Assembly: GCA_976551045.1 (NCBI GenBank)
Contig: CDPCPM010000160.1
Span: forward strand, 930,001 to 994,000
Length of the DNA: 64,000 nt
Reading direction: 5' to 3'
Origin: Glaucostegus cemiculus
Taxonomy: Eukaryota
Shown: piece after piece, positions 1-64,000 of the stretch
Position numbering within the stretch: the first letter of the stretch is position 1
Layout of the letters: each line of letters begins with the position of its first letter
Program-made: the position numbers and the translations under genes
Notes under the pieces: generated by a model
Databases searched by the model: none
What the model was told of the DNA's origin: nothing
Seen by the model: the letters and a program-made list of their open reading frames with translations, nothing else

Positions 1-1112
1 TTGAGGAGAATTTTATTTACCAGTGGACTGAGAATCGTTGACATGTTGTCCCAGAGAGCAGCGAATACTCAGTTTGAAAGGACAGTGCATACAAATTAGA
101 CAAGGTCTGATTATGGACACACAAGGTTCCAGAGATAGTGGACGAGGTGCGAGATCTGATGTGACCTGTCCGCAACGTGGAGCCAGTGCGAGGATTTATG
201 TGGCCTGCACTTCCCCTCATGATCCCAGGTCCACAGATGCCAAACCATCCTCCTGTAGTAACAGTCCTCGCCTGAGTTCTGCGCTGTTGCACTTTCATCA
301 CACAACTGAAAGTTGCGTGGTTACAATGTTGGTAACCGGCATCATTTAACACTGTGGGCAGTTGTGTTCCTCCCTTTGCGGTGCCCACCTCCTGAAAGTC
401 TGAGCAGTGAATCTGTGAGACAGGAGTACCCTTCCCCAAACACTGGGAACGTTTAGACTTAAAGGAGCAAACCCTCAACATTGTGAATCAATTTCGTTTT
501 TAACTCATTCTGAAAGCAAATAGTATGTTTTCCCTTTGCATTTCGGGAACTACATAAAATATATTATCTATATAAACTGGCGGAGGGAACACATATGAGT
601 AGGTTTGTAACTTTTGTTCAATAGCTGATATATCGATTATAATGGGAGAAGATTGGTACATCAGAGGGAGTTGCAGTTCCACCGCGTCTTTCGCTTTCAT
701 TGAACGCAGAGGCCCAGGAGGATAATAAATGTTTATTTTAGATTGCAACGTGCTTCAACGAGGCATTACCCTCCCACGGCCTCAGCAACTAAACCTTATG
801 ATTCTACTGATAATAAAAATATCCTTCACAGTAATAATGGTGAAATAGTGTTGCTTGTTAATGCTGATCTTCGGGGGGATATGGGTGCTCATCTGTGGGG
901 ATCACCGGTGTTTAACATGAAGTTACAGCATGCACTGACAAATGTCATATAACCTTCAACACAGAAGGCTTTGAGGACTCAAGATACGAAATCTTGTTTA
1001 AACCACAGTGTTTGAGGGAAAGTGCACATGAAGTCCAGCGTACAGTCCACCAAAGGCAGGACAGACACGCTTTGGTGTCTACCACCAACCCATGACCAAT
1101 GACTATGTGTAG

Positions 1113-1170
1113 AATCTGATTGTCCTTCAAGAGGAGATGTCAATCTGATTGTCCTTCAAGAGGAGATGTC
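1113..1170. repeat. Perfect 29-bp tandem duplication
   Basis: AATCTGATTGTCCTTCAAGAGGAGATGTC at 1113-1141 and again at 1142-1170. Confidence 0.95.
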
Positions 1171-1771
1171 TCAGAGGTTGAAAACGATTGGCAGGGTAGC
1201 TGCTGGACAAGCTGATTTCTCCTTCCTCTTTCCCAAGTTCGAACCAGCACTTGCGCAATGGTTCATCCATAAAATGCGTAAACATAGGAAAGTGGAACAG
1301 AACGTGCGGCCCCCTCCATCCCGCCCCGCCCAGCTAATCTGATCTTAATCTCTCCTGCATGGTCCGGTTGCACCCCCATGAACCTCACCTTACAAAAGTT
1401 CAACCACTAGTCTGTCTCGGCTGTGAGTACTGTATATTAAATGACCCCACTTTCAGTGTTCTCGGGGATAGAGCACTTCAAAGGTTCACCACCCCGTTGA
1501 GTCGAAGCAACTCCTCGTCAGCATGTTAATTGCGTGATCATTTATTCTGAAATTCATCTCCAGTTCTAGATGCCTTCGCGAAGGGACTCTCTGAAAGCAC
1601 CAACCAAGTGGAACCCATGAATAGAATAAATCCAAAACAGCGTTTGGGAACAAGATTTTTATTCGCGGGTTCTTTGGCCGTGGAGGTCGCAGACAGCAGC
1701 GGGAGGAAGGTGATATTAATGGGCTGGAGGAAATAGTGAACAGGCTCCCAAAGAAACACCAACAGGTCTAT

Positions 1772-1859
1772 TGTGTGTGTTTGGGTCTGTGTGTTTGCTT
1801 CTGTGTTTGCGTGTGCCTGTGTGTGTCTTTGTGTATGTGTCTGAATGTGTGTGTGTGTT
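1772..1859. repeat. Degenerate (TG)n microsatellite upstream of the gene 1 promoter
   Basis: Interrupted TG dinucleotide run; source of the spurious CV-rich and HT-rich ORFs. Confidence 0.9.
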
Positions 1860-1910
1860 GCAGGCATTTTGCGGGCATTTTCATACGCTGCAAATTCTTC
1901 TCTGTCAACT

Positions 1911-1960
1911 GGGCGGGGCCGGACCAATCAGCGTTGCCGCTTCTGACGACTGACTCCAAT
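1911..1960 (+). promoter_or_regulatory. Candidate TATA-less promoter of gene 1: GC box plus two CCAAT boxes
   Basis: GGGCGGGG at 1911-1918; CCAAT at 1924-1928 and 1956-1960; 70-120 bp upstream of the ATG at 2032; CpG-rich context. Confidence 0.6.
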
Positions 1961-2031
1961 GATCTGGCCCGGAGACCAGGAAGCGCGGCTCAGTCTCCGA
2001 GTGTAACAGACACAGGCGCTGCTCTCTCGGA

Positions 2032-2083
2032 ATGGCAGGGCTGGCGCTCACCGCGTTCGCTCTTTGTCTCTTCGTATCTACGG
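2032..2083 (+). CDS. Gene 1 exon 1: signal peptide MAGLALTAFALCLFVST(G)
   Basis: ATG in GGAATGG context, hydrophobic core, phase-1 donor G|GTGAGC. Confidence 0.88.
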
Positions 2084-5000
2084 GTGAGCGTCACTCTCAT
2101 GGTTTATTGCTTGACAGTGAATGGCCACAGCAGCGGATTATTTTAGGAAGGCAGATTAATTTACAAGAAACGATCTAATTGTTGAACTGAGTACAGATTT
2201 TCAAGTCCATCTGCTTCATTCGCATTTCCCTCATATGAATTTCTCTTCCTCAGGTGAGTCTCAGTTTACCATCAACGTAGAACACAGCCAGATCAATCTG
2301 ACCGTCGGGGGAAATGTGTTATTTTCAGTGCGGCCGTCGGCCGAGGTCGCCAGTGGTAGCTGGACTTTCGATGGGAACCCAGTCGCCCAGTGGGTCGCTG
2401 AAAATGTGGTCTATACTGCTGTATACCAATCACGGGCTGAGGTATTCACCTCCAACAGGTCACTCCTGCTGCAGTCTGTGAACACCTCGGACAGCGGGCA
2501 ATACACTGTGAAGATGATTGCAAAGCGCGGCTCTTCAGCTTCAGCAACCATCACTCTGCGGGTTCTTGGTGAGTGAAACGTTGGTCTCGTTCAATTGTTT
2601 ATTCTCCGAGTGCTTTTTTCATTTTATTTTGGCGATGAGTGACTATAATTTCATCTTTCCTGTCCAAATCACTTGTTCTTGCACGACACGTCACTGACTT
2701 CTTGAAGGAGGTATTTTGTCCGAACTGGAAATTGTAACTAATGAATTGTATCGATCTGCCCTCCATTCATTTGGGATTCCTCCAGGGAAGGCATCGGCGG
2801 AGGATGCATGTGGGTGGTGGACCCGGCACCGTGTTTCTCTGCCTGAGCCTCCCTTTTACCTCACTCTTCCCTCGCATGATGACGCCAGAGTTTAGCAAAA
2901 CAAAAGGAACTGCACTTTGATGCAGGAGCCATTCCTGTGTCCCCAGTTTTCCCAAACATCCACTTGAACTTCCTTTCCCAAAACCGGATGAAATGACATT
3001 ACTGACGGTGGCATTTAGCCGCAATCACGTGAACCATTAGAACTATCCAGGACTTTCCCCCTACTGGTTCAATTGTCCTTTCGGCCCAAGCCGCATTCTC
3101 CCAAATATTTCGCTCAACGCTACCTCTCATCCCACCTCCTTCCCTCAGGTCAGTGTGCAGAAAACCACCAGTTCCCGGTGGTCTCCACACCAAGTCAGAT
3201 TTACATTCACACAGTGATCTGTGGTCACAGGAGCCCAGTATTTCGGCAGGTCCTAATCACGCCCTAATTGTCCTCCTTTTCTCCATTATGTCACATTAAT
3301 TCCGAGGTGTCCGTGTGTGTGAGGTTGCACTGATGTCGCTTTCTGGGATCTTGAGGGCAGTTTAACCTCTGAGCGTGGGTGAAGTGTTCAGGGACACCCG
3401 GGCACACCCTGTCATAAATGTCCATTACAGAAACTGCATGGGTTTCCACTCTTTGTTACCCTGAAAGATCCGTTGACAATCGACATACAGTATGTACTTC
3501 CTTACTGTATGTAATATTTCTGGCCTATTTCCCCGACACGTTGAGTGGGTAAACAGAAAATGGTTTAATCATAATTTCAACAAAAGAATATTCGGAGGCA
3601 GAAGATAATCCCGCGAGGAAATGTAAAATGCTTAATAACAGTACAGAGCGACAATAGTTATGAGGGATGTGTTTTGTTTCGCCTGAAGAAAATGTTTACC
3701 TGATCAAACGTAATTGTGTAATGGTCACATTTGAAAATGGTTTATGTTTCCGCTGGCAGTGGCGGGGTTAATTTTATTTGTCCCTCAGGTAAAGCGTGCC
3801 TATTGGCTGTCAGTTCGGTAGAGATGATCAAAAATTTCTTCAGCCACGCCCATGATTACCCGGCAGGTTCCTCAAAAACTTAAAATCTCAGGTTGCAGCC
3901 AGTGGGGTGGCCTACAACGCAGCCCGATTGTGCGCAGAAAACTCCCGTTACCAGTAGGGTAAAATGACCGCATATTTACCAATGACTGGACAGCAAAACA
4001 GTCCAGATTCTGCAAATCCGAAATTAAAAACAGGAAGTATTGTAACCATCAGCAGTCCAGACAATAACTGTGGAGAGAGAAAATGAAAAGAATGAAGGTT
4101 TCAGGTCGATGACATTTCATCGGATGATGATTTGGGAGGTCAATAATGTCCCAGCAGACCAGGGCTTTCCCACTGGCATTGGATCGGCGCTCCCGGATCC
4201 TCCTGAAATGGAAGATGTAGGCCCTATTGCAACAAACAGCGGAATTTCCTGGACTTAAGCTTTGCACCACCACCAGACAATGTGGATTTGGTTTAAAGTC
4301 TCCTGGTAGGTCTGGAATCGATTATTTGTCATAGAGGGGGTGATGCTCACTGAGTCACTGGAACCGACTCAAGAGCTCCGAAGCCTCAAAAAGCTTTGTC
4401 ATAAATTCTACTCCAATGACATTGGCCTGGTGCATCCACCAGTGACAAAACTTCACAAAGGACAACTGTTTTTATTCAAGTTGTTCTAATTCTCAAAGTA
4501 TATTTCTTTGGCTTTGAAATAACGGTGTGAAATAGAAATTTAAATGGCTCATAATTGCATGGCAACGCTACTGTTAACTATGGAGGGTGGGACTGTTATG
4601 TGGTTTGCATTTTAACTGCCTATCCCTCATTATCATATACTTTTCAGAAGTGCTTTCAGAATTCATTTCCAAATGTTCTTTAACAGATCTACAGGGGACC
4701 TTTCCGATTATTAAGTGGAATATTTGCATCCTTTGGACAAGATTGGGGGTCGCTCCTCTTTCTGCTTCAAGTGAAAAGGCAGAAAGAGCGATACCAGGCT
4801 TCATTGTGAATGCGGACCAGCGTTCATACATTTGTCCATACATGTATGGACAGTTGTCCATACATTTCAATATTACTCCGAAGCTAAACATTGGGGATTG
4901 AATGAGGACCCCTACCCTGCCCAGGCTTCTGAGTTGTGTTTGTTGTAACAGACTCGCGCAATCATGTGAGTTTCTTGTTCCACCAGCACAGAGTTTCTGA

Positions 5001-8000
5001 ACAGAGGCATGGAGTCATAGAACACAAAAACGAGCCTTCGGCTCACTTGGTGCTTGCCCGCCATCAAGGACCCATTTACACCAATCCTACACTGATCCCA
5101 TTATATTCCCCATATTCCCGCCAACTTCCTCCAGACTCCACTGCTCACCAACACTCTAGGGACAAGATGTTGTTGCCAATTAACCGAGTAATCTTTGCAG
5201 ACATTGAAACAATCTTTTTACAGGGCTGTCATAACCCAGCAATGAAAGAGATGGTTTATTGGTTGGAAGCGGGGAAATCTATTCCAGTTCTTTCATTTAA
5301 ACAGGTAGAAAGCTGGCTTCCCTCTTTCATCCGTGACGCGATACCGGACGAGGGAGAGCCCTGATGACGGGTCAAAGCTTTCAAAAGCCCTTCAACAATG
5401 AGATCCCCCACAGAAAGCCCTTGTTTCAGTTTTCTCACCCTTGCAATGATAACTTAAACTGTTACCTGTACTACCTCAATGCACTCTGTGCTACCCCAAT
5501 GTAACTGCACTGTGTAATGAATTGACCTGTACGATCTGTTTGTAAGACGAGTTTTCACTGTACCTCGGTAAAAGTGACAATAATAAACCAATAACAATAA
5601 CAATATCAATACCAATAAAGAGACTGGGACGTAATCAGAATTGTACAGACACGATTAGACCCCAACTGTGGTCCCGCCCTGTGGTGTCACTTCTTGATGT
5701 GTCAGTTCATTTATGAGGGTAGGAATGGTTGAGGGTTGGTTTCATGGCATTTAGATAGTTTATTTTTGGGAGAAGGGGTCGCACAAAGTTCCCTTCCATT
5801 CCTGGCTGCCGTATTGATGCAGAAGACCAAACCGATTCAGAGCGACGTAGCCTGCCCTACAATCAGAGGGATCGGTGTTGGGCGTTCCTGCCCTAACTGT
5901 TCGATACCAGGGATATGGTAGCATTGTGGTTAGGTTAGTGGAGTGGCAGCAGCGGCCTATATTGTTGGTCGAATCCATGTTCAAATCCCACCATTCCTCC
6001 GCAGAATGTAATATGAGCTTCAAAGAACAGTTGCAATCAGTAATGGTGGCCATGCAACTGCTGGAATACAGTAAACCCATCGAGTTCACGACAGACGCTT
6101 TAGGAAGGAGATTTTTTGCTGTTAGCCACTGTGGACAATAATGTGAGTCTAAACCACAGCAATGAGCATGGCACTTGTCTGCCCAGTAAAGTGGTTGGTC
6201 AATAAATGTTGGTTCAGTGAGGTGCGACTAATGTAGTAAAAATACCGATTTTTAGACAAAAATCGAATAATCCTGACAAAGAAACGGACTGCGATATTAC
6301 GCCTAAAAATTGACTTTCTGTCATATGGGCGTGGAAGGAGAACGGCAGTGTGGTATTGAGACTGAGGTCAGCCGTTAGTGCACTGAATGGCGGAGCATGT
6401 TCTAAGAGCCAAGGGCCCTTCACCTCCTCCTATGTCTCTATTTTTGTATCTGTGTTTTCTCCGACAATGAACACGTGAATAAAGATACTCAGCAGAAACA
6501 ACATTTATGTGCAGCAAGTACACAAACCTTGATATTCCCTTTGGAAAGCAAATGAACCTGTTGCGTTGATATAATTCATATTGCAGCAACGGGTTGCGTT
6601 CATACAGTTTCTGTAATGTCAGAAATTATTCTCTGGTGCCACAAGTGAAATTTGCCACCCAAGCAACGAGGATATGAGGCAGACGACGGATAGCTTGAGC
6701 TAAAGAGGCATGTTTAAATGTGAAGAAGTTGGAGAGGAGGTGGAGATGGAGGGAGTGGGTCAATGCGGAGGGAATACCAACAAGAGGCAGTTGACTACTG
6801 CTGCCAGCAGACATTAAAAACTAGATGCATGAAAGGAAAGAATAAAATCCTGTCGTCGATTGGCGAGTGTAGCTTTGAATCCCGAAGTGAAAATTGTCCA
6901 CGCAGAACTCACCGCACCCATGGTCCAGACTGGCGTGGTAATGGAAGGGGAAGAGGAAATCCTCAACGTGTGATAAACATAGAGAAGAAACCCGTTAGTA
7001 AGCTTTCACCCGAGTGACTGAAGATAGAACAGTGAATTCTTTGGGCATTACAGGTAAAAAGCATGTTCACCAGAGTGAGCAGGAAGTCACCAATTCCACT
7101 CCCAGTTGAACCTCTCAGACAGTTCACAAACCCATGATGGTCAGCCACACCACGATGCCCATTCCAAAGGCTGAGACCAGCAGTGTGAGGCCCGTTGTTT
7201 AAGGCTGGAATTTCATCTGTTCTCGGCATTTAGATCACACTTTGTCACAGAGTCATACCGCACAAAAGCAGACCACTCGGCCCAGCAATTATGTGCCGAT
7301 AACCAAGCACATAGTTACTTTGATCCTACAAGAATCCATTTTAATTCTCCCAGATTCCCAACAATTCCTCTTAGATTCTAGAACTCGCCTGAACAACAGG
7401 GAGGTTTTCAGCACCTCATTGTTGGTAGAATAGGAAAAATGGAGAAGGTAGTTGAGAAACAACAGAATTCTCCACTTCGAGGGGTATGGGTGTCTTGATG
7501 CATGAGGCACTGGGATATTAGCGTGGAGCTGCATAAGATTCAATGTTCCCTTCATTACAACAGCGATGACTATGTGTCGCTACAGCTGAACAGACCGTGG
7601 GTGGAATCACAGCTGGACTACTGAATATCGTACCTCTCTTCTATCTCTCTCCATCTCCTTCTCCCGCTCCCTCTCTCTCTCTCTCTTTCTCGCTTTCTCT
7701 CTTCCTCTCTCCGTCTCTCTCATCCTTCTCTGCAGAATGTTTTCCTGGAGTGGGTGTTCCCTGCTTCACTACCAAACAAGAGAAGAGGTAGAGTTTGCGT
7801 CAAGCTGCAGTTGTGGCTCAGCAACAGACGGAGCCCCGATATTGTAGAGGACAGACAGGTGACTGGATCTCAAACCCTCAAAGATACAAGGCGAAGGGTC
7901 TGTTCTGTCGAAGATAGGAAGCGCGTGTTTAACGGTTTTAGAAATTGTACGGCGTTGGTTCTCAGAGTCACCGTGGTGTGCTTGTGCATAAGTCAATGAA

Positions 8001-11000
8001 AGTCAATGTGCAATTTCTCCAAACAATTAGGATGTAGATATCTAGCCCAGCAGTAACTTATACAACACATAAATCCCCTGAACTTCATTGCAAGAGAGTT
8101 TGAGTATGAAAGATGTCGTCTTCCAATTATATCGATCCCTAATGAGACAGCACTTGGAACGTGGGTTGAACTACAAGTAGAGCAGGTTTTCAGACTAAGG
8201 ACTCACACTTTTAAGACGGATATGAGGAGTAATTTGAAAAATCGCTTCTTGGCCCTGGATTATTTACTATTTATATTAATGATACGGAGGAAGGGTGGTG
8301 TGTAGGGTACTGTTTGTTTCTCGTTAACACGAAAACGGTTGGAAGGCACGCTCTGATGATAACCAAATGTGAGTGGACAGAAACTTGCTCAAATGGAGTA
8401 CTGTGGAGAAGTGTGACATCATGCACTTCGGCAAGTGGAATCCACGTGCAGGTTATGAACTAACTGGAAAGAGGCTGAAAATGAGTGAAGTGCGACGGAT
8501 CTAAGTGGTGTTCTGGAAAGACTCGAAAGAGACCAGCAGGCAGCCGCAGCACGTAGTTAAGAAGGTAAACAGTTTATTGGTATTTATGGCAATGAGGTTT
8601 AGAAATAGGGAAGGTTGTTCTAGTTGTACAGTTGGTAAGGCCACATTTGGAATACTATGCATTGTTTTAGTCCACTTGTCGAAGAAAGGATACAATAGAA
8701 TTGAAAGGTCCAAAGGACAATCACCAGGCTTACTCCTGAGATCAGAAGGTTGCCCTATCAAGGAGGGGGGCGCAGTTAAGTTATTTATTCTATGGAGTGT
8801 GGAAGAATCAGGTTCTATTAGAGGATGGGAAACCTTTGGAATTCTCCTCCAAAAACCGCAACAGCAACAGAATTATACAGTTTATTCCAAACTACTCTTT
8901 GCAGACATTCAATCTAAAAGAGAATGGAGTGTTATGACGAGAGGACGGTAAATTGGTGTTGAGCCCAATACTGGATCACCCATGATCTATTGCATTGGTG
9001 GAGCGTGGCCACATGTGGCCTGTGCATCGAGCTTCCACTGACAAACGCTTCCACCTATTTTCTCTTTCTTGACTAATTATTTGTGAGCCATCTCCGTGCA
9101 CTGTTCCCCATGCGTTCTCCGTGTTCTCTCACTAATTTCGGATGATAGTTACTTCTTTTTATTCAGGTGACTCTTTGTTCCCCTTTCGCTGGTAGAAATA
9201 TCCAGTTTCTCAAAGTGACACAACACACAAACTGTCACCACGCTGTAGCATCTGCCACTTGTCTTGCATTCATAAAACAAAAAAAGAACAAAGATTCTCA
9301 TATACCAACTAAAATATTGCTTACTTGTGTCACGCTCCTCTGCATCATATAACACCAGTGATCGTTCCTCTCATGTATTTTGACAGAAGCCATTTCTAAG
9401 CCCACCATCTCAGCCAATAACACTCATCCCGTAGAGCACAACGACGCGGTTGCACTAATGTGCGATTCCACGGGGTCACCAACCTCATTTGAGTGGTTTC
9501 ATCGAAATGAAACAATTCGGACTGGTGATAGGACCGCCCTGACTCAGGGCAATAAAACCCTCGTCATATCAGGAGTGTTGCGGACTGATGGAGAATTTGT
9601 GTGCCGTGCGGCTGATGCTAAAAATCAACAGAGAAGTGACCCATATAATCTTAATGTTGCTTGTAAGTGTAAAAACAAAATTCGCAAGCACTCGTTAATT
9701 ATTACCAAACCTATGGACAGGACTAAGGGAAGTCATTCACTTTCTCTTTGTTTTATCTGATTCAGCTCTATGGTACGAAATTTGTAAAAACATACATGGC
9801 GTCATATTTACATGTTAACCCGTGCACGTCTGAGCAATGTAGGTTTGGTAATGCCTGGGGAAGGCGATCGATAGGACGATGATCATGGATCATGTTTCTT
9901 TGATTCCCTATCCATCACATTGCCCAGGACAGAGCTTCCTTAGAAACGCAAATTTAGGGTACGTCAAACAAAGCTTTGGATCAGCACCTCCAAGGAATTA
10001 ACGATTACATCAGGTTGTTGTTGAAACAGACAATTTTAAACATGGAAAACTTGCAATGCAAGGTTTACAAAGAATCAAATTGGAAAAATGGGATTAATTT
10101 TGAAGCAAAGCTTTGTTTTACATGAAATATTTAGGTTATAGGTTCTTTGCAAAATTAGTTTAGTTCAATTCCATGCGTTGCACAGCTGGTAAATTGCATG
10201 TTGTCTGGCATAATGGGGCGTGGGTGGCTCGTAGTTTGGTCGCACTTGGGAGTTTAGCGTCATTTTTGAACCAACCAATGCGTTTGTTTTAGATGGACCG
10301 GAATCTCTAATCGTATCCATCAGCCCAGAGCTTGATTTATATGCTGCGGGATCAAATGTAACTTTTTCTTGTTCCGCTGTTTCAAACCCTGCTGCTCAGT
10401 TTCAGTGGCATCGCGATAATTCAACACTTCAGAAAAGCGGGGATCAGCTGATCATTGCAGACCTGTCCTTGAATCACAGTGACAATTACACTTGCAAAGC
10501 TTTCAACTCGATAACGCAGAAATCCAGTGTGACAACAAGGCTCATTGTTGTTGTAGGTAGGTGAAGAAGAAGGCAAGGGATCCCTCTTTTCTAATGATGG
10601 CTTTTGTTGTGTTAGCTACAGGATTAGCAGTAGATGTAGAGGAAAGTGTGCGACATTGCGTTTGTTTGCCCTGTTGCTAAAATTTGCCCTTCTTGCTTTT
10701 AAATGGTGATTTCAGTTGTGAAGTTTTAGTTCATTTGCATTTTGTTGTATTTCTGCCTGTTCTCTTTGTAAACAATTGGACGGTCGTTCGGGAGGCAACT
10801 GATCTTCCCACTCAGACCTGAAGTTAAGAAGCAACTTACGTAGTTAATTTTATGAACTTTATTGTGGAGAAAATTGGATCTTAGCGCAAACGTTTGAAAC
10901 AGAATAGGGGCAGTGAATTCGTGCCAGGATTGTGTCCAATTCTGATAGGGCCACGTCTGGATCAGTGTGGACATTTATGGTCTCTGCACAACAGGAAGAA

Positions 11001-14000
11001 TCTGCCACCACTGGAGAAGATGCAAGAGTCTGACACGGCCGCTGTCTGCACCAGAAATTTATCACTCCAAGAATATCGGGCTGTAGTTGCTTTCTTTGAA
11101 ACGGCACAGTCAATACAGCTGCATCAAACTATGTACTGTCTGGTCGTTGACGAAATCGTGCCACCTGTGGCCCTGATCTATGCGGCATCTTGTGAACCTT
11201 TTCTCACCCTCTGCAAAGCCTCCACAGCCTCACTGCAATGGGTGACCGGAACAACACACAATACTTGAAATATGTCCCAAATAAAGTTTCACACAACTGC
11301 AACATGTCTTCCGACTTTTATATTAAATGCCCCGATCAACGAAACCAGGTATTTCGTACGTCTTCTTTATACCATCCTATCCACCTGCGTTTTCCCTGTC
11401 AGGGAATTATGGACTTACAAAGCAATGTCCCTCTGAACATCAATGCTTCTCATGGCACTGTCATTAACTGTGTATTCTCCCTTAGCATTTGACCTCCCAA
11501 CGTGCAATTCCTCACACTCCACCGGATGAAATTCCATCTGTCATTTCTCTGCCCATATCTGTAACTGATTTATATTTTGCCTTATCCTTGACAACCTTCT
11601 TCACAGTTCACAATTCGAGAATTTGTTTAGTCACCGAAGCTACTGATCAGCCCATCTACATTTTCGTCCAAGTCACTTGTACACCATGGGTTCCAATACT
11701 GATCCCTGCGGAAAACCACTGGTCACAGATCTCCAGCCAGAATAAAGCCCCGCCACCACTCTCCTCTGTCTTCTATGGCCAAGCAAATTTTGAATCGATG
11801 CTACCAACCCTGGCGGAGTCCGTGAGCATTAATCTTCTGGATCAGCCTACCTTGTCAAATTCCTTACTAAAATCCATGTAGAACACATCCACTGCCCTAC
11901 CCTCATCAATGATCTTCGAGACAACCTGAAAGAACTTAATCTTTTAACTTCGGAAGATTATTACCAGCCCTGCACAAAGCCTTGCTAACTGTCCGCAAAC
12001 AACCAATGCTTTTTTCAAATGCCAGTAAAATATATGCCCAAAATTCTTCTCCAATAGCTTACCTCCCACTGATCCGAGGCTCACTGGTGTATCATTTCTC
12101 CTACTGTCCCTTACTACCCTTTTCAAACAAAGGAACAACTTTGCTCACTCTCCAGCCCTCTGGGACCTTGTCTGTGGTGAGAGGGGACATGAAAGTATAA
12201 GTCAGCCCCCAGCGGTCTCCACTCTCGCCTGTCTCAATAACCTGGATGGATCCCATCAGGCCCTGGGGGCATCCGCCTGATTTTCTTCGAGAGCCACAAC
12301 ACCACCTCATTGGCCACATCAACATGTCCTAGTAACTTCTCATACCCCTACCTGATCTCACTGTCCTCCACGTCCTTCTCCTGATGCCAAGTGCTCATGT
12401 AGTACCTCACACACTTCCTCTAGCTGCAGGCACAGATTCACTGCTTTGTCCAGAAGTTGTCCTATCCTCTCCTGTGCTACTTTATTCTTGATGCATGTAC
12501 AAAGGGACAAAGAATTTTCCTTAATCCCATTCTGAAAAGGATATTTCGTGTTGTTTTGGGCTTCCTAGTTCCCCGTTTGTGTTATTTCTTGCTTTCCTTT
12601 TATTGCTTAAGGGTCCTGTCTGATTTCCGAGGCTTTTTGACTGTTGCAGGCTGTTTTACGACAGTTAAGGACGCAATGTCCAAGGAATATGTTCAGTGTG
12701 CTTCGCACACTGGTGATGCAGCTTAGGTTTGACGTGTTATTGGCCACTCCAGGCACGCAGCGTCCTCGGGACTTCAGGGTGATAGCGGCTGAAGCACAGT
12801 ACGGCAGACGTTGGCTGAAGACGAGATCATGCAAACCGGTAGAAACTTGGCTCAGCATCCTTCATATTTAACATAGAAGCGTATAGCACAGGAACGGGCC
12901 GTTCTGCCCACGATGTTGTGCCGAACTAAATACGCGGGGAAAGAAAAGCTGAGTGTCAAAGGCAGTGAATCAGTTCTGTAATATCATAGACCGAGATAAT
13001 TCGGGCCGAATTCTTCCCAAATAACGACCATCAAAGGACTTTGCCTCGAAGAAACATTGCAGAAAATGGATGTTTTTAAATCAGTGTTTAGGAATAAATA
13101 TATGAAATAGTGATTGCAGCTGAAATCAGTTACCTGATAAACATAAATGCTCTTTAAAATTTGGAAAAACACCATTTCTGCTGGAGATGGGGATTCCAGT
13201 CCCGTGGAGAACCCGCGGAACCGGATCCCAAGTGAATCCGACCACACAGCCCGTGTTGATCCGAAACTACCCCTGGATGCGACCGAGATTCTGGGTTTAG
13301 AACAGGAAGTCGAATGCGGTCGCCGCTAATCAGCGGGTTCCAGACTTCCGCGGCCCCCAACGCGCGCGGACCAGAGTCACAACCGCCTGGAGCTGCGGGA
13401 AATACCTCGGCAACCGTCTGTTGCAAATCACCCCCACAAGGGATGCACGCTTCTGGCCAATGTGTTGATATCATCTGAGCCATGTTCAGAGTGTAGGACA
13501 ACGTATGTTACATGGCACCAGCTTTGAGCTCTCAGAACTGCAAAGCTCAGGAAGCTCTGTTAAGGTCTTGTGTTTCAAAATCCCTGCCTATGGCCTCTTA
13601 TCCGTGTGCGCAGATCAGCAGTGACTTCCGCAGCTGCTGCAACAAGTCTTCGGCCACTGCCACAACGTTGATTGAAGAGCAAGCTCACAGATAACCCAAA
13701 TGCGGCACACTGGTACAAGACTGGAGTCAGGATACTTCCTCAGGACTGGACACAGGCAACACTGGAAGGAATCTTGCCTCGGAGATCTGAGTAGTAATCC
13801 CAACACAAACTGAATCTTCAAGCAGGACTAGAGAACGCAAGACTGTTCTAGAGTAGACCACGCTAAGCAGCTAGGAGCCAAAGTAAACCCAAAGGTTGAC
13901 CAATACTCTGGCAACTAGTGCTACAGAAACCCAGGTACTTATGCTCGGCCCCTGATGGGGCTCAGGTGCGTGTCATTGTGCAATAAGTCCAGCATGGAAT

Positions 14001-17000
14001 CCATATGTTGTACAATAAGGCATCTAAGGAACCAAATCAAGGGCCAGTACTCAGAATCATGCCAATTGTCAAAGGCAGTGAATCATATCTGGAATATCAC
14101 AAAAGGAGATCATCGGGGCCGAATTCCAAGATAACGACCATCAAACGACTTTGCCTCGAAGAGACATTTCAAAATGAAACTGGATGTTTTTAAATCAAAA
14201 TCAGTGTTTAGGAATTAATATATGAAATAGTGATTGCAGCTGAAATCAGTTACCTGATAAAAATAAATGTTCTTTAAAATTTGGAATACACCTTTTCTGC
14301 CGGAGATGGGGATCCTAGTCCTGTGGCGAACCCGTGCACCCGGATCCCAGGTGAATCCGACCACACAGCCCGTGTTAATCCAGACCCACTGCTGGATGCG
14401 ACCTAGTTTCTGCATTTCGACCAGGAGGTCGGATGCGGTCGCATCAAATCAGCTGGTTCCAGACTTCCGCGTCCCCCAGCGGGCCCGGACCGAAGTCACA
14501 ACCGCCTCGAGCTGCGGGAAATACCTCAGCAAACCTCTGTTGTAAATCACCCCCACATGGGATGCACGCTTCCGGTCAATCTGCTGATATCATCTGAACT
14601 ACAGCCATGTTCAGAATGTAATAGACATCCCATGTTACATGGCACCAGCTTTGAACTGTCAGAACTGCAAAGCTCAAGAAGTTCTGTCAATGTCTTGTCT
14701 TTCACATTCCCTGCCTCTGGCCTCTTATCCGTGTGCACATATCATCAGTGACTTCCGCAGACGCTGCAACAAGTCTTCAGCCACAGTGAAAACATGACTG
14801 GTCGTTGGTAGATAGGACAGCGGCGTCGTCGTGGCTGATGTTTGCCTGTGACCGGCGTGTCTACAGCCAGGGGCCACAATATCAGGACAGAGATGAGGAA
14901 ATGATTCATCAGGTCACAGTGAGGCACAGTACGGAGACAGGACCTTCAGCACTCTGTTCCTTCCGTAATCCGTTTACTTCCCCCTCCATTCCCATCAGCT
15001 CCCCCCAGAATCTACTAGCGGCAGTTTACAGTGTCCAATTCACCACCCAGCCCGCACATTTTTGGGAGGAACCCGGATACAGGTACAACGTGCAATCCCA
15101 ACACACAGCCAACACCGGAGGTCAGGATCGAACCCGGGTCTCTGGAGCTGTGAGGGTACCCATATCCGTGCAGAAGATAGAGAAGCTTTGAGACTCCCGA
15201 CCCAAGGGCAGTCTGGAGGCTCAGACGCTGAATATATTCCAGAAAACTTGCTGGCATTTTGTTGTAAATGTGAAAGAAAGGACATGATCTGATGACAAAG
15301 CAGGTTCGACGGGCCGAATAGCCTGCACGTACTTCTATTTCTTCTGTCGTAATCCTCCGTAAAACATCCATCAACTCATCTGACACTTTGCTCACCATCC
15401 TGACAGGGCGAAATTCATTTAAATCCATCTCACGTCATGTCTTCGGGATCACAAACCCTGTCTCCCGATAATTAGTCATGGACAAAAGTTAGAGAGGTTT
15501 CTCACAATCACTCTCACACCACCTCTTCTATCTTTCCAACGCAAGGTAGGAAACATAACCGATCACTCAAACGCTTTAATGTATTGTACTCATTTATGTT
15601 CACTTTCAATACATTTACCTATTGTTGTTTAATTGATTAGTTTCAGTTGGCCAGAACTAATTAGACTGGGATCAACGGGACCACTTCTGGGACCCACATT
15701 GTCGGGATTGGAGATTGTCTTCCGAGAAGTACCGATTGCATTTATCAGGTTAATACATGGATTGCAGGGATTCAATAGTGAGGAAAGTTTCTACACACAG
15801 GGACTGAATCTCGGGGAATGGAAGCTGAATCGTGTTTTGTGTTTCAAGGATTAAAATGATTCCCTCTGCTTGAGAGTCTGAGACCGGGAGGGAGAATCTG
15901 GAATTGAACCCTGGTTTCGGCAGTGGGGTTTGGGAACGCTACTACGCACACACGGGGGGAAGGAACTGGGGTTTCTCGCAAGCAAAGTGCAGTAGATTCA
16001 TTTCAGCAAAACTAGGAAATGTTGGAGATTGTACAAAATTGATGTTAAGATGCAGAGAAAAGAGAGGGATGGGAGATGAGAGGAAAGGGGAAGTGCAGGG
16101 AAGACAGCGTCACTAATGGTGGAGGTGCAATCGAAATGAAGTTTCACCGTGTTTCCTTCTCCACCGCCGCTGACTGGTGCGTTGAGTATTTTATTCATTT
16201 TCTGGTTTCACCTCAGATTCCGCATCCCCAGAGTTTCTCTTTATATAAGATGTGTATTCTCTCGGGAATATAAATCCTGCACATTACGTTACAAGTAATT
16301 TACTATCTGCTGTGTTTTAACAGAACCTGTATCTAAGCCCGTTATCACGTCCAATGACACCAACCCTGTAGAATACAATGACACAGTTAGTTTGACGTGC
16401 ACCGCAGGAGGGACGGTTGTTTCGTATCTGTGGTTTATGAACAATAAGACAGTTAGCGCTGGCGGTCGGATTACCCTGAGTTCCAACAACAGAACCCTGA
16501 CTATCTATAGGTTGCTGAGATCGGACGAGGAATTCACCTGCGTTGCGTTCAACTTATTGAACAGGAACACCAGCGACCCATTTCTACTAACCGTTCGCTG
16601 TAAGTGCCTCTGTGGTGGCCCATTTGATCTCATTGACTTTTAACATTTCATTGTCCGATACAATGGATCATAACTCTGCGAAGTTGTACTGGATTTCACT
16701 GGCATGAGGTTAGATTGAACAAAGTTAACTAATAATCCCACTGGTCGATGGGGAGCGGGGGTATATACCACCGTTCCCTTTCAGAGTCGTTTTAAAATTT
16801 GTATCGATTAAATCCAACTTCACGACCCATTGCCCATGGATACCAGTCCAGCTGAGCTGCTCCCACTTTCTTTAACATCTCTGGGTCTCCTTTCCCTGCC
16901 CCAGTATGAAAGAGCCTGTGTCGGTATGGAAACAACCTCTATTCCAGCACTCAAGCCTTCCGGCAACAGAAATACAGTCTCTGCTCAATGGAACCTATCG

Positions 17001-20000
17001 AAAACACCCAAGTGCATTGTCCAACTGACCTGTCAACGCAGCTGGCCAAATGTTGATGTGCTCAGAAATGATTTAACGACAACTTCACCCTCGTCTACTT
17101 ATCAAACTGAACATATGGAGATGGCGTCCGTTATTGTTCCCTTGGGGTCCAATTGTTGCAGTGATGCGGAGGATTCCTTCCTGGTACAGAGAACCAGGCT
17201 AATCTTCGCTGTCCTGATACTTTCCACCTCGATTTCCCGTATCAACCAAAGAGTTTACCGTTTCGTAAATAGTGGTATTGAACTGCGGTTGATGCAGTTA
17301 AGGCTGAGGTTGAGAGAGGAAATTTAGGTCCTACAGTCCCACAGAGGGTTTGAATTTCAAGGGTATGGATGTGCATTGGGGAGCGACGTTCCGCGATACT
17401 GAGAATATCACCACGTATTTAGTTATGTATGACATTATGTTCAGATTATTTTAGCTTCTTCAATATGATTCTTTCTAACTTTTGATGGACTTGCCTGCCA
17501 TCTGCGTGACCCTCGGCCCTATCAACGTGAGCTTCTCATCTGGGTAGTTCCAGGTGAAACAAGGGTTCCAGAAGGAACTCTGGCATTGCCAGTGACGTCT
17601 GAATCCAGTGATGACGTGTTTAGGAAATTTCCTCCTAGTAGCCTCTATTGGAGGCTTCGGCTGAGAGTCAAACCTCGCTGATTGGTCTGGATTCACACCG
17701 AATCTCAGACCGGGTAATGCAGCGGATTTCGTTCCCAGGAGGACAGGAGGAAACGAGCCATGATTTTACCACAGCCCGGTAGCTTCCAGGTTACCATTGA
17801 TGAGCCTATTTTTGACTGCATCAAAAGTTGTCTCAGGCCCGATTCTATCAGCGACATAGAGTTCCGTGTGGAGCAAGTCAACTGGTCACCTCACATCCGT
17901 TGGTATCTCGGGGGAAATTCAGCAGATACCGCAAGAAAGGGCTGGTTCTGGTGTCCATTGTTATGCACGACCCAGAAGAGAACATTCCTACTTCTCACTG
18001 GCATATCAGGAGAGGTTGTACCAAAAGAAAATGTTCACCCTGCTTCCTTCACAGCTGAGTCGGTCCAAATAAGCATCCACCATAACCATACATCCCACTC
18101 CCCTATCAAAGTTGCATCGTTCCCTGTCCTCAGGCAGACGCCACATCAGGAATAATACCCAGATCACTCTGAGTTCGTCTGGTACAGCGGTTGGCAACAC
18201 AGTTAGCGCAGGTGACCATCCTCTGCTGGAAGGAGATTGTTTCCATACCGATTTCTTCTGAGGTGTGACTCGGTGGGAGCGGGTAGAATTAGTGTGGCAG
18301 TGGCTTCTCTCTATTCAGTCGGTGTAGCTGCCTGGAGACGGGCTGGAGATCTGCTTCAGAGCCCTGGATGAAATTCTGCAAATGGACTGTGCATTTTTTT
18401 TAGATGGACCGGAAAATCTAACCACTTCCATCAGCCCAGACCTTGCTGAGTTCGGTACGGGGTTAAACGTGAATTTTTCCTGTTCGGCTGTTTCGAACCC
18501 CGCTCCTGCATTTCAGTGGTATTTCCATGGTTCATCTCTTCAAAGAAGTGGACAACATCTGAACCTTGTTGACTTATCCCTGAATGACACTGGCAGTTAC
18601 ACATGTGAGGCGTTTAACAATGTAACCAAAAGGTCGAGCTCAACAACACGAAACCTTGTCGTTCTAGGTATGTATTATGTCGAGGGGTGGTGGAGGTTTC
18701 CGAGTTGTTTATGTAAAAACAGATATACTGCATTTGTTGTTCCTCTATCGGTATCTGAATGGAGTTGCCTGGTGCTGAGTGAGGGAAACTTATTGTATGC
18801 GTACGCACTCTTGGCCTTGGGCGCGTTTTCATAATACCAATAGGTCGATTTTTGGTATGTAAGATAATAAATGTAATCGGCTTATCAACAGCGATACTAA
18901 CACTGTACTTTGTTTAATTACCTGTAAACAAATGTTATATTAATGGTATTGGAAAGTTGTGTGTGCGTCAGCAATTCTTCTCTGTGCTGACCTCTGTTTA
19001 TCTGTCATCATTCTCATTGCCGAATGCCCCTTGCCTGAATTTAATTGATCCGTACTTCCTTCTCCGTGGGGTACGCAAACTCCATCCAGTTGACATTCCA
19101 CCCGGGTTGGTTTTGATATGCGGGACGGGGAACGTCCCTTGTTTAGTGCGTTACGCAATGGAGTTCAAATGACCTGTTGGCTACATGCGATCAGATGCTT
19201 TGAGTGCCAGTGGAAACTCTTCATGTTGGTAGATGTTCAAGGACATGAGCGCAGTACTGAAGTCTGGACACGATAGAAAAAAGAAAGGGAGGGGAGAGTG
19301 GGTTGAGGGTGGTGTGAAGCATGTTCTACACCTGAGAGTTGATCACCATAGCTCGCTGCCAATACTGGTATTGGGCTGAGGTTAGGGCCGAGCAGAAATA
19401 GTGTCGCCCAGGGCGCTCACAACTTGACACAGTCTGCAGAAATAATCAGTTGAGGGGCCGGGGGACAGAGTTGGGAAGCGGGTGACTGGGTCATTCCACT
19501 CGGGACTGACCACTGCATTGTAGCTGCATTGTCAACCTGCACTTTCACCTGATACCTTAACATCTGGCATTTCCTCGTTGAGTACATTCACCACTGACAT
19601 CCCCACATCCGCCTGTTCAAAACGAGGCGCTCACAGCAGAGAGGTCTGTCAGTTTTCACGGGCGCCGGTGGGGCGATGCAGTGCCAAGCGTCACTTCTGG
19701 TCCCCGGTCCGCCGTTTCTGCCAACGAACTGTCGGCGCGCTGCACTGCCAACACCACTGTCTTTTTCCTCTGGACGATATCTGGGGTCTCTTCGACCTCA
19801 TATTTCGTGTCCTGTCCGTCCTGCCTAGTTGACGGACAGTTGGGGATTGTAAATTGGTGATACTTTTACTGGACAAATAAACCCTGGGTTATTGAGATAC
19901 GGTAGTTGATGGATTAGCTCTCAGTTAAGTAAAATGATCAAGAATTAACCCGTCGCCGAGGAAGAGAACACGAAATTACCAGATTCACAAGCCGAACAAT

Positions 20001-23000
20001 GAAGGAAATTCTGCGTTTCATACCCATTCTGGGATACAGGTGACTCCAAACACACAGTTGACCCCTGTCTACCTGCCAGGTTCTGGGGGCAGGTAGGCGT
20101 GGACAACAGGTGACGGGGTAGTCAGTGAGGTTTTCAAACGATGGATGAAGGACGGAACTGCTTCTCTCCAGCGCGGTACCTGAATCTCAACACTTGTATC
20201 AACACACATTATCTCGAATATTTTCAATCTTTTATATTCTTATTGTATAGAATACCTCATCGTTGCTCTGGTGCATCTTTCATTCAAACCGAAACTTTTT
20301 CTCCACAGACATCCATTTTCAATTCTTGTGCACTAACCAACACCTTGTGTTTCCAACAGAACCTGTTTCCGAACCCAATATTAAAGACAATGCCACCATC
20401 CTCATAGAGTACAATGACACCGTGAAACTAACATGCTTCGCAACAGGCACAGCGGTCTCTTATCTGTGGCTTGACGACAATAGCGCGATAGTTCCTGGTG
20501 GCAGGTTTGAACTGGGTGCCGATAACAGCACACTCACTATTTCTGCAGTGTTACGAACAGATGGACCGTTCACCTGCATCGCATACAACTCGATTAGCGA
20601 AAAGTCAAGCGAGGCGTTTGATCTCGATGTTTACTGTAAGTGTCCCAAGAGATCAGTAGTTGCACCGTTTATTACCAGTCCTGCTGGGCACCAGGTTCTG
20701 GGAGAGGGATGTTGCACTTGAGGATGGGAGGACAGTGATGACCTCATTAGACGAACACTCATAGTACTGGACAGTCCGATGACAGACGTGTCCGGATCTA
20801 CCTCGGCAGCTGGGGAATTTAAAATCAAACCTGGAACTTCGAAATTAAAGACCAATCTCAGTGACGGTGACCAATAAACTACAGCAGTGTGGGGAAAATC
20901 TTCGTCACTCGTGTACTTCAGGGGAAGGGAATGGGTCGGATAAACCGGTCTGTTCTATATGTGACTCCAGGCCCAACGATCAGGCTGATTCCTCACCGTC
21001 CCTTTAGTTGAGAGGCAATTGGAGATGTACATTACATGTTGGCACTGCCAGTGTCGGCCACCTCCTGTGAACCAATGAGATGGTTTTGGGTGAGATTCCT
21101 GAACAACGAAGTCAGCAGAGCCCCCGCCCGGTACACCAAGGACAATTTCTACCACTGACATCGACCAAAAGGCTTCACTTGTAATAAGTACAGAGCAGGA
21201 CTTGTAATAACATTCCCATTGAGTGGCGTGGGCAATGTGGTGTCGCGGTTACGTTTTCCTTCTGCTCCCTGATAATTTATGAGCTCCTATCGACCCAATG
21301 TAATTAAATACACATTTATCGCTTCTAAAAATCTAATTTTGCATTGATCCTATTTCAATACTAAGATTGTGATCCTTCATTGGAGTGATAAGTTCACGGA
21401 TGCTTTTATAGATAAGGGTAGTCAATTGAAATTCTAGCCCAGAGCAGAATCAGCCAGGAACTCCGAAAATAATTCGACTCCCATGGAGTTGGGGACGATT
21501 TCAGGGCGAGGAAGTGCCGGAGCTAGCGGGAGACTGTCAGCCTCCTGACGGAGGTCCAGAGAATCCATATGCAAGAAAGAACCAGAGATCCATCACTGTG
21601 GATGTGAGGGGGAAGTTATTGCCTCCCCGATAGATGGGGCGGCCACAATCCCCAGTGGGTTTAACCTAAGTGGTCTAAATTTACTTCCTAACATACACGC
21701 GGTTACACACTGGGTTTGGGACAGGGACTCAGACGCACCTTCGCAGTAGGACTGGAACATAAGATATTGGAATTTGAAGACATTTGCACGTCCACATTGC
21801 ACTGGGTCTTAATCCGCATTTGTTACAGTTTTTCCTAAGGTCGTCCAAGTTTTGATGGGCTGAGTGGCTTCATCCTGATAAGGGATTTTCCACGATTCTG
21901 TTCACTAAAACACACAGAGGCCGCCAGCCCAAGAAGTTACAATGAGAGGTGTGCTGTGGAGCTCTGTATTCCAGGTTAGAGGGGTGGAGACAGGTTTAGG
22001 GATGTGAGACATCTGTTCAATTGCAGGGAAATGTAACTTACTGCGTGTGATTTAGACACCAGTCCGCTCTGCCGTGTGTTGGGAAGGTGTTAGTGTGCAC
22101 TCTCTGTGGTGGTGGGCTGCTCTCCCTCTCCTGCTGTGCTTCGTTTCTGCTTTTGCTGTTCATGTAATTTACTGTCATCCGTTTTGTGCGTTTGTTTTAG
22201 GCGGACCAGATCATCCAAAAATCACTACTAACCCTGACTCCCCTCCTTACCTGGCTGGAAGCACCTTCACTTTAACATGCTCCGCAGAGTCCAGGCCAGT
22301 CGCTAACCTGGATTGGTATCTGAACGGTGCCTTTCTACAAACTGGGCAGAAACTTACCCTTGACAATACTTCTGTGAACAAGACAGGGAATTACACTTGT
22401 CAGGCCTTTAACAATTTTACAGAAAAGTCCAATGCCTCAACTCTAGAAATAACTGTGCTCGGTATGTAAATAATTTCTCATTTTTCTGCCGACGAGAACA
22501 CAGTGTAATGGTGGACACTCGGTTGTTGAACTAAGCGGCTGAAATTGTATAGAATATAGATTCAGAGTATTAATTTTGCATGCTGAACAATGAGGGTATT
22601 GATGAAGCAACATCAGACTGCTTCATTAATTTGATAATCATGCATTTCTCCATATTGGTCCTCAGAAGTGGACATCCGCATTCCTAGCCTGTACATGACA
22701 CCAGACACACCAGCCGTGTGAACGCTTCACTGCCGCCAGTTTGAGTAGGAGGGGACAATGCACTGGAGGGGCATTCGGAACGAGCAATAAATGCCAATCA
22801 TGTCCATATCCAGTGAAGAATTTTACAAATGACATTCCAGGATCCTCCAGGCTGATCTTAGACACTTGTACAAGTCAAGCCAGCTCAGCAGTAACCCACA
22901 CTGTATATACCGACCCGAAATCTCCGTTGTCCATTTCCCTCCTGTCTGACCCTGCGTGTTCCTCCAGTTTTCCAGCATCTTCAGTCTTTTGTGTTTCCAT

Positions 23001-26000
23001 ATCTACAGGCGGTTGCCCCGACTGGAATGCGTAAAGTTGCCAGTTCCCTCCATGTGAATTCAGAGTGAATGCACTCAACTCTTTTGGCAAGTTGTACCAG
23101 TACTTCGTGGTCCCTCTTCCAACATATTCCTGCAAAATTCTCGGCTTGCTGTCCGGGTCCTTTAATGGTTACACAGAGACATTCCTCGCTGCTTCAGCCG
23201 CCAGTCTCATCTATCGACAGTCCTCACGGGATGTCGCGGCTTGGCCAAGTCACCAGGGCAACATTCCGTTTTCGAGAGGCTGCCTGGCTTCAACACCCCA
23301 TTCCCGGAGAATGTCGGAGTTGAAACAAACTAACTATCACGGTCCACCGGGAGACCGCACGGCCCATTGGTGCCTTGCGAGCTCTTTATAGAGTAACCCA
23401 TCTCAGTCCCATTCCTTGCACTTCTCCTGCAGGCTATTCTCCATCCAGTGCCGCCCAAATTAATTTCAGAGTCCAGAGTGACTATTTCTAGTTGGAGCAG
23501 CTAGTCATTCCTATTTAATTCTAATTCCCTGCTTTAAAAGCATCCCTTACATTCTCATTGTATCGTGGGTGGGGTGTTTTCTGGTCTCGGAGCTGTGATT
23601 CAGCTACACCACCAGCTCCGCCACTGTGACCCTCACCCCTCGCCACCACGCTATTTTTAAACCCATTGAAATGACAGTACATAAGTACTTTTACGTTTTG
23701 CTGAGGCTTTTTTAGAATTGTTCAGAATTTCAGACTTGGCACATTATTGACGAAGATTAGGCACTCTGTACCTATCAAGCAAACATTTGCCAACCTAATA
23801 TCAGAGAGAGATTCTTTACCCAGAGAGTGGTTGGGGCATGCAATGCGCTGCCTGGGGCGCTGGTGGAGGCAGGTGCATTGGTCAAATTCAAGAGATTACT
23901 AGATAAGCATTATGGAGGAGTTTAAAATAGAGGGATATGTCGGAGTAAGGTGTTAGATAGTATTAGGCGAGGTTTAAAGGTCGGAACAACATTGTGGGAC
24001 GACGGGCCTGTGTTGTGCTGCCCTATTCTATGTTCAGTGTTCTAATGCCAGATTACTTCATTTCCATTTCCCTAAAACTCACCTGTGGAAATGTGTCAGC
24101 TCAAATGTTCCCCAAATTTGGGGCAACAGGAATAATCAACTTTCCTAACAAAGAACCGTGCAAAGCTTGTTGGAGTGATCAGATTACAAGATTTGCCGTC
24201 ATTGACTCATTTCTCTTGTTTACTGAAATCCATTTTCACCCAATACTTCCTCTATAAAGTTTTCGGTTGTAACTCACGTCGAGGTAACACAAAACAATGC
24301 ATCCACGTATTTTAGCGGCGGGTCTCTTTTTTTAAAATTATTTAAACGAATTCCTTGTTGAAGAAAATCTTCCCCTTGCTAAGATATGTAAGATCACGAT
24401 AGGTTTGTTATTTAACTGCTCGATTACTTGCAGAGCTTCCATGCATTTAGTTCATTTGGCTGTCCATGGCGACCTTAGTCCTTACTCTATAACCCACAAT
24501 GGCATTCGGAAGGCGACGTTCAGCTGTTTTCTTAAACCACTGAGTCTTATCATGCACTTGTAACTAACAAGTAACAGGCAGCACACATTAGCTGGCTGTT
24601 GAACGCCACCACTGTACCGAACACATTCAGCGGAAAATATTTTACAGGGTGTTTACTGTGGCTACAAAAGCGGGTCAGAGGCTGGGCATCCTATGGTGAG
24701 TGATTCACTTCCCAACACGCCAAGTGTCTCCACAATCTGAAAGGCACGTCAGTGGTGTGACGGGGCGTTGTTGCCGCCCTAGCAACACACGGGAATCTCC
24801 ACACTATCCAGAACCAAGCAGCCCGCTCGACCAAAGCCCCACCCTCCCCTGGACAGTCATTCATTCCACCACCTGCGCCAGTGGCTGCAGTGTGCACCAT
24901 CTTCAAATTACCCTGCCGTTACCCGCCCAGACTAGCCTGACAGCGGCTTACCCAGAACGCTACCTCGTCCACCGCTAATGACAATGGCAGAGAATACAGG
25001 GGTACACCACCACCTGCAGATTCCCCAGAATTGGAAAAACATTTCTGTGACTTCTGTGTCACTGGGTGAATGCCGAAGATTATCACCACAGCCTTCTCGG
25101 GAGAGTGTGTGCAGAAAGATAATGCCAGTACCAATAAGTGAATAAGTAAAGATCTGGAAGAGATATAAAATGGACTCCATACCCTGCTTTCCAAACAGTT
25201 TAATTAAGAAGACACAGTTAACCCTATGGGATGGGAGAAGCAAGCTGTGCTGAAATTCTTTCTGAGTCTTTGAATTTTTTGACTACAAAGAGCTATGAAG
25301 AGTTTGTCAGTGACTGTGCAAACGGCTGTGGCAGGCGGAACTTTGGACTATGGGAGGGGGGGTGGGTTAAAGAGTCATCAGGAACAGGAAGGAAAGTGGA
25401 ACTGACGCCACTAACAACTCGGTCATGATATTATGAAAGGTTACAAGAGTCGAACGGTCGACTCCTGCTGTGTTACACGTGTTCCACCGAGCTAATAATT
25501 GAAAGAAGGTATAAATTATCACGGAATTTAAATCTCCAACAACATATCTTTCTCACTGAAGTCTCGTTTTAGGCTTGTCGACAGGTTGCCATTTCACTCT
25601 GACCTCTTCGAATTAAATATTAACTTGAGATGTTTCTGATATTTACCACTTGTATTTTGAGGGCATTTTAGGTCTCCCTTAGTGTGCGTTATCTCTGCTA
25701 ATGCGTAACTGGCAGATGAGTATCTAATCTCTGCGACAGTACCTGTGTGTTTCAACGTTTGGTTTTACCTTAACACCTCACAAGTAAATATCCTGGTAAA
25801 CCCGTGCCTATAAATTTAAGGGAAGGGGTATCAGATGTGGAGGGGAATAAGGGACATTTACTTTCACCCGGAAGTACTGATTGAGGAGGTGTAGGGGGTG
25901 CACACCAATTTCACAGAACTTCACAAATATTTAGCAAAGCAATTGGAATGCCAGGACATAGAAGGCTGTGAACCTGGCACTGGAAATTGGGATTATTACG

Positions 26001-29000
26001 GATAGATAACAAATTGCCGGCATGAACTTTGCAAGCCGAAAGAGTCTGTTTCCATTCTCTGTGACTCTGTATCTCTCGGACTGGACTGATGCAGTCTTGA
26101 GGATTTTGTCACAATGGACTTTAACCTGTGTATTTTTATTTGTTTTAAAGTCTCCTTATGAGAAAAGAAGAGACGGAGTATAATGCCAAAGGTGATGAAC
26201 TGCAAATCCCCGGTCAGTTGTCTTTAATGAGAATTCTCACCTCTGGGGAGGGTGAGGAGTGGAGTTGTGACAACGAATCCAGGGATGAGGAGCTTCAATG
26301 GCGGAATCTCTGGGATCGTTCACCTTGTGTTTAACATACGGAAGGATGTATATAGTGAGAGAGAGGGTGGGTGAGAGGAAAGCAGAGCAGAGGAGAGGAG
26401 AGCAGAGAAGAGCAGAGGAGAGCAGAGAGAGGAGCGAGAGGGGAGAAATGTGAGAAAGAAGGGAAGAGAGAAATGATAGAGTGGAGAGAAGGGAAGCAAA
26501 GAGAGCGGGGGAGAGAGAGAGCAGTTGTTCAAAGTGACGGACCGGACAACACGGCATACTGGCAAAAGAGCAAAGTTATAAAACTGTAATTTTAAGCAAA
26601 GACAGCTCCTAAAAACTGATTCTGTGTTCTGTTCTGTGCATCCGCAGCTGTCTTTGTTGTTCTTACAAATAACTGATTGATTATCGTGTTACAAGAATTT
26701 ACTTTTAACCAGTACAGAGTTGGCTTCCTTGATCACAGACTTTACCTTTCCCAGCGGTCAAACATTACCTTGTCAATAAATCGCAAGCACATCAGCAACA
26801 GGTGGTGTTCCGCCATTCGGCCCCTCGAGCACCCTCTCATACTCAATGATGTTATCGTTGCTCCGTGATCCCCAAACCCTTGACTCACATTTCGCCGAAT
26901 ACACCTCCGTCTATGCTGGGTTAGAACACATAATGTCTGATCCCCCACAGCTCCTTAGAATTTTCTCCACATCTCCGGTTGAAGATAGAGACCCCATAAT
27001 TCCGAACCTTGGTCCCCAGCTGTACAATTTCCCCAGAAGGGGAACTATCTTCTAGACAGCTGTATTACTCTGGTGTGATTGATATCAGATCAAACTGAAA
27101 TTTAAAATTACAATGCTAACACAGACCATCAGACAAATAGGAGAATATGCAGGACACTCGGCCTCTATAAACTAACCCGGCATTCGAATCAATGCAGCTG
27201 ATCAATGTTGGCCTCAGCGCCAGTTCTGTGCCACTTCGCCATAACCATCTAGTCCTCGATCGTTCAAATATTTATCAATCTCCACCTTAAATTTATCCAG
27301 TGATCCGGCATCCACCACGCTCGGAAATAGAATCCAAGACATTCACTGCACTCTGAGAGAAGACATTTCCCTTTACCCACGTTTTAAATAACCGGGCCTT
27401 TATATTGTAACTGTGCTGGCTTGTTCATGAGTCTCCCTCTGGTAGAAACATCTTAGCATCGGACATAGAACAGGCGCTTCGGCCCACCCTGTCTGTGCAG
27501 AACATGTGCCAAATTAAACTGATTCCATCTGCCTGCACATGATCCACATCCCTCCATTCCCTGACTGTTTATATCTCTTGGACACCAATATGGTGTCGCT
27601 TCCATCACCAGCCCTGACCACTCCTTCCAGTCACCCACCACTCTGTGATACAAACTGAGCCCACAATCTCCTTTGAACTTTCCCCCTCTGCCCAAGGATG
27701 TGCCCTCTTGAATCCAGAGTGTTCCCTGTCAAGCAGACTTAGGATCTTATATGATGAAATAAGAAAACCTCCATTCTTCTGAACACCAATGCATACAAAC
27801 CCAAACTCTCCAGGTTATGGTGAGGCTCAGGCTGAGGATTAGGGTTCCGGTTAGGTTTAGGGTCAGGGCCATGCATTGTGTAGGGTTCCGGTTGTCTTAA
27901 TAGAAAAACCCACATCCCAGGAATGAGCCTGGTGAATCTGCTTTGGGCCTCCTCCAATGCTACTATATCGGGGGGTTTAGGTAAGGGGAGGAAATCTGTG
28001 AACAGTGCTCCAGATGTGACCTCTCCAGAATCCTGTACAACTGTAACAGGACCCTCCAATTCATCAATTCCTTTGCAGTAATGGCCAAGGTGCCGGTGAC
28101 AACCATGTCTTGGTGAACAGGGGCCTTGCTGATGGGAGGAGACTGCGTTAAAAGCTGTAACTCCATTTCTCCTTTACTTGTATTTACAGAACCCGTGTCT
28201 AGTGTCACTGTAGCACGCAACAATTTAAGTCCCGTGGAAATCAACGATACAGTTGTACTCATTTGTGACGCGCAGGGCACTATTCAGAGACGAACATGGT
28301 TGAAAAATAACCAACCCATCCAGGAAAATGACAGAATATTTACATCTTCAGATAAAGCAGATCTGACCATAACCCGTGTTAACAGAACTGACACAGGGAC
28401 ATATAACTGTACCGTAAGCAATGATTACAATAGCGGCCGTGCAGCAATCTACATGCAAGTTAACTGTAAGTACACAGACTGCTCAAAACATTAGCTTGCG
28501 TTTAATATTATTCATTACAGAATCCACATACCTTCTCGACTTCTGTTTGTAGATGGACCGGAAAACGTTATAATTCTGCCGCAGGGACCAGTTGAGGCAG
28601 ATATTGTCTCAAGTCTTACATTAACTTGTTCTGCCCAGTCAGTCCCCAGAGGTGAATATAAATGGTACAATCGGACAAATCATCTACAGACAGGGCAGCA
28701 GTACACCATCGAGCCAGGAAGGTCGGTTGACAGTGGGACTTATACTTGTGAGGTTTATAACAACGTAACCATGAAACGCAGCAGCCACACCGTCGAAGTA
28801 CTCGCACGGAGTAAGTACATTTTCTCTCTGTATTTGACTGAGATTGTCTTCATAAAGATCTCAGCAGGTGTATTTTCAGAACCTCCCGGTCTCCTCCTCT
28901 GTCTGACTTGCTAATCAGAGGGACAATGATTCGGTGTTCTTGGAAACTTTAAATGTGGAAAGAATTATCAGCCAAGACAAAGGGTTTAAAGGGATTCACT

Positions 29001-32000
29001 TATTAGCCATGAACCCGTTATTTTAAATTCCTTGGATACGCCTATAACGGATGAGGTTACCTTCGAGCTTTGACAAAGCTTTGGTAACTCAAGAACAAGT
29101 GAAACTCTGGGTGAACTTAATGGAGAGTTGTTTTCACTGCTTCGATGATTGTTAGCAGGACCACCGGAAACGGTTCTACACCATGACAGTTTCGGTTGAC
29201 AGCACTGCTTTTGTGAACGGGCAGATTCTGGAGTTTTGAGTTGATGGAATGTTTCTCAGCACCCAGAAACTCGGGCAGTACTAACTGAACATCAGGAAGC
29301 GCGGAAGGTAATAAACCTGCGTGTGTAAGATTCAACAGCTGGAGATACGGAAAACAGCAATGCTTGAGCCAATTCTGATAATTTAAGTAACAGAATGTTC
29401 TGGAATGAAGTCAGAAAATTCAGTAGGTCGAGAAATGCCCGCGGATAGAGAAACTGCGTCAATGTTTCAGGTTGCAGATACTGACCCGGGGCAGAGAGGT
29501 GGAGAAATCAGTAACGGGGGCCTCAAAATTGAAATGGACCGTCACTGGAGACGGAGGGAAAATAGACTGTGGGATTCCTCGACCAGTTCTTGCCGAGGGT
29601 CTTCGACTTGAATCGTTAACTCTTTCCATCTGCACTGATGCTCCCTGACCGGTTGAGTGGTTCCAGGATTTCCGCTTTTCATTTAAGTTTTCCAGCATCT
29701 GCAGTTTTCCGTTTCCCATTTTCATCGAGATCAGATCAATAAACCGGTGAGGAAACGTTACCCTCTGTCTTTAAGCAAACTGCCGGACGCGGGGTCCGCG
29801 GTGTTCATGTGCTTACGGACTCTGTCTCGGCAGGGCATAGTGAGAGGACAGTTGGAAGAGCACATGAATGCAGGAATAGAGACTGATTTCCATGAAGGCA
29901 AACCGGTTTTCTGGGACGATGCCTTGGTGTGTGCAGAATGGATTCACTTTGGAGCTTCAGGGAAAAAAGAGATATTGAGTAGGAAAGCCATGAAATTGTG
30001 CTAATCATTCCTAATACCGTGCTTGGGGTGCAAGTATTGTCTGTTGTCCCGGTCGCCACACCAGGGAGGATGTGAATGTCTCAGAACCTGCAGAGGAGAT
30101 CTGTTGGTGTGCACCCGTAGGTCAGGGATTTCAGTTCCAGGGATATAGGGGAGTAGCAGGGACTATTCCCCTCGGAACAAAGCAGACTGAGGGACGACTT
30201 GTTAAGGAGTAGATGAAGACGTCTGCTTTTGGTAAACAATAAATGCGGTCGAGTTGTGCGGACGAGCTATTTAGTGTATGACTTGGAACTCACTGCCCAC
30301 AAGTGCTGTAGAGGAGCAGACAATTATTGATTCTGAAAGGAAATGGTTTCGGCTCTTGACTGAGATAATCTCGCAGCACACCGGATAGATCGGAACAATC
30401 TTACAGGTTGGCTCACTCTCTAGACAGCAAGCATGAACTGATGGGCCGACTGGCACTTCCCCTCACGCACTGAGTTTTTGACTTGTGCAGACGTCAGTGG
30501 GGACATGGAAATTACCCTAGAAACGGCAAACGTTGAAAATATGAAATAAAGTGCCGGAAAATTATTATCTCAGGAAGCACCTGCGGAAAGAGAAACGCTT
30601 AACTTCCATTGTTCCCCTCTCCACTGGTGTCCTGCCTAACAAGCTGGTCTTCTCCAATATTTCTCTTTTCATTTCCCCGGACTCTGTGGCTCCCAGGGTC
30701 CGCGGTTCACGGGACAACAAATTCAAATCCAAGCTTTAAAAAGTTAGGTGAAACTGATGAAAACATTCATCAGTCACGCAATCATTGACATTTCCGGTCC
30801 GTTTCTCTCTGTGCAAATTCTGACTAACCTTCTCGGTGTTTTTGCAGAAGGTTCTGTAACTACGTCAGATGAACAGCTTTCCCCGGTGCGTTTTTCATTC
30901 TTTTCATTTATTGCGGAATTCTTGGGGGTCTCAGTTTACTCTAGCGGCCTTGAAATGGTAATTTGACAATATGTAAAATGAAAGCGCATTCCCCTCGCTG
31001 CAATTCGAACTAGTGTTCGTTGTCTAATGGGATAAAGTGCCCATTAAAATGGTCTGGAAGGTCACTCAGCTCAAGGGACAGTTAGGGATTGGTACTAAAT
31101 TCTGACCATCTGGGCGAAGCCCGGATCCAACAACGACTCGATGAGGAATGCCGCAAAATGCAGTAGAACCTAATTTCTCCTGAAAGGTTATCAGGAAAAT
31201 TGATCCATTTTGGGGGGAGATCCGTGCAATGGTTCTGATCCAGATGGATTTATGAAGAATTTTATTTCCAATTCAGTTCTCGATTTTTCTGCTGCTCCGG
31301 GGCATGAAGCACGTCACGAGGTTTCCCCTCACGGTGGCCACGGAGAGCACGCCTCCACCGACATTGGAGACAGCAAAAATGAGAGATCACTTCAGGCCCA
31401 TTATTTCATCAACAAGTGTTGTTATCTGTAATTCTTCACGTGTGTTGCGCAAAGTTATCGCACGGACTCGGCAGGCATATGCTTCAGAAATCTTTATTGT
31501 AGCATGATATGATGGAGAGCCAGACTCCTAAAAGCAGAGTTCCAGCACGCCCAAGAAATTACAACCTTTATTTATATTGCAGCAGTAAGTAACTACAAAC
31601 ATCCAAGTACAAAAAGCAGAAGTGAATAGCAGAAATAAATGGCGGAAGTGAGACACCATGGTTTCAGCCTCAGTCTGGCACTTATAAGGAAAAAAGTATA
31701 ATTAGATTGCCGCATCCTACGTGGCGGACACACTAAAAACATCACTATACATGGAGAGCTGTTTGGCTACCGGCAGAGCAAAGGTTAATGCTCTCGCTCA
31801 CCATGTGCAGAAATTCGAGCACATTCTCAACTGCCTTTAACATTTCTCCCGCAACGTATTTTACTCTCCGCCCCATTTAAACCTTCCTCGCCAATAAACC
31901 GTGCGACGCACACACAAGCGGGGTGGACGCTGGACAGCACACCCGTCTTCAGGAAGCAACACCTAACCTCTCTCAATTAACAGCAAGGGAAACGGAAAGA

Positions 32001-35000
32001 CTGCGTAGCTGTCAGAATTGTATTCCCAGAACAATTACCCAATACAATTCCCAGAATTGTATTGGGTAATTTGCAAACTACTATTTTCTGCCATTTATTT
32101 TCTGATGTTTAAAGCTCAACAATGAGCTCGAGGTACCACAAACAATCAAAATTGCACGGATATTGACTCTGTTCACTTAGTTCCTTTCCAATGCATCACG
32201 TCTCCTTATTTCCTCAATTCCATTTTCAGTTCGCAATGTTCACACTCCCGGAGGTTTGTCAGCTGGGGCGATAGCCGGGATTGTGATTGGCGTTGTTGCT
32301 GGAATTGCCATTGTGGGTGCATTCGCTGCCTGGTTTATCAAGAAATATGCAAGCAGGTATATATGTTTCATTAAATCTTTACCTTCATGTTGATTATACT
32401 CCCTAAGACCTGACGTCCTGAAGTAACCAATGATTTGTTGCAGAACGATTTGCGTGTACTCTATCCTGTCAGCCGACGGTGTGCGTATTTCTCCCGAACC
32501 TTCCATACTTGTTCGATTTACAGCTGCTCTTTAAATCTGCTCCTCTGTTTGACGGTTAGTCATTCAACCTCACTGCCGTGCAGTAGCAATCAAGCAATCA
32601 AGCACATTCTTCCATGACAGAAGGGGCATTCGGCCCATTTCTTTCCCCATTATTTGTGAATGGACTGCTTCACACATACACGGCAGGGGGACAGCAGCAA
32701 ACACAGGTCGCTGGATCTGCACGTCAGCACTGACTGCTATTCCACTATGCTGAAATTGTTCGACGCAGAGCCCTGTATTATTAATCCGACTTCTCTTGTT
32801 GAAATGCCACCATCCGAACAAGAGAAACTGAAGCTGGAGAATATCACAGCCCCTCGAGCCAATTATGCTCTACAATTTGATTGTTGATTTGATCTTGGCC
32901 TCAGTTCAACATATCCCCCATTCTCAAAAGCCCTTCACTCCGCATTGCACCAAGGATTTTTCTCTCTCGGCCGTGAGTATGTTCAATGCTTCCAAATCCA
33001 CAGAATGACAGAAGCCAAAGATTCACCGCCATTCATTACTCCTCCACACATTCTGATACAGGTGAAACCTTCTTCTGAAACATGCCCCCATGTTCAGGAG
33101 AAGTTCACTGTGGGAAACAACAACTTACCCGTCCATACCTCCTCAAAAAGAGGATTCAGGTTCAGAGACGGTGAGAGCTAACTTGAGCTGACTGAAGAAA
33201 TCTGTCCAATGACCATGAATAGCAAAATCATCCCATAGTCCAAGCTGATTCACACCTATCCATCTAGAAGGCGAGAGTGCGTCACTATCTTGTGTTATCT
33301 CCACGAATCTCAGAGACCATATGTGGAAAGATAAACGTATCGACTTAATATTCTTTCTTCAGAAATATCGTTATCTGAACATAAATAGGCCGAATATTAC
33401 AATGGGAATGTGATTGTTTCTACTTGCGGTTTGATTGACACCTCTGTGCCCAGAGCAGATAATTTGATATCTCTGTTTCAACGTCCTGTTCCCTACTGTC
33501 AAGGTGCAACAATAAATGTGATTTCTGTCGGAATTCCCGTTCACTGAATTAGTCTATTGACCAATCTTTTATTTTCAGAATTCATATTTTGATCCGTGTT
33601 TGCTTACTTAGGATGAAAGTTGCGGAGATACATCACGGGAGAGGAAAACCAGGAGTAAACAGTGAGTAGAAAGCGTTTTCACAGCTGTCAGTATAAGACG
33701 TTGGTTGGGCCACACTTGGAATATTGTGTGCTGTTCTGTTCACCGCAGTATGGAACGTATGTGGTTGAGTGGGGAAGAGATTCGCCAGGATGTGGCCTGG
33801 AATGGAGGACTTTAGTTCCAAGGGGAGGTTATACGCTGGGATAGTTGTCCGTGGAGTACAGGTGGCTGAAGCTAACCTTTCCAGTTTCACATAATCATGA
33901 GGTATATACTCACTGACCTTTCCGAACGTAGATGAACGTGGATCAAGAGTAAATATGTGAGAAGGAAAATACTGAAAGGAGAAAAGAGAGGCACGTTTGT
34001 CATACAAACTGTGGTGGGTGATTGGAACTGGCTGCCAGAGGAGGTGGTTGAAATAGGTATAATCACAGCGTTCACAAAGCATTTTCATAGGTGTACGTAT
34101 AGGAAAGGTAAAGAGGGATAGGATCCAAATGCAGGAACTTAGGATCAAAGTGGATGCGCATTTCTGTCGGCATGGTTTCGTCGGGCCAAATGGCCTGTTT
34201 CGCGGCTGTAATACTCTATCACTTCATGTGACAGGAAATACAAAGGATGTTGCTGCGCAGATCCGTGGACCTCACAGAGATACTCGTATAATTCTTAGAG
34301 TCAAAACTGTGAAAGAGGCAGTCGGAATCATGAGGTGTCCTCGGATGGCTTAAACGGCTGCTGAGACGGTTATATTCCAGTGAGAAGAAGTGGCGTCAGG
34401 GGAGGTGACTGAGGGGGAATATTTCTGTATAGAGTTGCTACTGTCTGGAAAGTTGCTCCATTTTTCAGTTTGGTCGCCCGTCAGTCTTCAAGGTTGCAAG
34501 ACTCTGAAGCGGAATTGAGTAGCGGTTGAGTTTGCCCGGTGAGGTCCATCTTCTGCATAACTAAAATGTACAATGCTTGACCTGGCTGTGCACTGAACTG
34601 GATCGGTGCCAACTTCTCAAGGATAACAAGGATCTGCAAATCCTGCCACCGAGAAGGAGAAGAACAGGATCAGACCTTAAGTTGGTCAAATCTACAGGGC
34701 TTGTGCGAAAGGGGCGGAACTTATGAAATTGGTGTGATGCGCTTCCAATGTATCCAACAGGCGTTCCTCCGTAGGTGAAAACTAATATTGAATCTGTTTG
34801 CTCTGATAAATAAACGTGTTGTATTCCCACAGACACCTTGGCTACGGATGTTGCAGACTCGGCACAGACGTATGAAAATATACCAAGGAATCAAAAGGTT
34901 AGTACAAGTGCATCATGATGATGTTCCAATCAACATCATTTTTATATACATAACGTAGAATGTTGATGTAGAACATAAAAATAATTCCTCCTACAGCAGT

Positions 35001-35969
35001 TGTGGATTGGGGTCAGCAGACTGGGGTCCTTAGGAATATACATCTATAAAACTTGCATTCTTCCTTTTCATGTTCGAATTCACTCTCGTACCTCAGAACA
35101 ATCTTTAACACACGTTTGGATAAGGAACACGCAGGAATAGGAAGCCTTAAGAGGGCTCTGGGCCAAATGCGGGCAGTCAGGACATGATCGTTGGCTCCTT
35201 GGTCAGGATGGACCAGTTGGGCCGAATGACCCGTCTCCATGCAGTAGGATTGTATCGCTCCGTGACTCTATGAATCGTTGGGAATGGTCATGATCAGGTG
35301 TAGCTCGCCAACTGACTTCACTATCGAACTATCGTAACACTGGACTCTCTAATAATTTGGTTAATGACACTTTGTGGGTCCACATCTGTGAGCGAATTGC
35401 GAAACAAACTCTATCTGTGTGTAGACTAGGTTTTCGGTACAAAGTTGTTTAAAGCAGCAATGGATGTGAACACTGCTTCCTTTAGGTTTCATTGGGAGGA
35501 GAGATAATGACATTCTCTGTCTTGTCGGTTGATTCATTCGGTATTTTATTACTTTCCCATCAACAGAGTAGCGCTCACCCGACCGATGAAAACTCCACTT
35601 ACATGGTAAGGGAATTGTGTTTTATTCTTTTGAGGTAAATACTTCTATTTTCACCGTTTCGAACCAAACCCAAACGTAAACCACTCTATCACGGGAACCC
35701 CCTTTAACACATGGCAAGTTCACAGCTGATCCTATCTCCCACGTACACTTTCCGGCCCGATCCCCATGTACGCCGATTCACGCACTGTCCGAGAGCCTAT
35801 CGGTCTCAGCGTGGAACACTCTCAACGTCTTCTCTATGATCTTATTATACACGTCTGTCAATGTCTGCTTCTGCTAATATTTGTTTGCGAATCATAACGA
35901 CCTGTTCATGTTCAACAGGGACTGGTGTTGGAAGATCGATCACTTTACAGCGACCTAAGGAGGAATTAG
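2032..35969 (+). CDS. Gene 1: CEACAM-like type I membrane receptor, L-N-(A-B)x4-TM-cytoplasmic ITAM, 949 aa; join(2032..2083,2254..2568,9387..9662,10293..10556,16324..16599,18404..18667,20360..20635,22201..22461,28190..28465,28553..28810,32230..32356,33612..33661,34833..34897,35567..35605,35919..35969)
   Basis: All introns GT-AG and phase-compatible; joined frame open from ATG to TAG (2850 nt). Cys-less IgV domain, alternating EPVSKP- and YGP-type IgC2 exons, and a TM GLSAGAIAGIVIGVVA nearly identical to the CEACAM1 TM start. Orthology to a named CEACAM cannot be assigned. Confidence 0.9.
2254..2568 (+). CDS. Gene 1 exon 2: IgV-like N domain without cysteines
   Basis: GESQFTINVEHSQ...SW...RAEVFTSNRSLLLQSVNTSDSGQYTV...LRVL; DxGxY motif present and no Cys, a CEACAM N-domain hallmark; acceptor TTCCTCAG, donor G|GTGAGT. 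Confidence 0.93.
5455..5620 (+). mobile_element. Non-LTR retroposon 3' tail (Rex1/RTE-like) with (CAATAA/CCAATA)n end
   Basis: TTTTCACTGTACCTCGGTA...GTGACAATAATAAACCAATA; related copy at 52200-52460; family assignment from recall. Confidence 0.6.
7636..7730. repeat. (CT)n-rich low-complexity tract
   Basis: Pyrimidine-rich CT repeats. Confidence 0.85.
8060..9020 (+). mobile_element. Decayed CR1-clade LINE, RT/3' region
   Basis: Remnants of CR1 ORF2 motifs (KC.xMHFG; TTGGTAAGGCCACATTTGGAATAC = LVRPHLEY). Confidence 0.8.
9387..9662 (+). CDS. Gene 1 exon 3: IgC2 domain A1
   Basis: EAISKPTISANNTHPVEHNDAVALMC...W...RTDGEFVC...DPYNLNVA; 276 nt, phase 1/1. Confidence 0.93.
10293..10556 (+). CDS. 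Gene 1 exon 4: IgC2 domain B1 (absent from the ORF track)
   Basis: YGPESLIVSISPELDLYAAGSNVTFSCSAVSNPAAQFQW...SDNYTCKAFNSITQKSS; 264 nt; TTTTAG acceptor and G|GTAGGT donor. Confidence 0.93.
11130..12640 (-). mobile_element. Decayed CR1-clade LINE ORF2
   Basis: Minus-strand VPEGWRVSKVVPLFEKG, PVSL.SVGGKLLEK and MDFSKEFDKV remnants with frameshifts. Confidence 0.85.
12954..14790. repeat. Two diverged direct copies of a ~720-bp unit (about 12954-13667 and 14067-14790) separated by ~400 bp
   Basis: Both start TGTCAAAGGCAGTGAATCA and end near CTGCAACAAGTCTTC; collinear throughout with many substitutions. Confidence 0.92.
15015..15156 (-). mobile_element. tRNA-derived SINE (V-SINE/HE1-like)
   Basis: Minus strand CCTCACAGCTCCAGAGACCCGGGTTCGATCCTGACC (B box) followed by the GGTTCCTCCCA...TGTAAACTGCC core. 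Confidence 0.75.
16324..16599 (+). CDS. Gene 1 exon 5: IgC2 domain A2
   Basis: EPVSKPVITSNDTNPVEYNDTVSLTC...YLW...RSDEEFTC...DPFLLTVR; 276 nt. Confidence 0.93.
18404..18667 (+). CDS. Gene 1 exon 6: IgC2 domain B2
   Basis: YGPENLTTSISPDL...FSCSAVSNPAPAFQW...DTGSYTCEAFNNVT; 264 nt. Confidence 0.93.
20360..20635 (+). CDS. Gene 1 exon 7: IgC2 domain A3
   Basis: EPVSEPNIKDNATILIEYNDTVKLTC...YLW...RTDGPFTC...FDLDVY; 276 nt. Confidence 0.93.
20770..21075 (+). mobile_element. Ancient SINE-like fragment (related fragments near 17500-17800 and 31050-31130)
   Basis: TATATGTGACTCCAG...GGCAATTGGAGATG...GGCACTGCCAGTG resembles elasmobranch SINE 3' parts; from recall. Confidence 0.45.
22201..22461 (+). 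CDS. Gene 1 exon 8: IgC2 domain B3
   Basis: (C)GPDHPKITTNPDSPPYLAGSTFTLTCSAESRP...W...TGNYTCQAFN; 261 nt. Confidence 0.93.
23810..24045 (+). mobile_element. CR1 LINE 3' end
   Basis: TTCTTTACCCAGAGAGTGGTTGGGGCATGCAATGCGCTGCCTG (FFTQRVVGA.NALP) followed by CR1 3' UTR and TTCTATG tail. Confidence 0.85.
24700..25060 (+). mobile_element. Decayed LINE ORF2 C-terminal fragment
   Basis: CATTCATTCCACCACCTGCGCCAGTGGCTGCAGTGTGCACCATC resembles the HSLHHRRTVAAVCTI motif of elasmobranch LINEs; from recall. Confidence 0.55.
26355..26522. repeat. Purine-rich (GA/GAGCA)n low-complexity tract
   Basis: Direct reading. Confidence 0.85.
27120..28110 (-). mobile_element. Nested decayed CR1 fragments
   Basis: LLQLYRILERSHLEHC.Q..SPYL, DIVALEEAQSRFTRLIPGM and two CR1 3' ends. 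Confidence 0.8.
28190..28465 (+). CDS. Gene 1 exon 9: IgC2 domain A4
   Basis: EPVSSVTVARNNLSPVEINDTVVLIC...TWLKNNQPI...RTDTGTYNC; 276 nt. Confidence 0.93.
28553..28810 (+). CDS. Gene 1 exon 10: IgC2 domain B4
   Basis: YGPENVIILPQGPV...LTCSAQSVPRGEYKW...DSGTYTCEVYNNVT; 258 nt after an 87-bp intron; donor A|GTAAGT. Confidence 0.92.
32230..32356 (+). CDS. Gene 1 exon 11: stalk and transmembrane helix
   Basis: IRNVHTPGGLSAGAIAGIVIGVVAGIAIVGAFAAWFIKKYAS(R); basic stop-transfer residues; phase 1/2. Confidence 0.92.
33612..33661 (+). CDS. Gene 1 exon 12: cytoplasmic 1 (R)MKVAEIHHGRGKPGVN
   Basis: TTAG acceptor, A|GTGAGT donor; phase 2/1 bridges the TM exon and the next exon; same phases as the gene 2 counterpart. 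Confidence 0.75.
33685..34220 (+). mobile_element. CR1 LINE 3' fragment
   Basis: YKTLVGPHLEYCVLFCSPQY motif and CR1 3' UTR. Confidence 0.85.
34833..34897 (+). CDS. Gene 1 exon 13: cytoplasmic 2 NTLATDVADSAQTYENIPRNQK
   Basis: CCCACAG acceptor, AAG|GTTAGT donor; same length as and similar to gene 2 exon 47370-47434. Confidence 0.88.
35567..35605 (+). CDS. Gene 1 exon 14: cytoplasmic 3 SSAHPTDENSTYM (first ITAM tyrosine)
   Basis: CAACAG acceptor, ATG|GTAAGG donor; AACTCCACTTACATG identical in gene 2. Confidence 0.9.
35919..35969 (+). CDS. Gene 1 exon 15 coding part: GLVLEDRSLYSDLRRN* (completes the ITAM)
   Basis: TTCAACAG acceptor; TAG at 35967-35969; near-identical exon in gene 2. Confidence 0.9.
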   Translation, partial: GLVLEDRSLYSDLRRN

Positions 35970-37109
35970 CGCAGAAAGTTTGTGAAGCGATACAAAATGT
36001 TGTTTAAAAAGGAAAAAATTGCATTCTTATTTCTGTCTTTGAAACATGGACTATAGAATGGACAGAAACCTGCCACAAGTTCCCTGCGACTATTATATGA
36101 CAGACATCATACAGTGTGGGCTGGAGACAGGTGCAGAGAGACAATGAACATTAGTGGAACAACTTTACTGAACCGGTCGCTGTGTAAAACTTACAACTTG
36201 ACAGGAAATATGCACTTTCAGGACACCTGAGAAAGTTACGGAGCTTCCGTCGTGTTTACCTCCATCAGTTAAAACTCCACATACGTTCCGACTGAGAACC
36301 AGAACACCACACCTGTGATGCAGAGGGATCGGTTGGTTTATGAATCGCGAGGATAACAAGACAACAAACCAAGGAAGTTTCCGCATCATAATGCCTCTAT
36401 CATGTTTCCATTACAACCGTTCTCCGTGTCACCCTCGGTTCTTCCAGTCTGTCTCGCTGTCATATCCCCTTCCAACCCTCGCCTGGTTGCCACTCACATT
36501 TCCCCCACATCATTCCCGTACAAAGTGGATCCTCTCCCTTCTTGATGCAGATCATAGACTGGTCCGTCCTTGACCGCTTCCGCCGTCCACTTCCATAAAC
36601 GAAACGAAGCGTCGAATTCAAATTGTTGGCGAACCAGACTCTGTGTTTCCATTGGCCAGGATCCTCTTAGAGCCGCTCATGTGTTGCCGCTACGCAGTCA
36701 TTCCGGGTATAATGACCCCATATTTTCTGTGTTTCCGAGGAAAAGATCGCACTCTCAGCGAAATCTGATGCAGCGTGAGTGATAATTTATTCAACACAAC
36801 ATCAACAGATATTTTACTGCACAGTGTCCAGCCTCGCCTGTCTGGGCGCAGTGTTCTGACGTCTTTCTCGACAGCAATGAGAACTTGCTTTCATTACTCA
36901 GAACCATTGGATGCTGGAACTTCCATCCTTTCTGTGTCCACCTTCCGACAAATGAGAAGACTGGAAATTCTGCTGCCATCCTCACTTCACCCTCAATGGG
37001 AGACACAGAGAAAAATGCGAATGTGAATGTCGCGTTTCCGTAAACGAAACTGGAAAGCACAACAACGAGTTCGCATGCCACAGGAAGTAAAGAGTTATTA
37101 ATATAAGAA

Positions 37110-38990
37110 AATATGAATATAAGCAGTAGGGACAGGAAAAGGACATATGCCCTCATGACCCTTCTCCGCCATTCAATAAGATCGTGACTGATCTGGCCAT
37201 GGTCTCAGCTTCACCTACCTGCCATTTCCCCATAACCCTTAATTCCCCTACTGTGCAAAAATCTATCTAACTATGCCTTAAATATATTTGATGAGCTCGT
37301 CCCTCTGAATCCCACAGATTCTCTACTCTCGAGGAAAGCAGCTTCTCCTCACATCCGCCTTGAATTTACTCCCCCGAATCTTGAGGCTATGCCCTATAGT
37401 TCATGTCTCACATATCAGTGGAAAAAAACTTCCTGACTGAGCACTCTTATCTCTCCCTTTCATAATATGTTTCTTTCAGATGCCTTCTTATTCTTCTGAA
37501 TTCCAGGGAGTATAGTTCGAGGCAATTCAATATCTCCTGACAGGCTGAGCCACTCAACTCGGGATCACTCCAGTGAAACTCCTGTGCACCGCCTCCAATG
37601 CCAGCAGATCTTTTCTCAACCACGGGGAGTAGAACTGCACGGAATATTCCAGGTGCCGCCTGACCAGTCCCGTGCAGAGTTCCTCCCTGCTCTTAAATGC
37701 AAACCCTCTTGCAATGAAAGCCAACATTCGATTTGCTATCTTCAAAATGTGTTAGAACTGCAAATCAACCTTTTGCAATTCATGCAATCACGTCCCCTTG
37801 CCCAAAGGCATTTTGCAATATTTCACCATTAATTAATAACCTGGTATTCTTCTTTTTCATCCTAAGTGGCTGACATCGCATTTACCAACATTGTACAACA
37901 TCTGTCAGACCCTTGCCGACTCACTTCACCTATCGAGAACTTTCATTTCCTTATTGCTTGCTTAGTGGTTTTTTGTTGCTATGTAACGTTTTCATAAACT
38001 TCCAGTTTCCCACTACTCTTGGAGACTTTGTATGCACGAGATTTCAGCTTGATGCCTTCTTTAATTACCTCAGTTTCTCAAGACTGGCTCCCACCCTCCC
38101 CCTTAACTGTCCTTGCCTTTAACGGGAATATACTTCGGTTCAGCACCATAAAATATCTCTTTGAAAGTCTTTCACTATTCCTCAATTATCCCATCATACA
38201 GCCTGCGTTTCCAGTCCTTGCTCATTCCGTTGTAGTCTCCCTTGTTCGGGGAAAATACAACGGTTTATGATTCAACTGGGGCACTCTCCAGTTCTATGTG
38301 AAATTCACTCATGCAATGATCATTCTTTCCAAGAGAGTCCCAGACAACGTCGTTAATTTCAACAGGCTGAATGCACAGGAGCAGATCAAAGACAGCATTA
38401 TTCCTCGTAGGTTCAATAACATGCTGTTCAAGGAAGCTCTTATGCATGCATTTTATGACGTCCTCCTAAATACTGCCTCGACCAAAATGATTCGCCCAAT
38501 CTATGTGGAATTTAATGTCCCCATAGACACTTGCCGTTCCATTCTGACATGAATGAGATATTTCTCAATTTATTGCCTGTGCCACTGTCATGTTATTACT
38601 CAGTAGCCGAAACACCACCGGCACCAGCGATTATTATCCTTTACTATTCCTAACTCTTCGCAGATGGACTCAATATTCTGCTCCGTTGATTTCATGGCGT
38701 CTCTCACTATCGGCCTGATCTCATTCTTATTTAAAAGCGCAAACCTACTTCCCTTTCAGATAAAGTGCCCTGACTCTCATTGTATTTTTTTATAATCCAG
38801 TAAATCCTTGTGTCCTTTGCATTTGAATTTACTGTACTCCACTCTCACTTTTCCCTTTACTAACTTTTCCTCTGGTCTCTCCTTTACTTCCCGCTTTCCT
38901 TATGCATGGATTCCCATCCCCCTGCCATATTAGTTTCAAACCGCCCCAAGAGCACTCGCAAATAATCCCCCGAGGATATTGATCCCCTCC
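37110..38990 (-). mobile_element. Decayed, internally deleted CR1 LINE (endonuclease to 3' UTR)
   Basis: FLEQHVIEPTRNNAVFDLLL...LGKNDHCM (APE endonuclease); ANRMLAFIARG...LVRRHLEYSVQFYSP. Confidence 0.88.
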
Positions 38991-39685
38991 GGGAATAAGT
39001 TGGCTTGTGTTTTGTACTTAGGTGCAAGGGGTCGATGCAATGAAGGCAACGTGATAAATGAACACAGGTACGTATTTGTATGACAACCTGGGCACTCTGA
39101 AACCTGGTCTATTGATGAGCAGGTGGAGAACCACAGCATTGTTGGTGACAGGTTTCCGACAAGGTGGAGAAACAGGTGTTGGAATAAAAACGTGCTCATT
39201 ATGAAATGGCAAGGTGCAGTATTTGACAGGCGAGTCCCTCGGCGGAGCGCTGTAAATGTTCGAGTTGCACAGGACTCAACAGCAGGTTCCTCTCACGGTT
39301 ACAATACATGCGTCACTCCATTTGTATCATTAATATTAATTGCAAATAGCTGAGGCATTGGGTGTCACCCACGTACTGATGGGCGGACATCGGGCCGAGA
39401 CGTTAAATCTTTCTCACTGCACACATACTGCCTGACAGGCCGAACATTCCCCCATATAGCTGACCCGTTTTCATTTATATTCCACAGTACTACCAATGTA
39501 CAGTTTAGGGACACTGCTCTGTGCTAACTGGCTGAGTAATCCGTTCATTTTCCTGGATCTCAGACTCAGGTCCTTTACCAAGATCCACATTAGACAAAAG
39601 TATCCTCTGGTGTATTTGAAAAATGTTCACACATCGCTTACCTCTCTTCAGTTTGTACCTTTCTCAACTGCCTTTCCCATGAGAA

Positions 39686-39770
39686 AATAAAGCAAATAAA
39701 CAATTTGTATCGGCTTGCAACGTGTTTGTCAAGTAATTATTTATTTCATCTATCCCAAAATTGTAATAAA
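39686..39770 (+). terminator. AATAAA cluster, possible polyadenylation site of gene 1
   Basis: AATAAA at 39686, 39695 and 39765 with GT-rich sequence nearby; no transcript evidence. Confidence 0.3.
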
Positions 39771-40479
39771 TATAACCTTCAATTGGCTCCTATATTCAGT
39801 TTTCCTCCACATTTAAACGAACGGAATTTAGCATCCGTTGGAATGCAGACCGTTCAACGGGATATTCAAGAAGTGTTTGTGATTTCCTCCTTCCCCTCGC
39901 GTCGAAGTCCAATCCACTTTGTGTTCAGGTCATGTCACGAGACAATGACATGAGGAAGCCATTAACTTTGCCCAGAGATTTGACAGACGACAAAATGAGA
40001 TGTGCGTGAGGTCTTGTCCGAGTGAGTTGTAAAGATATCTGAAAGCTTTAGTGCTCCACACCTCGGGACAAGTAACCACCACTTGGTAATTAACTCATTA
40101 AGTAGCTTTGACGCAAACATGAACATTGGTTGAGTTCAATCAACTAATCTCTGTGAGGGGAGAACGACAGCTGACTGGTCCATGCGCCCTGTCGACTCTT
40201 TACGAAGACTAAAGAGGATCACAAGCGGCACCGGGCTCATGACTGATTCCCCGGAATCTGCTTCCAACCCCTCCTTCGAATCATTTTTTACCCAAATGCA
40301 CAATGTGCTAAATCGAAGTGGAACAGAAGCATGTGAGAGTATAAGAAATAGAATCACGATTTGGCCACGTTGCCAATCCTGGTTGTTCCACTATTCAGCG
40401 AGCTCGTGGCTGATCGTTCAAAGGTGCCAGTCTTGACCAGACCTGCACACACCCAATTCCCCCAAAATCCTATTTCTCT

Positions 40480-40766
40480 GCCTTCCTTCTAAACCACCTG
40501 CTCCTCACCCACACCCACTTCCCTCTCACTTCCTTCCCTTCACCGTTCCCGTCTGCAAATCCCACCTTCCTTATTTGGTTCCATGCTCCATTTTCCTTTT
40601 CTGTGAGGTGACATTATTTACAACCATTTCTGGCCTCTACCGATCACCTCATAGCCTCCGTCGCCATCTCTACCCTTCTATCTCCGAGCAGATCCCATCT
40701 GCCAATGACCCCTTCATACCTGGATCCACCGATCACATGCCAGCTCCTGCCTCAGTCCTTCTCCTC
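40480..40766 (+). mobile_element. Penelope-like repeat fragment interrupted by the L1 insertion (continues at about 42059-42120)
   Basis: Pyrimidine-rich ...GATCCACCGATCACATGCCAGCTC similar to 49110-49150. Confidence 0.5.
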
Positions 40767-42058
40767 TTCATTCTTTTTCAATCTTTTTTATTGATAACAA
40801 ATCAATACAGATTAAGATATATAACAACAATGTTTACACATGTATTATAGAAATATCAAGTAACTATCGTAGGTAATCTTAAAGAAAGCAATAAAGTTTG
40901 ATACATATATAAAAGAAAGTTCCAACTCTCTCGGTTCATAAGTGTAGTGTAAAAGATAGAAAAGAAAAAGCTTTGTTATATAATTTTAAAAAAACACCAA
41001 ATCAATTTTAAAAATCATAATATATAGAGTAAATTAAACCGAAAATGAATTTAAAAAAGAACAAATAAATAAAACTAGAAAAAAAAAAAACTGGGCTAAA
41101 ATTTTCAATAGAAATAGAACAATATGATGTCGTCAGCTCCGTTTCTCTAAATTTAAAAAAAAAGTTAGAAAAGCGGAAACTGCATCATATGAAAGTATTG
41201 AATAAATGGACTCCAAATAGCTTCAAATTTAAGCGAAGAATCAACAGTACCACTCCTATTTTTTTCCAAATTAAGACATGATATAGTTTGGGAAAACCAT
41301 TGAAAGGTGATAGGGGATATTGGATCCTTCCATTTAAGCAGAATGGCTCGTTTGGCCATCAATGTAACAAAAGCAACCATACGATTAGCAGAAGCAGGTA
41401 AATGGCCAGACTTTATCCATGGTAATCCAAAACCTGCAGTAATAGCGTGAGGTTGTAAATCGATCTTCATACATCTGAAATAATATTAAAAATGTCTTTC
41501 CAATATTTTTCCAAATAAGGACAGGACCAAAACATATGCGACAAAGAAGCCACGTTCGATTTGCATCTGTCACATGCAGGGTTTATACGGTCATAAAAAC
41601 GAGCTAGCTTATCTTTGGACATATATGCCCTGTGCACAACTTTAAACTGTATCAATGAGGATATATTAACTAAATGAAGAATTTTCTTCCAAGACTCTAT
41701 AGATATAGACATCTGGAGTTCACTTTCCCCATCATTTTTAATGTGACCGTAATGTGAATGTGACCGTATTTTCATAATTAAATCATAAACTATTGCTGCC
41801 AAGCCCTTCTGATGGGGATTAAAACCTAAAATTTTATCAATGATTTCGTCTTTATAAAGAAACGGAAAGGAGGGTATAGTAGCGTTTAAAAAAATTTAAT
41901 CTGCAAATATCGAACAAAATGTGATCTAGGTAAATTAAATTTATTATACAGCTGTTCAAAAGATGCAGAACAGTTACCAGTGAATAGATCACGAAAGCAT
42001 ACTATTCCCTTCCTTTTCCATAAGGAAAAATCTGTATCCGGTCTGGATGGTTGAAAAA
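40767..42058 (-). mobile_element. 5'-truncated L1/Tx1-clade LINE (ORF2 C-terminus and A-rich 3' UTR)
   Basis: IQFKVVHRAYMS...CDRCKSNVASLSHMFWSCP zinc knuckle; LMAKRAILLKWK...F..IW.PF; AATAAA and A-rich tail; flanked by CCTTCTCCTC direct repeats. Confidence 0.9.
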
Positions 42059-43750
42059 CCTTCTCCTCACCTCTTCATCCCAGCTATCCCAACTCTGCTC
42101 TATCAGTCCAGTAGGACCTCTTCCTCTACCGTACGGCTCCATTATCTACTCAGTTGATGTGTGTGGAAGAATAGCACTTGGACAACATGCCAAATCGAAA
42201 CATGGAAAATCTTTTAATTGTTTTACAGAGAAGCATTGACACATGGGAGCAGCACATTTACGAAACACGTAAAGTGAACGGAGATATGGGATGTATCGGT
42301 ATTCTGCAAATAATAAATGACGTCATGGTTTCATTAAATTGGACGGTTGCCAAACGAACTGAATCAGAGTATCTGCAAGCAGACCATAGACCGAGCTATT
42401 TGGCCCAGCGATCAGGAACCTAAACTGGCGACAAGCACTTGATTGGATGCGTTTAAAGGCGTTTGGAATAAAACACACAATGCGGGAGATAGTCAATAGG
42501 TCAGGCAGTATCTCAGGAGGCATACCGAGATTATGATTCAGCTGGAGATAGTTTCATCAAAACCCGGTGACGTGTTCATATGAATGACTGAACTGAGGAG
42601 ACACTGGCACCAGAAGGAAGGAGTGCGCTTTGCGCAATCCCATCCTCAATATCCCTCTTATTTATGCAAACACCTGATGATTATTGCAATTTGCTCTGTT
42701 ACACTGAGCCCACTTTTAACCCAAGATCATTATTTCTGTCTCCTCTGAAACCTGCAACCATGGTAGCAATGTTCTATTTCTGCCCGTGGGTTTTCCTTGT
42801 TTTACTTGAGGCCAGGGTTAGATAATGCCATATGTGTATTTGGCTCCTCATCCATCCTCTTTGGTTCCTGGACTCCTTACTTTGCAGTATTAAGGACTGA
42901 AAAACCACGTTTCTTTGCTCCTAATTTTACCAAAACCCAAGGTTAACGCGTCACTCCTGTCCATTGGAAGGTTGATCTCTGACTTCCCGGACAATTGCCC
43001 CTCCACTACGTCTACGTCAACTTTTGCCTTCCTGCCACAGGCTGAGGGCGGGACAGTGACATAGGGTAGAAGACAGGTTCGAGGCAGCTGTGATTGTGGG
43101 ATCAGGCGCAGAGGATGTGATTCCCATCGTGAATGTTCACGATCTCTCGGTCAGCTGGATGTCCCCCAGAAAAATCTGCTGATGTGTTGTTCAACCCTAA
43201 AGCAACTCTCTCCTGCCGAAGGGGAAGTTCGGGACTGTAAGCCGCACATTATTGTCACCTGAGACGGGGAAGTCAAAGTCACCTGACCGCATGCAAAGCT
43301 ACAGTCCGGTCCAGGCTAGAGCAAAACCGAAGCCAAGCTGACGACTTCAGAGCGACACTCTGCCATGGTTTCGGGACTGTGCGAGGGAACTGGTCAGAGA
43401 CGGACCAATCAGTAATCTGGGTTAAGAGTTTCGAAGATCACATTGTATGGCAAAGTTGAGGGGGGAAATGTGGGTGGATGCGGGAAGAGTGTCTATTAGT
43501 TTATTTCCATGGGTTGTAGGGGAGTGGGGTCAGGTGAGGGAATCAAGGCAATATGACACCACAAACTCATAATCCTCAAGGATGTCTCCGTCCTGGGGAT
43601 GTGCAACTGGGGAAGGATATCAGGGCGACATGCACAACAGTTGTTAGGGAAACGTGAGAGACGTATTGCACAGCGGTATCTTCCTCCATCGGTTGTCCTT
43701 CTGCCGTCACCATTCACCAGCCAGCAATCCTCTTCTCGTCACCAACGACC

Positions 43751-46700
43751 TCATCTGTGTGAACAACATAGAGTTCAAGTTTATATTAACCATCTAAATT
43801 TTACCAACTTTTGTCGTCAACTGTTTTACCCAGCCACTTCATTTGTTTAATAATGCCACTGGTTCACTAACGATGATCCCGTAAAGGATCATTGACTCCC
43901 TCCATGTCCCCGCCTACCTGCAAGCCGAAAATCCTACATATTATACATCAGTTAATCATAGGCAACATGTTAGCGAGCACAACCCGGCCCCGCGTCTGTT
44001 ACACAATGGCGAAACATGGAGAACTAATGGATGCGCTTCCTTTTCAAATAACATATTGGATCACTTGTCAAATGATGTTCCCACATACCTCTTCAGGTCG
44101 CTGTAAACGGATCGATCTTCCAGCTTCAGTCCCTGTTAAACGTGAATAAATCTCCATGATTCACAACACATTGCAACAGAATCCGTCATTGACAAAAAAT
44201 AAGTTAAAGATCGTTAAAAAATACCTCGCGAGTATTTAACACTTGGACACTGAATGGAATTGAGGGACATGGGGACCAGGGCTGAAAGCGCATCTGAGAC
44301 ACACAGTTATGACATTAAATGGCGGAGGAGCCTCAAGGAGTCGAATTACTGACACTTCCTTGTGTTTCTTGGTGGGTGAAATGGAAGCATTTCCTTCAAG
44401 AAGGAATGAACAAAGAAGTTCTCTTACCATGTAAGTGGAGTTTCCATCTGGTGCATTCGTACTTATATTCTGGATAGAGAAAAAATATATATATTTGGCA
44501 ATAACACAAAAAATTCAATGATCTCTCCCCACACACATGTACTCCGAGATCAATGTTCACATTCTTTACTCAATAATGCACTGTTCGCTTGTTCTGAACT
44601 CCGCCTGATTTTAACACAGAGTGATAGCGAAATATTGTCTCTGAGATGGTGAAAACCTCTCAAGGCAATTACACCATTCGTGAGGCTCTAGTACTTCATA
44701 TGAACACAAGAAATAAGGGCAGGAGTAGGCCATTTGGCCCATCGGCCCTGCTCCGCCAATCAATAACGTTGTGACTTATCCGGCCGTGGACTCAGCTCCA
44801 CCCACCTACCTGTCCCCCATAACCCTGAATTCCCCCCAGCATACACAAATCTACCGAACTGCGTCTCACAGATGTTTGAAGAGACAGCCTCTACTGTTTC
44901 CCTTGGCAGATAATTCTACAGATTCAGTACTTTCTGGGAAAAACAGTCTTCCCTCATCTCCATCCTAAATATATTCCACGAATATTGAGGTTATGCGTTA
45001 TCGCCAATTCCATGCACACTTTTATTATAGATAAGTCTTTACTTCGACACCTTATTGAACACCTTCTGGGAATTAAAGTACACAACATCCATCTGTCCCC
45101 TATATCCGCTACGCTCATTATATCCTCAAAGAACTCCAGGAAGTTTGTCAAACAGGACATTCACTTCCTGAAACCATGCTAATGCAAACGCTCTTATTCA
45201 TATGTCTCGTTGTTTCTTCATTGGAGTTAGCTTCAAGCATTTTCCTGACTACAGGTGTCAAGCCAACTGCCATATAGTTGCCAGCCGTTTGCTCACATAC
45301 TTTTTAAACCATGCGCCGAGACCTGCCCAAAGTCCAGAAATTTTGGTAAATTCTCACAACCCCGTCTACTATCACTTCCGCAATTTCTTTCAGTTCCCCG
45401 GGATACATCCCATCAGGACCATAGTTCCTATCTGCCTTTCGGACCACGAGTTTACTTATCACTAACTCTTTACTGACAGTGAATGTATCGAGGCCCACCC
45501 CTCCCATCGCATCCATAACAGCATTCTTTGCCATGTTAGACGTCTCCTCCAGCGTGACGACAGACCTGAAATAGCGATCCTAGGTCTTGGCCATTTCCAC
45601 ATTACCCAAAATTAATTCCCCCTTCTGTCGTTTCGAGGAACCAACGTTCATTTTAGCCACCATTTACCGCTTTGTATAAATACAAAACCATTTACAATCT
45701 GTACCTGTATTTTGTGCCAGTTTTCTTTCATAATCTATCTTCGTTTCCTTATTGCTTGCTCGGTGGTTCTTTGCGACTTTTTAAAGATTACCCAATCTTC
45801 CAGTATTCCACTGCAGTTGGCGACTCTGTCTGCGTGAGCATTTAGCTAATGGCTTCCTTTATTTGCTCTGTTATCCAAGGCTGTCTCTCCGCACGCTCAT
45901 TGTCGTTGCCTTTAACTGCAATATCGACTCCCTCGACCAACTAGATGTGCCCAGTCCATGTGGAAGTTAAGTCCTCGAGGACAAATGCCGTTGCATGCTA
46001 ACATGCATCAGATATTTCTTGGTTTATTACCTGTGCCACTGTCATCTTATCATTCCGTGGCCTACAGACAACTCCCACCAGTGCTTTTTTCCGGGAACCA
46101 GTCCTAACCTCCACCCAGATGAACACAATACTCTAATCATTTGATTTCATACCGTTTCTGACGATCGGACTGACCTCATGCTTAACTGAGAGCGCTACCC
46201 TACCTTCCTAAACTTTCTGCCTATCCGGCCGTATTATGTGAGTGCCTTGCATATTTAATCCCCAAACATCTCTACCCTACCACTACATTTCTGTAATGGC
46301 AATTAAATCAAACCCCTTTCTACTGGTTTGTGCCACTTCACTGACCTAGGTTCGAATACTGTGGGCATTGACATAAAGTGACTTTTAGATTCTAACAAGC
46401 TTGGTGCCCTTTGCATTTGAATTTTCTCTATTCCACGTTTACTTTTCTAACATTTGCTTTACTCTCTGCATTGCTTCCCTCTGTCGTTCTGCATTGATTG
46501 CCATCCACCTGACATATAACTTCAAACCCTCTGCAACATCGCGAGCAAGGACATTAACCCCAGTCCTGGCAAGATGAAGATCATTCGGTTTATTCAGGTC
46601 CCACTTTCCAACAAACCGGTTCTAATGCCTCAGGTAATCTAAAACCCTCCCCACTGCACAACTGATCAAGCCACATATTTATCTAAACGGTGCTGAATGG

Positions 46701-49700
46701 CCTACCCTGATCAGTCACTGGCACTGATAGAAATCCTGACGTTATTACCTTCGAGGTCCTACTTTTTAACATAACTCCTTGCTCGCTAAATTCGGGTTTT
46801 AAGAAATAATCTCGGTTTATCCCTATATTGTTGGGACCTATGTGCACCATGACGGTGATATAGTGGTTGTTTCTGTCGACCAACTCGTCTTCGTAACCAT
46901 TCATCATAACGCACGAATTTAGATCTGTCTGTGGAAGTAGGGGCTTGAATTTTAAGTAATATCTAAAACATGTATGACAAATTGTGGCCTAAAGTGATGG
47001 CAATCATGTACTGTTGCTTGTAATAAACACTGAGCAGGCCTACAACTGATCTCAGAATGAAATCTGCCACCTTTGTCCAGCCTTTCCTCCCCTTGTAACT
47101 CCAGCTCCACCCATATTATTGCCATTCGGATGACTCTACAGATCAAGATCAATGTCAATCACCGGCCGACAACAATTGCGGGCGTTGTCATGAACGCTAC
47201 TCCCCCGTAAACGGAGAAGTTTAAGAAGTCCGACATAGGACTCGGGAAAGGAAAGCTAATGCATGCAGTTCAGAGCTGCCAAATACAAAACTACTCTCAT
47301 GGCTGCGATGCAACATCGCCTCTCCTTAAAACAACACCTGAAGCCACGAATATAATGCCAGGTACCAACCTGTTCATTCCTTGGGAAATTTTCATAGGTC
47401 TGCAATGCGTTCACGGTGTTTGTGGCCAAGGTGCCTATGGAAATAAAACACATGCAGTCACAGCAGCGAAAAGCATCAGGAGAAGTTATTCAGCACAGAG
47501 GAAATCTATCCGGCTCCATTCATGGGACCAGCTATCAAATTAGGTTCATGACCTCTCCTGGCTATGAGCAAATGAACATTCGTCCAGTAACTGAGATCAT
47601 ATTATGATGAAAATAAAGAGAGATTCGCTTTGCATAAACTCGTATTCACCTTCCACACTCACATTCTGGTATTGAGTTGAAAAGTTCAACTTATTTAACC
47701 GGACAAAACGTTTAACATAACAGCGGAATTAGTGACCGTTCATTAAGATGCAAATATCCAGCTTCAGTACCGGGTGACACACAGTTCATCAGATCAATTC
47801 CCAGAGCCAGAGGAAATGTTAATCTTTCCATGGGTGCAGTAACAGAGCGGATGAAAAGGAGTTCACTCACTCTTTCCTCCTGAAGTGATGCTCGTGCCAT
47901 ATTTTGCCTGGGGCGGACCTTTCACCCTGAATAAACATGAAGAGGTCAAAGGTGAATTCTGCAGGAAGTTATTTCCTTGGACTGACACACCGAGTGAGAA
48001 CTGCTTCTGAAATCGCATTTACTGGCAGTCGAGTAATTCCTTGCAGCTGTTCCAGCTATCCGATTTACCCACTTTACCCACTTCTCAATTGTAACTCGAG
48101 TATGGATTAATAAACTCATGATTTGCGGACTGAGGTTAGTTGTTATCGACAGGGTAAAAGAGAGTCATTAATACCCAGGAAAGACACATCAGTGCAGGCG
48201 CCAGATGTCCTCCACTGCACGGCTCTATTTCTATTCCTCAGACTTCTACATATGTCCCCACAATATATATATTTATCCAGCTTCCTCAGCTACCACATTG
48301 GACGCACTTTCAAAGCATCTGCAGGGAGATCGTTAAATCTTTCAACAATGCGCCTTGCAGAAACAAAAGCATTTCTTCGACAAGTACCCTGTTGCGTTTA
48401 TTTTCTAATTGTGACTTTAATCCTCGACTCTTTTGCCAAGGTCACCAACCTCCCACTCTCCACATTATCCACCTTCCACATCAGTTTTTGTGCTTCGCTC
48501 AAGTCTCCACTCAGCCTATCCTTCTCCAAGGAAAACAGTCCCAGTCTCTCCAACCTATCCCTGATCCCAGGAACCACTTTCCTCTATCTGTTCTGGGCTC
48601 TCGCTGAAGTTCTCAGCTGCTTACTGTAATGTGGTGACCAGAAGTAAAAATTAACTCATGTATCTTACAATACGGACAAGTTTTCTTTTCTGTTTTATAT
48701 ATCTTCCATCCTATAATACTCCTTGCGTATGTGGATAAAGACAGGAATTGCTTCTGCCTTCTTAACTAATATAAGAGGGAAACCACTGCATATTACGCCT
48801 CGGTGGTGTCTAACCTGACCCAACAACATCGAATTCTATAACTTCAGGTAACCACTCCCCTCTGTCAATCTTTAACCTTCTGCGACCGGCCCCTCCAGTC
48901 CATCTATTTCCCCTCCTCCTCCCTCTCAATCTGCCCTTCACCAACGTATTCCTCCTTCGGTTTTCCCTCCCTAACACCTTCCCTTTAATCTGTGGACCAC
49001 TGCCCTCTCCTATCAGATGACATCTGGTTCAGTCCTTTCCCACTTCCATCTAACACCTCCCAGTTCCTGAAACCCATTCTCATTCTACCCTGCCCTCACC
49101 TGCCAATCATCTACTCTCTTGGATAGACCTATCACCAGCCAGCTCTTGCTCAAACATTTCCCCAACATATTTATACTGGCTACGTCCCCGCTTTCCTTCC
49201 AGGCCTCTGGAAAGGTCACGACCTGAAACGTCAACACATCGCCAGCCTGCTCATGCCCCACCAACTCCCCCATCTTTTTATACTGCCTACCTCCCCACTT
49301 TCTTTCGCGTCCTCTGGAAAGGTCTCGACCCGAAAAGTCATCTCTACGTTTCCGTCCACAGGTGCTGCCTCCCCGTTGAGTTCCCCCAGCTACTTTGTCT
49401 GTAACTTCCTCCATTAACCTCCAACATCGGAAATTCGCGTTCATGGTGTCAACGTCCCTTTGGAGCCACAGGCGTCATTTTATTTTATCTGTTAATACTG
49501 TTATGTGGTGGGACACATTGTTCAGGCTGTAATTTCGATACAAATTCTGCCTGAATACTCTTCCCATAATTTAAGGTAGAAACAATATTCGGAAGAAAAC
49601 ACATTTACCTGCCAGTTTTCCTTGCGATGAACCAACCACTGATTCCGCTGATCAAACCCACACCAAGTGGACCAAGAACGATGCCCGCGATGGCGCCAGG

Positions 49701-52700
49701 GCCGAGGGTACAACTGGCATCTGTTAAGGGTGCTACCACACACAAGAAAGATCTATTTTATATCCGAAAAACAAATTCCTTACAGTAACAATGTGCATTT
49801 ACATGGCGAACAACTCTTTAATATTAATTTATCATCGTATATTTGAAATCGTATTTTGTGTATCAGAATGAAAGTGCAGGGAAGCTGGAGATACTATAGG
49901 AGACCAACACGCTGAACTGTGCTCGGAGTAAACCTAAGCCTCTCCTCTGTGATCAGTAGAAACAGCAAAGGCTCAGTAAACAGAACATCCAACAGTCTTT
50001 GTTCTGATGGCTGAGCTCACCCTCTCCTGTATCATTGCAACAAGCATAGCCCTCCCGTACTGTCACTTGTCTGGTTTGACCTGTCCCTGAAAGTCCACCA
50101 ACGTTTTCGTCAAACAGGAATGTCACGTTCTCTGGTCTGGCCGTAAGTGGAGAGATTAAATCAATGTGGTTCTGGCGAATGGTGAAGTCTTTTTACATTC
50201 TCTCCACAACATTCATCGTTCCTGACAACATTAAGAAGTCTCATAGCTGATCTTTCTAACTGATTATCCTTTTGGAAATGCGACGGGAGGACGAGAGTGG
50301 GATGTTCGGGAAACAAAATGTCTGGGTCTTTAATCAGCGGGTGTGAATGGAACAAGCACAGAAACATTCACTCACCTTGTGTGGTAACCTCAACAGTAAG
50401 CTTACTACTCCTATTGGTTACGCGGTTAATAACCAGACATGTATAATTCCCACTGTTAACCGAGCTCCCTGACACAAGGGTGAGCTCCTGCCCTGTCTGG
50501 AGAGTAATGTTCCCGTTGTACCATGCGTATTCACCACAGGAGACTGACAGAGCAAAGCAAGTTAATGTCAGATTTGTTCCAAGATTTGCAACAACTGGAG
50601 ACTGCGGCAGAATTCTGACCTTCTCAGGACCATCTACAAAACGAGAATACGTGTCGATTCTGTGTTCAGTAATATCAGATACAAACTAACGTTGTTGTTT
50701 GCCTGCATACTCACAGTAAACATTCAAGTAGTTCTCTCCAGCGCCACTGTTGAAACTGTTGCTGACGACGCACTTGTATGTCCCTGCATCATTTCTGTTC
50801 ACACTAATTATGGTTAGTTCAGAATTGTCGGCGGATGTGAATATTCTACTATTTTCCTGTATGGGTTGGTTATTTTTCAACCATGTCCGTTTCTGAACAG
50901 TGCCCCAGGCGTGACAGGTCAGTGCTACGGCATCGACGTTTTCCACTGGAGTAGAATCGTTGTTGAAGACAGTCACGTCAGACACGGCCTCTGTAAATAA
51001 AGTTGAAATGGAATTTGTGTTACACTGTTGTCTTAACCACAACCTGTTCGTAAGAGGTGGGTATCGCCAACTCAAGACCATAACCAATCCTGGAATTCTG
51101 TCCAATTTGATTCAATATCCAACCAGATATTAGACTAAGCAGAACTCGAGTACAGTGTTTAAATATTGGCTACTGTCTGTTCAAGAGAGACAGACGTTTA
51201 CTTGGTTATAGATTGCTGGTCCTGGTCAACATTCAAAAATAAACAGGCAGCTCCCTTACTATGTTTGGACTCGCCTTATTAGTCCTATCAAAATGTATCA
51301 CCTTACAGATGTCGGGATTAAATTCTATTAGCCGCTGCACATCACAGTTTACCAACTCATCAATAACAACATCTCACCCGCCTAATCTCCCACTTCTCAA
51401 AACAGCTAATGTCCAACATTTTGGATATAGCAGAAAGGTTCAAAACATTAATCCCTGTGGTGCATCGCTGGTCACAGACACCTAATCACAAACATTGCCC
51501 ATAACGTACCCCGTGCCTTCTATCAACAAACGACATTTTTAAAGCATTGATAAAAAGTAAACCACATGCAAATTTATTCCATGTCCCGATGGCCCTATTG
51601 GAGGCAGTAATTTGTAAAGGCAAAATAATTCAGACAGTAGGTTTCAACGGACATATTATATTATAGAGATAAATCCAACTGGGAATTTCATTTGGAATGA
51701 AATCATGAAGAACACTGGTGCAAGGTTCGAAAGTGTTGATTGCATTCACTATAGAGTGCAGTAAGAATCCCCACAGCATTAAAACCAGTGGTGGGTAACG
51801 CGTCTTCAGACTGGAGTTAATGCCATTTCCACCGTCAAACCCAACGAAAGAGTCTCTTGCTCCTGCCGATCAAGCTGTGGCTCCTGATTCACACATCCCA
51901 TTCCAAATAAAGGCAAGGATACGATCCATGATTGTCGAGCTAAGTAATTGATGAAGCACAGTTATCACTTCGCATCGATACAAACCATCAAATGAGCTAT
52001 AGCACAGAGCATAGAAATAGTCCTTTCAGACTAAACAATCCGTGCTAGTCTCTAAACTCGCCCTAACTGTCTTCGTCCAAACGTCTCGGTGTAATGAAGG
52101 ACTCCCATCGTCCTCAATGCTTTTCAACCTCTAAGTAAATGCCACGACCGGTGAAACCATCCTCACAAATCAGGCTCAAGGACGGCTTTTACCCTCTCCT
52201 GCAGGACTATTCAATGGTCCCCGAGCACAATAAGATGGACTCCTGACCTCAAAATCTTCCTCGTTATGACCTTGCACGTTATTGTCTCCCTGCACTGCAC
52301 TTTCTATGTAGCTGTTGCACTTTATTCTGCATTCCGTTATTGTTTTTACTTGTACTGCCTCGATGCATTGTGTAATGAATTGATCTCTACAAACAGAATG
52401 CAAGGGAGGTTCAGCAGTTTACCTCGGTACTTGAGACAATAATAATAAACCAATAAACCACCACTTGCGGCACAGTTCTCTCCGGGCATGCAACATACTG
52501 ACAATCCTCAATTTCCCGTTGAGTTTCCTGCTGACTCTGCTGCTGACCGTGCCCAGATTATCTCCTCTCGAGAGGAGGGGGATTCATTCTCTCTACGTCC
52601 ATTCCTTTCACCATGTTAAATATTACAAGACGTCAACCTGGAACAGTAACGGTTTCTCTCTGCGCTTGGATGCCCGACGCGCTCTGCTTCTTGTGATCAG

Positions 52701-55700
52701 ACAACTTATTTAAAAGACGCCCCTCGACCTGCTATTCACACCAGACAAGCGACCCATCCTTTTGCTGTAGCTCAGAACAGTTTGTTTGATCAAATCTATG
52801 TCCTCCGGCGAAGTAAATATAACGAGGCTTAGGACGAGAGTGAGGCGTCCATTTTTGGTTGTCCTGAGAGGCCAAACGAACAACTGCACTCATCGTTTCT
52901 CGGCCTCCGTCACTGATCGGCTTTGTGATTTTCATTTGACGATGCACGAGCTGTAAGACGTTTGAGACTGTAACTTGATCAGCCAAACAAAACAAAAACA
53001 ATTCCGAGTTGCATTTTCTCAATCAACACACTCGTTCTTCAACATGCAGAATTCTGGATCGTTATACTGAATCGGTAGTCTGATCGGGTTCGGACGATTA
53101 GTTCAATCACACTGTGCACCATCACTGTTCAACACGGGACGAGAGAAAGGGGAGAAACGGATGACCTACCAAGCACAATGATTTGCATGGTTGAGGCGTT
53201 GTACCTTCCTGTCACATGGTTATAGGCCTCACAAGTGTAATTCCCTGTGTCCCACACAGAAATACTGTCAAGGATGAGCTCTTGCCCAGTTTGTAGATAG
53301 GCATCGTTCAGATACCAGTCCAGATCAGCAACTGGACTCGACTGTGCAAAACATGCTGACGTGATGGTGCTTCCGGCAATGTGAAGAGCGGAGTCAGGGT
53401 TAGTGGTGATATATGGACGATCCGGTCCGTCTAAAACAAACGCACAAAATGGTTTGTGGTAAACTGCACGAATGGGAAATACAACACCGAAGCAGAGAGA
53501 GAGAGGAACAGGAGCCCATCACCACAGAGAGTGCACACCAGCATGGTTTCTATTCGTGCAAACCGAGCCCGAGTTTTATGGTCACCGTTACCGAGACTGG
53601 GATTTTCATCTTGAAGAACCCGATTTCAACAAAGTTCCTAAGGGAGATTCGGACAAGTCTCCCATTCTCCTTACAGTAGTTCTGGCGTTGGTCTCAAGAG
53701 GGCATCACTGTGCTACTGTCCCACATTCCCTCTCTTGCAACCCCGTGCCCAGCAGGACTGGTGTTACACTGTGGAACAATTGATCTCTAGGGACACTTAC
53801 AGTAAATATTGAGATAAAACGGGTCGCTTGTCATTCCGCTGATCAAGTTGTCTGCGCGGCAGGTGAACGGTCCATCTGCCCGGAACACTCGAGGAACAGT
53901 GAGTGTGCTGTTATCGGCGCTCAGTTCAAACCTGCCACCTGGAATTATCGCGCCATTGTCTTCAAGCCACACATAAGAGACATCCGTGCCTGTTGCGATA
54001 CATGTCAATATCACGGTGTGGTACTCTACCACGCTGGTGTCAGTGGATTGAATAATGGCTTTGGAAACAGGCTCTGTGGAACTCATTAGCTGAGTTAGTG
54101 CACAAGATCTGAAGACGCAAATCTAGAAGATTTTGGATTCTGTTTCAAATCTGAAAGATGAATTTGCACGTTGACTGATCTATAATGCAGAATCAGAAAG
54201 CATTAAAATATTTATGTTAGACCGAGAGCGACATATCCGTTGAGCTAGGTATTGCGATGCAGTTACTGCGCTGGAGACAGGTCACATCTTTCTTCACCCA
54301 GTGACCTGAATATTATTTTAATTCACTCCCCCGATGAGGTGCCAATAGTCCCAGAGTCACAGTGTTATGCACCTCTACGTAAGCATGCCCTTCCTCCCAA
54401 AGCGTCCATGCCGACCAGGTTGTATGGCAGAGGCTTTCCCATTAGTCTTCGAAACGTCTTCAGAGCTTTGTAATTGTACCCACCTCCACCACCTCAACTG
54501 ACAATTTGTTCCACAGACCAGCCAGTCTCTGAGTGAAAATGCTGTCCTTCAGTTCCTTTACAAATCTTTCCACTCTCACCTTAAACCGATGTCGTTAACT
54601 TGTAGACTCCCCTACCCTGCAGACCACCCACCTCACCAACAACCCTCCTGGTTTTATATATGTCTATAAAGTCACACCACAAGTCTCCCGGGCTCCACGG
54701 TAAAGGTCTCAGACTATCCAGCTTCCTGACTGAAGGCCTTCCCATACCGGTGATCTCCTGAAAATCCTTTCTGTACCCCTTCCAGCTAAAGGACACCCTT
54801 CCTATAGCTGGGCGACCGCAACTAGACATAGTATTCCAGGTACGTTCTCATCAATGACTTGTAAAATTGTAGAATCACGTTCCAACTTTCAGCACTGACC
54901 GATAAAAGAAAGATCGACAAGCGCCTTTTTCACTAACCTGTCTGCCAGTTTCAGGGACTATGTAGACGTTCACCTTGGTCTCGCTGTTCTCCAACACTGT
55001 CCAGGACCTGAAATTCACTGTGCAAGTCATGCCTGTTTAAATTACCAAAATGCAACACAGTGCATTTGAGTTCAATTCCATCTGCCTTTCCTCGGCCGAT
55101 TACTCCGGCTCATCAGAATCCTGTTGTAATCCAAGATAACTTCCTTCACTGTCCACATCACCAACTTCTGTGTCATCCGCAAATTTACTAATCACCCCCA
55201 TAACAGCTCTTTCTATCTCTGTTAGAAAGCAGAGCCGCTGTTCACCTCACATTCGCTCTCCGCACTCGCACCTGCTGACCTCCTGCATTTGTCTCACAGA
55301 TAAAGTCTGCAGGCATGCCAGACAATCGCTGCCGAGGACGCCAATCCAAACCGGATGAACTACTCCAACAGCGAGCGATGGATCTTGGTGGCAGCGCTCG
55401 GAGAACTGCCGAATTCTCTCAGACTGCACACAAACCATAGGACCGATTGAACCTCAGTTATCATCTTTGCCAGAAGTCAGTGTGGAGGGAAGTATACCGT
55501 GCCCACGGCACGTCAGCAAAGACTGCACCCAGAGGCAGAAGTGGGGCTTGACATTGCATCGCTCCACCCGAAGCACTCTACCAACTGCGCATGCGCAAAT
55601 TGACAAACATCTCTGCTGTGAGCACCTCACTTTGAACAGTCGGATGCAGTTGTCGGGAGTGAATGGCTTCAAGAACAAATTCCAGTTGTTAATTCATCAG

Positions 55701-58700
55701 AAGATAAATCATTCCTAGAGCTGCTGCAGTTCACTTGTTGGGCATTCGGTGCTTCAACATTTGCTCACTAAACAAAAATGTTTCGGTCAGTCCCCTTCCC
55801 GACACCTTCTTCAGAATTTCTGTCCATGCCTTTGGAAGCCCGAAGTGACCCTATTTCCATCCCCCAATTTTTAATTCAATGTCTCACCCAAACATACAAC
55901 AGAGAACAGTATAGCACATGAACTGGCGGAACCAATTAAACTAATCTTTAAAAGTCCAAATAAATTGGGCCCTTCCTGCTTGCACAATGTCCATATCCCT
56001 CAATTCTCTGCACATCCATATGCCTGTCTAAGATCATCTTAAACGTCTCTGTCGTATCTGCCTCCACTGCCGCCTCTGGCAGCGCATTGCAGGCACACAC
56101 TCCACCGTCCGCCACCAACTCTCTCTGCGTAAAATCGTACCCCGCATATCTCATTTGAACTTACACCCTCACCTGAAATACGTGCCCTCTAGAATTAGAT
56201 ATTCCAACCCTGGGGAATATGATACCAGCTGTCTCAATGACTATTCCTCTCATAATGTTGTAAACCTCCATCAGGTCTCCCCTCAGCCTGCGCCGCTCCA
56301 GAGGAAAAAACCCAAATTTGTCCAACATCTCCTTATATAATCTAATCCAAGAAGTGTCCTGATGAACCTCTTCTGCACCCTCTCAAAAGTCTTCATATCC
56401 TTCCCGTAATAGGGCGATCAGAGTTGAATGCAATACTCCATTTGCGGCCTAAACAGAGTTTAATAAAATGCAACATAGCTCTCTGACCCTTGAACACAGC
56501 GCCTCGTCTAAGAAAGGCAATTATGCCGTACGTCTTCTTTATGACCAGATGAACATGCGTAGACATTGTCAGGAAGCTTTGCACTTGGATTCCAAGGTCC
56601 CTCAGTTAATAGCACTACCATTCACTGCGAATTGCCCTTTTACATTTTATCTTCCAAAGTCCAGCACCTCACCATTGGCCGAATTTCACTGAATCTACAA
56701 TTTCTCCGCCCAGATCTACAATTGATCTTTATCCCACTGTATCCTTTGGCAACATTCTGCGCTATCCACAATGTCACCAATGTTATTGTATCACTGTGAA
56801 TTTACTAATCCATCTATCCAGGATTTAATCCAAGATATATCATCTGTGAAGGACAGCAGCGGTCACGGAACTCCATACAGAATCAGTCCCATATACCACT
56901 GCCTGCTGTCTTATCTGTGCAAGTCAATTCTGAATCCAAACGGCCAAGTCAACGAGGATCCCACGCATCTCAATATTCTGGATAAGCCGATCATGTGAAA
57001 CAATGACAAACGCCTCACTAAAATCCATATAGACAACATCAACAGCCCTAGCCTCATCAATCACTTTCGTCCCATACTCAGAAAACACAAATTAGTAAGA
57101 CCCGACTTGACCGGCTCAAAACCATGCTGACTATCCCGAATTAGGCCATGGTTTTCCAAATTCTCATAGATCCTGTCCTTAAGAATCCTCTCCAACAACT
57201 GCCCTGCCGGTGACGTGAGACTCACCGGTCTGTAATTACCAGGATTTTCCATCGTTCCCTGCTAAAAACAATCGGAAAACATTATCTACTTGCCAGTCCT
57301 CCGGGACCTTGCCTGTAGCAGGAAAGGACACGAAGATCTTGGACAAGAGTCACGCAATATCATCTCTTGACTCTCTCAATAAACTGGGGTATGAACCATC
57401 AGGTGTTGTGGACACCCACCTTAATTTGCTTCAAGCAACCCAACATTAACTCCTCCTTAATCTCAATATTCCGTCACATATTAGCGCGCTCCACACTGAT
57501 ATCACTATCATCCACGTCCTCCTCCTTGCTAAATACCGAAGCAAAGTACTCACTTACCACTGTGATGCTGTTCCTCATTAATAGTGCCCCCCACACAGGC
57601 ACACACACAATTCTTTTAGTCTCTGCAATGGCCACATCATCATACTTCCATGTATTGATCCATGCTCCATTTTAAGCACCTTTACCCCTTACACTCCAAG
57701 CCTTAAAATAAGCACACTTCATTCCGTCCGTATCATCTTGTCTATTGCCATGATCCTGCATGTCCTTCTTAACAGAGTTACTGGTTGTGACACTTTCCTC
57801 TCAGTCCACCACTTTCTTACCTGCTACTATGATTTCCATCGCCCCGCCAAACAAGTTTAAATACAACCACGTAGCACTTCAGAACCTCCCGGCCAGTATA
57901 TTGGTTCCCCTCCAGTCAATGTGCAACGCATTCCACTTCTGCAGGTTGTCCCTGCCAAAGGTAAGTTTCCAATGACCCAAAAACCTGAAACCCTTCCCGC
58001 TGCATCTTCATCCACACACACATCTGGTCTATCTTTCAATACCTGCCCTGAGTAGCAGGTGACAGCTCGAGTAATCCAGAGATCACTGCCTTCGAGGGTC
58101 TGCTCTTCACCTTCTTTAGCAACTCTATACACACTCTAAGCAGGACCTCTTCCCTCTTTCTTACGACTTCAATGATGTCAATGTGCAACATGACATCAGG
58201 CTGCTCACTCTCTTGCTTGAGAATGTACTAGAGCGCTCAAGGGACATCCTTCATCCTGGCACCTGGGAGGCGTTCCTTTTCAAGCCACAAAATCTCTTGT
58301 CTGTCAACTATCACAATTGGACTTCACCCTCCCGCTGAGCCTCAGAGCCGGCCACAGCACCACTGACCTGGCTGCTGTGGAACGCGGAAAAGATGGACTT
58401 TCACGCCGGAGAGTTGAAAATCGACATGGGGGAGTGTCAGCGAAATGGCGTTCAGCATTCCACATGAAGAAAGAAGTGCAGATCAGTTCAATTCAGGCAA
58501 GGGTCACTTGGCAATGAGAATGATGATGGAAAATCACAGGTCAGCCCAGAGGAGAATTGCTAACGCACACGTGATTGATCCAAACCCATCAGCATAACAT
58601 TTTCTTACCGGCAATGAAACAAAGTACAATGTAAGTATCGATGTTGTTCAACCAATTAAAGTTGTTATCTCACACAACAAACAAACACATATTGGATATC

Positions 58701-61289
58701 GTCACAGGAATTTGCGTTGCAAGCCAAACAGCGTATACTAATAACTCGAGGATACTTTACTCAGCACTAGGCTAGACCATACCAGATAGTGTATCAACAA
58801 AAACGATATCTCTGTTCTTTGTTCTGTTCTGTTGCTGAACTCTGACTCATCATCCAGCTCTCGATATATCAGATACCTAATACGAGAAAGTCTCGCGTTG
58901 TTAAACTTGATCGTTCGGTTACATTGTTAAATGCCTCACAAGTGTAACTGCCGGTGTCATTCATGGATAAGTCAACAAGGTCCAGGCATTGTCCACTTGT
59001 TTGAAGAGCTGACCATTGAAGTACCACTGAAATGCAGGAGCGGGGTTCGAAACAGCTAAACACGAAAAAAATACATTTGACCCGGTACCGTGCGCGGCAA
59101 GATCTGGGCTGACGGATATGGTTAAATTTTCAGGTCCATCTAAAACAAATGCACAGTCCGTTTACAGAATGTCACCCAGGATTCTAAACCATATTTCTGT
59201 CCCGTCACCAGGCAACTACATCCATCTCAATACAGAGAAGCCACTGGAAAACTCAGGCTACCCATTCCCAAATGATCACACCTCAGAACAGAATAAATGG
59301 GTATGGAAGCAGCTACATTCAGCAGACGATAGCCATTTGCACAAACTGCGATGCAATCTGCTCTGCCAGACAAGGTTAGAATTGTCTGGATATCATGCTT
59401 GCTGTGAAATCAGCAAGTTCTGGAGGACAGTGGCCGGTACAACCTTTATCCTGAGGGGGAAGCTGTCGTCATGGTGAAAGTTCACCTGGCAGAGAGGGGG
59501 ATGTTTCTGCTCGGAAGGAAGGTGGGGCAACGTTTGCTTTTGCTGCAATCTCCCGACTCTCCAGTGAGGATTACAAACGACTCTTGTGAGTAGAGCATAA
59601 AATGGAAAATAGTGAGTTGTGATTTCCCTTCTTTTATTCCTGCACCATTCCTGGATTGCTCCCGACCTAACAAAGTAAATGAATTGACCACATAGCCTGC
59701 TTTGCATTTAATTAATTTGTGTTTTGCAACATTGTTTGCAAAATTTTGTCTCTCAACGTCTATAATTCATTCCAAAATCAGTAAGGCCCAACATCAACAA
59801 CTATGAAACTGCAGGAGAACATTGAAACCTGTCTAGCTCATTCATAACCTCCAGGAAAACAAGTCAACTGCAGGACCCAATCTGTATCCCTCCGTGACCA
59901 CAACCGCCCCTCACCTCCCATGTGGTTTACTGGAACTCTCTTCTGAATCTAGGCTGATTGCACAAGATAATGTTTTCGTCTTCATTTCTCCAGAGGAATC
60001 CGACATCACTGCTCGGGCCATCATTTCTTGTTCATCCTTAAGTTCTCTGAATCAAATGTCAGCAAAAAGCCACCAACATTGATGAGCCTGAAGCTGTGCT
60101 GAGAACAGACATGTTAAGGAGGGCAAATTTCCTTCCCCGAGGACAATAGTGAACCCAATGTTTGTAACCACTTTCCTGCAAATGCCTGACCTCCACTATG
60201 GCCACTGTATGTTATTCCTGTCACGTCTGTGTGCAGTTAGCAAGTTTTGGATTTGCCCGGGTACTCATGTTTCCTCCCACCTTCAAAAAACGTTCATGTT
60301 GATTGATGAACTGGTCAGTGCGAATTGTGCACAGTGTGTATCTGAGTGAAGAATCTTGGGATTATACCACTCAGATACGCACTCAGAAAATTGTTGATCG
60401 GAATGTGAGGAGAATTAAAAGATGGGATTAATGTAGGGTTTGTGTAATGAAATAAATAAAAGAACGTTCAGGGAAATTCATCAAAATAAATTGAAAACAT
60501 TGAATATAATTTCGAAACAAGTGACTTTGCCATTAAATCAGGATCCAAGGACCTGCATCTGGCGATACTATTTTGGCGCCTTACTTTGAATAGTGAACTT
60601 GACAATTGCATTTGATTTGTTTTAATTTGGGGGTGACACGTTCCTTGGAGTATGGCTTGTCCTCTGGTTGTCTGCCATGTTGAAGGTGGGTTTGAGGGCT
60701 GAAATGGAGATTGTTTCCATACCAATTTACGCACAGATATACTGGAGCAGCCAAAGGTAACTCACAGATATTAATCAAACGGAAAAACGTTCACCTGGAC
60801 GGGGATCCATGGCCGTGAGGATGGATTTGATCAATACAGATATTAACATGGCTTGAAAAGGAGAAAACAGAATTTTATCCGTCTCCTCATCGGCCGATTG
60901 GTCAAAATATTTTCAGTCGAACCTCATGCCAGTGAAACCCAATACAATCGCGGAGATATGTTACAATATTTCACACACTGTTAGATCACACAGGCCACCA
61001 CAGTGGCACTTACAGCGAACGTTTAGTAGAAATGGATCGCTGGTGTTCGTATTCACCAAGTTGTACGCATCGCAGTTAAATTCCTCGTCCGATCTCAGCA
61101 CCCCAGAGACAGTCAAGGTGCTGTTGTTGGAACTTAGGGTTATCCTACCGCCAGCGCTAACCGTCTTGTTGTTCTTAAACCACAGATACGAAACATCCGT
61201 TCCTTTTGCTTGGCACGTCAAACTAACTGTGTCATTGTATTCTACGGGTTTGGTATCATTGGATGTGATAACGGGCTTAGAAGCAGGTT
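43751..61289 (-). CDS. Gene 2: 5'-partial CEACAM-like ITAM receptor paralog (A2-B2-A3-B3-A4-B4-TM-cytoplasmic) with a 1-nt deletion in B2; possible pseudogene or assembly error
   Basis: Exons 61289-61014, 59139-58877, 54073-53801, 53430-53170, 50990-50715, 50633-50376, 49720-49609, 47926-47871, 47434-47370, 44469-44428, 44132-44089 (or read-through to TGA at 44061), 43754-43751; collinear and phase-identical with gene 1 exons 5-15. Confidence 0.85.
44061..44132 (-). CDS. Gene 2 cytoplasmic exon 4 GLKLEDRSVYSDLKR (then spliced to a terminal A-TGA exon, or read through YVGTSFDK*)
   Basis: Homologous to gene 1 exon 15; internal donor AG|GTATGT at 44088; candidate acceptor CACACAG|ATGA at 43754. 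Confidence 0.85.
   Translation of the reverse strand, partial: GLKLEDRSVYSDLKRYVGTSFDK
44428..44469 (-). CDS. Gene 2 cytoplasmic exon 3 NISTNAPDGNSTYM
   Basis: Polypyrimidine-CCAG acceptor, ATG|GTAAGA donor; homologous to gene 1 exon 14. Confidence 0.9.
44700..46860 (-). mobile_element. Decayed CR1 LINE including an ORF1 esterase remnant, within gene 2 intron
   Basis: VHIGPNNIG...LKSRTSKVITSGFLSVP (SGNH/GDSL-type ORF1); GPDGMYPGELKE; SCLTNFLEFFED (RT). Confidence 0.88.
47370..47434 (-). CDS. Gene 2 cytoplasmic exon 2 STLATNTVNALQTYENFPRNEQ
   Basis: 65 nt, homologous to gene 1 exon 13. Confidence 0.88.
47871..47926 (-). CDS. Gene 2 cytoplasmic exon 1 (R)VKGPPQAKYGTSITSGGK
   Basis: TTTATTCAG acceptor, A|GTGAGT donor; phase 2/1. 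Confidence 0.78.
48230..48770 (-). mobile_element. Decayed CR1 3' fragment
   Basis: Reverse complement of CR1 ORF2 end (LERLGLFSLEK.RL.GDL). Confidence 0.75.
48790..49430 (+). mobile_element. Penelope-like element 3' region with internal direct repeat
   Basis: TTTATACTG...CCTCTGGAAAGGTC.CGACC.GAAA repeated at about 49170-49230 and 49276-49336. Confidence 0.55.
49609..49720 (-). CDS. Gene 2 transmembrane exon
   Basis: DASCTLGPGAIAGIVLGPLGVGLISGISGWFIARKTG(R); TAACAG acceptor, AG|GTAAAT donor; phase 1/2. Confidence 0.9.
50376..50633 (-). CDS. Gene 2 IgC2 domain B4-like exon
   Basis: YGPEKVRILPQSPVVANLGTNLTLTC...W...NSGNYTCLVINRVT; 258 nt after an 81-bp intron. Confidence 0.92.
50715..50990 (-). 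CDS. Gene 2 IgC2 domain A4-like exon
   Basis: EAVSDVTVFNNDSTPVENVDAVALTC...TWLKNNQPI...DAGTYKC; 276 nt. Confidence 0.92.
52200..52460 (+). mobile_element. Non-LTR retroposon 3' tail (same family as 5455-5620)
   Basis: TGTGTAATGAATTGA...TACCTCGGTAC.TGAGACAATAATAATAAACCAATA. Confidence 0.6.
53170..53430 (-). CDS. Gene 2 IgC2 domain B3-like exon
   Basis: YGPDRPYITTNPDSALHIAGSTITSACFAQSSPVADLDW...DTGNYTCEAYN; 261 nt, open frame. Confidence 0.92.
53801..54073 (-). CDS. Gene 2 IgC2 domain A3-like exon
   Basis: EPVSKAIIQSTDTSVVEYHTVILTC...RADGPFTC...DPFYLNIY; 273 nt (one codon shorter than gene 1 A3). Confidence 0.92.
54380..55200 (-). mobile_element. Decayed CR1 RT/3' fragment
   Basis: Minus-strand SKFADDTEVG and LEY.V..SP remnants. 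Confidence 0.8.
55900..58300 (-). mobile_element. Decayed CR1 LINE (ORF1 remnant to 3' UTR)
   Basis: NPGNYRPVSLTS..GQLLERILKDRIYENLE.HGLIRDSQHGF...LTNL; KKTYGIIAFLRRG; NALPEAAVEADT. Confidence 0.9.
58877..59139 (-). pseudogene. Gene 2 IgC2 domain B2-like exon, frameshifted
   Basis: 263 nt versus 264 in gene 1; GGT-CA-GCT versus GGT-TCA-TCT at about 59011; premature TGA at 58963-58961; splice sites intact. Confidence 0.88.
60215..60450 (+). mobile_element. V-SINE-like fragment
   Basis: CCGGGTACTCATGTTTCCTCCCAC...AATTGTGCACAGTGTGT core. Confidence 0.55.
61014..61289 (-). CDS. Gene 2 IgC2 domain A2-like exon
   Basis: EPASKPVITSNDTKPVEYNDTVSLTC...RSDEEFNC...DPFLLNVR; 276 nt; about 82% aa identity to gene 1 A2 (hand count). 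Confidence 0.93.
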
Positions 61290-64000
61290 CTGATAAAACA
61301 AAGTAGATCATGAAATACTTGTCACATATTGCGCAGGACGTATCCCCAAAAGATACACAGTATGTCACATGAAGCAACATATTGCTTATTCTGCAAATCA
61401 TAGATGAAAACAGATATGTTGTAAATGCTCAATAGACCTGTCAGCGGCGGTGGGGAAGGAATTCTGGTTTAACATTCAGGTGGTCAATTAAGAACTGAAC
61501 AGTGACGACCACTTGGAGAAACATTGCACTTTCATAAACTTGGTGTGAAATAAAGCAAAGTTGCTTATTGCCGTATGCTTGAAAACAATGATAATTCACC
61601 ATTAAAATAAGCGAGACGCAGGTGTGAGCAGACCAGAAAAGGGGCTCTGAAACACAATTACGTTACACCTTCAGTTAATAATATCGCAGACAAAACTAAA
61701 GTTCGCCACAGGGACGGCAGGACTGCTCACCATCCTCGATACATTGCGCATTCTAATCATCATTATTGTAGACATGGTACAGTATTCTGCTTTGCTCTCA
61801 GCTTTGAATATATAATCCCCAGCAGAATATGACAGTTTCTACAGTTCACAATACTCAGGAAAGTAATCGCAGACATACAAACAAACCTGAGACCCACAGA
61901 GTCCGTGTCAATCAAACCATCCAACATGAAGCCTCCTGGCCAGATTCATAATTTGCATTGTTTTCATTGTACATGTTGGTGCAATTGGACGATTGAATAG
62001 GAACAAGTAATGTTGTGGGTAATTCCATGGAGATCATGACTTAATACTTGGTGTTAAATGTCCTCAGCCATTTCTAACAATCAGTGAGCGAGGGAGTAAA
62101 TGATCCGTCAATGATTGAGAAAACTAAAGAAGCATAATTCTGGATCATGGCGCCATCTATCAACTTTCCAGGGTGGAATAAAACCCACATTGCTTTCACA
62201 TGTTCGGTTTAAAATGTAACCAAGATGCCATGCATAGTTTGGAAAGTTTGCAATCTCAATCGGAAAACAAATAACCTGAATGACCTCACTTCCACTCCTG
62301 TCCTTGGTTTTGGAAATAATGAATAAGTGTTGACTGCCTGTGGCTGTTACAGTCAGGCAATGTTTGGAATGTGAGATCACATTTTCCTCTTTCATTGGCA
62401 GATTACTATATCCGGCACACGCATCATCTGTTTGGCCACAACACTCAAGGTACGTGATATATTTCATTCTCTTTCTCTCTTTACACTATCGTTCCTAATG
62501 CCCAGTGAGGGTATCTGTAAAGTTCTGGTGGTTCTCTGACCCCTTGCGGCCAGCAGCAGCACAAGAGCAATCATAATACATGAATCATTTAAACCCACAT
62601 CCAGGCATTCCTGCGCACCTGGCGCGCCGATCATTTTGCAATCACAAAGCTGAGAAACTATTCGGGTGTAAGGACAAAGCAATGGAACGCAGGACATGTA
62701 ACAACCTGTCTAATGGGAGGATATTCTGGCCAGACCACGCACCAAGTTCCACTGCGTCATAACAGTCAGAGCCCCGACAGGAATCCATTCATCCAATCAT
62801 CTCCGTTCCTGCTGACAAAGAACTACTCAGTCTCGCCCCGTTTCACAGTTCACAAACCTACGGACCTGTGTCGGCCCCTGAGATCCAGCCTCATCACTGC
62901 GTGTAATATGCTCACATATTCGTCAAAAGTCCGTCTCCGTCGCAAGGTGTCGCAAGGTACCATAATGTGTAGGTCAGCGGTGGTTTCGGGGGGCGGGGAG
63001 TGGTGGGAATGTGGGGACAATAGAATTGGGTGAATGAAAATAGGTGCTTGGTGTTCAGCACAGACGAGCTAGGCCGAAGGGCCTGTTTCCGTGCTGCATG
63101 ACTCCATGGCTCTAACCCCCGCCAAGCTCCTGCCTCAATCCATCCAGCTGAATTTTCTACGAATAGAACAAAATCTTTCAGTGAGCATTTGATTATTCTA
63201 ACACAGCGGCCATTTCTGTGGGTCCGAAAGCAAGATTAACCTCCTTAATCTTACTTCACAGTGAAACTTCTGCAATTCCTCCCAATTCTTGTTTGCAACA
63301 TCCAGTGTTGTCACGTCATTCCTGCTCCGTGAGGGCCAGAGCTGTACACTGTGTTCCTTCAGTACACTAACTGGTGAATTGCTCAGGTCTGGTGTGACTT
63401 TCCCGCTCACACATTCGATGTCACAGCGTCATGGAGTTCTGCAGAAACAGGCCATGTTCTGGCCAAAATCTGAAAATCTCTAGTGTGCTTTCAGAACCAA
63501 TTCCTCCACCTCCCCTCTGCCATCTATGGACATGCCCTCCAGGTCCATTCGATCCCAGTTAACAGGAAACACGTAACAGAGATGAGATCTGGGTGAAACG
63601 GCCGAATCATGGCGAAAACAAAGAACTGGCTGACCGAGAAATTGCACCACACCGTTATTTCCAGCGAGAACCAACGTACGTATGACGTTGTTTATAAGTC
63701 GAATAAAGAGCTAGAGCATCAACAGGCAGATTATCCGAACAGTGTAGTTGGGTTACACGATGCTACCGGGCTCAGACGGACACTGAGCGTCTCTGAACGG
63801 GATACCCCACGATACAATCAGGCGTCTGCACTAACGAGGAAATGTGGCCCTTGAGTGGATAGACGCTGAAGATACGGTGGTGTGTCGGTCCCAGGGGACT
63901 ATGAACGGACTGATGACTGGCAGTGCCCAAGGGAGAGAACAGGGTAACATAAAACAGATGCTGCGAAACTAAATTACGAACAGAAAATGCAGGTAATACT

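Follow-up and report, generated by a model that had tools for sequence, protein, structure and literature searches.

A CEACAM1-related gene of a cartilaginous fish predicts a nine-Ig-domain receptor with its own ITAM, probably an activating member of a paired-receptor family

Background

The locus described here raises the question of whether a row of exons makes up an intact CEACAM gene and, if so, what kind of receptor is encoded and where its long stalk came from. In a first-pass annotation, the window, that is, the whole 64,000-nucleotide stretch of DNA that was analysed, was read as carrying a long-stalk activating CEACAM of a probable cartilaginous fish, with its own ITAM and possibly a role in pathogen capture. 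Paired CEACAMs are already known from mammals, frogs and reptiles (PMC2832619, PMC5112662, PMC13278318). A search of the literature, covering article text, found no paper on ITAM/ITIM-paired CEACAMs or on this cluster in cartilaginous fish.

Results

The gene has 15 exons on the forward strand (2032 to 35969), with AG acceptors and GT donors at all 14 introns, and the joined frame is open over 949 amino acids. The leader exon (2032..2083), with the start ATG and a signal peptide, ends in phase 1 and is followed by the N exon (2254..2568), which encodes a cysteine-free IgV-like domain, the predicted ligand-binding tip. Eight IgC2-like exons follow as four pairs, A1 (9387..9662) and B1 (10293..10556), A2 (16324..16599) and B2 (18404..18667), A3 (20360..20635) and B3 (22201..22461), and A4 (28190..28465) and B4 (28553..28810). 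All nine Ig exons matched Pfam Ig families, and each encodes one domain between phase-1 introns, a feature of the CEACAM family, so that any of them can be skipped without loss of the frame. The TM exon (32230..32356) encodes a helix with three GxxxG-type spacings and a 21-residue peak free of charged residues; it ends in phase 2 with a donor and is followed by four tail exons, while the GPI signal that marks CEACAM5-type members is absent. The N+(A-B)x4+TM layout and the uncharged membrane segment of the first-pass annotation were thus borne out, in a protein with 35 N-glycosylation sequons.

The first cytoplasmic exon, C1 (33612..33661, 50 nt), is conserved in the paralogs. The second, C2 (34833..34897), carries YENI, a YxN motif at residue 912 that is a predicted Grb2-type SH2 site; this third tail tyrosine, 20 residues upstream of the ITAM, was absent from the earlier account. 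C3 (35567..35605) ends in the first ITAM tyrosine, where a phase-0 intron splits the first YxxL, and C4 (35919..35969) supplies the remainder and the stop codon, so the motif exists only once 35605 is joined to 35919. It reads YMGL-x7-YSDL from residue 932, exactly the YxxL-x7-YxxL that had been claimed, and such a pattern arose in 746 of 200,000 shuffles of the 76-residue tail. Acidic residues precede the first tyrosine at -4 and -5 and not at -3, the position in the (D/E)xxY consensus (PMC2832619). The features that characterise ITAM-bearing CEACAM1-related receptors of marsupials, namely four cytoplasmic exons, a YxN in the second and YxxL/I-x6-8-YxxL/I whose first YxxL is interrupted by a phase-0 intron, are all present. 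Together with the uncharged membrane segment, the tail motif supports the proposal that an FcRgamma/DAP12-type adaptor is unneeded.

Splicing was assessed in RNA-like contigs of relatives, which are about 89% identical, come from a single study, are only guessed to be RNA and in no case cover all nine domains. The critical 35605>35919 joint was found with GT..AG borders in two of four runs, as was 34897>35567. Within the stalk, 16599>18404 (three of four runs) and 28465>28553 (one of four), both GT..AG, and 20635>22202 (one of four) were also seen, and B2, B3 and B4 occur in the spliced contigs. The leader-to-N joint in these contigs lies near 2088>2266, with 10 other letters between. C1 was unaligned, and N>A1, A1>B1, B1>A2, B2>A3, TM>C1 and C1>C2 were not among the joints listed. 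No RNA run holding the focal stretch itself was listed; the five runs retrieved, with shares of 0.05-0.08, were all guessed to be RNA of other organisms and are silent on expression.

Assignment to the CEACAM family, as first proposed, is supported by the stalk. For both stalk exons searched, of the eight, the best solved matches were CEA/CEACAM1: A2 hit all three CEA A domains (E 6e-47) but none of the B domains, and B1 matched CEA best, in three stretches (E 1e-34). A sawfish relative, P0002, matched CEA at E 5e-89, while its first non-CEACAM match was at E 1e-18. HEPACAM2 matches were weak (E 1e-4), and neither of two proteins matched an NCBIfam profile. The N domain is less decisive. Its top solved sequence matches were CEACAM1/6, but CD48 (E 1.7e-6) was almost level with CEACAM1 (E 8e-7). 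The AlphaFold2 model (pLDDT 96) is a V-set fold, for which V-set domains tied at Z 14-16, led by TIGIT (Z 16.1, rmsd 1.6, 99 aligned), and no CEACAM chain was among the 50 fold matches listed. A missing B-F disulfide in the N domain is a mark of the CEACAM family, and the N exon encodes no cysteine. CEACAM N domains also have an Arg-Asp bridge (PMC2832619), and Arg60 and Asp79 are present. The N exon is of full length (315 nt) and is followed by eight IgC exons, a layout that does not fit CEACAM20 orthologs.

The nearest named relatives came from the sawfish Pristis pectinata, with an N domain 71% identical, in agreement with a cartilaginous fish, and from sequence the source animal is most likely a ray. 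In a tree restricted to cartilaginous-fish N domains, these clustered by lineage, inhibitory and ITAM genes falling together in Mobula and in the focal species. The same N, A and B domains occur in RefSeq models of sharks and rays, among them those of Pristis (P0002/P0077), Carcharodon (P0009), Narcine (XP_069798522.1), Stegostoma (XP_048379807.1) and Heterodontus (P0006), with either a YxN+ITAM tail or a TEYA/TDYA inhibitory tail. These models are automated, named only 'CEACAM-like' or 'uncharacterized', and no motif annotation was seen in them. Among named sharks and rays, 11 species have an ITAM tail of the focal type. In one case it goes with eight IgC domains; this is the electric ray Narcine, whose model fuses two genes and ends in N-(AB)4-TM-ITAM, 48% identical to the focal protein over 948 residues. 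In Callorhinchus P0127, the family ITAM was not seen at the end of the printed tail, and the chimaera is therefore not claimed.

The focal gene is not alone. A genome-wide search for the N exon gave 51 matches, every one of them on a single contig, C160, which was read outside 180,001-230,000. It carries 38 ITAM-type last exons, the motif being unbroken in 34, and six fully open genes. The tandem cluster of ITAM-tail copies spans 1.5 Mb and is closed off by a single gene of inhibitory type (2,003,699-2,062,760 of the contig). This gene, of CEACAM1-like ITSM type, is fully joinable and has the same nine-domain layout as the focal gene; in its tail TEYAAV fits TxYxxV/I, while TDYATL and IIYTNP strictly fit neither consensus. 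Its first tail exon is 53 nt, as in mammalian CEACAM1, and has the same flanks and phases as C1. No second copy of its last exon was found (one exact match and three at chance level; in another search, one of 13 weak matches). A tail-less N-(AB)3 gene at 569-607 kb, considered as the inhibitory partner, was rejected, as it ends after the TM like its shark and ray relatives.

The focal stalk is 73-92% identical to that of the inhibitory gene. The first-pass annotation had taken the long stalk for a CEACAM5/GPI feature, but the layout is that of the cluster's CEACAM1-like gene and of shark inhibitory CEACAMs. Since the cluster holds an ITSM gene of this layout, the stalk is, as judged by sequence, derived from the inhibitory gene and not from a CEACAM5-like gene. 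The N domains, on the same strand, are only 64% identical. Among 31 other open N exons, five are at least 80% like the inhibitory N (80-100%), and three of these five lie on the opposite strand; one ITAM-tail gene is 98.3% identical to the inhibitory gene over 22.7 kb with the same N protein.

From the TM onward, the focal and the neighbouring unit share 99.3% identity across 38 kb. The second gene of the repeated unit, a convergent paralog on the reverse strand (44060..61289), has three A-B pairs, the first with a frameshifted B, followed by the TM exon and four tail exons that carry YENF and an unbroken ITAM; the window ends just short of its leader and N exon. An automated check flagged one or more broken exons or splice sites in 32 of the 38 ITAM-tail models, mostly in stalk exons with the tails intact, so a large part of the cluster may consist of debris; several copies share lesions. 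Five nine-domain ITAM genes have all eight stalk exons open, and the cluster holds 27 different open N exons with about 80% nucleotide identity. A long-stalk ITAM-bearing CEACAM thus stands as an intact model but not as a one-off: it belongs to a set of 38 ITAM-tail copies, the majority of which are damaged.

The markers sought for synteny were LIPE, CXCL17, TMEM145, TOMM40 and BCL3. In catshark, a CEACAM5-like gene adjoins lipeb and tmem145 (bioRxiv 10.64898/2026.03.04.709523). Here, LIPE sits on another contig, 10-49 kb from its start, and the cluster ends 23 kb before the end of C160, with no overlap seen between the contigs. TMEM145/GPR180 matches were located on C95 and C104, and Porin_3 matches on C10, C176 and C578. 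The search gave no match to PLAC8/cornifelin, and neither the last 23 kb of C160 nor the first 20 kb of C414 showed a recognisable CXCL17-like exon. CD22/SIGLEC-like V exons are present on C160. Flanking single-exon GPCRs were dropped as FFAR markers, having no solved relative at E 1e-15.

Among 26 N exons, dN/dS was 2.07 on 39 codons of the GFCC'C'' face and 0.62 on the 66 others, a family-wide signal, not specific to the focal copy, for a region drawn after column variability had been seen. The face value differed from 1 with an LRT of 21.1, none of 100 random 39-codon sets reached 2.07, and a strand-only definition of the face gave 1.46 and 0.68; the single-tree assumption of these ratios is broken by gene conversion. 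As a further caution, dS reached 0.25 in N, above the 0.05-0.15 of the stalk. Stalk dN/dS was below 1 in all eight exons (0.33-0.95). Because of the diversifying selection on the GFCC'C'' region, a microbial ligand would be favoured, in line with the suggested pathogen capture.

Discussion

The reading that we consider probable is that this is an intact CEACAM1-related ray gene encoding a nine-Ig protein with its own ITAM, one activating, microbe-sensing member of a paired-receptor family. It would go back to the duplication of an ancestral inhibitory N-(AB)4 gene and the swapping of its last tail exons for a YxN+ITAM cassette; unequal crossing-over would then have multiplied a two-gene unit, and pathogen pressure would have diversified the N-domain tips. 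A microbial adhesin is predicted to cluster the tip domain and so trigger Src-family kinases and Syk signalling; Y932 and Y943, once phosphorylated, would recruit Syk/ZAP70 and Y912 would recruit Grb2, with uptake, an oxidative burst or cytokines as the expected output.

The marsupial receptors of opossum and wallaby, as described in PMC2832619, share with the focal gene the four cytoplasmic exons, the YxN in exon 2, the phase-0 split of YxxL-x7-YxxL/I, homology of the first tail exon with its CEACAM1 counterpart and clustering with an ITIM/ITSM CEACAM1. They differ in that the focal gene has eight IgC domains (0-6 in mammalian non-PSG members), an acidic residue at -4 instead of -3 and about 38 copies per one inhibitory gene, and comes from a cartilaginous fish. 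The paired Ceacams of Xenopus (PMC5112662), whose group 1 N domains reportedly have their nearest counterparts in fish CEACAMs, likewise form an ITIM and ITAM cluster with opposite orientations and a diversified CC'C''FG face. However, they share 80-93% of N, as against 64% for the focal and inhibitory genes and 80-100% for other copies here. As described pairs are that similar and oppositely oriented, the 64% and shared strand of the focal gene count against the paired-receptor reading. In reptile ITAM CEACAM1-like genes, an extra tyrosine lies 17-21 residues before the ITAM (20 here), and long lizard CEACAM1 also gained its stalk by A-B duplication, but reptile ITAM tails have three exons instead of four (PMC13278318).

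Human CEACAM3 and CEACAM4 also have their own ITAM, four tail exons and no adaptor, but a single N domain; in CEACAM3, this domain is 88% like CEACAM1 N and the motif ends in YxxM (PMC7026191, PMC9418913). A CEACAM3-like decoy role is doubtful for the focal copy: with N only 64% alike, it is not an exact decoy of the inhibitory gene and would recognise its own ligand variant rather than precisely what the present inhibitory receptor binds. Its eight IgC domains also count against a decoy-like role, since described decoys are said to have 0-2, reptile long stalks of up to 16 IgC being on inhibitory CEACAM1 (PMC13278318), and 13 of 17 public shark and ray ITAM proteins likewise have 0-2. By extension from PMC9418913, so tall a receptor may poorly exclude large phosphatases such as PTPRJ.

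The combination of stalk and ITAM is not new. CEACAM20 (truncated N-A1-B1-A2-B2), dog CEACAM23 (N-A1-B-A2) and dog CEACAM28, the last paired with CEACAM1, are also transmembrane CEACAMs of this kind (PMC2110893). The mammal-specific CEACAM20 has four IgC domains behind a truncated N and CEACAM23 has three, whereas the focal gene has a full N and eight. Only this length goes beyond what was found in print, and Fig. S2 of PMC3628338, Suppl. Figs 3/9 of PMC13278318 and Fig. 4 of PMC5112662 may show longer ITAM members.

CEACAM20 signals via Syk. An unlikely alternative is an epithelial or leukocyte adhesion-and-alarm receptor of the CEACAM20 kind, in which a glycosylated stalk spans the glycocalyx, host CEACAMs are the ligands of N and the ITAM switches on inflammatory genes instead of engulfment. 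The many sequons and the GxxxG-rich membrane segment fit a dimerising glycocalyx protein, IgC domains aid CEACAM-CEACAM adhesion, in which the short CEACAM3 takes no part (PMC7026191), and CEACAM20, with its four IgC and ITAM, is present in mouse gut epithelium (PMC8358819). However, a fixed host ligand would keep the GFCC'C'' face conserved, and dN/dS there exceeds 1; moreover, the N exon is full-length, and CEACAM20 is reported absent outside mammals.

Somewhat less likely still, the long stalk is a passenger of recent unequal crossing-over, the working receptors being short exon-skipped forms and the nine-domain ITAM protein rare or unimportant. This would account for the skippable exons, the near-identity of neighbouring units, damage concentrated in stalk exons and the shortness of most public ITAM proteins, and splice forms with varying IgC number are common among CEACAMs (PMC2110893), but five genes keep all eight stalk exons open, stalk dN/dS stays below 1 and the layout recurs in Narcine. 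That the protein belongs to CD2/SLAM, HEPACAM or another Ig family, or that the assembly multiplied one gene, is very improbable: the CD48 score of N, the long near-identical segmental repeats and the separate LIPE contig are outweighed by A/B exons that single out CEA, by the weak HEPACAM2 matches, by 27 N exons too different to be haplotype copies and by lesions recurring among copies.

The receptor-pair design, then, is known; the literature searched held neither an ITAM form with eight IgC domains nor a cluster of this kind in cartilaginous fish. With evidence at the level of genes, the microbe-sensing, activating reading adds sharks and rays to the animals that have paired inhibitory and activating CEACAMs. 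It also suggests an ancestral origin for the YxN+ITAM tail cassette, as opposed to its acquisition in marsupials. The eight IgC domains on an ITAM CEACAM run counter to the stated short-decoy rule and offer a natural test of ectodomain length against ITAM triggering. According to PMC13278318, humans and mice are the only species with known CEACAM-binding pathogens, and the 27 different N domains are ready probes for CEACAM-binding microbes of cartilaginous fishes.

Structure and family of the receptor gene

The 15-exon receptor gene at 2032-35969 of the window is real and intact. The joined exons, comprising a leader, an N exon encoding the tip Ig domain, four A-B pairs that form the stalk, a transmembrane (TM) exon and four tail exons (C1-C4), gave a 949-residue open frame with AG/GT boundaries at all 14 introns, and each of the nine Ig exons matched a Pfam Ig family. 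The N-(AB)4-TM layout and exact YxxL-x7-YxxL tail described in the first-pass annotation were confirmed, the ITAM being YMGL-x7-YSDL (Tyr932, Tyr943), as was the lack of charged residues in the TM peak. A phase-0 intron splits the ITAM after YM, the tail also contains YENI (Tyr912), and acidic residues at -4/-5 from Tyr932 are one position off the (D/E)xxY consensus. Shuffling the 76-residue tail produced the ITAM pattern by chance in 746 of 200,000 trials. At 35960-35969, the donor found after the ITAM in most paralogs was lost and a stop follows immediately, an ending common to 7 of the 38 ITAM-tail copies in the cluster, while contigs of relatives continue to an extra exon near 36310. High-copy LINE/SINE-like repeats in the introns (4900-6130, 11000-15200 and 23300-24400) attract most of the aligned contigs.

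These contigs came from other species, approximately 89% identical to the receptor gene, in runs guessed to be RNA. A single contig with B4, TM, C2, C3 and C4 was present in two of four runs (one study), with GT..AG joints at 34897>35567 and 35605>35919, while the A2>B2 joint appeared in three of the four runs and A3>B3 and A4>B4 in one each. The joining of 35605 to 35919 on which the original model depended is thus spliced in relatives; these contigs, each spanning part of the gene, establish that the ITAM junction is used within the family, rather than that this gene is expressed or that all nine domains are joined in one transcript.

The proposed CEACAM-like identity held, since CEA came ahead of other Ig proteins for both stalk exons searched: A2 aligned with its three A domains (E 6e-47), and B1 with three stretches of it (E 1e-34). 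The N domain is cysteine-free; among solved structures it matched CEACAM1/6 best, with CD48 a close second, and its AlphaFold2 model (pLDDT 96) has a V-set fold, which is common to several families. The closest named proteins were from the sawfish Pristis pectinata (71% identity in N), and a tree of 59 rows and 105 columns grouped the N domains of the cluster with those of sawfish (95/86), within a ray clade (98/93); the animal is most probably a ray. As to synteny, LIPE is near the start of a different contig; the CEACAM cluster ends near the end of its own, C160.

The CEACAM cluster

All 51 N-exon matches in the genome were on C160, the contig that carries the window, at 485-2,004 kb. The 38 ITAM-type last exons were counted in C160 230,001-2,086,208, and the motif was intact across the intron in 34. 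Most ITAM-tail copies belong to a repeated tail-to-tail unit, one of which lies in the window, with an N-(AB)4 gene on the plus strand facing an N-(AB)3 gene on the minus strand. By an automated check, six of the 38 models were open throughout, five with nine domains, including the receptor gene, and one with seven. An inverted B exon (C160 873376-873644) lies inside a seven-domain ITAM gene that is otherwise open. The unit of the receptor gene and the next one were 99.3% identical over 38 kb from TM onward, and identity fell to approximately 80% by the N exon, a pattern that marks unequal crossing-over in the recent past. In the convergent minus-strand ITAM-tail paralog (window 44060-61289), the first B exon is frameshifted near 59,070; at least four other copies share the frameshift, which is therefore real and not an assembly slip, and skipping of the exon would preserve the reading frame.

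Additional to the 38 is a divergent N-A-TM-ITAM gene (C160 548981-557500) with a split ITAM of its own, YMGL-x7-YDQL; it may be an ancient, conserved member comparable to the Xenopus N+IgC ITAM orthologs (IgC, A/B stalk domains). The N-(AB)3-TM gene at C160 569500-606700, which ends directly after TM and is conserved in catshark, white shark, stingray and manta models, is a tail-less CEACAM5-like member. Tandem N-only exons (C160 484881-493600) match proteins of sharks and rays that carry 3-5 N domains and a pair of C-terminal hydrophobic stretches. A V-C2 gene (C160 403293-413420), with extra V-domain cysteines and an ITIM (IVYSAI) in its last exon, belongs to a different family, perhaps CD2/SLAM- or HEPACAM-like; a similar C2 exon sits at the start of C160. 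In the flanks (C160 1-180000 and 230000-455000), CD22/SIGLEC-like V-set genes occur together with a series of single-exon GPCR genes of the rhodopsin type, with Ty3/gypsy and LINE pieces interspersed.

The inhibitory partner and the origin of the stalk

The tail of a horn shark (Heterodontus) protein, P0006, used as a query, led to the cluster end, where the last gene is a single CEACAM1-like inhibitory gene (C160 2003699-2062760), N-(AB)4-TM with all exons open. Its tail has four exons, of 53, 57 and 44 nt plus the last exon, encoding TEYAAV, which matches the ITSM consensus, IIYTNP and TDYATL; a 12-residue peptide around the ITSM is identical in horn shark. CEACAM1 of mammals and reptiles typically has a first tail exon of 53 nt, and C1 of the receptor gene (50 nt) agrees in flanks and phases with the 53-nt exon of the inhibitory gene. 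The first-pass annotation had taken the long stalk for a CEACAM5-type trait; it is instead that of the inhibitory gene, with stalk exons 73-92% identical and N domains 64%. An equal stalk occurs in two inhibitory-type proteins, a 951-aa N-(AB)4 protein of zebra shark and an N3-(AB)4 protein of horn shark, so that the long stalk is the CEACAM1-like gene layout in these fishes. By their sequences, the ITAM genes look like duplicates of the CEACAM1-like gene in which the tail was exchanged, an origin also described for mammalian ITAM CEACAMs (PMC2832619).

Among 186 proteins examined, 72 have this N domain and 19 match an ITAM pattern; in 17 of the 19 the family ITAM lies at the end of the tail, and 15 of the 17 are named and represent 11 species of shark and ray. 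The IgC number was 0-2 in 13 of the 17, and only Narcine XP_069798522.1 had the N-(AB)4-TM-ITAM ending, 48% identical over the length of the receptor, in a fused model that also contains an inhibitory-type gene.

Selection on the N domains

The GY codon model with a fixed tree was applied to 26 N exons (32 open exons minus one divergent exon and exact duplicates), many of them from damaged genes and with conversion violating the single-tree assumption. The C-C'' and F-G regions (39 codons, chosen after column variability was seen) gave a dN/dS of 2.07 (2dlnL 21.1 against 1) and the other 66 codons 0.62 (13.4); none of 100 random 39-codon sets reached 2.07 (maximum 1.53). Strand-only sets gave 1.46 (GFCC'C'') and 0.68 (ABED), and alternate residues of the front sheet 2.43 and 0.66. 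The pooled stalk dN/dS of seven open genes was 0.33-0.95; dS in N likewise exceeds that in the stalk.

Discussion

With its anatomy, its cluster, an inhibitory partner and a diversified N face, the receptor gene probably encodes an activating, microbe-sensing receptor within a paired family. By analogy with human CEACAM3 (PMC7026191, PMC9418913), a multivalent adhesin would cluster the receptor, Src-family kinases would phosphorylate the ITAM, and Syk and other SH2 proteins would bind it, leading to uptake, an oxidative burst or NF-kB output; YENI is predicted to add Grb2 recruitment. Stalk length may act either way. Tight contacts displace large phosphatases (PMC9418913), so a tall receptor may be a poor uptake trigger; a bacterial C4BP coat blocked the short CEACAM3 to a greater extent than the long CEACAM1 (PMC13498321), so height may aid reach.

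An adhesion-and-alarm role in the manner of CEACAM20 is unlikely. CEACAM20 is itself linked to Syk. Slightly less likely still is that the long form is a passenger. An artefact or another family is very unlikely.

Cartilaginous-fish CEACAMs are known from a skate EST, and one abstract claims an ITAM-bearing architecture for the whole range between cartilaginous fish and humans, with ITAMs demonstrated for teleosts (PMC3628338, PMC4079198). The marsupial ITAM-CEACAM tail is of the same type as the tail described here and was judged independently acquired by its authors (PMC2832619). A literature search limited to article text found neither an eight-IgC ITAM CEACAM nor a paired cluster in a shark or ray; stalk plus ITAM is known from dog CEACAM23 and CEACAM20, with three or four IgC against eight here (PMC2110893).

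The best candidate exact decoy is an ITAM-tail gene at C160 1642367-1687296, which is 98.3% identical to the inhibitory gene over 22.7 kb and encodes an identical N protein, and in which two broken extra exons would have to be skipped. Four further N domains are 80-83% like that of the inhibitory gene, making five of 31 with this one; candidates for an exact decoy are these five and not the receptor gene. Pairing of ITIM and ITAM CEACAMs has been described for mammals (PMC2832619), Xenopus (PMC5112662) and reptiles (PMC13278318); the paired design was to be expected, and the source of the stalk is an ordinary one.
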